The translations under genes were made by a program, and so were the position numbers. A stretch of DNA of 39,553 nucleotides from a virus (taxonomy: Duplodnaviria; Caudoviricetes). Where the stretch lies: the IMG/VR virus record IMGVR_UViG_3300048578_000200, positions 1 to 39,553 of that record; one strand, given 5' to 3'. Positions 1 to 39,553 of this stretch are shown piece by piece. The notes below the pieces were generated by a model. It made no database searches, was not told the DNA's origin, and worked only from the letters and a program-made list of their open reading frames with translations. Each line of letters opens with the position of its first letter. The stretch's first letter is position 1.

Positions 1-823
1 GGTTGATCTGACCCTCGAAGAGGAAGCGGCGTACCTCCGTCTCTGCCATCAGATGTATCGCCGGCACGGTCCGATCCCGAACTCCGAACGCCTGCTGTGC
101 TCGTTGTGGCGATGCCATCAGAACAAGGCCCGCCCGCTTCTCCGGCGCCTCATCGACGCAGGCAAGATTCATCTGACACCCGACGGACATCTCACCAACA
201 CGCGGGTGACACACGAGCTAGACGATCGGGAGACGGTGTCGATACAGCGTGCACACGCCGGGCATATGGGAGGGGTACATAGCGGAGACGTTCGCCGTAA
301 CTCATTGAATGAAAACGGCACAGCCGAAGCAATTGCTTCAACCGATCGAAGCAGAGAAGAGGAGAGTAGAGAAGAGGAGAGTAGAGAAGAGGAGAAGAGA
401 GAAGAGGAGAAGAGAGAAGAGCAGGAGTCTTTCTCGCTTCGCTCGGAAGCTCCCTCCGACCCGCCGGCGGCGGCCCCGTCCAAGCCGAAGGCAAAACGCG
501 CTACCCGGCTGCCGGCTGACTGGAAGCCATCCGAGGCCGATTACGCGGCCGCGGAGGCGGAAGGCTTCACCCGGCAATACGCAGATCGCATCGCCAGCAA
601 TTTCCGAGATTACTGGCTCGCCCGATCAGGAGCGGGCGCAGCCAAGCTCGATTGGCCGGCCACCTGGAGAATCTGGGTGCGCCGGGAAGCCGCACGGCAA
701 CCTCCCTACCACGGAGCAAATCATGACGGACCAAGACCGCAACGCCGTAGTGCCACTGAAGGCTTCGATGCCCTCAGGGACGCAATCGATCGCGGATTCG
801 ATCTTCCGCCTCGACCAGTGTGA
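1..823 (+). CDS. Phage replication initiator, DUF1376/YdaU-like (5'-truncated by window)
   Basis: Frame is open from the window start (VDLTLEEEAAYLRLCHQMY, DUF1376-like). C-terminal RLPADWKP...FRDYW...KLDWPATWRIWVRR is typical of phage replication proteins. Internal tandem repeats. Confidence 0.75.
   Translation, partial: VDLTLEEEAAYLRLCHQMYRRHGPIPNSERLLCSLWRCHQNKARPLLRRLIDAGKIHLTPDGHLTNTRVTHELDDRETVSIQRAHAGHMGGVHSGDVRRNSLNENGTAEAIASTDRSREEESREEESREEEKREEEKREEQESFSLRSEAPSDPPAAAPSKPKAKRATRLPADWKPSEADYAAAEAEGFTRQYADRIASNFRDYWLARSGAGAAKLDWPATWRIWVRREAARQPPYHGANHDGPRPQRRSATEGFDALRDAIDRGFDLPPRPV
353..427 (+). repeat. Five 15-bp tandem repeats AGAGAAGAGGAGA(GT/AG) inside the initiator gene
   Basis: Units start at 353, 368, 383, 398 and 413 (last degenerate) and encode REEES/REEEK. 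A palindrome GAAGCAATTGCTTC lies at 326-339. Confidence 0.9.
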
Positions 824-1295
824 CATCGTCGACCAGAAGGCGGGTTTGCCAGCCGTGGCCGAGTGCGAATCGATCGTCGCCTATCTGTCGCAGGATCGGC
901 CGGCGGGTCTGGCCGCAGCGGAGAGAGCTGGCCGAGCAATCACTGGCCCGCATCCGCGCAACGACGTCGAAGATCCGGTGATGTACACGACCACGATCGC
1001 GGCGATCATGTCGGAATATCCGCAGGCGGTCCTGGATCGGATCGCCGATCCCCGCACCGGGATCATCCGCAGAATCAGGTTCTTGCCGCGGCCGGCGGAG
1101 ATCGCCGAGTTCTGTGACGAGGAAGTGAAGCGGCGCCGCAACCTGATCGCCAAGGCTCAGCACGTCATCAGGATGCACGAGCAGCGACGGGTCGCCGCCG
1201 ATAACGAAACACACCCAGCCATGACCGAGGAAGAGAAGGCCGCTCGCCGCGAGCAGGTTTCCCGTCTCCTCGGCCGCTTCGCCAAATCCCACTGA
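723..1295 (+). CDS. Putative helicase loader / replication accessory protein
   Basis: ATG 6 nt after the 14-mer at 703-716; overlaps the end of the initiator; FLPRPAEIAEFC resembles loader-type motifs. Confidence 0.5.
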   Translation: MTDQDRNAVVPLKASMPSGTQSIADSIFRLDQCDIVDQKAGLPAVAECESIVAYLSQDRPAGLAAAERAGRAITGPHPRNDVEDPVMYTTTIAAIMSEYPQAVLDRIADPRTGIIRRIRFLPRPAEIAEFCDEEVKRRRNLIAKAQHVIRMHEQRRVAADNETHPAMTEEEKAARREQVSRLLGRFAKSH

Positions 1296-1311
1296 AAAAG
1301 GGCTCCCTACC

Positions 1312-1800
1312 ATGGCATCAATGAACAAGGTCATGCTGATCGGCAATCTCGGCCAAGACCCCGAAATCAAGGCCCTCAACGACGGCACCAAGGTCGCCAA
1401 TCTTTCGATCGCGACTTCCGAGCGGTGGCGCGACAAGCAGACCGGCGATCAGAGGGAAAAGACCGAGTGGCACCGGATCAACATCTGGGGCGACGGTCTT
1501 GTCGGCGTCATCGAGAAGTATCTCGCCAAGGGCGATCAGGTGATGGTCGTCGGCAAGCTCCAGACCCGCTCCTGGGAGGATCAGGACGGCAAGAAGCACT
1601 ACGCCACCGAGGTCATCGTTTCCGGCTTCAAAGCCGAGCTGCAAATCCTGCGCTGCAAGGCCTGGGATCGCCACGGACGCGAGGACCACGGTGGGGGTGA
1701 TGGAGGAGACTATGGCGACGGGAACGCCACCGGTGGCCGCGGCCGCGAGCCTGGTGCGACCGGAAAGCGCGAGGAGTTCGACGACGACATTCCGTTCTGA
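1312..1800 (+). CDS. ssb: Single-stranded DNA-binding protein
   Basis: MNKVMLIGNLGQDPE...TEWHRI...GKLQTRSW; Gly-rich linker; C-terminal DDDIPF. Confidence 0.97.
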   Translation: MASMNKVMLIGNLGQDPEIKALNDGTKVANLSIATSERWRDKQTGDQREKTEWHRINIWGDGLVGVIEKYLAKGDQVMVVGKLQTRSWEDQDGKKHYATEVIVSGFKAELQILRCKAWDRHGREDHGGGDGGDYGDGNATGGRGREPGATGKREEFDDDIPF

Positions 1801-1829
1801 ATCACCACAACACAAGAAGGGGAAACCCC

Positions 1830-2147
1830 ATGTCTATCGAACCCACCATCGACACGAGCGACGAGCTCATTGACTTCGTCGGCCGGGCTCAGCCCGGCGA
1901 CGTGTGCGTCTATCACCGCGGGCATCTCGCCTACGATGCCAGCCTTGAAGGCGCGCAGCACGACGGTGACCATCGGTCGTGCCTCACCAAGCTGTCGGGG
2001 ATTGCTTATGCGCTCTACCGCAACGGCAGGGTCTTGCTGGTGCAGCGCCGGGACGGCGAAGAATTTGCTTACTTGGCTGTCCGCAGCTCTCGTTCCGTCG
2101 CGCTCGCCGGCGCGCCGATGATTCATCAAGTTCGGGAGGCTGCATGA
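1830..2147 (+). CDS. Hypothetical phage protein
   Basis: RBS GAAGGGG; its stop overlaps the next start (ATGA). Confidence 0.65.
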   Translation: MSIEPTIDTSDELIDFVGRAQPGDVCVYHRGHLAYDASLEGAQHDGDHRSCLTKLSGIAYALYRNGRVLLVQRRDGEEFAYLAVRSSRSVALAGAPMIHQVREAA

Positions 2148-2776
2148 TGCAGGTCGATCATCGCGAGGTGATGCGAGATGCCTTGTTGGATGCAGCTTCC
2201 ACGATCGTCGCACGCGAACAAGAACCAAAGCCTCCGGCGCTGGTGATGGCTGTTCTGACGGAGGCCATGGAGACATTGCGCCGGATGCCAGATCGGGAGG
2301 CTGCTTGGCTCTTTGGCCAGCGCTCGTTGTGGCCTGACATCGTGCACGACTATCAGGAGCGGCTTGAGGCCTATCAGGAGGATCTCAAGCGGTGGATGTC
2401 CGGCGAGGATTTGGCCGGAGAATTGCGGCGGCGGATGCCAGCCGGCCAAGCTCAGATCAAGCGGATGTATGTAGTGTTCGACGATTTTCCGCTGTTGATG
2501 GTTGGGCGGGAGAAGCGTCGGGACTACCGCATCCTATGTGGGCTCGCGAGTGGAAAGGGGTTCCGACGTGTTGCGTTGGAAGCAAGGTGCAGCAAGAGCG
2601 CCATCGAAAACTTCCGCGATCTGCAACTGACTGCGATCGCCAATAAGCTCCGCTATGTGATGCCGACAGAGTCTGATCTCGATCAGATGAAAAATCGACT
2701 TGAACTTAAGCGTCGAGCCGTCGAGGACGGTTACAAAGAAAAGTCTGGCAATATAGACGTTTTGGACGTAGCCTAA
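2144..2776 (+). CDS. DUF6362-like putative transcriptional regulator
   Basis: GGAGG RBS; EAMETLRRMPD...SLWPDIV motif; HTH-like C-terminal segment; sits at the end of the replication operon. Confidence 0.5.
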   Translation: MMQVDHREVMRDALLDAASTIVAREQEPKPPALVMAVLTEAMETLRRMPDREAAWLFGQRSLWPDIVHDYQERLEAYQEDLKRWMSGEDLAGELRRRMPAGQAQIKRMYVVFDDFPLLMVGREKRRDYRILCGLASGKGFRRVALEARCSKSAIENFRDLQLTAIANKLRYVMPTESDLDQMKNRLELKRRAVEDGYKEKSGNIDVLDVA

Positions 2777-2797
2777 AGCTAAGTTTGGACGAATCTG

Positions 2798-2828
2798 GAC
2801 GGGCCCCACGCGGGCCCGTTTCTATTTC
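2798..2828 (+). terminator. Probable intrinsic terminator
   Basis: GACGGGCCC-loop-GGGCCCGTT followed by TCTATTT. Confidence 0.5.
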
Positions 2829-3191
2829 AGGAAACACCATGTCATCGGAATGCGTCCGGCCGCCGCCGTTCGGCGGGCGGCTCGCTCGACCTATGGTTGA
2901 TCCCAATGAAACCATGAGCGCGCGAAGAATCCTTGCCTGCCGGTGTGCACGGAAGCGTCCGACCAAAGTCCAGTCGCTGAGTTTTTCCCGCAAACATCTG
3001 ATTGAGCACGTATATTGCGCAGCCTGCGGTGATAGGTGGTGGCGGCTCTGGCAATAATGGCTTGCGATTCAACCCGATTGCAGGCATCTTTCGTCCAACC
3101 TGGGACGCTCCACCGCAAGGTGCCTTGGCCATTTTCTGTGGTAGGGAGATCGAGCAGGGGCGGCGCTGGCAACGGTGCCGCCCCATTCGTT

Positions 3192-4022
3192 TCAGACGGA
3201 CGCTATCGTCATGGCTTCGAGCCTGGCGATTCTCTTTTCCAACGGCGGATGGGTGTCGAACAGTTCGGCGATCCGGCCGTGGAAGGGTTGCACGATCCAG
3301 AGCGTCGCGAGGGTGAGTTGGCTGGGCGCGACGGCGTCGTGGGCCGGGACACCGGCGGCAAGGCGCCGCAGGGCCTCCGCAAGCCACTCCGGATGCCGGC
3401 ATAGCTCGGCGCCGCGGCGGTCGGCGGCGTATTCGCGGCCTCGGCCTACGGCGAGGTGCAGCAGGATGGCCCCCAGGCCGGCGACGAGGCCGAACAGGAT
3501 GAGCGTGAACCCGCCTTCCTTCCGGTTGAGGAACCCGATCAGGGTCAGAAAGCCGCCCAGTATGGCGATGGCGCCGGCGATGGTCGCCGCCACTGTCATC
3601 GTCATGGTGTCGCGGGCTCGGATGTGAGCGATCTCGTGCGCGGCGATCGCGGTGACCTGATTCCAGGTCAATTCCGAGATGGCGCCGCGCGTGAACACCA
3701 GGATGGCGTGACCAGGGCCGCGGCCGGCCGCAAAGGCGTTCCGGTGCCGGCTCTCGACGACATAGATCGGCGGCGCCGGGATGCCGGCGATCGTCGACAG
3801 ATCGGCGACTGCCTTTTCGAGTCGGTCGTGGCCGGGCTCGAGCGGTCGCGCGTCGAAGGTGCCGATCGCGATCTCCGCGCCGCGCCACCATGTGTTGGCG
3901 TTGAAGAGGACGGCGAGGATGAGGGCAGCCACCCCACCGGTGGTGTCGCCGAATAGGAAGCCCAGGCCGACCAGGGCGGCGGTGAGGAGCGACAACAGGA
4001 ATGTGGTTTTGAGGAAATTCAT
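3192..4022 (-). CDS. htpX: HtpX-like M48 family membrane zinc metalloprotease
   Basis: N-terminal hydrophobic segments, NAFAAGRGP, HEIAH (HExxH), REYAADR, THPPLEKRIARL. Confidence 0.9.
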   Translation of the reverse strand: MNFLKTTFLLSLLTAALVGLGFLFGDTTGGVAALILAVLFNANTWWRGAEIAIGTFDARPLEPGHDRLEKAVADLSTIAGIPAPPIYVVESRHRNAFAAGRGPGHAILVFTRGAISELTWNQVTAIAAHEIAHIRARDTMTMTVAATIAGAIAILGGFLTLIGFLNRKEGGFTLILFGLVAGLGAILLHLAVGRGREYAADRRGAELCRHPEWLAEALRRLAAGVPAHDAVAPSQLTLATLWIVQPFHGRIAELFDTHPPLEKRIARLEAMTIASV

Positions 4023-4207
4023 GATCGGTCTCCTGCCGGCTCAGCGTTGACTCGGAAGCACCCACAAGCAAAACGGTGCAACTCGTTCAAGGTGCCCGGT
4101 TCGAGATAGACGACATGGTCGCCGTCTTCGTGCGGTGCGCGCAGGCAAATCTGATAGCCGTCGAACGACGCGTAGAGGCCGTCTCCGAGATAGGTTCCGT
4201 TCGGCAT
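4019..4207 (-). CDS. Small hypothetical phage protein
   Basis: GGAGG RBS; YLGDGLYASFDGYQICL; stop overlaps the htpX start. Confidence 0.65.
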   Translation of the reverse strand: MPNGTYLGDGLYASFDGYQICLRAPHEDGDHVVYLEPGTLNELHRFACGCFRVNAEPAGDRS

Positions 4208-4209
4208 GA

Positions 4210-4686
4210 TCAACCTCCGGTGTTGATGCGCTCGCACAAGGAATCGATTTCGTCTGGGGTCAGCGCTTCGACCGTGCCGGCGACGTTCGCGATTGAATCC
4301 TCGCCATCGTATTTGGCATCGCTCTGGTACCCGATCCGCTGCCAGTAGCGCAGCGCGGCCAGGATGGTGGCGAGCTCACACTCGTCGGCGGCCAGGACGA
4401 TCGGCTTGTTTTCCCGGTAGGCGGCGATGGCATTGGGCAGATAGACGCTATCGACCGTCGAATAGACGGTCTCTTCTTCGGTTGTCGCGTCGGTGACGCA
4501 CTCGACTTCCTCGGTTCCGACGATCGGTGCCGCGCCGTCGTCGGCGATCTGGAAGTCGACATCGTCATCGTCGTTCAAGATCATGTCTTCGGCGGTCTCC
4601 GTAGCCTCTTCCGCCGTCTCGGCTTCGACGTCGAAATAGGCGACCAGATCGGTCAGCGCGGTGGCGCGGACGCGGAATGTCTTCAT
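4210..4686 (-). CDS. Acidic hypothetical protein
   Basis: AGGAG RBS before ATG 4686; packed in the operon. Confidence 0.65.
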   Translation of the reverse strand: MKTFRVRATALTDLVAYFDVEAETAEEATETAEDMILNDDDDVDFQIADDGAAPIVGTEEVECVTDATTEEETVYSTVDSVYLPNAIAAYRENKPIVLAADECELATILAALRYWQRIGYQSDAKYDGEDSIANVAGTVEALTPDEIDSLCERINTGG

Positions 4687-4928
4687 GGTGTGGCTCCTTG
4701 GGAAGCGGAGGCGGCGATCGCACGGGTGCGCTCGATCTTGCGTGCGTATTCCCTGCGGCGGTTGACGTGGCGCAGCGCGCCGGCGGCTGACGTGATCGCC
4801 AACCTGACGCGCTTGGCGGATTGCTTGGCATTGGCGCGCTTGAGCAAATCGCGGGCGCGACGGAGACAGTCGAGCGCCTTTCTGACGTCCTCGACGTCGC
4901 TGATGAGAGCTGGTTTTAGGCTGCGCAT
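4683..4928 (-). CDS. Small basic hypothetical protein
   Basis: Downstream of the motif variant at 4945-4958; overlaps the next start. Confidence 0.55.
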   Translation of the reverse strand: MRSLKPALISDVEDVRKALDCLRRARDLLKRANAKQSAKRVRLAITSAAGALRHVNRRREYARKIERTRAIAASASQGATP

Positions 4929-4992
4929 GGCGCATCTCGCTTGCTGCTGTGGTAGGGAGGATGGGCGCCGGCGGACCGGCGCCCGGTGAGTG

Positions 4993-5415
4993 TCAGGCGG
5001 CTTCGGCCACCATCGGCAGTGGATCGTTCGGCTCGGGCGGCGGTTCGATCACCGGCGGTTCCCCGGCCAGATCGCTGGCGTCATGGTCGGTCGCGGCGTT
5101 CGGCACTTCGACACGCGACAGTTCGCAGCACGGCCAAACGACATCGGCATGGTCGGTCTGCACCCAGGCCTTTTCCTCGATGCGGGCGACGACGGTGCCG
5201 ACGGTGGCGCTGAAGTGGCGGACGGTATCGCCGGGCTGGAAATTCACATAGGCGATGCTCTCGAAATCTTCGAGCCGGACCATGAGCGGCTGGTAGTGGC
5301 CCTTCAGGTCGACCCAGACGAACTTATCTTCGGCCGGATCGAAGTCGTCGCGCACGGTCGCGCGCATGTTCAGGACATCGCCCTTCGCGGGCACGTAGTT
5401 GACGGGGAGAGGCAT
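4993..5415 (-). CDS. Hypothetical protein
   Basis: Motif variant at 5426-5439 plus AAGGA RBS. Confidence 0.7.
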   Translation of the reverse strand: MPLPVNYVPAKGDVLNMRATVRDDFDPAEDKFVWVDLKGHYQPLMVRLEDFESIAYVNFQPGDTVRHFSATVGTVVARIEEKAWVQTDHADVVWPCCELSRVEVPNAATDHDASDLAGEPPVIEPPPEPNDPLPMVAEAA

Positions 5416-5448
5416 GGTTGATTCCTTCCGTGGTAGGGATGGGCAGGC

Positions 5449-7470
5449 TTAGAAATCCAAGGTCACCAGCACGGTGTTCACGCCAGTGCCGGATTCCTTG
5501 AATGTGTCGGGCGGCAGCTCTTCAATGACCCCGCCGTGATTTTCGACGAACCGCCGGAAATCGCAGGTTTCACGATCGCTGCGGAACGTCACGCCGGCGG
5601 ACATGACCGCCACCAGCCGGCCGCCCGGCTTAACGAACTTGGTGGCGTGCATGACGTGGCGGACGTCGTCGCCCTTGGCGAAAGGGGGATTCATCAGCAC
5701 CTTGTCGAAGAGTCCCAAGGTCGGCTGAAGCTCCAGGAAGTCAGCGCACATGACTGTGCCGGCAGATGGTTTTAGTCCGCCCGCCAGGGTCGGGTTGATC
5801 TCCACGGCGACGGTTTCGGCCGGTGGTGGCTCGCTGTGGTTGTGGCAGGCTCCGATCGCGGCGAGGATAGCGCCTGTCCCGGCTTCCGGCTCGAGCACGC
5901 GGTCGCCGGGCCGGATGTCGGCGATCTCGACCATGCGTTTGGCGAGTTCGGCCGGTGTCGGGAAGAGTTGGGGCACAGCCACCACCTTGACCCCGTTCTT
6001 GAGCGCGTCCCGCATGTCGTCGAAGGTGGTCCGCTGCGGCGCGGTGCGCACAGGGCGCGGCGTTTCCGGCGAGGGCGGGGGTGGCGGCAGATCGCAATCA
6101 GGCTTCTCCGGCTCCGGCTTCGGCGGGGCCACCCGCTTCATGTCGGTGATGAACACTCGCTGCTTCTGCCAGCAGTTGCCGGGGGCGGGCATCTGGCGGG
6201 CGCGGTGCTTGCCGACGGTCTCGGTCGCCGCGATCACCGCAACATAGGGGAAATCCGACCACTTGTTCCGACCGTTCCATTCGGCCTCGGTCATCTCGCG
6301 GAAGCCCTCGCCCGGGTAGTTGCAGAGCGGCGGCAGTGCGGTTGCTTTCTTGACCTTGGCGGCCTGCTCGGCCGTCGGCGGCCGATAGTCCTGGATCTGC
6401 TCGACACCGTATTTCCAGGTGCTCTGCCAGTGAACGATTTTCGGAGCGGTGGTGGTGACGCTGTTGACCGCGCCGTTCGACTTGTTGACCCGGAGGATGA
6501 CCAGCCAGCCGTCGCGGCCAACGAGCACCTGGCCGCCCGGCTTGAGATCGAAGCGGGACGCCATGGCGTTGTCGCCCGTCGTTCCGAGCTGTTCGTTGAG
6601 CATCGCGCGTTCATAGGCCAGCCGGTTGTCATAGTGAGCAATCCAGCGGGCTTTGTAGGCGATCGTGCGCGGGAAGACGGTCTTGGCGTACTCGACGATC
6701 TCGGCGATCGTCCGTGAGGCGTACAGGGTCGGATAGTCGCCTTGCACCGCGTCAAGAGCGGTCGGCCCATGGTCCCAGTCGACGTGGTCGCCTTCCTTCT
6801 TGGGCAGTGTCAGGTAGCACATGCCCGCGATCCGCAGCGCGACCTGCTTCTGCAATTCAAGGTCCGTCTCGTTGCCGCACTCGGTCCAATAGTGAAGCCA
6901 CATCTCGGACTCCTGCTTCACCTTGTCGGCCTTGCGGCGGTCGGATTCGAGCGTCTTGATCCGCCGGTGGCGGACGGCGGGGAGCTCCTTGTATTTGGCG
7001 GCGCTGATCGCGCCGGCGGCGCGGCCGGTCCAATAGCCGGCCTGCTCCCACATCTTCACGGCCTTGCGCATGCCGTTCTCGATGCGCTCGGCGTCCTTGC
7101 GGGCGCGTTTCTCGGAGTGGTGTCCGACCAGGATGGGCTGTCCCATGGGGATATTGTCGGCGATCGCGTCGACCGCGTTGCGAGCGCTTTCGGCGTCGGC
7201 CTTGCGGTGTTCGCTGTAGCTCTCGAACCGTTCGGCGCGTTCCTCGGCACGCTCGACGAGGCTCTTGTCTTCATCCTCGATCTCGCCAGCGAGTTCAGTC
7301 AGAAGATCAGCGCGGCCCGGCGCCCAGACGGCATAGAAGAGTTGCTGTTTCGGTGCCCAGGAAAACCCAGCCGCCTTCACGCGGGCATAGGTCTCGGCAT
7401 CGAGGCGGGAGAAAGCGTAAAGCCGGAGCTTGTCGTCGTCGGGTGAGTAGGTGGCGGTGTAGCTGGCCAT
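5449..7470 (-). CDS. DUF3560 domain fused to an amino-methyltransferase (probable N6-adenine DNA MTase)
   Basis: IPMGQPILVGHHSEKRARKD (DUF3560 signature); QLFPTP; VLEPEAGTGAI (motif I); VLMNPPF (motif IV); FKESGTGVNT. Confidence 0.85.
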   Translation of the reverse strand: MASYTATYSPDDDKLRLYAFSRLDAETYARVKAAGFSWAPKQQLFYAVWAPGRADLLTELAGEIEDEDKSLVERAEERAERFESYSEHRKADAESARNAVDAIADNIPMGQPILVGHHSEKRARKDAERIENGMRKAVKMWEQAGYWTGRAAGAISAAKYKELPAVRHRRIKTLESDRRKADKVKQESEMWLHYWTECGNETDLELQKQVALRIAGMCYLTLPKKEGDHVDWDHGPTALDAVQGDYPTLYASRTIAEIVEYAKTVFPRTIAYKARWIAHYDNRLAYERAMLNEQLGTTGDNAMASRFDLKPGGQVLVGRDGWLVILRVNKSNGAVNSVTTTAPKIVHWQSTWKYGVEQIQDYRPPTAEQAAKVKKATALPPLCNYPGEGFREMTEAEWNGRNKWSDFPYVAVIAATETVGKHRARQMPAPGNCWQKQRVFITDMKRVAPPKPEPEKPDCDLPPPPPSPETPRPVRTAPQRTTFDDMRDALKNGVKVVAVPQLFPTPAELAKRMVEIADIRPGDRVLEPEAGTGAILAAIGACHNHSEPPPAETVAVEINPTLAGGLKPSAGTVMCADFLELQPTLGLFDKVLMNPPFAKGDDVRHVMHATKFVKPGGRLVAVMSAGVTFRSDRETCDFRRFVENHGGVIEELPPDTFKESGTGVNTVLVTLDF

Positions 7471-7472
7471 GG

Positions 7473-7844
7473 TCATGCCTCCACCGCGAGGGATCGGCAT
7501 CCGACCACGCCGAGCTGGGATTCAAGGAAGTTGAGCACCTCAATGGCGACTGGCTCGCTGCTTCCATAGCAATCGTCAGCGATATCGGTGGCGATGTCCT
7601 CGGTGACGTCGCGCGACCAGCACTCGTGAGCGTTGAAAGCGACGATGCGGTCGATGCCCTCGACCTCGCGGCTCTTGATTGCTGCGATCAGAGCGTCCTT
7701 GGTTTCGTAGACGTCCTGTCCGGCGAGGTTCCGGCCTTGGAGCCGATAGCTCCAGTAAGCGACGTAGTGGGTGACGTCGGGCGTGTTCGGATTGAGTAGA
7801 ATAGGGGTGGTGGTGGCCAGTGTGCCACGATGAAGCACTGTCAT
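7473..7844 (-). CDS. Hypothetical protein
   Basis: ATG 7 nt after the exact 14-mer at 7852-7865. Confidence 0.7.
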   Translation of the reverse strand: MTVLHRGTLATTTPILLNPNTPDVTHYVAYWSYRLQGRNLAGQDVYETKDALIAAIKSREVEGIDRIVAFNAHECWSRDVTEDIATDIADDCYGSSEPVAIEVLNFLESQLGVVGCRSLAVEA

Positions 7845-7880
7845 CGATCGTCTCCGTGGTAGGGAGAATTGCCTTCAATG

Positions 7881-7914
7881 TCAATAACTTAGTGTATAGC
7901 GCCGCGAAATGCAA
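7881..7914 (-). promoter_or_regulatory. Sigma70-like early promoter
   Basis: TTGCAT-17-TAAGTT(ATTGA) on the minus strand. Confidence 0.7.
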
Positions 7915-7918
7915 GAAG

Positions 7919-7952
7919 AAAGCGCCGCTTTACTAAATAAAGTCGGCGCTTT
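7919..7952 (-). terminator. Probable terminator after the DUF488 gene
   Basis: AAAGCGCCG...CGGCGCTTT inverted repeat followed by CTTCTT on the minus strand. Confidence 0.6.
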
Positions 7953-7960
7953 GCTTAGGC

Positions 7961-8611
7961 TTACTCTGCCGCAGTAAATCTCCTGTGCAGTACATTTCCG
8001 GAAATACTCATCTTCGCGTCACCGCTCCGGATCAGGGCTTGATCGATATTCTCGGGGTCCTGTCCGACGACGGTCCAGACGACGCCTTGCGGGTCGGCTG
8101 ACTCGGCACCGATGAAGGGTGCGACGTCGAGCGGCTCGAGGGGAGGCGGAGGAAGCCGGCGGAACACGCGCGGCAGTTTTGGATGTGCCCAGCCATGGCC
8201 CTCTTTCTCGAAGCCCAGTTCTGGCACGGCCAGTCCGAGCTGCTCTTCGAGCCATGCCGATACGAATCCGCGGTGGCAGAAATCGCCGGGTTTGACAGGG
8301 CTTTCGTAACAGACGAGCACCGGCACGCGGTCGCCGGCGAGCGCCATGATTTCCTCGACCACTTTTCCCGCGTCCAGCTCATTGAGTTGGGCGAGGTAGC
8401 GCGATCGATACTCTTCGACGGATACGCTGTTGAACCACGTCCCCGGCGCAAGCTTGCGGAAGATCCGATAGCCGGCCGGCTGGCCGCGTGGGACGCCGCG
8501 ACTGATGCCGATTTTGATGTGGGTGGAGGTGTAATGGCCGAACCACCAGCCGGTCAGGATGGTGGCATTGCAAGCCTCTGGGCGGTCTAGATCGAGTTCG
8601 CGTTGCATCAT
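7961..8611 (-). CDS. DUF488-like protein
   Basis: GISRGVP...KLAPG...VLVCYE...FCHR pattern of the DUF488 family. Confidence 0.7.
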   Translation of the reverse strand: MMQRELDLDRPEACNATILTGWWFGHYTSTHIKIGISRGVPRGQPAGYRIFRKLAPGTWFNSVSVEEYRSRYLAQLNELDAGKVVEEIMALAGDRVPVLVCYESPVKPGDFCHRGFVSAWLEEQLGLAVPELGFEKEGHGWAHPKLPRVFRRLPPPPLEPLDVAPFIGAESADPQGVVWTVVGQDPENIDQALIRSGDAKMSISGNVLHRRFTAAE

Positions 8612-8612
8612 G

Positions 8613-9539
8613 TCAGGCGACCTTGTCGAGTACGATTTCTGCTTGGGCGGCGGCGCTGCGAAGCTCGCTCTCCATGATCTGGATTGACCGGCGCAGCGCC
8701 AACAGTTGATCAGCCATGAGCCGAGCCCGATCTGGGCTCACTTTGGTGGCAACGACGCATTCACCGTTGCGCCAGCCGTGCGCCACCATGGCGACGACGC
8801 TTTCGATCTTCTTCTCCATTCGGGAGATGGTCCGGACGTCCTCTTCGGAGGCGCGTGGAGCGTTCTCGCCGAAGATGTCGGCCTGGGTCTTCTCGCCGAG
8901 GACCGTGTCCACGGCGGTGCGGATTGCTCTGAAGCCGACGAGTTGACCACGCGCGACCATTTGAACCAGCTTGGTTTGCTGGGCATGCTCTTTTACGCGG
9001 GAGATTTCGGAGGCCGCTTCCTGCGAGAGATGGCCGCCCTCGTAGAGCTTGAGAAGAGACGGCTCGAGATCGAGCAGCCGCAAACGCTCTTCGATGCGGA
9101 AGGCCTGGCGGCCGAGCCGCTCGGCCAGGCTCTCGATCGAAACGCCGTCGTCGATCAGCTCCTTGAATTTGCGAGCCTCGTCGAGCGGCCGCACATCGGC
9201 ACGCTGGTTGTTCTCGATGATTTGCGCAATGGCAATGTCGGTGGCGTTCTTGCCCTCGACCACCTGAGCGCGGATGTCTGTGGCGTTCAGGAGCTTATGG
9301 GCGCGCCAGCGGCGCTCTCCGGCGATGATGGTGAACCGGCAAGCCTTGCGGTTTCGCGGCAGATGCTCGCCGCTGGACGGGCGCACCGTGATGGGTTGGA
9401 TCAGGCCTTCCCGCTCGATAGAGGCCGCCAAGTCCTTCAACTCGGCTGCATCGAACGTCTTGCGCGGCTGGTTGGGGTCTGGGTCGATTAAATCCAGTTT
9501 GATCGAGCGCGTATAGGGCTCGCAGGTCTTTGCAGTCAT
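8613..9539 (-). CDS. ParB/Spo0J family protein
   Basis: PDPNQPRKTF, GLIQPITVRP, IIAGERRWRA, ENNQR, HTH segment; ATG 7 nt after the 14-mer. Confidence 0.92.
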   Translation of the reverse strand: MTAKTCEPYTRSIKLDLIDPDPNQPRKTFDAAELKDLAASIEREGLIQPITVRPSSGEHLPRNRKACRFTIIAGERRWRAHKLLNATDIRAQVVEGKNATDIAIAQIIENNQRADVRPLDEARKFKELIDDGVSIESLAERLGRQAFRIEERLRLLDLEPSLLKLYEGGHLSQEAASEISRVKEHAQQTKLVQMVARGQLVGFRAIRTAVDTVLGEKTQADIFGENAPRASEEDVRTISRMEKKIESVVAMVAHGWRNGECVVATKVSPDRARLMADQLLALRRSIQIMESELRSAAAQAEIVLDKVA

Positions 9540-9571
9540 CACTTGGCTCCGTGGTAGGGAGAACACGGAGA

Positions 9572-9599
9572 ATATTAGCATAAGCGCCTCGGAATACAA
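9572..9599 (-). promoter_or_regulatory. Sigma70-like promoter for parB-DUF488 (divergent region)
   Basis: TTGTAT-16-TAATAT with extended TG on the minus strand. Confidence 0.6.
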
Positions 9600-9637
9600 C
9601 AATAATGAGCGCAATACTCGCGGAATAGGGTGCCAAT

Positions 9638-11023
9638 ATGCAGTTCCGAAATGTATTCGGCTCGATGCCGACCGATTTAATTCGGTCTATTCTTCGCATT
9701 GCCGAGCCTCAGAAGTGGCCGGAAGTCTTCGTTGTGTGCTCGGAGTCGTTTCGCCTGGAGCGGTGCCTTTTGGCGCTCCACCCTGGTGTGGCGGTGCACT
9801 CGAATGACGTCTCGCTGTTGTCGACGGCGGTCGCCAAGTATGCGCTCGGCGAGGAGCTGGACTTTCACTTCAAGGACGAGCTCTCGTTTCTTGAAGATGT
9901 GGGGCTTGCCGACTATGGCGAGCGCGTCGCGGCCGTGATCGTCGCGGCCACGATGGGCACCTATGCCTCCGGCCGTCCGAACCCGACCAAGGCTGCGCAC
10001 CTGGCTCACTACCGGCGCAATTTTTTGGAGTACGTGCGGGCGACGCGTGGCAAGCTCGACAGCGTGCGCGAGGAGCTGCCGATCGCGTCCTACTATGCGG
10101 GCGACTGGCTCGACCATATGGAGGAGGCGATTCGCCGCGGCGCCGGTGTGATCGGCTATCCGCCGACCGCCAAGAGCAACCCGGCCAACTCGTTTGCCTT
10201 CGTCCACGCCAATGTGGACTGGCAGGCGCCGCACTTCCGGATCTTCGATCCAAAGGACATTCCGCAGGTGCTCAACCGGCTTGATTCCGGCGGAGTGCCG
10301 TATCTGCTCTGCGCCGAGCGGGGAATCGACGGCCGGCAACCGGTCATTGAGTCCAACCCCAAGGGCAAGGCGACCATATATGGATATTCGAGCGGGACGC
10401 GCTCCGGCTATCTGGACGCATCGACCGGCTTCGAGCCGTTCGCCTACGAGCCTCTCGATCTGACGAGGCTTACAGAGAACTCGGTGTGCCGAATCATTCC
10501 GTCGAGCACGTACCGGCTCAACTTCCTGCGACATGTCTACCTGAAAAAGTCCATCGCATTCGCCCAGGGCGACGCGCACCTTCTCGTCTATCTCGACGAC
10601 ATGCTCGCCGGCGGCATCGTGTACCGCCTGGGTCGTGAGGCATTTTCGCCGGTGGAACTGCTTTCGGATTTCGCGACCACGCGACAAGGCCGTGTTGCCA
10701 AACTGATTGCGCGGCTGGCGACGACGCGCGCGGCGGTCTCCGTCATAGAGCGTCGATTCGTCGACCGTTACCAACGTCTGACGACGCAAGCGTTCTCCGA
10801 TCACCCGGTGGCGATGAAATACCGGGGATCATGGGAGGTGACTAAACGAGTCGAGGACGATCGCCAGGGGGCAAAGTACGTCCTGACTTACGAATCCGAG
10901 GTGAGGGATGAAGACCCACAAAGAACCTACGCACACTGGTGGAAGCGAGACGGCGCCCGGCAAGTGGCCGAAGCTCGAAACCGAAATCAGGAAGGTCGAT
11001 CCGCGGACGCTGGTGCGGCGTGA
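9638..11023 (+). CDS. Putative DNA-modification protein: degenerate adenine-MTase-like N-terminus plus Mom/GNAT-like C-terminus
   Basis: FGSMP, VVCSESFRLER, HSNDV and GYPPT, then LRHVYLKK, LLSDFA and AFSDHPVAMKYRG. Resembles the phage putative antirestriction adenine methyltransferase family found beside ParB-like genes. Confidence 0.6.
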   Translation: MQFRNVFGSMPTDLIRSILRIAEPQKWPEVFVVCSESFRLERCLLALHPGVAVHSNDVSLLSTAVAKYALGEELDFHFKDELSFLEDVGLADYGERVAAVIVAATMGTYASGRPNPTKAAHLAHYRRNFLEYVRATRGKLDSVREELPIASYYAGDWLDHMEEAIRRGAGVIGYPPTAKSNPANSFAFVHANVDWQAPHFRIFDPKDIPQVLNRLDSGGVPYLLCAERGIDGRQPVIESNPKGKATIYGYSSGTRSGYLDASTGFEPFAYEPLDLTRLTENSVCRIIPSSTYRLNFLRHVYLKKSIAFAQGDAHLLVYLDDMLAGGIVYRLGREAFSPVELLSDFATTRQGRVAKLIARLATTRAAVSVIERRFVDRYQRLTTQAFSDHPVAMKYRGSWEVTKRVEDDRQGAKYVLTYESEVRDEDPQRTYAHWWKRDGARQVAEARNRNQEGRSADAGAA

Positions 11024-11696
11024 GGTTAACGCCCGGTTCATGGAACCGGATCAGTTCGCGCGCCTCGTCGACAATTTCTCGACCGACGGGAAGATGACCG
11101 GCACGGTCACGACTTGCTGGCTCACAGACGGAAGCGACGGCAAGCTGGAAATTCTTTCCGGTCATCACCGCACAGAGGCAGCCATCGCAGCCGGCTTCAC
11201 GGAAATCGAGGTGGTCCATATCACGACGGTGCTTGACGAAGAGCGCAAGACGGCGATCCAGCTCTCGCACAACTCGATCTCCGGCACCGACAATCCTTCG
11301 ATCCTGGCCAAAATGTACGAGTCTCTCGACCTCGACGCCAAGAAGTTCTCCGGCCTGACCGACGACATTCTCAGCGACCTGGACAAAATCCAGGTGTCGG
11401 CGCTTGCAGCCGCGAACGTCAACTACGAGCAGCTCGCCATCATGTTCCTGCCCGAAGACCTGGAGGCCTTCGACAAGCGGGTCGAAGATTTTTCGGCGCG
11501 GAAGAACAAAGCGGCGGAGGTGTGGGCAGCTCGTCACGCGGATTTTGACCGGATCTTTGACGCGGTGGTGCGCGTGAAACACAAGCTCCAGATCGTCAAC
11601 TCTGCTCTGGCGTTGGTCACGATGGCGGAGCTGGCGCACGAGCGTCTGGATGAGATCGAGCACGAGGCCGAGTTGCCGCTTCAAGAGGCCGCCTGA
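10908..11696 (+). CDS. ParB/Srx N-terminal domain protein
   Basis: NARFM...LVDNF...LEILSGHHRTEAA...QLSHNSISG; overlaps the upstream gene. Confidence 0.8.
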   Translation: MKTHKEPTHTGGSETAPGKWPKLETEIRKVDPRTLVRREVNARFMEPDQFARLVDNFSTDGKMTGTVTTCWLTDGSDGKLEILSGHHRTEAAIAAGFTEIEVVHITTVLDEERKTAIQLSHNSISGTDNPSILAKMYESLDLDAKKFSGLTDDILSDLDKIQVSALAAANVNYEQLAIMFLPEDLEAFDKRVEDFSARKNKAAEVWAARHADFDRIFDAVVRVKHKLQIVNSALALVTMAELAHERLDEIEHEAELPLQEAA

Positions 11697-11731
11697 TCAG
11701 ACGGCCTCGCCGGATCGGGTGGGTAGGCCGT

Positions 11732-11956
11732 TCACTCGACTTCGCTGGAATGGATCGTGCAGCCGGGCAAGGTGCCCGGGTCCATCAGGATGATGACGGC
11801 ATCGAAGACCGCTCCATCCCGGACGAACTCACGCGCAGTCTCCATGGTTGGTGTCAGGCCTTCCTGGACGGCGCGCTCGCGCGCCGCCTGGACCAGAGCC
11901 TTTGGGTCGTCAATGTCAAAGTACGTGGTGAAGGTGAAGGGAATCACGCGGGGCAT
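11732..11956 (-). CDS. Hypothetical protein
   Basis: GGAGGG RBS; convergent with the ParB-like gene across a hairpin at 11701-11731. Confidence 0.6.
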   Translation of the reverse strand: MPRVIPFTFTTYFDIDDPKALVQAARERAVQEGLTPTMETAREFVRDGAVFDAVIILMDPGTLPGCTIHSSEVE

Positions 11957-12165
11957 GAATCCCTCCATTCGTGTTTGCGGCGGATGGCGTCACGGCGTTT
12001 GGCGCGACGCTGGCGGCCGCTATCGGACTTGTTGAATGGCTGCTTGTGTTTTGCCCAAAAGCGGTGATCGAGCATGATGCGGAACTGGTCGGCCCACGCT
12101 CTTTGCCAGAAGTGGCCGCGATTCCATCGGAGAGACCAATAGCATTTACACGCTGAGATGCTCAT
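11944..12165 (-). CDS. Small basic hypothetical protein
   Basis: GGAG RBS; fills the operon gap. Confidence 0.4.
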   Translation of the reverse strand: MSISACKCYWSLRWNRGHFWQRAWADQFRIMLDHRFWAKHKQPFNKSDSGRQRRAKRRDAIRRKHEWRDSCPA

Positions 12166-12176
12166 GGATTGCTCCA

Positions 12177-12569
12177 CTAGAAGGAGAAGTCGTAATATTT
12201 GTCGCGCTCGCCGATGCGCAGGCCGTAGCCCTCACAGGACGCCCATCGGCCGCTGTCGTTCTGGTGCACCTCCTGCCACATGCCGTTCTTGCCGCGTCGG
12301 AAGGTGGTCTTGCGGGCCTTCTGGTTCGGCGTGAACTCGTAGGTCTGGCTCTCGCTCAGACCATTCTTGTCGATGCGCTTGGCATCGTCTTCCTGGACGG
12401 TGATGTAGACGGTGTGCTTGGTGGCTCGCACCTCGACGATGGTCGCGGGATAGCGATCCGTCCACGCAAGCAGGGTCGCCCCCATGCCGATTTTCGGATC
12501 AGGTTGGCCGCGCACAGCGCGCGACATGACGTGATTGGTGACGCTGGCGGTCTCGGTGCCGAGTCTCAT
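12177..12569 (-). CDS. Hypothetical phage protein
   Basis: 14-mer at 12577-12590; GMGATLLAWTDRYPATIVEV. Confidence 0.75.
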   Translation of the reverse strand: MRLGTETASVTNHVMSRAVRGQPDPKIGMGATLLAWTDRYPATIVEVRATKHTVYITVQEDDAKRIDKNGLSESQTYEFTPNQKARKTTFRRGKNGMWQEVHQNDSGRWASCEGYGLRIGERDKYYDFSF

Positions 12570-12606
12570 GATGTAGCTCCGTGGTAGGGATGATCGGGGG
12601 AATAGG

Positions 12607-13356
12607 TTAGCCGGCGCCGATTGCGAGATATGATCCGCCGTGGTTGCCGACGGGTCGGCCGAAATTGGCGCGGTCGCCTGCGGCCATACCGCGTATGAAG
12701 GAGTCGGTGTCGGCGTTGACGTGGCGCGAGCGGCTCTTGCTCAGGTGGATGCCGAGCGCCTTCCAGGCGGTCTCGACCAGGGCATTCTTTTTGACGACCA
12801 GGGCGCGACCGTTGGAGCCGGTGGTGGTCTGGCGGGCGCGGGTCGCTTCGTCCATGCGCTGGCAGATGCGCGACACGCAGCCGAGAATGAATGATTTGCG
12901 GTGGCGCTCGCGCTCGAAGCCGTTGAGCGGCATGCCGAACATATCGGTCTTGCCGACCTTGGCCTTGCCCATCTCGGCGAGGAACTGAAGCGATTGCCGG
13001 CGGATGTACTTCTCCATGGTGTCGAGAAGCCACGTTGCGAAGATCGCGTCCGACTCGAGGCCCAGGAAGGTGATTCGGTCGTTGCGTTCGCCCCACGCCT
13101 TGCAGTCGCAGAACTTCGCGACCGAGCCGCACAGGCCCAGGCCGAACCGGATGCCGTCGGGGTCGTTCCGGTGAGTGCGTTCTTGGACGACCTTCTCGCC
13201 GCCGAAGGCAAGGTCGGTGTCGGTAATGTCGTGGGCGTCCATGATGTCGCGCGCCTTGTCGAGCGCGGTCATGGCTTCCGCTTCGGTGCAGCCGTTCTCG
13301 ACTGTCTTGGCGAGGAGCGCCTTGATGCGCTCCAAAATCTTCTGACGGGGTGTCAT
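12607..13356 (-). CDS. DUF2786 domain protein
   Basis: KILERIKALLAKTVENGCTEAEAMTALDKARDIM; 14-mer at 13364-13377. Confidence 0.8.
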   Translation of the reverse strand: MTPRQKILERIKALLAKTVENGCTEAEAMTALDKARDIMDAHDITDTDLAFGGEKVVQERTHRNDPDGIRFGLGLCGSVAKFCDCKAWGERNDRITFLGLESDAIFATWLLDTMEKYIRRQSLQFLAEMGKAKVGKTDMFGMPLNGFERERHRKSFILGCVSRICQRMDEATRARQTTTGSNGRALVVKKNALVETAWKALGIHLSKSRSRHVNADTDSFIRGMAAGDRANFGRPVGNHGGSYLAIGAG

Positions 13357-13390
13357 CGCAAAGCTCCGTGGTAGGGAAAAGCCTTAACGA

Positions 13391-13436
13391 TCAATATCTT
13401 AGCATAGCGGGCGAGAGTGTCAAGGTAAGTCATTGA
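13391..13436 (-). promoter_or_regulatory. Sigma70-like early promoter flanked by inverted 11-mers
   Basis: TTGACA-16-TAAGAT; TCAATATCTTA at 13391-13401 and TAAGTCATTGA at 13426-13436. Confidence 0.8.
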
Positions 13437-13455
13437 CGCTGCTCACCTATTTCAC

Positions 13456-14103
13456 TCAGATCAGCTTGTCTTCATCGTCGTCCTCCTTGTCCCAAACCGT
13501 TCCCTGATGATCCTTGTCGTCCGCAGGCACGATCACGGGTGTGATCCCCTGGAGCCGGAGGCGCTCCATCTCGGTTTCGTCCTTCGCCATCTCGTCGGTG
13601 ACGATCCGTTCGATGCGCGAGGGCTTGAAGATCCGGAAGATGGCCGGCGTCTTGATCGTGCCGCCGGTCAGGTCTTCGGCCGGCTCCTCGATGACGTGCG
13701 GGTGGGCAAGGAAGACCCAGTGCTCGCCGACCTTGAAGCCGCGAGGCACCGCGGCGATGCGCCGGCTGATGCCTTGGGCGTTGGACTCGGCCGCGAACTC
13801 TTCGACGGTCGGGTAAAACTCTTCGCCGATCCACAGCAGACCGACCTTCGCGCCAAGCCGCGCCGGGTTAGAGGCAGGGCACCATGAAGCCTGCAAGTCG
13901 GGGGCGGAGCACGGCTGGCCGATCCACGGCTGCGGGTCGATCCAGGTCCAGCCGCGCGCTTGCTTGATGCCGGCGCCGCAGCACGGGCAGATCTTGAGGG
14001 GGATCGGGAGCTTGCAGCAGGGCATCCACATGCCGGGATCGGCAACGATGTAGGTGCCACCGATTTTCCGGTATCCGCATTTGCGTTTGGCTTCGACAGC
14101 CAT
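13456..14103 (-). CDS. Cys-rich hypothetical protein
   Basis: 14-mer at 14111-14124; KRKCGYRKIGG, CPCCG. Confidence 0.75.
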   Translation of the reverse strand: MAVEAKRKCGYRKIGGTYIVADPGMWMPCCKLPIPLKICPCCGAGIKQARGWTWIDPQPWIGQPCSAPDLQASWCPASNPARLGAKVGLLWIGEEFYPTVEEFAAESNAQGISRRIAAVPRGFKVGEHWVFLAHPHVIEEPAEDLTGGTIKTPAIFRIFKPSRIERIVTDEMAKDETEMERLRLQGITPVIVPADDKDHQGTVWDKEDDDEDKLI

Positions 14104-14128
14104 TGTTTCTCTCCGTGGTAGGGAGGTT

Positions 14129-14617
14129 TTAACGAGCAGACTTTTCGAGGATGGCGGCGAGCGCCGTCTTGAGAACGGCAGACAGTTCGTCGTCGCTGAC
14201 GTTGCCAATCTCAATTGACCATTCGCGGGCGAGCCAGCGCACCCCGTCGAGAACGTGTTTTCGCGCTTCTGCCGCCCGTTCTTCTGCCGCGGCGTTGCGC
14301 TTCTGGCACTCGGCTTTGCGGGCGGCCGCGATCAGATTGCCGGCGATGCAGGCGTGACGCGCGGCCAACACCATGGTGGTATTCGCCCTGCAATTGATCG
14401 AGAGATTGCGGGCTCTGTAGTAGCCTTCGCTGTGCTGCGGCGTGCCGAGAGGCGGGTTCTTATAGACGACTTCGTCATTGGGAAGATAATCGACCGGGTC
14501 ATTTGACCAGTAGTGCCAGCGAGCGCCTTTGGCATTCCAGCCGACAGCAAAGTGCGGCGCGGGGTCTTTCGGGTCGCCCGAGAGGCTCACCTGGACGTCG
14601 GAAATCTTCGTCTTCAT
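14129..14617 (-). CDS. Hypothetical protein
   Basis: 14-mer at 14625-14638. Confidence 0.7.
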   Translation of the reverse strand: MKTKISDVQVSLSGDPKDPAPHFAVGWNAKGARWHYWSNDPVDYLPNDEVVYKNPPLGTPQHSEGYYRARNLSINCRANTTMVLAARHACIAGNLIAAARKAECQKRNAAAEERAAEARKHVLDGVRWLAREWSIEIGNVSDDELSAVLKTALAAILEKSAR

Positions 14618-14641
14618 CGATCGGCTCCGTGGTAGGGAGGT

Positions 14642-15184
14642 TCACTGCTGGTTCGTGTCGGCGCGGAAGACGCCGACATAGGCGCTGGCGCAACCGGAGA
14701 GGCCGGTGCCGGAGCCGGTGATCTTGGCGTAGGCCGGAAACCATCGGCTCTCTTCGTGCAGGCCGATCTGCTTTTGGACGCGGGATTTACCGGAGTAGCC
14801 GGCCACAGGAACCCAGCGGCGGCTGTGCTTGGCCTCGAGCTCGGCCGGCAGCTTCCACCGCTCCACGGTGGTCCAGTCCGCGAACTGGTTGGTGAAGGTG
14901 TAGATGCGATCGGCGACGACGTTGCCGTCGGCGTCGCACAGGACCGGGAACTGCGCATAGCCGCCGTCGCGCAACAGGTCGGCCTGATGCCGCTTGAGAT
15001 CCGCGGTGATTCCGTCGGCCCATTGGGACAGGAAGCCGTCGGTGTCGCAACGATCGAAGGAGTCCGCGGCGCTTTGAATGTTGCAGCGGGCGGAAGCTTC
15101 GAGCTCCTCGATTTCTGCGAGTTGGGCAGGCGTCGGCGCCGGATGCTCGCGCAGGCAACCCGAGAGGGTGCTGATGGTCGTCAT
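14642..15184 (-). CDS. Hypothetical phage protein
   Basis: 14-mer at 15191-15204; SFDRCDTDGFLSQWA. Confidence 0.75.
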   Translation of the reverse strand: MTTISTLSGCLREHPAPTPAQLAEIEELEASARCNIQSAADSFDRCDTDGFLSQWADGITADLKRHQADLLRDGGYAQFPVLCDADGNVVADRIYTFTNQFADWTTVERWKLPAELEAKHSRRWVPVAGYSGKSRVQKQIGLHEESRWFPAYAKITGSGTGLSGCASAYVGVFRADTNQQ

Positions 15185-15216
15185 TTAAGTCTCCGTGGTA
15201 GGGAGCGGCTTTAATA

Positions 15217-15251
15217 TCAGTAACTTAGCACTATATCGTGCGGTCATACAG
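15217..15251 (-). promoter_or_regulatory. Extended -10 early promoter
   Basis: TGcTAAGTTACTGA, the same box as in the other promoters; weak -35. Confidence 0.55.
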
Positions 15252-15289
15252 AGAAAAGTGAGGCATAATATTCCAAATTACGTGGAATA

Positions 15290-15517
15290 CTATGAAAGCT
15301 CATAGTAATCGCGGCACCTGCCGAGTTGGCGATTGACGCGACGCGCGAGAGACCGTGCTTTCAGCTTCGCCTTGTCGTGCGAACCTGGCACGTCTGGGTC
15401 GAAAGCGAACTTGGCGATGACATCGAAGGCGTCGAGCATGCAGCGCTCGACCTTGATGCCAGTCGACCGGCCGAATGCGTCTCGACCGAAAGGGCGGGCC
15501 TGATACTGGTTGATCAT
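15290..15517 (-). CDS. Hypothetical protein
   Basis: Strong RBS GAGGAGG before ATG 15517. Confidence 0.65.
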   Translation of the reverse strand: MINQYQARPFGRDAFGRSTGIKVERCMLDAFDVIAKFAFDPDVPGSHDKAKLKARSLARRVNRQLGRCRDYYELS

Positions 15518-15527
15518 GGTCACCTCC

Positions 15528-15629
15528 TCACCGTCCAAGAATCGCGCCCCAGAGCGCGAGCATGGAAATGAAAAGGGCAACAGCGATCAGGGCGAGCGGA
15601 TCGCTCGCCTCGCGGTTCCAGACAGCCAT
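15528..15629 (-). CDS. 33-aa single-TM peptide MAVWNREASDPLALIAVALFISMLALWGAILGR
   Basis: Below the ORF-track cutoff; ATG 7 nt after the exact 14-mer at 15637-15650. Confidence 0.65.
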   Translation of the reverse strand: MAVWNREASDPLALIAVALFISMLALWGAILGR

Positions 15630-15653
15630 GACGTGTCTCCGTGGTAGGGAGTC

Positions 15654-15709
15654 GGTGGGATCGTCCACCCCAGAGCGTCGGGCCTGCCGGCGCTCCGGTG
15701 CTGGACCAA
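15654..15709 (-). repeat. Conserved intergenic hairpin element, copy A
   Basis: Similar to 18074-18127 and 18476-18526; lies between a stop codon and the 14-mer. Confidence 0.75.
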
Positions 15710-15934
15710 TCAGGCGGCGTGGTCGAACGCCTCACGGGTGCGGCCGTGGTGAGCGGCAGCGGCCGCCTTTTCCTCCGCCTCGACTTGCCGGCGCAGCTCG
15801 GCCGTCGCCGGGTCCTCGGTCTTTGCCGGCCCTTTGAACAGGGGAGTCACTGTGGGCGGGTTCTTGAGCCAAGCGGCGGCGCGATCGGCCGCGGAGATTC
15901 GCAGGAAGTCGGGAATATCAGGGAAGTCAGGCAT
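15710..15934 (-). CDS. Hypothetical protein
   Basis: Motif variant at 15943-15956; begins MPDFPDIPDFLRI. Confidence 0.7.
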   Translation of the reverse strand: MPDFPDIPDFLRISAADRAAAWLKNPPTVTPLFKGPAKTEDPATAELRRQVEAEEKAAAAAHHGRTREAFDHAA

Positions 15935-15960
15935 GGATGAATCCTCGTGGTAGGGAGGGG

Positions 15961-16332
15961 TTACTTGGGAAAGGCGCAGCCCATGACTTTGGGCAGATCG
16001 TAGCGCTCGGCGCATTTGCGGGTGATCCACCAATGTGGGCCGACCTTGCGCAGCAAGTCGCTCTTGACCATTCCGTCGATGTAGGACTGGCGGACGAACT
16101 CGAGTCCGTCGCGAAGGTCCTCGACCACGCGCAGGCCGATCAGCCACGCGCGCACGTCGTCGTTGGTGACGCAATCGATGTGCGTGTTTCCGCTCCACAG
16201 GCGGATCTTGCGGCCCTCGTCATCGAACTCGAACTGGGGGCCGAGCATTTTGATGCGGGCCCACTGGAGGGCCAGGGCGTAACGGGGATCGCTGGCGGCG
16301 GCGGCGGCGCGTTCTGATTTGCGGATGTACAT
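15961..16332 (-). CDS. Hypothetical protein
   Basis: GGAGG RBS. Confidence 0.7.
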   Translation of the reverse strand: MYIRKSERAAAAASDPRYALALQWARIKMLGPQFEFDDEGRKIRLWSGNTHIDCVTNDDVRAWLIGLRVVEDLRDGLEFVRQSYIDGMVKSDLLRKVGPHWWITRKCAERYDLPKVMGCAFPK

Positions 16333-16344
16333 AGCTCGCCTCCC

Positions 16345-16548
16345 TCACGCGGCGAGCCGGGCGATCGGGCGCGCCCTCAAGAGGCGGCGCTTTTCGTCGA
16401 GCAGCGAATCCCACTCACCGTACAGCTTCTTGACGTAGGGGTGATCGAGCGCCTCGTCGCGGTAGAGCGCCAACGTCGTGGCGATGTCGCGCAGCGCGTA
16501 ATCGATCTGGTACAGCCGAATGGCCGGGGTGATTTTACTGGTGGTCAT
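16345..16548 (-). CDS. Hypothetical protein
   Basis: 14-mer at 16556-16569. Confidence 0.7.
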   Translation of the reverse strand: MTTSKITPAIRLYQIDYALRDIATTLALYRDEALDHPYVKKLYGEWDSLLDEKRRLLRARPIARLAA

Positions 16549-16580
16549 CTCTTAGCTCCGTGGTAGGGAGGAACAAGAGA

Positions 16581-16650
16581 TTAGTATCATAAGTACCTGA
16601 TATTGCACGAGAAAAGCGCGACATGATCTTGCGTCTTTCATGCCGCGCTT
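16581..16650 (-). promoter_or_regulatory. Terminator hairpin followed by a weak early promoter
   Basis: Hairpin AAGCGCGGCATGA/TCATGTCGCGCTT + TTC (16611-16650), then TATGATACTAA box at 16581-16591. Confidence 0.5.
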
Positions 16651-16657
16651 CGTGAGA

Positions 16658-17332
16658 TCAGGCGGCGAGCGCTTCTTCGATCACCTCGACCTTCTGGGCG
16701 TTGAGGAACACCTTGCGGCCGTCGCGATCGAGCTGGACGCCGCAGCGCATGCCGTCGCGCGGATCACCATAGACGGCGTGCAGGTCGCGACCGATCGACC
16801 GCTGCATCGGCGTGAGATAGCGGGAGCCGTATCGGTTGGCGAAGGTGTTGGCGCCGAACCAGAACACGGTGCCGGTCTCGCCGGCGTCGACCTTGGCCTT
16901 GCCGCGGACGGCGGCAGTGATGCGCACGCGCCGGCCCGTCGACGGTGTCATCGCCTCGCGCTTGCGGGCGTGCTCGCGGGCGTCGGCCTCCTGCTGGCGC
17001 AGATAGGCGTCGTAGGCGGCCTTGACATCCTCGGTGGCGTCGGGGTGCGAGCCGTAGCAGGGATAAGACCAGCCGCGCGTCGACGCGAAGCAGAACGACT
17101 CCGGGGCCTGCTTCTCCGGATTCCATACGGTCATGTAGAAGTCGCTGTCGTCGTACCCGTTGTGCTCGCGCTCGAACAGGCAAAGGCCGATGTGGCTCTC
17201 AAAGGTCCAGTAGGGGCAAGGGCCGATCGTTTGGGGATCGACATCGCCAGCGGCGACGTGGTCGTGGCCTTTGACGTTGGCGGCGTTCGCCGGCAAATCC
17301 GCTAGCCTGTTCGCCATGTGAACGATGGGCAT
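16658..17332 (-). CDS. Hypothetical phage protein
   Basis: 14-mer at 17339-17352; NGYDDSDFY...ASTRGW. Confidence 0.75.
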   Translation of the reverse strand: MPIVHMANRLADLPANAANVKGHDHVAAGDVDPQTIGPCPYWTFESHIGLCLFEREHNGYDDSDFYMTVWNPEKQAPESFCFASTRGWSYPCYGSHPDATEDVKAAYDAYLRQQEADAREHARKREAMTPSTGRRVRITAAVRGKAKVDAGETGTVFWFGANTFANRYGSRYLTPMQRSIGRDLHAVYGDPRDGMRCGVQLDRDGRKVFLNAQKVEVIEEALAA

Positions 17333-17365
17333 TTTCAGCTCCGTGGTAGGGAAAGCTCTGAAACA

Positions 17366-17413
17366 TCAATAACTTATCACAACTTCGCCGCATTTCAAGT
17401 GTTAAGTCCTTGA
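17366..17413 (-). promoter_or_regulatory. Sigma70-like early promoter flanked by inverted 11-mers
   Basis: TTGAAA-16-TAAGTT; TCAATAACTTA at 17366-17376 and TAAGTCCTTGA at 17403-17413. Confidence 0.75.
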
Positions 17414-17419
17414 ACGCGC

Positions 17420-17449
17420 AAAGAAAAAGCCCGCCGGAGAGGGCGGGCT
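17420..17449 (-). terminator. Intrinsic terminator
   Basis: AGCCCGCC-loop-GGCGGGCT followed by TTTTCTTT on the minus strand. Confidence 0.8.
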
Positions 17450-17473
17450 CAAGCAGAAAAGGACGGGAGGCTG

Positions 17474-17743
17474 TCAGTGCATTCTTATCAAGAAGCCGAG
17501 AATCGTCGTCACGGCCGTACAGCCGACGAGCAGCATTCCGCCGATTTGCAGTCTGGTCACCAAGCCTTGCCGATCGATCTTGGCGTCGAGCAGTTGCACG
17601 GCGGTGGACAGATCGGACTTGGTCACCAGCTCGGTCATGATGAACTCGCGCGCGGCTTCGGCGTGAGCCTCGGCCTGCTTTTGGGGGATGCCGGCATCCC
17701 GGAGGCGCTTAGCATAGCCCAACGTGTCGAAAGCGAAAGCCAT
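17474..17743 (-). CDS. DUF1640/CCDC90-like coiled-coil protein with C-terminal TM
   Basis: FDTLGYAKRLRDAGIPQKQAEA...LVTKSDL plus hydrophobic tail. Confidence 0.8.
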   Translation of the reverse strand: MAFAFDTLGYAKRLRDAGIPQKQAEAHAEAAREFIMTELVTKSDLSTAVQLLDAKIDRQGLVTRLQIGGMLLVGCTAVTTILGFLIRMH

Positions 17744-17755
17744 CTGCCCCTCCCT

Positions 17756-18052
17756 CTATGCGGCCGCGCGGGCGTGCCAGTCGTCGTTCATCCAGACGAC
17801 GCTGCCGCCCGTCTGCGCGTGGCACAGGGACATGGTGGTGGTGCCGAACTCTCGCGCCTCGATCCCGATGGTGCAGCCGCGATTGCGGCGGGCGATCGCC
17901 AAGGCGGCATCGCCGGCCTTCATCTCGACGGAAAAGGCCGTCTCGATCTCGGCGGTCTTGAACAGCCTGACCACCTCGGTGGCGTGCGGTCCGATGAACT
18001 TGGCAAGCCAAAGTCTGCGGCCGCGGCGCAGGACGATACGGTTCTCGGTCAT
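17756..18052 (-). CDS. Hypothetical protein
   Basis: Motif variant at 18059-18072. Confidence 0.6.
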   Translation of the reverse strand: MTENRIVLRRGRRLWLAKFIGPHATEVVRLFKTAEIETAFSVEMKAGDAALAIARRNRGCTIGIEAREFGTTTMSLCHAQTGGSVVWMNDDWHARAAA

Positions 18053-18073
18053 TCTCATCTCCGTGGTAGGGGC

Positions 18074-18127
18074 GGTGGATCGTCCACCTTGAGGCGCCGG
18101 GCCCGCCGGCGCCTGGGGGTAGACCAA
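18074..18127 (-). repeat. Conserved intergenic hairpin element, copy B
   Basis: GTCTACC..AGGCGCCGG CGGGC CCGGCGCCT..GGTGGAC GAT CCACC on the minus strand. Confidence 0.75.
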
Positions 18128-18451
18128 TCAGGACCGGGATGGCTCGGTCTGGGAGACGTGGAACACAGTGGTGGTCTTCGGCCTCCGGAACGACGAGACC
18201 GACTGCTCGCCGGCCTCGGCCGGATCGCGCTTGGTCATCTCGATCCAGGTGACGACCTTGACGCCGTGCTCGCCCTTCTTGACCGAGCGGCCGAGTGCCT
18301 TCCAGGCGTTGAACGTCAGGACGTTCTCTCGCGGCTTGATGTCGTCGGTCGGGATGCCGCGGGCGGCAAAGCCCTCGAAGATCGCCGGGAAGTTGGCGAA
18401 CGAATTGCCGGTGGTGGCGCGGGTGAGCGCCTCGGCTGCGTACATGGACAT
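18128..18451 (-). CDS. Stand-alone ArdC-like N-terminal ssDNA-binding domain
   Basis: TFNAWKALGRSVKKGEHG...VFHVSQTE; no C-terminal metalloprotease domain. Confidence 0.75.
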   Translation of the reverse strand: MSMYAAEALTRATTGNSFANFPAIFEGFAARGIPTDDIKPRENVLTFNAWKALGRSVKKGEHGVKVVTWIEMTKRDPAEAGEQSVSSFRRPKTTTVFHVSQTEPSRS

Positions 18452-18475
18452 CGAAAGCTCCGTGGTAGGGAGAAG

Positions 18476-18526
18476 TGGTGGTCATCCACCTCGGAGGGTC
18501 GGTCCTGCCGGCCCTCGAAGGTAGAT
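18476..18526 (-). repeat. Conserved intergenic hairpin element, copy C
   Basis: ATCTACCT..GAGGGCCGG CAGGA CCGACCCTC..AGGTGGAT GA CCACC on the minus strand. Confidence 0.7.
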
Positions 18527-18726
18527 CAACCGACGCGGATGATGGTCACCTGGAAGCGTGCACCGATCGGGTCGGTGACCTCGACGACCAGTCCGGCGTC
18601 GTCGGTAAGGATGCCGGCCTCTTCGTAGGTCGCCACCTCGGCCGGCGAGCCGAACTGGTCTTCGCACTGGCGAATGATGGCGTCTGACAGGAGTTGCTGA
18701 AATTGGGTGGTTTGAAGGTCAGTCAT
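18526..18726 (-). CDS. Small hypothetical phage protein, first gene of the leftward region
   Basis: AGGGGG RBS; TYEEAGILTDDAGLVV...FQVTII. Confidence 0.7.
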   Translation of the reverse strand: MTDLQTTQFQQLLSDAIIRQCEDQFGSPAEVATYEEAGILTDDAGLVVEVTDPIGARFQVTIIRVG

Positions 18727-18746
18727 TGATAAATCCCCCTTTGATT

Positions 18747-18794
18747 TCAATAACTTAGCACCTATTCACTCTTAGGCAATAGGTAAGTGATTGA
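18747..18794 (-). promoter_or_regulatory. Sigma70-like early promoter flanked by inverted 11-mers
   Basis: TTGCCT-16-TAAGTT; TCAATAACTTA at 18747-18757 and TAAGTGATTGA at 18784-18794. Confidence 0.75.
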
Positions 18795-19065
18795 TTTCTC
18801 GAAGAATTTTCCGCCCGACGCTTTCGACGCTCACGCGCACGCGCGCGAGGCTCTTAAGCGCGGCGCGTTGGTTGCCATCGCAAATGGCGAGCTGGCGAAG
18901 GAGGGGGCTCTAAACACCCGAGAATTGGCGCTGCGCGTTGTGCGCGCGAAGGGCTTGGACGAATGCGATAAAGTGCTCCGTCACGGTATTATGGCGCAAG
19001 CGCCACAAACGCGCCGATTGACCCTCCCCATCTATTTCCCAGCCGTCTGGCAAAGACGGTATTGA
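18787..19065 (+). pseudogene. Probable gene remnant
   Basis: TRELALRVVRAKGLDECDKVLR resembles part of an alphaproteobacterial mobile-element protein; no good RBS. Confidence 0.35.
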
Positions 19066-19118
19066 CTAACCCGTCGCAAGGTCATGCAATGATCCCCATA
19101 TAATTCGGGGGGTTGGTC

Positions 19119-19286
19119 ATGATTGAGAATTGCGGCACAGAAGCGAGGACACCATGGCAAGCAGCAAGAGAACCGAGGCCGACTCCTCCGCCACCTCCGC
19201 CGCCTCCCAGGCCGCCGACGCCTCCCAGGCCGCCGACGCCGGGCGATGGGACGAGGGGCAATCCTCCCCCGATCAGACCCAGATGA
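19119..19286 (+). CDS. 55-aa proline-rich peptide
   Basis: MIENCGTEARTPWQAAREPRPTPPPPPPPPRPPTPPRPPTPGDGTRGNPPPIRPR; its TGA overlaps ATG 19283. Confidence 0.45.
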   Translation: MIENCGTEARTPWQAAREPRPTPPPPPPPPRPPTPPRPPTPGDGTRGNPPPIRPR

Positions 19287-19819
19287 ATGAGATTCAACGG
19301 CTTCGATTTGAGGCCACGATCAACGGGCGTTATCACACGGCACGACAGGGCTGGTACGAGTCCATGCACCGATGGTCCATGTTTGTGGTGGTCATCGGTG
19401 GCACTACTGCCGTAGCTGAGGCTGTGGGGACCGGGCGATCCTATTCATGGCTGATAGCTCTCGTCCCGACAATAGCGGGGACAATCGATCTTGTTTTCGA
19501 CCTTGCCGGCAAGTCGGCGCAACATGCGCGCCTCCAAGAACGTAGCTATGATATTGTTTCAGATATCGAACAGTCGACGGATAGCCCTGAAATTATTTGC
19601 AAGCGTGGTTGGGCGGCAATAGCGCGCATTTGTGCCCAAGAAACGAAAACGATGCGTGTCGTGCATGCGTTGGCTTACAACGACACCAAGGAGGGCTCGG
19701 AGAACGATGTTCAGGACGATTTGCTTATGTTCCCGTGGTGGGCGCGCTTGACGAGGCATATGTGGTCATATGACGGTTTGCGCATTCAGCGGGCGAAAGA
19801 CGCGCGGGCGACAACTTAA
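19283..19819 (+). CDS. SLATT-like two-TM protein (alternative start 19154)
   Basis: RYHTARQGWYESMHRW, two hydrophobic segments, then KSAQHARLQERSYDI, a SLATT-type layout. Confidence 0.6.
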   Translation: MNEIQRLRFEATINGRYHTARQGWYESMHRWSMFVVVIGGTTAVAEAVGTGRSYSWLIALVPTIAGTIDLVFDLAGKSAQHARLQERSYDIVSDIEQSTDSPEIICKRGWAAIARICAQETKTMRVVHALAYNDTKEGSENDVQDDLLMFPWWARLTRHMWSYDGLRIQRAKDARATT

Positions 19820-20212
19820 ATATCCTCCAGTGTGACCGCCTCGCATCCGATTGCGACTAGTTCCTCTGCACCGAGATTTTGACCGGTTCAGCTTTCGGCA
19901 GGTTTCTCAACTGGCGTCAGGTTCCTCGCGAGGAGAAGCCACGCTTGCGCGGCAGCTATCAGCTTCCGCTTGTGGCGAGGATCACTCTCGGCTTGCTGTA
20001 GTTTTTGCGCCGCGCGTTTCTGGCACTCGTCTGTACTGTACATTGGACCTTCGCACATGACCCACTCCCGAGAAGAATTTGCGGCGCTTTAATTGAACGC
20101 ATTTCAACACCGCGCTGTGCAATTTGGGACACCGCCCCGGAATCAGGACAACGCCCCGCGCGGCCCTCAGGGAACCGATCGGAAAGGGGCTCAACCAGTC
20201 AAAATCACTGTG

Positions 20213-20353
20213 TCAAGGAACTAGGGCGGCGAGGAAAAAATGAGCCGGCACCGTCGCCCGCGAAAGCTTGCTGGCGATGCTGGCCTTGGTCTCGTTGAAC
20301 CCGTGTTCCTTCATCCGTTCGGCTAAATCTTCGTAGGTCAAGGATGCTCGTTT
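20213..20353 (-). pseudogene. DUF6471-like HTH gene fragment
   Basis: Minus-strand translation KRASLTYEDLAERMKEHGFNETKASIASKLSRATVPAHFFLAALVP*; lacks the N-terminus. Confidence 0.6.
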
Positions 20354-20536
20354 ACCCGGCCCAATTTCGGCAGACGCCGGGGGGCGAGCGTCTTCCCCAC
20401 GCTTTCGGTGGCGGGCGTAGGCTATCGGGTGGGGTGGTTGGTAACGGGACGAAATTTACACAACCGGCGAGCCTTTACGGGGCGGAATTTTCTTCCACCG
20501 GATCTCTCACCGGAGAAGGGATTCCGACCGCTGAAC

Positions 20537-20863
20537 TCAGCCGGGCGGGCTCGCAGACTTGGGAGGCTTGAGGCGCCTATGGCCCTTGAGTTCGACTTGT
20601 GGCGGCGGTGGATTGGGAGATTCGTAGAATTGCCGCGCTTCCAACACCAGAAGCCGCTTTTGCAGGCTTTCGATCTGTCGCATCAGCTCGGGAACGGCGC
20701 TGTTTGAGTTTGCTCCCTCGAGCCGAGCGACACGCTCAGAAACTCGCGCAATGTCGCCACTCAGATCCTTCACGTCAGTGGCGATCTTGGCCACACGCTC
20801 GAACAGAGTGGCAAACTTGACGTGCGCGTCAGATAGCTTGCTGAACACGTCACTGATGCCCAT
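20537..20863 (-). CDS. Coiled-coil hypothetical protein
   Basis: GGAG RBS; overlaps the upstream gene. Confidence 0.55.
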   Translation of the reverse strand: MGISDVFSKLSDAHVKFATLFERVAKIATDVKDLSGDIARVSERVARLEGANSNSAVPELMRQIESLQKRLLVLEARQFYESPNPPPPQVELKGHRRLKPPKSASPPG

Positions 20864-21275
20864 TTTTCGGCTCCAGTACCTGGGCAATCCTCGCTCGGTT
20901 GCGGGCAATCGCAGCGCTTGCGTCGTCAATCTTCGCAACGGCTTTATCGGCGGCAGTAATAGCTGTGTCGATTGACTGGAGTACGTGCCTTTGGCGCGCC
21001 GCATTAGCAAGCGCCGCAGCTATACCTTGGGAGCGTTGGGCTTCCTTTTTCCCGATGACACCAGTGTAGTTAACTGAATACGATTCCGGCAGCGGCAACG
21101 AAGCCCAACTCTTCAGGGTCTGAAGCTCCTGTTCGGTTAACGTAATATCAAGCATAGGGAACGGCTTTCTCTTTCCCTTCTCGGAGGTCTGCACAGGGCG
21201 GAGCGCCGCCGGTCCTAGCCTCGTCATGCCGGTTTTAGATTTGCCGCTTCTTCCACCTGTTGTTGATTGCTTCAT
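20850..21275 (-). CDS. Hypothetical protein
   Basis: GGAGGGG RBS; lower-GC region. Confidence 0.55.
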   Translation of the reverse strand: MKQSTTGGRSGKSKTGMTRLGPAALRPVQTSEKGKRKPFPMLDITLTEQELQTLKSWASLPLPESYSVNYTGVIGKKEAQRSQGIAAALANAARQRHVLQSIDTAITAADKAVAKIDDASAAIARNRARIAQVLEPKNGHQ

Positions 21276-21451
21276 GTGACTGACCCCTCCAAAGAGCGTG
21301 CTGGGAAGATATAGCATGGCAGTACCGCATACACTCAAGCGGTGAGCTGCATTTTCACGTGGATCGCTATATATCGCTGGTTGCATCATTTGGCCGAGTG
21401 CCCGATTTCCCGGGGCTGATACCGACCGCAAGTAGAAACAAGGACAATGTC

Positions 21452-21970
21452 ATGGGGGATACAAGCACAGCGCTGGCGGCGATGGCCGCGCGCCGGCCGT
21501 CGAAAGAGCGCATCATCGAGACGCTGCGGGAGAAGGCGGGGATTGTCGCCGCCGCGGCGCGAACGCTCGGAGTGCATCGCTCGACGCTCTACAATTGGAT
21601 GGAGGAGGACAAGAGCGGCGACATTGCCGCGGCCACGAAAGACATCCGGGAGGAAGTCACCGATCTCGCGGAAGGCAAGCTCTTCGAGAACATCGAGAAG
21701 GGCCGATCCGAAGACATCCGCTTCTATCTGCGGTGCTTCGGCGGCCCCCGCGGCTACAAGGAGGTGACACGCATCGAAGGTCGAGACGGTGGCCCGATCG
21801 AGATGGAACACACATTCGATCCGCGGCCGGAGTCCTTGCGCAATGCCAACCTGGAAAATCTGAGCTGGGAGGATCTGCAAGACTATCGGCGACTGCGCCA
21901 GAAAATGAACGTGCCGCTGGTCGAGGGACCGGCGACGGAGGTGAAAGCCGAACCGGCGCCGGCCAAGTGA
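21452..21970 (+). CDS. terS: Terminase small subunit (HTH)
   Basis: GIVAAAARTLGVHRSTLYNW HTH, DLAEGKLFENI, IRFYL...RGY, GRDGGPIE. Confidence 0.75.
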   Translation: MGDTSTALAAMAARRPSKERIIETLREKAGIVAAAARTLGVHRSTLYNWMEEDKSGDIAAATKDIREEVTDLAEGKLFENIEKGRSEDIRFYLRCFGGPRGYKEVTRIEGRDGGPIEMEHTFDPRPESLRNANLENLSWEDLQDYRRLRQKMNVPLVEGPATEVKAEPAPAK

Positions 21971-22079
21971 GTCTAGGGGCAACTCGCCTCAATTAGGGAC
22001 AAATCGGCCGGCGGACTTACGCGCGCATGCGCGAGGCCGCATCGTGGCGGGACATCGATTCCCTACCACGGAGCCCACA

Positions 22080-22616
22080 ATGTTTTCCAAAGAGACGATC
22101 CAAAAGCTCTCCCAGGCCGCGATTGACAATGTCGACGTTATGATCAGCATCCTGGGCAACGCGAAGGAGCTCAGCACCGCCGAAAAGCTGGCGCTGCTCA
22201 CCGAGCTGACCGCGTTAAAGTCGGCGATGGGCGAGTACCAGCATGCCAAGACCGACGGACAGGAGCCGGCCGAGGCCGTTTCGGCGCCGGTGAGCGGGCA
22301 GACCAGCGAGGACGTCGTCGACGCGCAGGACTCGCGCCTTCTGTTCGATCGCGATGACGTGTATGACGCCATCGACTCGGAACGCGACTACCAGGAGCAA
22401 GGCAAGGGCAACTCCAAGCGCGATCCCGATCTTCCGCCGCCCAGTCTCGGCGACTTCATCTGCATCATGGAGGAATGCCTCTCCGATGCCCGCACGGCCT
22501 ATTACCGGCCGCGGCAGTACTGGGGGCACGGCCATTCGCCGCTCGACTACATCCGCAAGACCTGCGCCACCGGCGTCCAGTGCATGGAGCAGCACGGAGC
22601 ACCGGCCCGCATGTAA
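22080..22616 (+). CDS. Hypothetical two-domain protein
   Basis: 14-mer at 22060-22073. N-terminus paralogous to 23137-23361; C-terminal helical domain VYDAIDSERDYQ...IRKTCATGVQCMEQHG. Confidence 0.75.
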   Translation: MFSKETIQKLSQAAIDNVDVMISILGNAKELSTAEKLALLTELTALKSAMGEYQHAKTDGQEPAEAVSAPVSGQTSEDVVDAQDSRLLFDRDDVYDAIDSERDYQEQGKGNSKRDPDLPPPSLGDFICIMEECLSDARTAYYRPRQYWGHGHSPLDYIRKTCATGVQCMEQHGAPARM

Positions 22617-22678
22617 TCGCGGACTTCACCTGTTGGGCGCTGGCGTGAGCTGGCGCCCTTTCAGGAAGGGGAAAGTCG

Positions 22679-22960
22679 GTGGCCGAGACTTCGTGCTTGA
22701 AGCGTGACGCATCGATCTTGCTGCAATTGCGTGAGTTGGCGCGGGCGCAGCCCGACCAGCTTGTGCGCAATTCGCTGCAACGGACCGCTGACGATCTCCA
22801 GAGCGCAATTGCGCAGTTCGGCTCACTGCCGACGCCCGACAATCTCGCAACGGTCAACGGCCTGTATGCGCGGGCTGTGTTCTTGCTCGGCATGCACAAC
22901 ACGCCGCGGACCGGCGGGAATGGCGCAGGCTTGCGTGAGGGCGCCCGGCTGGCCGCATGA
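22679..22960 (+). CDS. Hypothetical protein
   Basis: GTG start after GAAGGGG. Confidence 0.55.
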   Translation: MAETSCLKRDASILLQLRELARAQPDQLVRNSLQRTADDLQSAIAQFGSLPTPDNLATVNGLYARAVFLLGMHNTPRTGGNGAGLREGARLAA

Positions 22961-22967
22961 GGTTCAC

Positions 22968-23111
22968 ATGATCGAGATCGTCGGCCTCTGCTTCTGTTCG
23001 TACATGTCCTTGTGGTCGTTGGCTCGCTCATTGCGCGCCGGCGATGGCGTCGCATTCCTGTCAGCCCCGCTGTGGGCTCTCGCTGCATCCCAGTTCTGTA
23101 CCTGCATCTGA
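22968..23111 (+). CDS. Small hydrophobic protein
   Basis: GAGG RBS; 47 aa with two hydrophobic stretches. Confidence 0.45.
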   Translation: MIEIVGLCFCSYMSLWSLARSLRAGDGVAFLSAPLWALAASQFCTCI

Positions 23112-23136
23112 AGCCTCCCTACCACGGAGAAATGAC

Positions 23137-23361
23137 ATGCCTTTCTCGAAAGAAACGACGAGCGCCATGGTGAAGGCGCAGCTCGATGCCTTCGACAAGA
23201 TGGTCGAAGTGATCAAGGCGGATACCCAGTCCACCGAAGTCGAGCGCTCGGCCATGACAGCCGAGGTGCTGGACGCCAAGACGCACATCGCGGCCGAAGA
23301 AGACCACATCAATGAGGAGCTGCCGGCGGTCGTCGCGGCGCATGCCATGTCCGGAGGCTGA
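23137..23361 (+). CDS. Hypothetical protein, paralog of the 22080 N-terminus
   Basis: 14-mer at 23116-23129; begins MPFSKETT. Confidence 0.7.
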   Translation: MPFSKETTSAMVKAQLDAFDKMVEVIKADTQSTEVERSAMTAEVLDAKTHIAAEEDHINEELPAVVAAHAMSGG

Positions 23362-23364
23362 TCG

Positions 23365-23607
23365 ATGGCGCTCCTGCAATTCGTCGGTGGCAGCTATGAC
23401 GGCCTCCAGATGGAGGCCGCCGCCGACACAGACTTCGTGCGGCTTCCTCAGCGGTGCGAAGACTCGGTGTTCGACATCCAGGACGTACCCGGACCCGAAG
23501 CCGATGCGATCATGGTCACCGAGCTCTATGAGCGGCAGGAGGTCGGCGGCCGGATGTGCCTCGTCCTGGCGGCGAGCAGCCAGGTTCCGGACCAGCGGCC
23601 TGGATGA
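23365..23607 (+). CDS. Hypothetical protein
   Basis: GGAGG RBS; FVGGSYDG. Confidence 0.65.
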   Translation: MALLQFVGGSYDGLQMEAAADTDFVRLPQRCEDSVFDIQDVPGPEADAIMVTELYERQEVGGRMCLVLAASSQVPDQRPG

Positions 23608-23617
23608 GGATGGCGGC

Positions 23618-23824
23618 ATGAACGTCCTGCGCTGGTGCACCCATTTTCAGATCAAGGGCATTGACGGATCATGGTCCAAGCCAATCAGCGTCTACAATCT
23701 CTCGCTGCCGACACTGGTCGGCAAATCCACCATGCTTCGCTGGATACGATCACCCCGCGGTGCCAGGGGCTATCGCCGTCATGTTCGCCGGCAGAAGCCG
23801 GCGCAGCGCTGGAACATGCCATGA
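23618..23824 (+). CDS. Hypothetical protein
   Basis: GAGGA RBS; ATGA overlap with the next gene. Confidence 0.5.
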   Translation: MNVLRWCTHFQIKGIDGSWSKPISVYNLSLPTLVGKSTMLRWIRSPRGARGYRRHVRRQKPAQRWNMP

Positions 23825-24006
23825 CCCGCAAACAAGTCGCCGACATTCTCCGCCAGATGGAGCGGGTGCGCGAGCTTGCCCATGAGGTGGAGAGCAAGAA
23901 GAGGGCACGTCAGTTCCTCACCGAATATCGGCGCATGTGGAAGGCCATCAGCCCCTACGTGACCGGAAAGAAGCCCTACAGCGAGCCGAAGGCGAAGGCG
24001 GCATGA
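23821..24006 (+). CDS. Hypothetical protein
   Basis: ATGA overlaps at both ends. Confidence 0.6.
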   Translation: MTRKQVADILRQMERVRELAHEVESKKRARQFLTEYRRMWKAISPYVTGKKPYSEPKAKAA

Positions 24007-24266
24007 GCCGAGAGTTCGATAACCGAGCCGTGGAGTATTACGAGCTTCGGCGCGTCACCATCCCGCCGTTGCAGCCGGGCGAGTCGCGGCTCACCACCGC
24101 GGCGGTCATCACGTGCAGTCTTTGCGGCCGCACCATCGACGGCATGGGCGGACCTGGCTGTGGTCCGATCTGCATTCCCTGTGGCGATCTCGTCAAGCGC
24201 GGGCAAGCGCGTGGCGCAGTCGTCTGGACTGGCGAACACCTCCCTGCCACGGAAAAGAGCAAATGA
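24003..24266 (+). CDS. Putative zinc-finger protein
   Basis: CSLC...CIPC. Confidence 0.6.
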   Translation: MSREFDNRAVEYYELRRVTIPPLQPGESRLTTAAVITCSLCGRTIDGMGGPGCGPICIPCGDLVKRGQARGAVVWTGEHLPATEKSK

Positions 24267-24712
24267 CGATCTCGCCCGAGGTGCACATTCTCACTAGTCG
24301 CGAACTCGAGGAACTGTCTACCCGGTGGTTCACGCGCGGCGTCGCGACCGGCAAGTCCGAGGCGATGGCCACCGACGACGACTCAATCGTCAGCTATGAA
24401 CATCACGGCCACAACGTCGCTGTCCGGTCCGATCTGAAGGGAAAGCACCGGGAGCATTGCCTCTGCTATCGCTGCTCAAAGTTCGTCGTGACGGTTACGA
24501 GCGCGCTCGGCGCATGCCCGTACTGTGGCTCGCCCGGCCAATGGCGCGAGAAGCGTCCGAATGGGAATGACGGATGCGCCAACGGGCACGTCTACGCCAG
24601 CGCTGAGGCCGTCCAGAATTGCCCGATCGCCGTCGAACTGCATTCGTTCTGCGTCAAGCACGGCATGACCACGCCTGTTTACGAGTGCCCTGCGTTCATC
24701 GAGAAACCCTGA
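24263..24712 (+). CDS. Cys/His-rich putative zinc-binding protein
   Basis: Motif variant at 24241-24254; CLCYRC, CPYC, CANGH, CPIA, ECPAF. Confidence 0.7.
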   Translation: MTISPEVHILTSRELEELSTRWFTRGVATGKSEAMATDDDSIVSYEHHGHNVAVRSDLKGKHREHCLCYRCSKFVVTVTSALGACPYCGSPGQWREKRPNGNDGCANGHVYASAEAVQNCPIAVELHSFCVKHGMTTPVYECPAFIEKP

Positions 24713-24735
24713 CCATCCCTACCACGGAGACCACC

Positions 24736-24954
24736 ATGATGCGCAAATTCTACGTTCTCAACGAAGCCGGACTCCCGTCGTTCGCCGATGACAACGCCGA
24801 CGAGGCGGAATCCTTCAAGTCGCTCGAACAGGCCCAGCAACGCGCCGTCGAATTGGCGAATGAATGCCCGGGGGAATGCTACGAGCTCGTCGGCACCGTC
24901 GGCTTCATGCGGTGCCCCGTCGGCGAAGCCGATTACACGGTGGTGGGGGCATGA
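24736..24954 (+). CDS. Small acidic hypothetical protein
   Basis: 14-mer at 24716-24729. Confidence 0.7.
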   Translation: MMRKFYVLNEAGLPSFADDNADEAESFKSLEQAQQRAVELANECPGECYELVGTVGFMRCPVGEADYTVVGA

Positions 24955-25235
24955 CCATGAAGACAGCACAGCAGGTCGGCCGCGTCGTCGCCGCTCTTCT
25001 CGACACGGGCGCCCGCACCGCCACCATGTACGTGGATTCGAATATGACGATCCGCGCCACCCGCAAGGGCAAGGGCGACCGCCGCGAGCGGCGTACCGAT
25101 ATCGCCCTCACCATCGGCAAGCCGAACTTCCTCGCTCGGAAGGCCATCAAAGACCTTCGGTCCGCTGGCGTGGAGTTTCCGGTGCGCAAGATCGAGCTCA
25201 AATGGCCGCCCAAGCGCCGAAAGGCGAAGAGGTGA
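24951..25235 (+). CDS. Basic hypothetical protein
   Basis: ATGA overlap; LTIGKPNF. Confidence 0.65.
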   Translation: MTMKTAQQVGRVVAALLDTGARTATMYVDSNMTIRATRKGKGDRRERRTDIALTIGKPNFLARKAIKDLRSAGVEFPVRKIELKWPPKRRKAKR

Positions 25236-25238
25236 GCT

Positions 25239-25409
25239 ATGCGCGAGCCCACCGATGCGGAGATCGAGCGGGGCGCCGAGAAGCTCCGTGAGATCGAGAT
25301 GGTTGGCCGCATCACGCGCGACTGGTCGATGCTCCCGAAGTGCGACAAGCGAAAATGGCGGATCAAGGCCGAGGCGGTGCTGCGATATGCACTGGCACTC
25401 TCGTCATGA
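25239..25409 (+). CDS. 56-aa hypothetical protein
   Basis: GAGGTG RBS; begins MREPTDAEIERGAEKL; below the track cutoff. Confidence 0.6.
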   Translation: MREPTDAEIERGAEKLREIEMVGRITRDWSMLPKCDKRKWRIKAEAVLRYALALSS

Positions 25410-25609
25410 AAGCACGCACCAAGACAGTCGACGACTTGGTGCGCCGAACCTATGCGAGCCTCGCTCACGAAGCGGCGAGGCGCGCCATGGCATCCGTCCA
25501 GACATTCAGCTCAACGGATCGGTCCGCTGACTTTTGGATGGAACGGGTGGAGCGCTGGCTCAACAAAGCAGGCGCTCACGCGGCGGCCGCGAAATTCAGA
25601 GTCCCTTGA
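25406..25609 (+). CDS. Hypothetical protein
   Basis: ATGA overlap with the previous gene. Confidence 0.5.
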   Translation: MKARTKTVDDLVRRTYASLAHEAARRAMASVQTFSSTDRSADFWMERVERWLNKAGAHAAAAKFRVP

Positions 25610-25654
25610 TCTGGCAGTCCTGATCCAGTGCCATCGCGCCAGTGAAACGGTGCG

Positions 25655-27289
25655 GTGGCACTGCAACAAATCGACAACGAGCGTCATCAAGACGCCGTCC
25701 AACAAGAAGAAACGGCAATGCTACCTCCGAATCTCCGACGCGTGCTCGCCGAGGACGAGTACCTGGAGTCACTCTCCCAAGAAACTCGCCTGATGGACTT
25801 TGTCGAAGGCGGCTGGCGCTATGTCGAGCCGGCGGCCTTCCAGTCGAACTGGCACGTCGAGGCGGTCTGCGACCATCTCCAGGCGATCGCCGACGGAGAG
25901 TTGACGCGCTGCATCTTCAATCTTCCTCCCCGCCATATGAAGTCGCTGGGCTCGAACGTCTTCTTCCCAGCCTGGATATGGTTGCAGCCGGTAGCGAAAG
26001 GAGAAGCGCTCCAACCCGACAAACTGAGAGGCCCCGGCGTCAAGTTCATGTACTTGACGTATGATCAGCAGCTCTCCACGCGCGATAGCATCAAGTGCCG
26101 CCAGCTCATCGAATCCCTGTGGTATCAAGAGCGGTGGGGATACCGCTTCGATCTACGGCACGACCAGAACACCAAGACCCGCTTCGACAATATGCAGGGC
26201 GGGCACCGCATCGCGACGTCGTCGAACGGTATGGCGACCGGCGAGGGCGCCGACATTATCGTCTGGGACGATCCGCACAACATCAAGCACATTGAGTCGG
26301 ACACGATCCGGCTGGAGCAATTGCGGACCTGGGACGAAGTTCTGCCGACCCGTCTCAACAATCCCAAGACCGGCGTCTTCCTCGTCATCATGCAGCGCTC
26401 GCACGAGCGCGACCTGACCGGCCACATTCTCGCGAAGGAGACAGGCTGGACGCACCTGTGCCTGCCGGCGCGGTATGAGCCGGATCATCCCTACGTTTAC
26501 GCCAAGGGCATTCCGCACTCTACCAGCTCCCTGCCAGGGAGCCGGTACACTTGGAAGAAGGGGGAGCCGTGGCACGATCCGCGCACGCCCGGCGAACCTC
26601 TCTGGCATGGGCGATTCCCGAAAGAGGTGCTGGACGAATGGTCCATGCGCTTGGGTTCTCACGCCGATGCCGGCCAGCTTCAACAGCGGCCGACCGCGCG
26701 TAAGGGCGGATTGTTCGAGCGCGAGTGGTTCGAGATCGTCAACGCGGTGCCGGCCGGCTGCATGAGCCAGCGCGTCCGCGCCTGGGACTTGGCGTCATCG
26801 ACCGAAGTCAAGGAGGACCCCGACTATACCGCCGGCGTTCTCATGTCGCGCGATCCCACGACCGGCATCTTCTACGTCGAGGATGTGCGCCGCGATCGGT
26901 GGTCGCCGAAGGTGATCCGCACCACGCTGCGCAATGTCGCAACTCAGGACGGCTACGGCTGCCGCATCCGCGTGCCATGTGATCCTGGTCAGGCGGGCAA
27001 GTTCCAGGCCTCCGACATCATCTCGTGGCTCGCCGGCTTCGTGGTGCATGCCGAGGCCGAGAGCGACAGCAAGGGCGTACGCGCCGATCCGCTCTCGGCC
27101 CAGGCCGAAGCCGGCAACGTCAAGCTCGTGAGAGGAGCGTGGAACGACCTGTTCCTCGACGAGCTATGTGCCTTTCCCACTGCATCACACGACGATCAGG
27201 TCGACGCGGCATCCGCCGCCTTCCGCGCCTTGGTGATGATGCCCAACCTGCCGCTGCAATCGTCCTATGGCGAGAGCGACGACGAATAA
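25655..27289 (+). CDS. terL: Terminase large subunit
   Basis: NLPPRHMKS (Walker A), IIVWDDPH (Walker B), IMQRSHERDL, RAWDLAS, DYTAGV, HDDQVDA. Confidence 0.95.
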   Translation: MALQQIDNERHQDAVQQEETAMLPPNLRRVLAEDEYLESLSQETRLMDFVEGGWRYVEPAAFQSNWHVEAVCDHLQAIADGELTRCIFNLPPRHMKSLGSNVFFPAWIWLQPVAKGEALQPDKLRGPGVKFMYLTYDQQLSTRDSIKCRQLIESLWYQERWGYRFDLRHDQNTKTRFDNMQGGHRIATSSNGMATGEGADIIVWDDPHNIKHIESDTIRLEQLRTWDEVLPTRLNNPKTGVFLVIMQRSHERDLTGHILAKETGWTHLCLPARYEPDHPYVYAKGIPHSTSSLPGSRYTWKKGEPWHDPRTPGEPLWHGRFPKEVLDEWSMRLGSHADAGQLQQRPTARKGGLFEREWFEIVNAVPAGCMSQRVRAWDLASSTEVKEDPDYTAGVLMSRDPTTGIFYVEDVRRDRWSPKVIRTTLRNVATQDGYGCRIRVPCDPGQAGKFQASDIISWLAGFVVHAEAESDSKGVRADPLSAQAEAGNVKLVRGAWNDLFLDELCAFPTASHDDQVDAASAAFRALVMMPNLPLQSSYGESDDE

Positions 27290-27316
27290 CGACAACGAAC
27301 AACCAAGAGGTGAGCC

Positions 27317-28999
27317 ATGATCCGCCCGAGCAATGTCGATCTCAACCGTCTCGCGATGCAGCCGACCACTCTGACGCCGGCCGGACGCTCCGCTGCCATC
27401 ATTGCAGCGGGCGGCGATCCATCGGTGCCGAGCCTCGCCTACGTGACGGCTTTGCCAGAGTGGAAACTGATCCGCGACATTCTCGGCGGTGCGCGCGTGA
27501 TCCGCAGCAGGAAGACGCTGTATCTCCCCAAGTACACCAACGAGCCGCAACCCGATTACGACATGCGTGTCCGTTACGCGCCGTTCGTCAACCACTTCCG
27601 GGACAACCTCAACACCATCGTCTCGAAGCCGTTCTCCAAGGAAGTGGTGTTGCAGGGTAATGTCTCTCCGGATCTCCGGGAGATTGCCGAGGACATCGAT
27701 GGCCACGGGACCGGGCAGCACAAGTTCGCACGCGACATCTTCAAGGAAGGCGTCGCCTTCGGCGTTGTCGGCCTCTACGTCGATTTTCCCAACATGAAGG
27801 GCGCCGAGACGCTCGCAGACGAACGGCGCCTGGGCCCGCGGCCGTACTGGTGCATGTACAAGACCGAGGACATCTTGGCGCTGTTCACCGAGATGCGCAG
27901 TGGTCGAAAGTATGTGACGCACGTTCGCTTGGCGGAGAACATCATTCGCCGCGTCGGCTTCTCGGAGCAGTTGGTGCGTCGCGTGCGCATTCTCGATGAT
28001 GATGGGCAGAACCGCACCTGGGCACTCTACGAAGAGACCGGGGCCGGGTGGGTCGCAGTCGGGCAGGGCGAATTGACCTTGCCGGAAATCCCGTTCCGGC
28101 TGTTCAAGCCAGGCGACAGGGAGTGGATCACGAACGCGACCGTGTCGCCGCTCGTCGATCTCGCCCACCTCCAGATCGAACACTACCAGCAATCATCGAA
28201 TCTGAAACACGTCCTCAACCTGACCGGGTTCCCGATGCTGGCCGGCAATGGCGTCTCGCCGCCGATGGACAAGGAGGGAAAGCCGATTCGGCTGCGCATC
28301 GGCCCGAACGTGGTTTGCTTTGCTCCGCCGCAGATGGGCACCTCCGGATATCCGGAGTGGAAGTTCATCGAGCCGACCGGCAATTCGATGGAGCGGCTCC
28401 AGGTCCAGATCGAGCACATCGAAGACCAGATGTCGAAGCTCGGCATGGCACCTCTCGTGCGCAACAGCGGCGGCGTGACGGCGACCGCGTACGCTGTGAA
28501 TGCCGCCAAGGCGCATGCGGCCGCGGAGGCCTGGGCCTCCGATCTCAAGGACGTGCTCGAGGAATGCTGGGAGTTCACCGCGCTCTGGATGGGCAAGCCG
28601 GCCGGTTCTGGCGCCGAGGTCTACATCCACACCGACTTCGGTATCGACCTGCGCGAATCCAAGGAGAACGCGGAGCTGCTCGATGCCGAGAAGGAGGAGG
28701 TGATCTCGACCGAGACCCTCTGGGACGAATGGCAGCGCCGCGGCTTCCTCGGCCCGCAATTCAATCCGGATGTGGAGAAGAAGCGACTCGAAGCGCAGAG
28801 GGCGGCCGACATCAAACGCCAGCAGCAGATGATGAAGCTCGGTCTCATGGCGAATCCGAATGCAGCGCCGGGCGGCGCCGGCAAACAGAATGGTCCGGCC
28901 GCAGGGAAGAAGAAGGGCAAAAGCTCTGGTAGCGGTGAAGCCGTAATGTACGCGCAAGACGAAGGTCAGGAGATGACGGACACCGAAGCGGCCGCCTGA
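27317..28999 (+). CDS. Portal protein (DUF4055-like)
   Basis: Directly after terL; DILGG...YLPKY...DIDGHG...RPYW...PLVDLAHLQIEHYQQSS. Confidence 0.88.
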   Translation: MIRPSNVDLNRLAMQPTTLTPAGRSAAIIAAGGDPSVPSLAYVTALPEWKLIRDILGGARVIRSRKTLYLPKYTNEPQPDYDMRVRYAPFVNHFRDNLNTIVSKPFSKEVVLQGNVSPDLREIAEDIDGHGTGQHKFARDIFKEGVAFGVVGLYVDFPNMKGAETLADERRLGPRPYWCMYKTEDILALFTEMRSGRKYVTHVRLAENIIRRVGFSEQLVRRVRILDDDGQNRTWALYEETGAGWVAVGQGELTLPEIPFRLFKPGDREWITNATVSPLVDLAHLQIEHYQQSSNLKHVLNLTGFPMLAGNGVSPPMDKEGKPIRLRIGPNVVCFAPPQMGTSGYPEWKFIEPTGNSMERLQVQIEHIEDQMSKLGMAPLVRNSGGVTATAYAVNAAKAHAAAEAWASDLKDVLEECWEFTALWMGKPAGSGAEVYIHTDFGIDLRESKENAELLDAEKEEVISTETLWDEWQRRGFLGPQFNPDVEKKRLEAQRAADIKRQQQMMKLGLMANPNAAPGGAGKQNGPAAGKKKGKSSGSGEAVMYAQDEGQEMTDTEAAA

Positions 29000-29009
29000 A
29001 AAAAAGGTG

Positions 29010-29038
29010 TTGCGCCGTGGACGGACTAGACGTACTTC
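29010..29038 (+). promoter_or_regulatory. Possible promoter for the RNA cluster
   Basis: A-tract followed by TTGCGC-17-TACTTC. Confidence 0.4.
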
Positions 29039-29179
29039 TTTGGCATGGTCGGGCGATTCCGTGAAGGCGGGGTCGCCCGTATGCGTTTCGAGCGCGACAA
29101 TCGATAAGAAACAGGCGCTTCAAGAAGAAGAAGGCAGTGGCGCAATGCGCTAACACCCAACGGACTCGCACGACGCGAG

Positions 29180-29490
29180 GATGGTGCTGAACCTCACTCT
29201 TGAGGCTCGTCGGACCCGGGGGCAGTGCCCGGCGCCTCCACCACGGACACAGTAACCAGCTCGCTTGCGCGCCGGTGTATTCACGCGGCTTGCGGATGCT
29301 CCTGCTGTGTCTCTGATGGGGGCGACACAGGATCGACGCCGAGAGGACGAAGCGAGCTGTACCCGGCCTGCCGCCGTCATCGGCAAGACCAACCAAATGC
29401 CAACGACAACGTCGGCATGATTGAAATGCGCCTCGCGGCGTAAGCAATCGGGGGTCACCCGCGCCCTGGCAACAGAAGCGGGCCTTCTTT
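29180..29490 (+). ncRNA. ssrA: Circularly permuted two-piece tmRNA (outer ends approximate)
   Basis: Acceptor piece ends GGACCCGGGGGCAGTGCCCGGCGCCTCCACCA at 29243. Coding piece starts GGGGGCGACACAGGATCGAC at 29318. 7-bp acceptor stem with G3:U70. Tag ANDNVGMIEMRLAA* at 29399-29443. Confidence 0.93.
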
Positions 29491-29504
29491 CAGGAGACCG
29501 GACC

Positions 29505-29726
29505 ATGCGCGTGTCGATTGATTTCGACCCGGCCATCGATTCGTTTGCGACGATCTCGGCGGTCGTGTCCGCCGCGTATCCGCAATTCGCCCTCGTGCCG
29601 GGTGTCGCCGGAGAGTTGAAGGCCTTCGAGCCTCAGACCTCCGCCGAGTCCGTCGCCGATGCGCCCCAGGCGGATCAGCCGGCCGAAGCCTTGCCGACCG
29701 ACACCTCTCTGAGGCGACGTCGCTGA
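29505..29726 (+). CDS. Hypothetical protein
   Basis: AGGAG RBS. Confidence 0.6.
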   Translation: MRVSIDFDPAIDSFATISAVVSAAYPQFALVPGVAGELKAFEPQTSAESVADAPQADQPAEALPTDTSLRRRR

Positions 29727-29733
29727 CCAGTTT

Positions 29734-29805
29734 GCGGAGATAGGTTCATAGCAGACCGCCCGGCTCCAACCGGGAAGTGCCGCCTCACAACGGCTCTCCG
29801 CTCCA
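29734..29805 (+). tRNA. Aberrant tRNA-Gly-like RNA
   Basis: GCGGAGA/TCTCCGC acceptor, U73, CCA; D-arm GGTT/GACC; anticodon arm CCCGG-CTCCAA-CCGGG (6-nt loop); T-arm GCCG/CGGC without TTC. Confidence 0.7.
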
Positions 29806-29931
29806 TTTTCCTCAGAACCGGCGCGAGCCCCCATCCCGGGGCAGACCGCAGCGATCCTCGACGTGAACGGCCTCGAGCTCCTTCGAGCCGGTGCGGACGG
29901 GAACCTGCCCGACGCCGGCGGGCACCTTTGA

Positions 29932-30008
29932 CGCGGGATAGCGCAGTCCGGTAGCGCGGCTGGTTCATACCCAGCAGGTCGTCGGTTCAAATCCGACTCC
30001 CGCAACCA
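29932..30008 (+). tRNA. tRNA-Met(CAT), initiator-like
   Basis: Full cloverleaf, C1:A72 mismatch, anticodon CAT, GGTTCAAATCC T-arm, encoded CCA. Confidence 0.95.
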
Positions 30009-30062
30009 ATTTTCCGCCATGGCGGCCCGGCGGCAATCAAGCGGCTGCAAGGAGCATCATTT

Positions 30063-30233
30063 ATGGCCAAGTATCCCGTGAAGGGCACGGACGAAGTCCG
30101 CGAAGCGACCGAGAACGATGTGATCCTCAGCGACGAGATCATCGGCACCGATCCGGACCCGAATGTTCGCGCAACGCTGCTTCATGAAGCCCAGGCCGGC
30201 GGCGCCGGAGCGGGCGGCGGCGGCGGCGACTGA
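30063..30233 (+). CDS. 56-aa acidic protein with Gly-rich tail
   Basis: AAGGAG RBS; MAKYPVKGTDEVRE...GGAGAGGGGGD. Confidence 0.6.
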   Translation: MAKYPVKGTDEVREATENDVILSDEIIGTDPDPNVRATLLHEAQAGGAGAGGGGGD

Positions 30234-30318
30234 TCCTTCTCTGACAAGAATACCCAGCGCGAGCGGGGCGTCGTCGTGGTCATCCATGGCGGCGTCCCCA
30301 AGTCTTTTGAGAGGTCGA

Positions 30319-30489
30319 ATGGTCACCCTGGTCGTGATGGTCTTTTTCGGAACGTCCGATCCGGTGATTTCGGCGCGTTCGCTTGACAGCCTCGATGCCT
30401 GCTGGCGCGAGGCGCGCGCAGAGATCCAAAAGACCCGGCCTGGCGCGACGTCAGTCGGCGCCGGCTGCAAGGTCAATCTTCCGCGGTGA
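30319..30489 (+). CDS. Small hypothetical protein
   Basis: GAGG RBS; hydrophobic N-terminus and two Cys. Confidence 0.5.
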   Translation: MVTLVVMVFFGTSDPVISARSLDSLDACWREARAEIQKTRPGATSVGAGCKVNLPR

Positions 30490-30492
30490 TCT

Positions 30493-30750
30493 ATGCTCGT
30501 CGTCTTTCCCAAGAAGTTCGGCTTTCTCGCCATCGGGCGTGATCTCCTGGGCGGGTACGACGCAGCGATCGAGATGGGCTGGTCGCCGCGCGACAACCCA
30601 CCGGAATGCGAAATCGCTTTCCGATTCAATCTGTATCTGCGCTGGAACTGGCTCCCGATCCGCCGCTGGGAATGGACGCCTGAGCACGGCGATCGTCTCA
30701 TCGGCCTCGGCCGGTGGCCTGCCAGCTTCACGTTCATCCGCTGCGAGTGA
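30493..30750 (+). CDS. Hypothetical protein
   Basis: Packed in the operon. Confidence 0.5.
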   Translation: MLVVFPKKFGFLAIGRDLLGGYDAAIEMGWSPRDNPPECEIAFRFNLYLRWNWLPIRRWEWTPEHGDRLIGLGRWPASFTFIRCE

Positions 30751-30756
30751 CAAACG

Positions 30757-30957
30757 ATGATCGTGCCATCGAAGAAACTTGTGATCGTTCGCACCGGCGA
30801 CGGCAAGTTCTATCCCACGGTTGATGGCGCCCCGATCGAGGGGTGCGTGTCGACCTTTATGCGATCCGATCCGGAGAGCAATTTCGTCTCGCTCATCTTC
30901 GAACCGAAGGCGGTCCAGCTCGCCACCGAGCCCGATCCGACCGAAACGAGACACTGA
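30757..30957 (+). CDS. Hypothetical protein
   Basis: Packed in the operon. Confidence 0.55.
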   Translation: MIVPSKKLVIVRTGDGKFYPTVDGAPIEGCVSTFMRSDPESNFVSLIFEPKAVQLATEPDPTETRH

Positions 30958-31125
30958 GTTCGTGGGCCCGCCCAAGGGCCTGCGTCGCGGCGACCCATTC
31001 TCCGTGGTTCTGTCGCCGCTGCGACGGGGAGCGTTCATAACGCGGTGCGTGCCGCGCTCGGAGAAACGGTCGCGTCGACTGGACCCGCACACCGAGCCCC
31101 CGTCGCCCCCATTCTGGAGAGGGAC

Positions 31126-31485
31126 ATGTCCGCCATGCGAATGACCGGAATTGCCGCCGCAATCGCCGCGGTCCTCTTCTTTTCGACGCCGGCGGCGGCG
31201 GACTGCGTGACGCTCGAAAGCGCGCGCGAATACCATGCTCTTCTGCCCGCCGACATCATCCAGGTCGAATGGCGGGGCGACCAAGCGCGTCGCTTCCTGA
31301 CCTTCCTCTTTAAGGACCCGAACGAGGTCCTCGATCTGGTGTTCCTGTTCCAATTCAACGACGGAACGGCGCAGTTTACCGTCGGTTCGCAGATCGCCGG
31401 AAAGGTGTGTTCGAGCCCTTCCTTTCGCCTCGATCCCGATCAGGTCGAGAGCGCGTTGCAGGCCGTCTACGGCCAACCCTCTTGA
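31126..31485 (+). CDS. Putative exported protein
   Basis: Signal-peptide-like N-terminus ending PAAA-DC; GGAGAGG RBS. Confidence 0.65.
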   Translation: MSAMRMTGIAAAIAAVLFFSTPAAADCVTLESAREYHALLPADIIQVEWRGDQARRFLTFLFKDPNEVLDLVFLFQFNDGTAQFTVGSQIAGKVCSSPSFRLDPDQVESALQAVYGQPS

Positions 31486-31495
31486 GGAAACGTCA

Positions 31496-31777
31496 ATGAC
31501 CGCCGCCGCCACGTCGCTCGCAAGCAAGAACGTCAATTTCGCGACGGATTATGATCCCGCCACGCGCAAGCACACCCTTGTCGTCACTGTGGGCGGGGCG
31601 ACGTTGACGGTCGATGGCGCGGCCGCGATCTCCGTCATCGGTTCGCCCACGGATGCCGCCTGGAATGGCACGGACCCGGGCGCCACGCTCATCTCGGTCG
31701 CCAAGAAGATCGCGATCGAAGCGGTCAATACCAACACGCTGCTCGCCGCCATCAAGGCGAACACCACCAAGACCTGA
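31496..31777 (+). CDS. Hypothetical Thr/Ala-rich protein, possibly virion-associated
   Basis: GAGGA RBS. Confidence 0.65.
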   Translation: MTAAATSLASKNVNFATDYDPATRKHTLVVTVGGATLTVDGAAAISVIGSPTDAAWNGTDPGATLISVAKKIAIEAVNTNTLLAAIKANTTKT

Positions 31778-31808
31778 ACGAGCTTCGAGCCGTAGTCGAC
31801 CGGCTCGG

Positions 31809-31841
31809 GGCCGACGTTCGCGGCGTCGGCCTTCCCCTTTC
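31809..31841 (+). terminator. Probable terminator
   Basis: GGCCGACG-loop-CGTCGGCC followed by TTCCCCTTT. Confidence 0.5.
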
Positions 31842-31865
31842 CAGCCGTCCAAGACGGATCATGCA

Positions 31866-31972
31866 CTGGGCGATGCCCGGGGGCATGGCTGCCTGCCTGT
31901 GCAGCGAACAGGTCACTGGAGCCGATGGCTCCCGGTCTGCCGGGCCGATCCCGGTCACCGAGGCGATGCCTC
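31866..31972 (+). promoter_or_regulatory. Four short hairpins with GAT-containing loops in the scaffold leader
   Basis: Hairpins at 31866-31880, 31918-31932, 31939-31955 and 31960-31972. Confidence 0.6.
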
Positions 31973-31990
31973 AAATTCCCAGGATGCACC

Positions 31991-32815
31991 ATGTCGCTCA
32001 AGGCCCTGCTCGATTCGCTCGAAGGTCTCACCGATGAAGTGAAGCCGCTCTACAAGCCGATCGGAGAAGGGGAGTTCAAGGGCAAGTTCGTTCTCGATGT
32101 CGAAGCCGCCAACGGCTTCACGCTCGAGAACGTCGAGGGCCTCAAGAACGCCTTTACCGCGACCAAGACCGAACTGGAGTCGGCGCGAGCCGCCGTCGAA
32201 GGCTTCAAGGGTCTCAACGCCAACGCCGTGCGCAATCAGCTCAAGGAGCTGGATCGCCTGAAGAAGATCGATCCGGAAACGGAAGCCGGTCGCCTCGCTC
32301 AGGAGCAGATCAACTCCAAGGTCGAAGAGCTGACCAGTAAGCACGAGCGCGAGACGAAGAAACTCTCCGATCGTAACGATTTCCTGGCGAAGGAAGTCGA
32401 CCGCCTGCTCCTCGAAGCCGAGGCGAGGGCATCGATCCTGAAGCACAAGGGCGTGCCCGAGCTGTTGCTCGAAAAGGTTCTCAAGTACGGCCGCGTCAAG
32501 GAAGTGAACGGTCACTTCGAGACGCAGATCGTCAACGCCAGCGGTGACCAGGACTTCTCGATCCGGGACGGCAAGGCCGTTCCCTCCACCTTCGAGGATG
32601 TCGTGGCGAAGCTGAAGGCGGATGCGGTCTATGGCCGGGCCTTCGAGGCCTCCGGGCGCACGGGCTCCGGCGCGGACAACGTCAACAATGGCGGCGGCCT
32701 CGCTGGAAAGAATCCCTTCGCGAAGGCGACGTTCAATCTGACGAGACAGATGGAGCTCCTGGCCAACGATCCGTCGCTCGCCGCAGCCCTGAAGGCCGCG
32801 GCCCAGACCGAGTAA
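31991..32815 (+). CDS. Capsid scaffolding protein
   Basis: Coiled-coil protein just before the capsid gene; C-terminal KNPFAKATFNLTRQMELLANDPSLA. Confidence 0.85.
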   Translation: MSLKALLDSLEGLTDEVKPLYKPIGEGEFKGKFVLDVEAANGFTLENVEGLKNAFTATKTELESARAAVEGFKGLNANAVRNQLKELDRLKKIDPETEAGRLAQEQINSKVEELTSKHERETKKLSDRNDFLAKEVDRLLLEAEARASILKHKGVPELLLEKVLKYGRVKEVNGHFETQIVNASGDQDFSIRDGKAVPSTFEDVVAKLKADAVYGRAFEASGRTGSGADNVNNGGGLAGKNPFAKATFNLTRQMELLANDPSLAAALKAAAQTE

Positions 32816-32878
32816 TCGGCCGCAACACTCACGTTCGCACCGCGCCGGAGAGCGCGGAATCAAGAAAGGACCAGCCTA

Positions 32879-33841
32879 ATGGCCGACGATCCCACCACCT
32901 TGTCCGATATGGTGCTCATTCCGGACGTGTTCCGGCAGTACATCATCGAGGCGTCCGTCAAGCTCGACGCATTCCTGTCCAGCGGCATCGCCGTCGACCT
33001 TTCCGAGGTCATCGAGGACTTCGGCACCACGGTCGAAATGCCGTTCTTCACCGCTCTGAGCGGTGACGATGACGTCTCCGACGACACCCAGGACATCGTC
33101 ATCCACAACATCGACTCGTCCAAGGACATCGCCGCGAAGCTCCAGCGCGACAAGGCATTCGGCGCCACCGATCTGTCGGCCGAGCTCTCGGGTGCCGATC
33201 CGATGCTCGCCATTGCCGCCACGATCGGCAAATGGTGGAGCGAGCGTCGGCAGGCCGCCCTGCTGGCTTCAGTCGGCGGCGCCATGGCCTGTGCCAATAT
33301 GGCCGGCAACGTCTTCGACATCTCCGCGCTGACGGATGGTGCCCAGTATTTCGACGGCGAGTCGTTCATCGACGCGACGCACATGCTCGGCGACCACGCC
33401 AACGCCCTGAAGGGTGTCGCGGTCCACTCCGACACCGAAAAGGTGATGAAGAAGCAGGACCTGATCGACTACATCAAGCCGTCCACCGGTGGCGAGCCGA
33501 TCCCGTTCTACCAGGGCAAGCGCGTCGTCGTGACCGACGATATGCCGGTCACGAATGGCACCTACACCTCCTACATCTTCGGCCCCGGCGCCGTCGGCTT
33601 CGCCCAGCGCCCGCGCCGCAAGCCGGTGGAGCGCGGCCGCGACCCGCTGAAGAATGGCGGCCGCGATTACCTTGTGACGCGCGAGCAGTGGGTGTTCCAC
33701 CCGCGCGGCATCAAGTGGATCGGCACGCCGGTGAAGGCCACGCCGTCGAACAGCGAGCTGGCCGTCGCGGCGAGCTGGACCCGGGTCTGGCAGCCGAAGA
33801 ACATCCGCATCGTCAAGTTCGTCCACAAGCTGACGGCGTGA
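32879..33841 (+). CDS. Major capsid protein (SPP1 gp13-like)
   Basis: TVEMPFFTALSGD, TDLSAELSGADPM, HPRGIKW...PSNSELA...WTRVWQPKNIRIVKFVHKL. Confidence 0.9.
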   Translation: MADDPTTLSDMVLIPDVFRQYIIEASVKLDAFLSSGIAVDLSEVIEDFGTTVEMPFFTALSGDDDVSDDTQDIVIHNIDSSKDIAAKLQRDKAFGATDLSAELSGADPMLAIAATIGKWWSERRQAALLASVGGAMACANMAGNVFDISALTDGAQYFDGESFIDATHMLGDHANALKGVAVHSDTEKVMKKQDLIDYIKPSTGGEPIPFYQGKRVVVTDDMPVTNGTYTSYIFGPGAVGFAQRPRRKPVERGRDPLKNGGRDYLVTREQWVFHPRGIKWIGTPVKATPSNSELAVAASWTRVWQPKNIRIVKFVHKLTA

Positions 33842-33907
33842 CGCGCGGTCACCATATCGGGGCGGGGATCACTCCTCGCCCCGTCTCCTTCATGCTGTAG
33901 GTAGGCC

Positions 33908-34252
33908 ATGTCCGAAACCCCGTTCGTGAACCCAAAAGGCTGGCGCGCGCGCGCCGAGCGCGCCGCGGCGCGCAACGTCTACGAGACGTCCATGCAGCCG
34001 CTCCGCAATCAGCGTGACCTGGCTGTCCGGAGGGCGCGCGTTGCGGCGGTGCTGGCCGACAAAGATGCGAGCGAGGATGCGCGCAGGAAAGCCGCCGACG
34101 AACTCGCATTCATCGAACTCGAGCTGGCCGAGGCGGCCGCGCCGCCCGATCCGCACGAAGCGCAAGAGCCGCCGCGGGCGGCCAAGGCGGCCAAGGCGGT
34201 CAAGTCCGACCCGGGCCCAACCAAAGCCGCCGGTGCGTCGGGCAAACAGTGA
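33908..34252 (+). CDS. Hypothetical protein
   Basis: Follows the capsid gene and a hairpin at 33859-33883. Confidence 0.6.
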   Translation: MSETPFVNPKGWRARAERAAARNVYETSMQPLRNQRDLAVRRARVAAVLADKDASEDARRKAADELAFIELELAEAAAPPDPHEAQEPPRAAKAAKAVKSDPGPTKAAGASGKQ

Positions 34253-34281
34253 ACGTCGTCACGTCCTGAGAGGACACCTCC

Positions 34282-34722
34282 ATGGCCATGCAATCGAATC
34301 TCGTGAGCTTTGCTCGCACCCATTTCTCCAAATCGCTCGCGACCCTTTACGATTTCATCGAGAAGGCGCCGAACCTGTTCAATATTGCGCGCAAGGTCAC
34401 CCTCGACCACGCCGGCCCGAATACGCTGCCCACGGACGCCTATCAGGTGCTCTTGGCCACGTCGCAGGGCGGCGCCGGAGATCCGGTCGCACTGCCCGAC
34501 CCGGCGACAATCGGCGTCATCGGCCAGCGGCATCTGATCAAGCTCGGAACCGTTTCCAAGACAGGTGATACCGCCGTCGTGAGCAAGGCCAACCTGAGCT
34601 ACGGCAGCGCCAACATCGCCGCTGTATCGCTGACCGCCGCCGGCAAATGGCTGCTGGTCGAGCACCGCGGCACGACCTGGGAAGTGATCGCCGCCGCGGC
34701 CGGAGTCGTGACGACCGCGTGA
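34282..34722 (+). CDS. Putative virion protein (head decoration-like)
   Basis: Position in the head module; small-residue-rich composition. Confidence 0.55.
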   Translation: MAMQSNLVSFARTHFSKSLATLYDFIEKAPNLFNIARKVTLDHAGPNTLPTDAYQVLLATSQGGAGDPVALPDPATIGVIGQRHLIKLGTVSKTGDTAVVSKANLSYGSANIAAVSLTAAGKWLLVEHRGTTWEVIAAAAGVVTTA

Positions 34723-34899
34723 TGCGCGGCCCGGTCATGATTGCCACACGACATGTGCGCCCACGAGCCGGGTGCGTCGTCCCAGTCACTCGCCTTCGCC
34801 GCCTTCGCCGTGGAGACGAGGATGACGACGACAAGATCGACGACGATCCCTTCATGACCGTCGGCGGCGGATCAGAGAAGGAAGAGGGAGGCAAATGAC

Positions 34900-35331
34900 A
34901 TGGCGTTGCCGGACTCCTATGCCTCCATCGACGACGTCAAGGCACGTTACGAGGCCGACGTCATCAACCGGATTTGTTGGGACGAAGGCACCCAGAGCGC
35001 CGATCTCAACAAGTTGGCGCGCGCGCTAATCGATTCAGGGTCCGAGATCGACTCGTACTTGTCGGCCCGGTATGCGGTGCCGATTTCGCCGGCGCCGGCC
35101 ATTCTGCGCAACATGAACGTCGACCTGGGGCTCTACGCGACCGCACTGACCAGCGACAAGATGTTCGAGGAACTGGCGCGCCGCGCCGAAAACTGGCGCA
35201 AGCACCTGGTGCTGATCGCCAAAGGTCAGGCCGGGCTGGGCGTTCGCGAGGACGCGAGCGACAACGACACCGAGCCCGCCGAAGGCTCGAGTTCATCCTG
35301 CGGGTACCTCGTCAGCGCGGATCGCGTGTGA
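34900..35331 (+). CDS. Head-tail adaptor, Mu gp36/DUF1320-like
   Basis: YASIDDVKARY...SEIDSYLSARYAVP...LIAKGQAGLG. Confidence 0.88.
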   Translation: MALPDSYASIDDVKARYEADVINRICWDEGTQSADLNKLARALIDSGSEIDSYLSARYAVPISPAPAILRNMNVDLGLYATALTSDKMFEELARRAENWRKHLVLIAKGQAGLGVREDASDNDTEPAEGSSSSCGYLVSADRV

Positions 35332-35334
35332 ACC

Positions 35335-35802
35335 ATGGGTCTCATCAACGTTCGCGTGGTGGGGATGTCACGCGTCGAGCGTATGCTGATCGCGCTCAAC
35401 GCCTTGCAGACGATGGCGCGCTATACCCTGCTGCGCCAGCTCGGCAACCTCATCCAGAAGCAGCACACGCGCCGCATCCTGTCGGAGAAGACAGCGCCGT
35501 CGGGAGCTACTTGGGCGCCGCTCAAGCCGTCGACGGTGCAGCGGAAGGGCAATGCCAACATCCTCGTCGAGTCCGGTAAGATGGCCAGGGCTTGGCAGAT
35601 GATCATTGGCGGCGATTACGTGCGCATGTGGAATACCGCGCGATCGAGCCGGGGCGGCAAGCTCTACCTCTTCTTCCACCAGTACGGTACCAGCAAGATG
35701 GTCGCGCGGCCACCGATGGGCTTTTCCGCGGCTAACGAGCAGGAAATCCACACGGTGGTGAACGCCTGGGTCGCTCGCAGAATCGGGGTGGTGGTCACAT
35801 GA
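35335..35802 (+). CDS. Virion morphogenesis protein (Mu gpG / P2 gpS-like)
   Basis: APSGATWAPLKPST...ILVESG...HQYGT...RPPMGFS. Confidence 0.85.
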   Translation: MGLINVRVVGMSRVERMLIALNALQTMARYTLLRQLGNLIQKQHTRRILSEKTAPSGATWAPLKPSTVQRKGNANILVESGKMARAWQMIIGGDYVRMWNTARSSRGGKLYLFFHQYGTSKMVARPPMGFSAANEQEIHTVVNAWVARRIGVVVT

Positions 35803-36338
35803 GCATCATCCAGTACCGCACCAACATCATCAACAAACTCAAGGCCTCATTCCCGCAACTGCGGGACGTGCTGCCCCATCCCGGCAAGTTCACGCTGGAA
35901 GACTTCGAGCGGCTCTGCCTGCGCGCGCCGGCGGCCTATGTCGCCATCATCGGCGCACCCGGCAAGGAGAAGCTCGGGACCGGCCAAGTGCTCTTCGACG
36001 TCAACGTCGGCGTGTTCATCGCGACCAAGGGGCGGATGCAGGAGAATGCCGACGTCAGCGGCTGGAACGTCGCCGAGACCATCGCAGCGCTGGCGATGTG
36101 GAACTACTTCAACAGTCCCGTCTTTCCCGCCCAGAACGTCGAGATCGATAACCTGTGGACGTCCGAGCTGGACAAGAACCAGGTTTGCATCATGGGCGTG
36201 GCTTGGGACACGCAGGTCATGATCGGGGCGGACCTCTCGGCGCAAGAACAAGCCGTCAAGGCCGGTGATGGCTTCGTTTTCACAGATCCGAACGACGTCA
36301 AGGTCAACGGAACCGTCTTCGGAACGCCCGACGTTTGA
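35799..36338 (+). CDS. Putative tail terminator (Mu gp37-like)
   Basis: Position; HPGKFTLEDF...APAAYVA. Confidence 0.6.
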   Translation: MSIIQYRTNIINKLKASFPQLRDVLPHPGKFTLEDFERLCLRAPAAYVAIIGAPGKEKLGTGQVLFDVNVGVFIATKGRMQENADVSGWNVAETIAALAMWNYFNSPVFPAQNVEIDNLWTSELDKNQVCIMGVAWDTQVMIGADLSAQEQAVKAGDGFVFTDPNDVKVNGTVFGTPDV

Positions 36339-36346
36339 GCAGGTCC

Positions 36347-37339
36347 ATGTTCAACGATGATTACTTGTTCCTCGTCAACAAAGTCGAGGAGATAGAGCGG
36401 CGCTTTCGCCGCATGATCTTCTACGGCGTCGTGACCGATGTCGATCACAGCCGAGGCCTTGTCCGCGTTGACGACGGCATGGGCACGGAAGAGGGCGCCC
36501 TCAACAAGACCGACTGGCTCCCGTGGGCTGAACATGCAGGCAAGATCAAGACGCGCACGATGCCGTCGGTCGGCCAGCAAGTGACGGTGTTGTGTCCGAG
36601 TGGCGTGCCCGAGCAGGGCATTGTGACGATCGGGTGGTTCAACGAGAACAACAAGATGCCGAAGGCCGAATCCGGCGAGTACGTTTTCATCAATGGCACG
36701 CACTACAAGCGGGTCGTAGAGAACGGCCCCGGAACGAGCGCAGGCGGCGACGACGGCTCCGATTCCACCTGCGGCGGTCAAGCGTGCCCGGCTAAATCTG
36801 AAGCGAAGAGCAGCGTTGGGACGGGCATCGAAAGGACGCGGTTCGGAAAGCTCCCGGATGACGAGGGGAGCTGGGGAGACGGTCAGAATCAGGTGAAACC
36901 GCAGGGCGATGACAAAGCTGTCACCGAGCGCGGGGTCAACCAGACGAAGCTTATCCACTACGTGACGGATGGAACAACGAAATCGGTCATTGTCCAGACT
37001 GCGGCCGACGTCACGTCGACGGTCAATGACGGGTCGGTCCGCAAACAGACCGCTTCCGACGTCACCGACAAGGTCGGCGGTAGTGTCGCGACCATCGATT
37101 CCGGAAAGATTCGCGCCACCGCTTCCCGTGTCGAGACCGAAGGCGCGACCTATCTGGTCAATCCGGACGCGACGAAGAAGGTCGTGCTTGAAGGCTTGAA
37201 GGACGCCCTGAAGCTCTACGCGGAGCCGCTCGAGAAGAGCGACGAGAAGGTCGTCGAAATGGACACCGCTATCGAACACGCGCAGGCCACGGCAGATGCC
37301 GCGGCCGCCGCCGCGGGCGGCGACGGTGGTTCGGCGTAA
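36347..37339 (+). CDS. Baseplate spike / assembly protein V
   Basis: GVVTDVDH...TDWLPWAEHAG...PSVGQQVTVLCPSG. Confidence 0.88.
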   Translation: MFNDDYLFLVNKVEEIERRFRRMIFYGVVTDVDHSRGLVRVDDGMGTEEGALNKTDWLPWAEHAGKIKTRTMPSVGQQVTVLCPSGVPEQGIVTIGWFNENNKMPKAESGEYVFINGTHYKRVVENGPGTSAGGDDGSDSTCGGQACPAKSEAKSSVGTGIERTRFGKLPDDEGSWGDGQNQVKPQGDDKAVTERGVNQTKLIHYVTDGTTKSVIVQTAADVTSTVNDGSVRKQTASDVTDKVGGSVATIDSGKIRATASRVETEGATYLVNPDATKKVVLEGLKDALKLYAEPLEKSDEKVVEMDTAIEHAQATADAAAAAAGGDGGSA

Positions 37340-37363
37340 CAACAAGAAGAAACGAGGGCCATC

Positions 37364-37582
37364 ATGGCGAAGAGCAAAGTCGAGTACACCAAGGTCGGTG
37401 ACGGTTTCGTCTACAACACATGGTACGGCGACGGCGCCACGGTGAAGCTCCGGCCGGGCCAGGAGAAGTATCTCGCGCTCTCCGGCGTCATCAAGAAGAA
37501 GGCCGCCGATACGTCCACGCCCGTCGAGACGTCTGTCGTCGCCGATGTCGCGAGCGACACGAAGGTCGACCCCAAGGATTGA
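37364..37582 (+). CDS. Hypothetical protein
   Basis: GAGGG RBS; lies between V and W. Confidence 0.6.
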   Translation: MAKSKVEYTKVGDGFVYNTWYGDGATVKLRPGQEKYLALSGVIKKKAADTSTPVETSVVADVASDTKVDPKD

Positions 37583-37591
37583 GGTTGAGCG

Positions 37592-38023
37592 ATGGCCAGC
37601 GCCGCCACAGTGAGTGGCGAGCGCGTGGGGATCGACCGGAATACGGGAAAGACCCTGACCGGCTGGGCGCATTGCGCACAATGCCTTCTGGTGTTGTTTT
37701 CCACGCTCCTCAACACCCGTCTCATGCTGCTCGACTATGGCAGCGACATTCCGGGCATGATCGACCGCCCCGGAACCAATGCGACTTTCGCGCTCCTCTA
37801 CAACGCCATGACGCAGGCGATCCTGAAATGGGAGCCCGGCTTTCGGGCGACCTATTTCGCGGTCGTTGAGGCGACCGGGGACGGCGCGTTCACGATCGAG
37901 ATAGCGGGCCTGTTCTACCCCCGCGGGCATCTCGGCGACTATTCGATTTCCGAAAACGCAACGATGCGCTTCGTGATGGCGCTGACGTCAAGCGGTGCGA
38001 TCTTCACCGGGACGGCAATTTAG
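37592..38023 (+). CDS. Baseplate protein W / gp25 family
   Basis: GIDRNTGK...TRLMLLDYGS...AILKWEP. Confidence 0.9.
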   Translation: MASAATVSGERVGIDRNTGKTLTGWAHCAQCLLVLFSTLLNTRLMLLDYGSDIPGMIDRPGTNATFALLYNAMTQAILKWEPGFRATYFAVVEATGDGAFTIEIAGLFYPRGHLGDYSISENATMRFVMALTSSGAIFTGTAI

Positions 38024-38035
38024 GGAGGCGAGGGG

Positions 38036-38929
38036 ATGGCTGACGCTCTCGATCTCACCACCTACAAGTTGCCATACCCGGTCATCGTCCGTGAGCTGTC
38101 CTACGACGATCTCTTGGCCGCGCGAAAGAAGCAATTCGCGACGCTCTGGGCAGCCCTACAGGCGTCCAACCCGAACCTGCCGGACATCAGTGCTCTCAAT
38201 CTGGAGGGCGATCCAGGCGCGGTTCTGTTGGAGGATGCGGCCTTCGGTGATCTCCTCTACGTTAGTGACCTCAACGACACTGCTCGTGTCGTGCGGCTGG
38301 TCGACTTCGCCAAAGGGTCAGACCTTGATCTGCACGCTGCCGAGTTTGCCGATCCGGATTTCAAACGCTTTGAGGGCGAAGTTGACGCGGATCTGCGTGC
38401 GCGCATCAAAGCGCGTCGGCGGGGCTCGAGCGCCGCCGGCCCAGACGACTGGTTCGCCTATCACGCGCTTTCCGCTGATCCGGACGTCGCCGAAGTGGCC
38501 GTCTCGGAGCCCGGCGGGGCCGTCGTCCAAGTGGCCGTGCGGAGCAAGAGCGGCACAGGCGTCCCATCCGACGCCGTGCTGGCAAAAGTCACCAGCGTCC
38601 TGACGAGCCGCGCCATGCGGCCGCGCTGCCGGCAAGTGAACGTCGTCCCCTGTGCCCTGCGGACGGTGCCGTTGAGCGCCGCCATCTGGCTCTATCCGGA
38701 CACGCCGATCGAGGTATTTACCGGCCTCCGCGACAGCGTCCCGGGGGAGTTGCTCGCAGCTCGCAAGCTCGGACGCGATGTAACCCGGACATCGCTCTTC
38801 GGCTATCTTGGGCCGCAGGGCGTGCATTCGGTCGATCTGATCTCGCCGGCGAGTGACCTGGTCGTAGACGCGAACGAGCTCGTCTATTTCGATCCGGTTT
38901 CGATTACGCTCGCCGGGAGGAAATGGTGA
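38036..38929 (+). CDS. Baseplate J-like protein
   Basis: FAKGSDLD...EVDADLRARI...SAAGP...ALSADPDV. Confidence 0.92.
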   Translation: MADALDLTTYKLPYPVIVRELSYDDLLAARKKQFATLWAALQASNPNLPDISALNLEGDPGAVLLEDAAFGDLLYVSDLNDTARVVRLVDFAKGSDLDLHAAEFADPDFKRFEGEVDADLRARIKARRRGSSAAGPDDWFAYHALSADPDVAEVAVSEPGGAVVQVAVRSKSGTGVPSDAVLAKVTSVLTSRAMRPRCRQVNVVPCALRTVPLSAAIWLYPDTPIEVFTGLRDSVPGELLAARKLGRDVTRTSLFGYLGPQGVHSVDLISPASDLVVDANELVYFDPVSITLAGRKW

Positions 38930-39553
38930 CCTCCTCGGTTTCGTCTCAGCTCCCGCAGAGTGCGTCGAGCTACGAGTGCACGATGGCGGATGTGCTCGAT
39001 GCCCATAAGCGCATCCAGGACGGACTCGCACTCGTCCCAGGCATCGGGATCTCCCGCATCCCGGATGACTGGGTGCCTTGGCTCATCCTGCACTACGGTC
39101 TGGAGGCGATCTATCCCATCGTCGGCGATGGCCGGAAGACGCTGACAGAGGGCCGTCGCTGGCAACGCGTCCGCGGCACGAACACGGCGACCGAACAGTA
39201 CGTGCTGCATTGGCTCGGTCTCACCGGTCTCGCGATCCCCGACCGCTCCGGCGGCGCCGGCGCCGTCGAAGAGGAACGCTTCGACGACCTTCACTCCGAT
39301 TGGTACCAAATCGGCCTTGCCGCGCCAGTGGCGATTGGTTCCACGCTAGAGCTATTGATCCGCGGCGACCATCTGTCGAAGGACGCCGGCTCGCGGCTCG
39401 GCCGCATCTATGCCGGCTACGATGCCCGGCCGATGCGTCTCGACCAAACGCGCCTCGATGACGCGATCCTCGACGACTGGTCGGGCGTCTTCATCGCACC
39501 GTTCGCGCCGAAACTGTCGTTCGGTTCGTATCAATCCGTTGCTGTCGACTTCG
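38923..39553 (+). CDS. P2 gpI-like tail/baseplate protein (3'-truncated)
   Basis: Open to the window end: QLPQSASSYE...WVPWLILHYGL...WQRVRGT; follows J. Confidence 0.8.
   Translation, partial: MVTSSVSSQLPQSASSYECTMADVLDAHKRIQDGLALVPGIGISRIPDDWVPWLILHYGLEAIYPIVGDGRKTLTEGRRWQRVRGTNTATEQYVLHWLGLTGLAIPDRSGGAGAVEEERFDDLHSDWYQIGLAAPVAIGSTLELLIRGDHLSKDAGSRLGRIYAGYDARPMRLDQTRLDDAILDDWSGVFIAPFAPKLSFGSYQSVAVDF

Follow-up and report, generated by a model that had tools for sequence, protein, structure and literature searches.

The window, the whole 39,553-nucleotide stretch of Caudoviricetes virus DNA that was analysed, contains a short repeat that is real: a motif scan located all 15 exact copies and seven variants (starting at 1304, 3134, 4945, 5426, 15943, 18059 and 24241) of the original prediction (Table 1). 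When up to three mismatches were allowed, 24 matches were found, as compared to a mean of 3.01 in shuffled sequences, and none of 100 shuffles reached 24. The remaining two matches (26527/26528) lie within terL and look like chance, and it was correctly stated earlier that no copies occur from terL onward. The invariant core of the repeat is CCTACCAC, and a fixed 8-base tag, CCUACCAC, is located directly upstream of the Shine–Dalgarno sequence (SD) at 21 non-structural genes. The tag is oriented, start-associated and overlaps the SD in 21 of the 22 copies, and the predicted distance of 6–7 nt to the ATG was found for all 15 exact copies. The copy at 703 indeed lies inside the coding sequence of the initiator, a DUF1376/DnaT-like open frame (2–823), where it heads another ORF. 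Many tags come right after a stop codon, at a distance of 4–10 nt and without a promoter; promoter-like sites precede four tags according to a pattern search and one according to a stricter scan.

An exception is the copy at 3134, which had been counted among the approximately 22 genes headed by the element. The 96-codon frame behind it was rejected as a gene: it has no SD, no homolog and a non-coding codon score (−0.235, GC3 0.58), as compared to scores of +0.06 to +0.33 and GC3 values of 0.71–0.92 for 15 tagged genes. Since this frame is not credible, the 22 copies comprise 21 start-associated tags and one copy that is best read on the opposite strand. In that direction it forms the seed, GUGGUAGG, of a predicted small RNA gene flanked by a predicted promoter and an intrinsic terminator, the latter being the first-listed and strongest terminator-like site in bases 1–20000. 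The hairpin 5′ of the RNA gene is outside the 22 listed terminator-like sites, and a similar hairpin is present in relative G006. Between the window and G006, the −35 box, the seed and the terminator are conserved islands amid diverged spacer DNA, and G006 retains the −35 box, its spacing and the form of the −10 element. In a blind test, the window's candidate was the best of 46 terminator-upstream segments, with complementarity to 17 candidate starts, while the runner-up reached 7. The predicted RNA has a fold z-score of −2.89, and the predicted minimum-energy structure of the window seed is an alternative local fold that lacks the 6-nt loop. A search of Rfam matched the predicted RNA to no family.

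Table 1 Copies of the repeat and features of the predicted small RNA gene in the window
Feature	Position	Strand	Details
Tag before ORF 723-1295	703..716	+	in initiator coding sequence
Variant tag before ssb	1304..1317	+	C>T in core, G·U-compatible
Hairpin + T-rich tail	2801..2827	+	closes replication operon, 5′ of RNA gene; read from sequence
Predicted sigma-70-like promoter	3062..3090	+	TTGCGA-17-CATCTT
Predicted small RNA gene	~3097..3192	+	~95 nt; 5′ end inferred from promoter
Seed segment (variant 3134 on other strand)	3131..3150	+	pyrimidine arm (anti-SD), GTGGTA 3138-3143, GGGAG arm
Intrinsic terminator	3157..3192	+	12-bp stem, U-rich tail, −26.7 kcal/mol
Variant tag before ORF 4928-4683	4945..4958	-	
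Variant tag before ORF 5415-4993	5426..5439	-	
Tag before ORF 7844-7473	7852..7865	-	just 3′ of promoter-like TTGCAT-17-TAAGTT
Tag before ParB-like gene 9539-8613	9547..9560	-	
Tag before ORF 12569-12177	12577..12590	-	
Tag before DUF2786/DUF7168 gene	13364..13377	-	downstream of TTGACA-16-TAAGAT
Tag before ORF 14103-13456	14111..14124	-	
Tag before ORF 14617-14129	14625..14638	-	
Tag before ORF 15184-14642	15191..15204	-	
Tag before short ORF starting 15629	15637..15650	-	
Variant tag before ORF 15934-15710	15943..15956	-	
Tag before ORF 16548-16345	16556..16569	-	
Tag before ORF 17332-16658	17339..17352	-	
Variant tag before ORF 18052-17756	18059..18072	-	
Tag before ArdC-N-like anti-restriction gene	18458..18471	-	
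Tag before ORF 22080-22616	22060..22073	+	between terS and terL
Tag before ORF 23137-23361	23116..23129	+	
Variant tag before ORF 24263-24712	24241..24254	+	within upstream ORF; A>G in core, G·U-compatible
Tag before ORF 24736-24954	24716..24729	+	

The core is common to alphaproteobacterial temperate phages that share just 35–68% protein identity, and a Mesorhizobium prophage (G008) carries the system. Relatives collected on the basis of terL (11 loci, 27–34% identity) have 0–2 cores each, and no cultured phage is close, the best capsid match being 51.9%. In a scan over 41 of 64 parts, the one-base variant CCTCCCACGGAG..ATG gave no contig with two matches within the 80 listed loci of 120. Among 400 further genomes of the order, 24 contain the tag, always as a single copy, and in a family-level search the seed pattern matched 7 of 251 genomes, including G008. 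Inspection of 30 of the 69 host matches gave no convincing case of use before a host gene. The proposal that the 5′ part of the element is selected apart from the SD is supported, because in relatives the core remains constant at spacings to the SD that range from 0 to about 15 nt, and because the tag is rare in host chromosomes. Searches of open-access main texts yielded no report of either the tag or the RNA.

An equivalent antisense copy was found in 10 further lineages (11 with the window), with the seed displayed on a U·G-closed hairpin. A terminator of −17 kcal/mol or lower with a U-rich tail is present on the opposite strand behind 9 of the 11 proposed RNA copies, as compared to 4 of the 102 copies at gene starts (Fisher p = 6e-9). 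The promoter-like pattern occurs 10–70 nt upstream of 7/11 RNA copies as compared to 150/4400 random windows, a pattern that was defined after three cases had been viewed and that held in just 2 of 7 held-out candidates. In the seed hairpin 93.9% of cells are paired over the 11 lineages, with an invariant U·G closing pair; changes on both sides occur in 4 of 6 pairs, and the covariation score was reached by none of 500 shuffles, a statistic that is inflated by the relatedness of the lineages. The antisense strand is more stably folded than the sense strand in 11/11 RNA copies, but an antisense-strand fold of at most −6 kcal/mol is also predicted for 33 of the 102 targets. The base following the core is A in all 11 RNA copies and G in 67 of the 102 targets. 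An A at this position corresponds to a U of the RNA, and U can pair with A as well as with G. Some candidates are less clear-cut: in G006, G686 and G688 the sense strand also offers a potential SD and start, and the U tail is weak in G412, G419 and G690. In a blind test across 23 records, the proposed RNA ranked first in 8, and a seed-bearing terminator was among the top two in 11. No RNA candidate was found in G428, G413, G414, G417, G691, G692, G694, L580, L602 and L638, which are mostly fragments or records with few tags, G691 being about 96% complete though.

In six relatives with an altered tag, the seed-plus-terminator copy bears the corresponding change in each case. The tag and seed, the latter followed by a terminator-like hairpin, are UGCCAC and GUGGCA in G685, AGCCAC and GUGGCU in G686, CUGCCA and UGGCAG in G687, CUACCA and UGGUAG in G688, UUCC(A/G)C and GUGGAA in G689, and UUCCG and CGGAA in G690. 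G·U pairing would accommodate both core variants of the window as well as the A/G split of G689. The own seed is the best partner of the own targets in 7 of 10 records, and the predicted duplexes average −31.5 kcal/mol at the 21 tagged starts and −17.0 kcal/mol at 40 untagged ones, with pairing that runs through the SD and an opening cost of 7.7, but these figures are partly circular since tag and seed are the same word. For the same reason, an antisense RNA and a repeat in concerted evolution cannot be told apart by the matched changes on their own. The case for an antisense RNA rests on the terminator, the promoter and strand polarity.

As judged from the sequence, a single small RNA of the phage probably pairs with the tag and the SD and thereby represses about 20 early genes. 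The RNA, which is predicted to pair with every tag, would be transcribed from the promoter in Table 1, and pairing would begin at its GUGGUA loop. The 5′ pyrimidine arm of the RNA is conserved, and the duplex is predicted to extend over the SD, in part via G·U pairs. This would block ribosome loading, and the approximately 20 tagged genes may thus be silenced together. The timing is the least certain step; most likely the early genes would be kept quiet in the lysogen, and possibly the RNA serves a shut-off in mid-infection.

A protein may be considered instead, with the tag as an operator or enhancer for an RNA-binding factor of host or phage and the terminator-side copy as just another repeat. 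The fixed position of the tag in the initiation region despite variable SD spacing would suit such a factor, and small, remote RNA-binding proteins could escape BLASTP. However, BLASTP of 18 tagged records turned up no phage protein that all of them share, the host matches inspected (30 of 69) include no convincing tagged start, and the six other tag words each come with a matched seed-plus-terminator copy. A protein would also leave the opposite-strand terminator, the promoter and the G·U polarity unexplained, which makes this an unlikely reading. Of the earlier proposal of a phage-wide translational regulon with an RNA-binding factor, the regulon is supported, whereas the reader is likely a phage small RNA and not a protein.

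The same small RNA could also be an activator, which by pairing with the CUCC arm would open a hairpin that hides the SD. The CUCC-CUACCAC-GGAG fold suggested earlier can indeed form in 10 of the 15 exact copies, but it is weak (−2.9 kcal/mol), and it is unformable in most of the relatives' targets. Moreover, the conserved pyrimidine arm keeps the pairing over the SD and places the duplex within the ribosome footprint, and activation is very unlikely. It is also highly improbable that the tag is mainly an intrinsic translation enhancer, a role that would be compatible with repression by the RNA. The core is a G-free, unstructured, C/A-rich word adjoining the SD, and GcvB targets also act as enhancers (PMC3879156), but an enhancer would be expected before host genes as well, for which the 30 inspected of 69 host matches gave no convincing case, it need not be exact or lineage-specific, and the core has no ACA triplet.

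The suggestion that the tag is a shared crossover site, turning early genes into swappable cassettes, resembles the PeSL of T4-type phages, which are described as repeated elements in a variable region, before non-essential early genes, and as promoter plus terminator units that mediate shuffling (PMC2839356). In G001–G005, the same upstream DNA is found with a different gene and vice versa, and 36 of 161 alignment ends are near tags where a uniform null gives 7.2, an apparent 5-fold excess. Untagged starts behave equally, however, with alignment ends near 31 of 112 as compared to 16 of 57 tagged starts (Fisher p = 1.0; the pairs are non-independent and the untagged set includes false starts), and the excess is thus a gene-boundary effect. 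Unlike PeSL, the tag is not a unit of promoter and terminator stem-loop, and a crossover site does not explain the strand, the SD adjacency and the antisense copy; this part of the original prediction is hardly plausible. Pairing of the tag with host 23S rRNA has a next to negligible probability: the exact core complement GTGGTAGG is found once in the 23S gene of Mesorhizobium G008, but the chance is about 7% for any 8-mer in some 4.5 kb of rRNA, the match does not continue into the flanks, the 23S segment belongs to a paired and protein-bound region of the 50S subunit, and the differing tags of relatives match phage-encoded seeds.

The preferred reading, repression by a phage small RNA, can be compared with known systems. 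The c4 and P4 CI RNAs act in trans by pairing with phage transcripts, and target one antirepressor or early operon, whereas in the window the site is found at about 20 separate gene starts. The small RNAs sar and OOP arise opposite the gene that they target. The candidate is like c4 (P1/P7, Rfam RF01695) and P4 CI a phage-encoded RNA of temperate phages that is predicted to pair in trans, but it does not match their Rfam families. In the literature, c4 is listed as an antisense RNA of phage (PMC2864571), and P22 sar, lambda OOP and aQ are described as small antisense RNAs that lower phage gene expression and affect the choice between lysis and lysogeny (PMC12197685). The latter three act on one gene each, unlike the RNA proposed here, and the same review gives mostly one gene or operon as the target of phage antisense RNAs. 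A closer parallel in the number of targets is GcvB of enteric bacteria, one RNA that pairs with many targets immediately upstream of the SD (PMC3879156). Here, too, a G/U-rich seed would face a C/A-rich site upstream of the SD in many mRNAs. GcvB is host-encoded and unrelated in sequence, and the candidate has no Rfam match; the targets of GcvB are loose, whereas the phage tag is near-exact and without ACA, and the phage seed is hairpin-displayed and lineage-specific.

The start-associated sequences of cluster K phages (SAS/ESAS) are described as asymmetric repeats, with 11–19 copies per genome at translation starts and including the SD, that are nearly absent from hosts, with single opposite-strand sites noted and the reader given as unknown (PMC3203893). 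The tag is similarly oriented, start-associated, SD-overlapping and rare in hosts. It differs from the 13-bp consensus in that description, belongs to phages of a different host phylum, and comes with a candidate reader.

It is tentatively suggested, as one joint proposal, that the small RNA of a prophage confers immunity by silencing some 20 early genes, both its own and those of an incoming phage with the same tag, and that the variants of seed and tag, at least seven in number, form orthogonal groups of specificity, comparable to repressor immunity but contained in a 5–6-base loop. What reads the start-associated repeats of phages has been asked since the cluster K description (PMC3203893), and a concrete candidate can now be put forward, together with its coordinates, naturally occurring specificity variants and, in Mesorhizobium, a host genus that can be cultured. 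If true, the control of some 20 genes of the phage itself by one RNA that acts on their hard-wired tag would add a layer of regulation on the scale of a regulon, of a kind that escapes protein-centred annotation. Immunity by RNA, if it occurs, would offer a general and testable explanation for phage start-associated sequences, and would represent a natural, re-addressable off-switch for many genes.

The original prediction counted 15 exact and 7 variant copies of the tag, a word repeated just upstream of the Shine-Dalgarno sequence (SD) of 21 non-structural genes, with exact copies ending 6–7 nt before an ATG; both the count and the spacing hold on checking. At three or fewer mismatches, 24 matches are present as compared to 3.0 expected, and the start-associated repeat is a real feature. 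Among the genes that it heads are ssb, DUF2786, a ParB-like and an ArdC-N-like gene, and many of unknown function. Three tags have a longer upstream module in common, with two hairpins and a GGTGGA-n-CCACC stem. Promoter-like early sites carry TAAG(T/A)T-ATTGA around the -10 box, a word that also lies upstream of tags in many relatives and that resembles an IHF site.

The window, a whole virus record of 39.6 kb, comes from a tailed phage that carries baseplate genes. Its replication block (+) is followed by a long early/accessory block (-, 3–19 kb), by small genes situated between terS and terL, and then by virion genes. The permuted tmRNA, the tRNA-Met and the relatives point to an alphaproteobacterial host; a search for a close cultured phage found none. 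A DAM-like plus GNAT-like gene and a ParB-like partner make up a possible DNA-modification module; conserved across many tagged phages, it is without tags and is transcribed opposite to the early block, and a purine-rich repeat within the initiator gene (SREEE/KREEE) is a possible iteron region.

Related records, gathered by pattern scans of viral contigs and further searches, hold 5–22 tag copies each, and many are proviruses, one of them a prophage in Mesorhizobium sp. WSM3862 (G008). Tagged relatives resemble the window in a few proteins, at only 35–68% identity; by BLASTP no protein was common to all 18 compared records, terL being the most widely present. The invariant part (core) is CCTACCAC, while the preceding bases and the distance to the SD differ. 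Twelve of the 21 copies of CCCTACCAC in G008 lie inside the prophage, and none of 30 examined core hits (of 69) elsewhere in its chromosome was a convincing start site, two being flagged by a loose pattern. Among 400 other genomes of the order, the 12-mer occurs once in 24 and repeatedly in none. A Rhodopila MAG contig (L135) has a tandem tag pair before a gene that by eye looks like the window's DUF2786 gene, which extends the system to another alphaproteobacterial family. Record G428, with GAGGTAA instead of GGAG after its tags and few proteins in common with the others, is possibly from a different host group.

Most well-covered records contain a copy without a usable start behind it and with a GC-rich hairpin and an A-tract directly on its 5' side. 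Read on the other strand, this is a pyrimidine arm, GUGGUA and a purine arm, followed by a hairpin and a U-rich tail, as expected of a small RNA gene with a seed. The window's copy of this kind is variant 3134, which had been taken to head a gene; judged by codon usage, the frame that follows it is non-coding, and this frame lacks a homolog. Eleven lineages were compared; G003 and G004, which nearly duplicate G002, were left out, and the region is missing from G418. Of the proposed RNA copies, 9 of 11 have an opposite-strand terminator, as compared to 4 of 102 among the start-associated ones (p = 6e-9). A promoter-like pattern accompanies 7 of 11, versus a 3.4% background, but recurred in only 2 of 7 held-out cases. 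The seed hairpin (93.9% of cells paired, compensatory changes at four of six pairs, invariant U·G closing pair) folds more stably on the antisense strand in all 11 lineages; for the window seed the predicted minimum is an alternative local fold. When terminator-upstream segments were ranked blind, the proposed RNA came out on top in 8 of 23 records, and the window gave the clearest result (17 vs 7). Ten records, mostly fragments or few-tag records, yielded no candidate RNA.

The early regions of G001–G005 and G421 contain a dyad, GTAACC-N5-GGTTAC, that overlaps early promoters and is probably a repressor operator. Next to the promoter proposed for the RNA lies a degenerate copy of this dyad, which suggests that control of the RNA is linked to the repressor. 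Some relatives have a second, early-strand seed-plus-terminator copy that lacks the loop-displaying hairpin and is possibly a second, 3'-UTR-derived RNA; in G001–G004 it lies at the early transcript's 3' end.

Features of the window and related records
Feature	Record	Position	Strand	Remark
Intrinsic terminator (predicted)	window	3157-3184	+	first-listed site among bases 1-20000
Promoter-like TTGCGA-17-CATCTT (predicted)	window	47 nt upstream of seed	+	kept in G006
Permuted (two-piece) alphaproteobacterial tmRNA	window	29151-29534	+	tmRNA tag ANDNVGMIEMRLAA; between portal and scaffold genes
tRNA-Met	window	29932-30008	+	between portal and scaffold genes
Upstream module	window	15650-15715, 18070-18125, 18470-18525	-	
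Promoter-like early sites	window	~7870-7915, 13385-13425, 15205-15245, 17355-17400, 18730-18775	-	
Purine-rich tandem repeat	window	350-425	+	
DAM-like plus GNAT-like gene, ParB-like partner	window	9638-11696	+	
Tandem tag pair	L135	120-175		
Tagged region	G428	18400-28460		
Second seed-plus-terminator copy	G002; G004; G001; G003; G686	16329; 19431; 47498; 17569; 41670	early	
Tag UGCCAC	G685			seed-plus-terminator copy with matching change
Tag AGCCAC	G686			same
Tag CUGCCA	G687			same
Tag CUACCA then A	G688			same
Tags UUCCAC, UUCCGC	G689			seed GUGGAA pairs with both via G·U
Tag UUCCG	G690			seed-plus-terminator copy with matching change

DUF488-like and ParB-like queries yielded 92 further loci, in some of which de novo counting revealed other words at gene starts. 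At the level of whole records, each of six tag variants comes with a seed-plus-terminator copy bearing the identical change. No antisense unit was found in relatives whose start-associated words are ACCAAAC (G691, with an upstream GCTGCAAAC hairpin), AAACTTG (L602) or CCCACGA (G692). In the window, 19 of 19 targets have C as the base preceding the core; this base is not fixed as C in G411 and G412, where the seed runs on as GGAA; own seed and own targets pair best in 7 of 10 records. Such matching alone is expected of any concerted repeat, since a single DNA word makes up both seed and tag; the case for an RNA comes from the terminator, the promoter and the strand polarity.

In build, the predicted RNA presumably resembles the P4 CI RNA, a phage immunity antisense RNA. 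It would act on multiple targets like GcvB (PMC3879156) and is, by prediction, built similarly to the immunity RNA c4 (PMC2864571) and other phage antisense RNAs (reviewed in PMC12197685), and the tags parallel the SAS of cluster K (PMC3203893) and differ from PeSLs (PMC2839356). Since it has no Rfam match, the predicted RNA is, on sequence grounds, a member of none of GcvB, c4 and P4 CI, and we found no account of tag or RNA in the literature searched.

Predicted pairing of the seed with all 21 tagged starts averages -31.5 kcal/mol, versus -17.0 for 40 untagged starts, and the duplex extends across the SD via G·U pairs; opening costs 7.7 kcal/mol. We consider it fairly probable that the small RNA, by pairing over tag and SD, represses the tagged early genes. 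Repression is the likely outcome because the duplex would occupy the place where the 30S subunit binds, and repression by such duplexes is established sRNA behaviour. Activation by the same RNA is less likely, as the self-hairpin of the targets is weak (-2.9 kcal/mol). The proposal that the tag is a shared crossover site draws on gene swaps visible at tags and on alignment ends that exceed a uniform null near them; this excess disappears, however, against untagged starts, and the claim lacks support. An operator for a protein, an intrinsic enhancer or pairing with 23S rRNA would each leave the antisense unit unexplained.

As to timing, repression by the small RNA might shut the early genes off in mid-infection. 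We prefer that it would keep them silent in the lysogen, given the many proviruses among the carriers and a promoter of sigma-70-like type.

What the first reader, a model, noticed from the sequence alone, without database searches (positions are those of the whole stretch)
29734..29805. tRNA-Gly-like RNA with intact stems but non-canonical loops
Seen: all four stems pair, with a Gly-type acceptor (G1-C72, C2-G71, G3-C70, U73) and encoded CCA. The anticodon loop is only 6 nt (CTCCAA), the D-loop lacks GG and the T-loop lacks TTC. Stems intact while every loop is altered argues against random decay. Established: staphylococcal non-proteinogenic tRNA-Gly also lose GG/TTC and donate glycine outside the ribosome. 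Inference: an aminoacyl donor for a transferase, a decoy for anticodon nucleases, or a processing signal.
Basis: partly seen in the sequence, partly recalled or inferred. Interest (0 to 1): 0.7.

Follow-up and report, generated by a model that had tools for sequence, protein, structure and literature searches.

The report
Phage private glycine-carrier tRNA
This soil phage carries a glycine tRNA look-alike that keeps the marks for being loaded with glycine but has all three loops rebuilt, and because such RNAs travel with predicted DNA-modifying enzymes across many phages, it likely serves as a private glycine carrier for chemically disguising the phage's own DNA rather than for making protein.

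Summary
29734-29805 is a 72-nt cloverleaf with the bacterial glycine identity set, a 6-nt anticodon loop, no GG and no TTC; its T-stem has only 4 pairs. An independent low-depth contig has the same length, so it is not an assembly indel. The closest portal relatives carry an equally rebuilt orthologue with different, paired stems.

In IMG/VR, 38 of 48 records with short Gly-acceptor tRNAs encode Mom, Dam-GNAT (PF22559) or DruA-like proteins, against 0 of 48 with canonical tRNA-Gly. The window encodes a Dam-GNAT (9638-11023). Its two nearest relatives in the tree have odd tRNA-Gly beside the gene. Its GNAT domain ranks Mu Mom first among 48,161 folds, tied with other GNATs. Mom transfers glycine from Gly-tRNA-Gly to DNA adenine.

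Best reading (0.65): a host-charged, non-decoding glycine donor for phage DNA hypermodification. Charging, expression and the enzyme's chemistry are untested, the enzyme lies 18.7 kb away, and one relative lacks it. I found no paper describing the pairing; this scan's earlier AI notes proposed it on other DNA.

The parts
29734..29805 (+). tRNA-Gly-like RNA gene, 72 nt: Gly acceptor, U73, CCA, 6-nt anticodon loop with CC, GG-less D-loop, TTC-less T-loop, 4-bp T-stem
   Evidence: orthologues L058, L059, L001, L004; no indel in X1 contig
9638..11023 (+). Dam-like (PF22555) + GNAT (PF22559) fusion, 461 aa; candidate Gly-tRNA-dependent DNA adenine modifier
   Evidence: Pfam; model pLDDT 89; N-domain Dam fold Z 14.4; GNAT domain alone, pLDDT 94.5, best match Mom 8bv8_B Z 11.1, rmsd 3.1, 139 aligned, tied with 1y9k Z 11.0
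10908..11696 (+). ParB-like gene overlapping the Dam-GNAT 3' end; in L090 the odd tRNA-Gly follows this gene by 5 nt
   Evidence: PHROGs
7961..8611 (-). DUF488-N3a-like gene; a weak match to the same family lies upstream of the tRNA-likes and Dam-GNAT in L209
   Evidence: L209 match E 0.012, below cut-off
27317..28999 (+). portal protein; marks the locus after which the family keeps its RNA genes
   Evidence: phrog_145
29151..29534 (+). permuted alphaproteobacterial-type tmRNA, same RNA cluster
   Evidence: ARAGORN; Rfam RF01849 108 bits
29810..29925 (+). unexplained element after the tRNA-like gene, sharing two short motifs with the region after tRNA-Gly in L001
   Evidence: not more stable than shuffles
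29932..30008 (+). canonical tRNA-Met(CAU) with C1.A72 mismatch (initiator type)

Best explanation
This is a phage-encoded tRNA-Gly look-alike that the host's glycyl-tRNA synthetase would likely load but the ribosome likely cannot use, and that likely hands glycine to the phage's Dam-like/GNAT enzyme (9638-11023), which is predicted to place it on adenine in phage DNA as Mu Mom does, likely to evade host restriction. Shown: the gene, its fold, its retained glycine identity elements, its conservation in relatives, and its co-occurrence with Mom, Dam-GNAT and DruA-like genes. Inferred: transcription with the late genes and RNase P/3' processing; charging; exclusion from decoding (6-nt loop, loss of A14, G18, G53-C61 and the T-loop consensus); that PF22559 uses Gly-tRNA; that the product is N6-carbamoylmethyl-adenine or similar. 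The RNA looks accessory, not obligatory: it would spare or bypass the EF-Tu-bound host Gly-tRNA pool late in infection.
For: (1) Bacterial Gly identity (U73, G1-C72, C2-G71, C35, C36; PMC9976931 passage) is kept while all loops are altered.
(2) L058/L059 (portal 69-70% identical) carry after the portal a 74-nt form with D-loop AAUAGCA, 6-nt loop GCUCCA, T-loop GGCAGAA and other paired stems; L004 has a canonical tRNA-Gly(UCC) with the same acceptor stem. Over 8 aligned relatives 13 of 21 pairs change on both sides.
(3) 38 of 48 records with 71-73-nt Gly-acceptor tRNAs encode Mom (14), PF22559 (3) or DruA-like (21, 16 over cut-off) proteins, without overlap, against 0 of 48 canonical controls. 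By tRNA cluster at 85% it is 14 of 21.
(4) CC lies at positions 32-37 in 21 of 21 cluster representatives although the pattern left that region free (shuffle mean 5.4, maximum 12 in 2000).
(5) Reverse test: 16 clear and 1 doubtful degenerate Gly tRNAs in 50 Dam-GNAT records (2 were in the model), against 0 clear and 1 doubtful in 50 distant-portal records (Fisher 15/48 vs 1/50, p 6.5e-5). Some lie 19-77 nt upstream of the gene.
(6) The window enzyme's starred clade holds L090 and L091, both with an odd tRNA-Gly beside the gene, L090's also with a 6-nt loop.
(7) The GNAT domain ranks Mom first of 48,161 chains. Mom uses Gly-tRNA-Gly and is thought to read the acceptor end (PMC13219725, sections 10 and 14).
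Against: No expression, charging or enzyme data.
- In this genome RNA and enzyme are 18.7 kb apart.
- G001 (L001, 87% complete, portal 61%) has a mildly odd tRNA-Gly (C33, G38) but no PF22559, PF25680 or PF14236 match, and a ParB-methyltransferase at the matching position; G005 (90% complete) has a degenerate form and none of the three.
- 10 of the 48 odd-tRNA records have no such enzyme. Only 3 of 10 Dam-GNAT records at least 90% complete show an odd tRNA. Three close Mom homologues lack the tRNA upstream (L409-L411).
- Kinship of PF22559 to Mom is weak by sequence (no PF25680 hit; hhalign E 0.018 and 0.0046, probability under 8%), and the fold match is tied with ordinary acetyltransferases.
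- Mu Mom works with all three E. coli isoacceptors (PMC13219725, section 10), so no private donor is required.
- Controls are not matched for phage type, records include near-copies, and the control tRNAs fall in 2 clusters at 85% (37 distinct).
- The window form is among the most altered, so it may have decayed past function.
Confidence: 0.65

Rival explanations
1. A decaying or relaxed tRNA-Gly(UCC) pseudogene: once canonical (as in L004), now drifting, with stems not yet broken.
For: A canonical orthologue exists (L004); the window copy has lost A14, G53-C61 and one T-arm base; L001 looks intermediate and has no enzyme.
Against: All changes fall in loops or keep pairing (D-stem 11-24 pair is G-C here, C-G or U-A elsewhere); L058/L059 show the same defects on other stems; CC is kept in 21 of 21; strong link to enzymes.
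Confidence: 0.1
2. A decoy that soaks up host defence enzymes aimed at tRNA-Gly: Gly-tRNA-acetylating GNAT toxins such as TacT, or anticodon nucleases.
For: TacT reads U73 and G71 (PMC9976931 passage), both kept here; the RNA sits with tmRNA and tRNA-fMet, a translation-rescue cluster.
Against: It does not explain why such RNAs abut Mom and Dam-GNAT genes; a rebuilt anticodon loop is a poor lure for an anticodon nuclease (inference).
Confidence: 0.1
3. A cis-acting or regulatory tRNA mimic: an RNase P/RNase E punctuation mark in the late transcript, or a ligand that titrates the GNAT enzyme without being a donor.
For: It lies between tmRNA and tRNA-fMet on one strand; in many Mom loci the tRNA-like gene overlaps the mom start codon, in frame, which suggests control in cis.
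Against: A punctuation mark needs no Gly-specific acceptor, U73 or CC; here the element is not in frame with any ORF and is far from the enzyme gene; in Dam-GNAT loci it is free-standing, in L209 in two tandem copies.
Confidence: 0.1
4. A ribosomal frameshifting or doublet-reading tRNA-Gly (6-nt loop) for a programmed shift in a late gene.
For: 6-nt anticodon loops recur (window, L058/L059, L090).
Against: Loop sizes in the class run from about 4 to 7 nt and middle bases vary; the elbow nucleotides are lost; no target site was sought or seen.
Confidence: 0.04

Closest known systems
Non-proteogenic tRNA-Gly NP1-NP3 of Staphylococcus aureus / tRNA-Gly Ia, Ib of S. epidermidis (FmhB/FemAB donors; PMC7826273, sections 3 and 21 part 1 read)
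   Same: Gly acceptor kept, T-loop TTC lost, anticodon loop altered; the logic of a separate Gly-tRNA pool for a GNAT-fold transferase.
   Different: Phage-encoded; the loop is shortened by deletion; T-stem 4 bp; the three T-stem pairs read as G-C, C-G, C-G, not the weak A-U, U-A, A-U set; the candidate acceptor is DNA, not lipid II; no Fem-type gene was seen among the 69 window ORFs scanned.
Phage Mu Mom (PF25680; PDB 8bv8; PMC13219725, abstract and sections 10, 13, 14 read)
   Same: GNAT fold; best structural match of the window's GNAT domain (Z 11.1, tied); true Mom homologues with R111, D149 and Y159 invariant sit directly on odd tRNA-Gly genes.
   Different: Mu uses host tRNA-Gly; the sections read mention no phage tRNA. 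The window's protein is not PF25680, is fused to a Dam-like domain, and Mom's catalytic residues could not be mapped on it.
Pfam DAM-like-phage1 (PF22555) + GNAT-phage-like (PF22559) with a ParB-like neighbour
   Same: The window protein is a full member (153 and 130 bits, cut-off 27).
   Different: The family has a fold-based name only; I found no tested function, and the link to tRNA-Gly is not in its description.
Canonical phage tRNA-Gly(UCC) (RF00005), such as L004
   Same: Same locus and same acceptor stem.
   Different: All three loops are rebuilt; not detected by RF00005 or ARAGORN.

Membership tests
Canonical tRNA (RF00005) | Cloverleaf with four stems and CCA end | tested here: met
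   (T-stem 4 bp)
Canonical tRNA (RF00005) | 7-nt anticodon loop with U33, D-loop G18G19, T-loop T54-psi55-C56, G53-C61 | tested here: not met
   no RF00005 or ARAGORN call
Bacterial tRNA-Gly identity | U73, G1-C72, C2-G71, CC in the anticodon loop | tested here: met
   sequence against PMC9976931 passage; register of CC in a 6-nt loop is uncertain
Bacterial tRNA-Gly identity | Charged with glycine by GlyRS | not testable with these tools
   needs an aminoacylation assay
Staphylococcal non-proteogenic tRNA-Gly | T-loop TTC replaced (TGC/TGT) | tested here: inconclusive
   TTC is absent, but the loop is CCUCACAA, not TGC/TGT (PMC7826273 section 3)
Staphylococcal non-proteogenic tRNA-Gly | Weak EF-Tu pairs A49-U65, U50-A64, A51-U63 | tested here: not met
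   window reads G-C, C-G, C-G (PMC7826273 section 21)
Staphylococcal non-proteogenic tRNA-Gly | No EF-Tu or ribosome binding; preferred by a transferase | not testable with these tools
   needs biochemistry
Mom family (for 9638-11023) | Match to PF25680 / phrog_1384 | tested here: not met
Mom family (for 9638-11023) | GNAT fold closest to Mom | tested here: inconclusive
   GNAT fold clear; Mom rank 1, Z 11.1, rmsd 3.1, 139 aligned, tied with 1y9k 11.0 and 5ix3 10.2
Mom family (for 9638-11023) | Catalytic R111, S124, D149, R151 | tested here: inconclusive
   hhalign joined only 48 N-terminal columns; family invariants are D344, K355, M393-R396
Mom family (for 9638-11023) | Transfers Gly from Gly-tRNA to N6-dA | not testable with these tools
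   needs nucleoside LC-MS
Active Dam methyltransferase (N-domain) | Dam fold | tested here: met
   Z 13.9-14.4 to Dam-type structures, rmsd about 4, about 200 aligned
Active Dam methyltransferase (N-domain) | [DN]PP[YF] catalytic motif (motif recalled, from no call) | tested here: not met
   window 174-178 YPPTA; family mostly FPPTY
PF22555 + PF22559 | Both domains above cut-off, ParB-like neighbour | tested here: met

The most novel reading that the evidence does not exclude
Phages have repeatedly turned tRNA-Gly into a dedicated, ribosome-blind cofactor RNA for at least three GNAT-type DNA-modifying families (Mom, Dam-GNAT PF22559, DruA-like). The odd tRNA then marks undiscovered glycine-based DNA hypermodifications, and in Mom loci one stretch of RNA is both the donor and the start of the enzyme's own reading frame.
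Probability: 0.5. Interest if true: 0.85.

Novelty: new variant of a known kind. Interest (0 to 1): 0.72.

Why it matters
It would give a non-translational answer to why some phages carry tRNA genes, and show that tRNA-dependent DNA modification, shown only for Mu Mom with host tRNA, comes with its own donor RNA. It names glycyl-tRNA as the substrate to test for two uncharacterised families (PF22559 and phage DruA-like proteins), pointing to new restriction-evading bases. Standard tRNA finders miss most of these genes (RF00005 found 1 of the 16 clear cases in Dam-GNAT records). A chargeable RNA that the ribosome ignores would also be a useful tool.

Tried and rejected
- ARAGORN at a lowered threshold gave only noise and did not call the element (output partly cut).
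- blastn of the element against GenBank phages: no match. An exact 5' pattern in IMG/VR: 0.
- Portal searches of GTDB genomes found no relatives.
- No RNA holder was listed among sequencing runs; this says nothing on expression.
- Mu Mom against the window: no meaningful hit. The Dam-GNAT profile found no solved relative by sequence. Global hhalign to Mom gave nothing.
- A Mom-alignment locus search was not possible; a single Mom gave 4 loci, so the Mom-to-tRNA reverse test is thin.
- A cluster-level Fisher test against the control was uninformative because the control tRNAs collapse to 2 clusters (p 0.14).
- No sigma-70 promoter-like site in 28900-30400.
- Assembly deletion: rejected on one low-depth contig.
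- attP remnant: rejected by reasoning (whole cloverleaf, inside the head genes).
- Coding role: no ORF starts in the element in the frame used by Mom loci (sequence).
- The tree is the quick tree; the careful search did not finish.

Full report
Setting. The window is one viral contig, 62% complete by CheckV, of a tailed phage with terminase, portal, scaffold, capsid and baseplate genes. An alphaproteobacterial host is inferred from a permuted alpha-type tmRNA at 29151-29534. After the portal lie, on one strand, the tmRNA, a 73-codon ORF, the element, an unexplained 116-nt stretch and an initiator-type tRNA-Met.

Observation. The element is as described, except that the T-stem has four pairs. 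The cloverleaf is the predicted ground state (z -2.78, 3 of 200 shuffles). ARAGORN and Rfam miss it. One contig of run X1 spans it with no gap, and its two substitutions lie outside; this is a single contig at depth 2.7.

Relatives at the same locus. An alignment of 10 portal proteins gave 57 viral and 15 metagenome loci; seven have a portal above 55% identity. L004 has a canonical tRNA-Gly(UCC) with the window's acceptor stem; L001 has one with C33 and G38; L002 a canonical tRNA-Gly(GCC); L003 and L060 (short) none. L058 and L059, the closest (69-70%, one tRNA sequence), have D-loop AAUAGCA, a 6-nt loop GCUCCA and T-loop GGCAGAA on different, fully paired stems. Across 8 aligned relatives 13 of 21 pairs change on both sides; that alignment was fitted to the model, and its anticodon stem is only 60% paired because short loops shift the register. 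The element is therefore a tRNA-Gly(UCC) derivative whose defects recur in a relative.

The partner. A scan for C33-UCC Gly tRNAs gave 14 loci, six of them cloverleaf-like; in L084 the tRNA runs into a Mom gene. Mu Mom transfers glycine from Gly-tRNA-Gly to adenine N6 in dsDNA, accepts all three E. coli isoacceptors, rejects Gly-tRNA-Ala, and is thought to read the acceptor end (PMC13219725; abstract, passages and sections 10, 13, 14 read, supplements not). The window has no PF25680 gene but encodes a Dam-like/GNAT fusion at 9638-11023. Its N-domain has the Dam fold without the recalled DPPY-type motif. Its GNAT domain, folded alone, ranks Mom first of 48,161 chains (Z 11.1, rmsd 3.1, 139 aligned), tied with 1y9k at 11.0. 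Profile comparison with a 13-sequence Mom alignment is weak.

Forward test. A pattern fixing only the Gly acceptor, part of the D-stem and a length of 71-73 nt gave 56 IMG/VR loci. I dropped 8 as poor cloverleafs (none had a Mom or Dam-GNAT hit in its flanks there). Of the 48 left, whole records held Mom in 14, PF22559 in 3 and DruA-like PF14236 in 21, 16 over the cut-off: 38 of 48, no overlap. The first 48 of 120 loci with a canonical tRNA-Gly(UCC) gave 0 of 48 for each family. The odd tRNAs form 21 clusters at 85%, 14 with an enzyme, and all 21 representatives keep CC at positions 32-37 (shuffle mean 5.4). That DruA-like proteins are GNAT-type DNA modifiers is recalled, not tested here. The DruA group is mostly T4-like phages, and the control is not matched for phage type.

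Reverse test. Of 395 Dam-GNAT loci the best 80 were returned and 50 records searched. RF00005 matched 11. A model built from 34 sequences, including the window and two of these records, matched 21; reading them gave 16 clear degenerate Gly tRNAs, 1 doubtful, 1 canonical and 3 other tRNAs. Fifty distant-portal records gave 0 clear and 1 doubtful (p 6.5e-5 without the training records). Several lie 19-42 nt upstream of the gene, and L209 has two in tandem 77 nt upstream. Ten of 19 enzyme clusters at 60% identity hold at least one (counting the window and L209/L218), and the window's enzyme groups (96% SH-aLRT, quick tree) with L090 and L091, both with the RNA beside the gene. L090's RNA has a 6-nt loop and follows the ParB-like gene by 5 nt.

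Against. Only 3 of 10 near-complete Dam-GNAT records show the RNA. G001 and G005 have an odd tRNA but none of the three families; G001 has a ParB-methyltransferase in the matching slot (30 of its 85 candidate genes were scanned singly). Three Mom homologues lack the tRNA upstream. In this genome RNA and enzyme are 18.7 kb apart. The weak EF-Tu pair set of the staphylococcal NP tRNAs is absent (PMC7826273, sections 3 and 21 part 1 read), so exclusion from translation would have to rest on the short loop and the lost elbow. Nothing was shown on expression or charging.

Mechanism. Most likely (0.65) the RNA is made with the late genes, trimmed, and charged by host GlyRS through U73, the first acceptor pairs and CC (identity set from a PMC9976931 passage). 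It is ignored by the ribosome and used by the Dam-GNAT, whose Dam-like domain would present adenine and whose GNAT domain would transfer glycine. All of these steps are inferred. Rivals are decay (0.10), defence decoy (0.10), cis or regulatory mimic (0.10) and frameshifting tRNA (0.04).

Novelty. It works like staphylococcal non-proteogenic tRNA-Gly but fails that family's T-stem test, and its partner resembles Mom without being a PF25680 member. Eight paper searches (listings seen, three papers read in part) showed no report of phage non-decoding tRNA-Gly paired with DNA-modifying GNATs. The library lacks most subscription papers, and the Mom paper's supplements were not seen. Earlier AI notes of this scan, consulted after I had formed this reading, propose the same pairing on other genomes; they are not independent support. 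Verdict: new variant of a known kind, interest 0.72.

Noticed in passing
L206, L211, L213, L227, L234, L237, L238, L240, L242, L250, L258, L260, L084 (tRNA-like gene and Mom ORF): The tRNA-Gly-like gene overlaps the 5' end of the mom ORF in frame: the start codon lies in or near the D-loop, the T-arm and acceptor encode an N-terminal GGSxP..PL[QH] peptide, and the Mom-aligned region starts right after CCA. One transcript could give either donor RNA or enzyme.
   Followed up: partly
window 29810-29925 and L001 10500-10612: Both follow tRNA-Gly and share GGGCAGA and ACGTGAACGGC motifs; found in no other record fetched; no Rfam match; weak joint fold. Possibly an unknown small RNA.
   Followed up: partly
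window 29151-29534; L004 5150-5566; L003 4944-5606: The family carries its own permuted alpha-type tmRNA after the portal; in L003 the intervening segment is about 400 nt longer and looks like an inserted ORF.
   Followed up: no
L205, L207, L208, L215-L217, L221, L225, L233, L235, L246-L248, L253, L255, L257: T4-like phages with a heat-shock-like gene, a GG-less tRNA-Gly (several with T-loop UGC, C32-G38, some with ACC anticodon), mostly a peroxiredoxin-like gene, then a DruA-like ORF (the first two gene names are read by eye).
   Followed up: partly
G011, G014, G016, G019, G031, G033, G034, G048, G058, G059 (loci L383-L399): Gly tRNA-likes in Dam-GNAT phages are shrunk to 63-69 nt with a reduced D-arm, yet end in CCGCUCCA.
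   Followed up: partly
L172 373-1755 (G001): A ParB-methyltransferase fusion occupies the slot that holds Dam-GNAT in the window, suggesting swappable DNA-modification cassettes.
   Followed up: partly
window 5449-7500 (-): DUF3560 protein with a C-terminal methyltransferase-like domain near the Dam-GNAT cassette.
   Followed up: no
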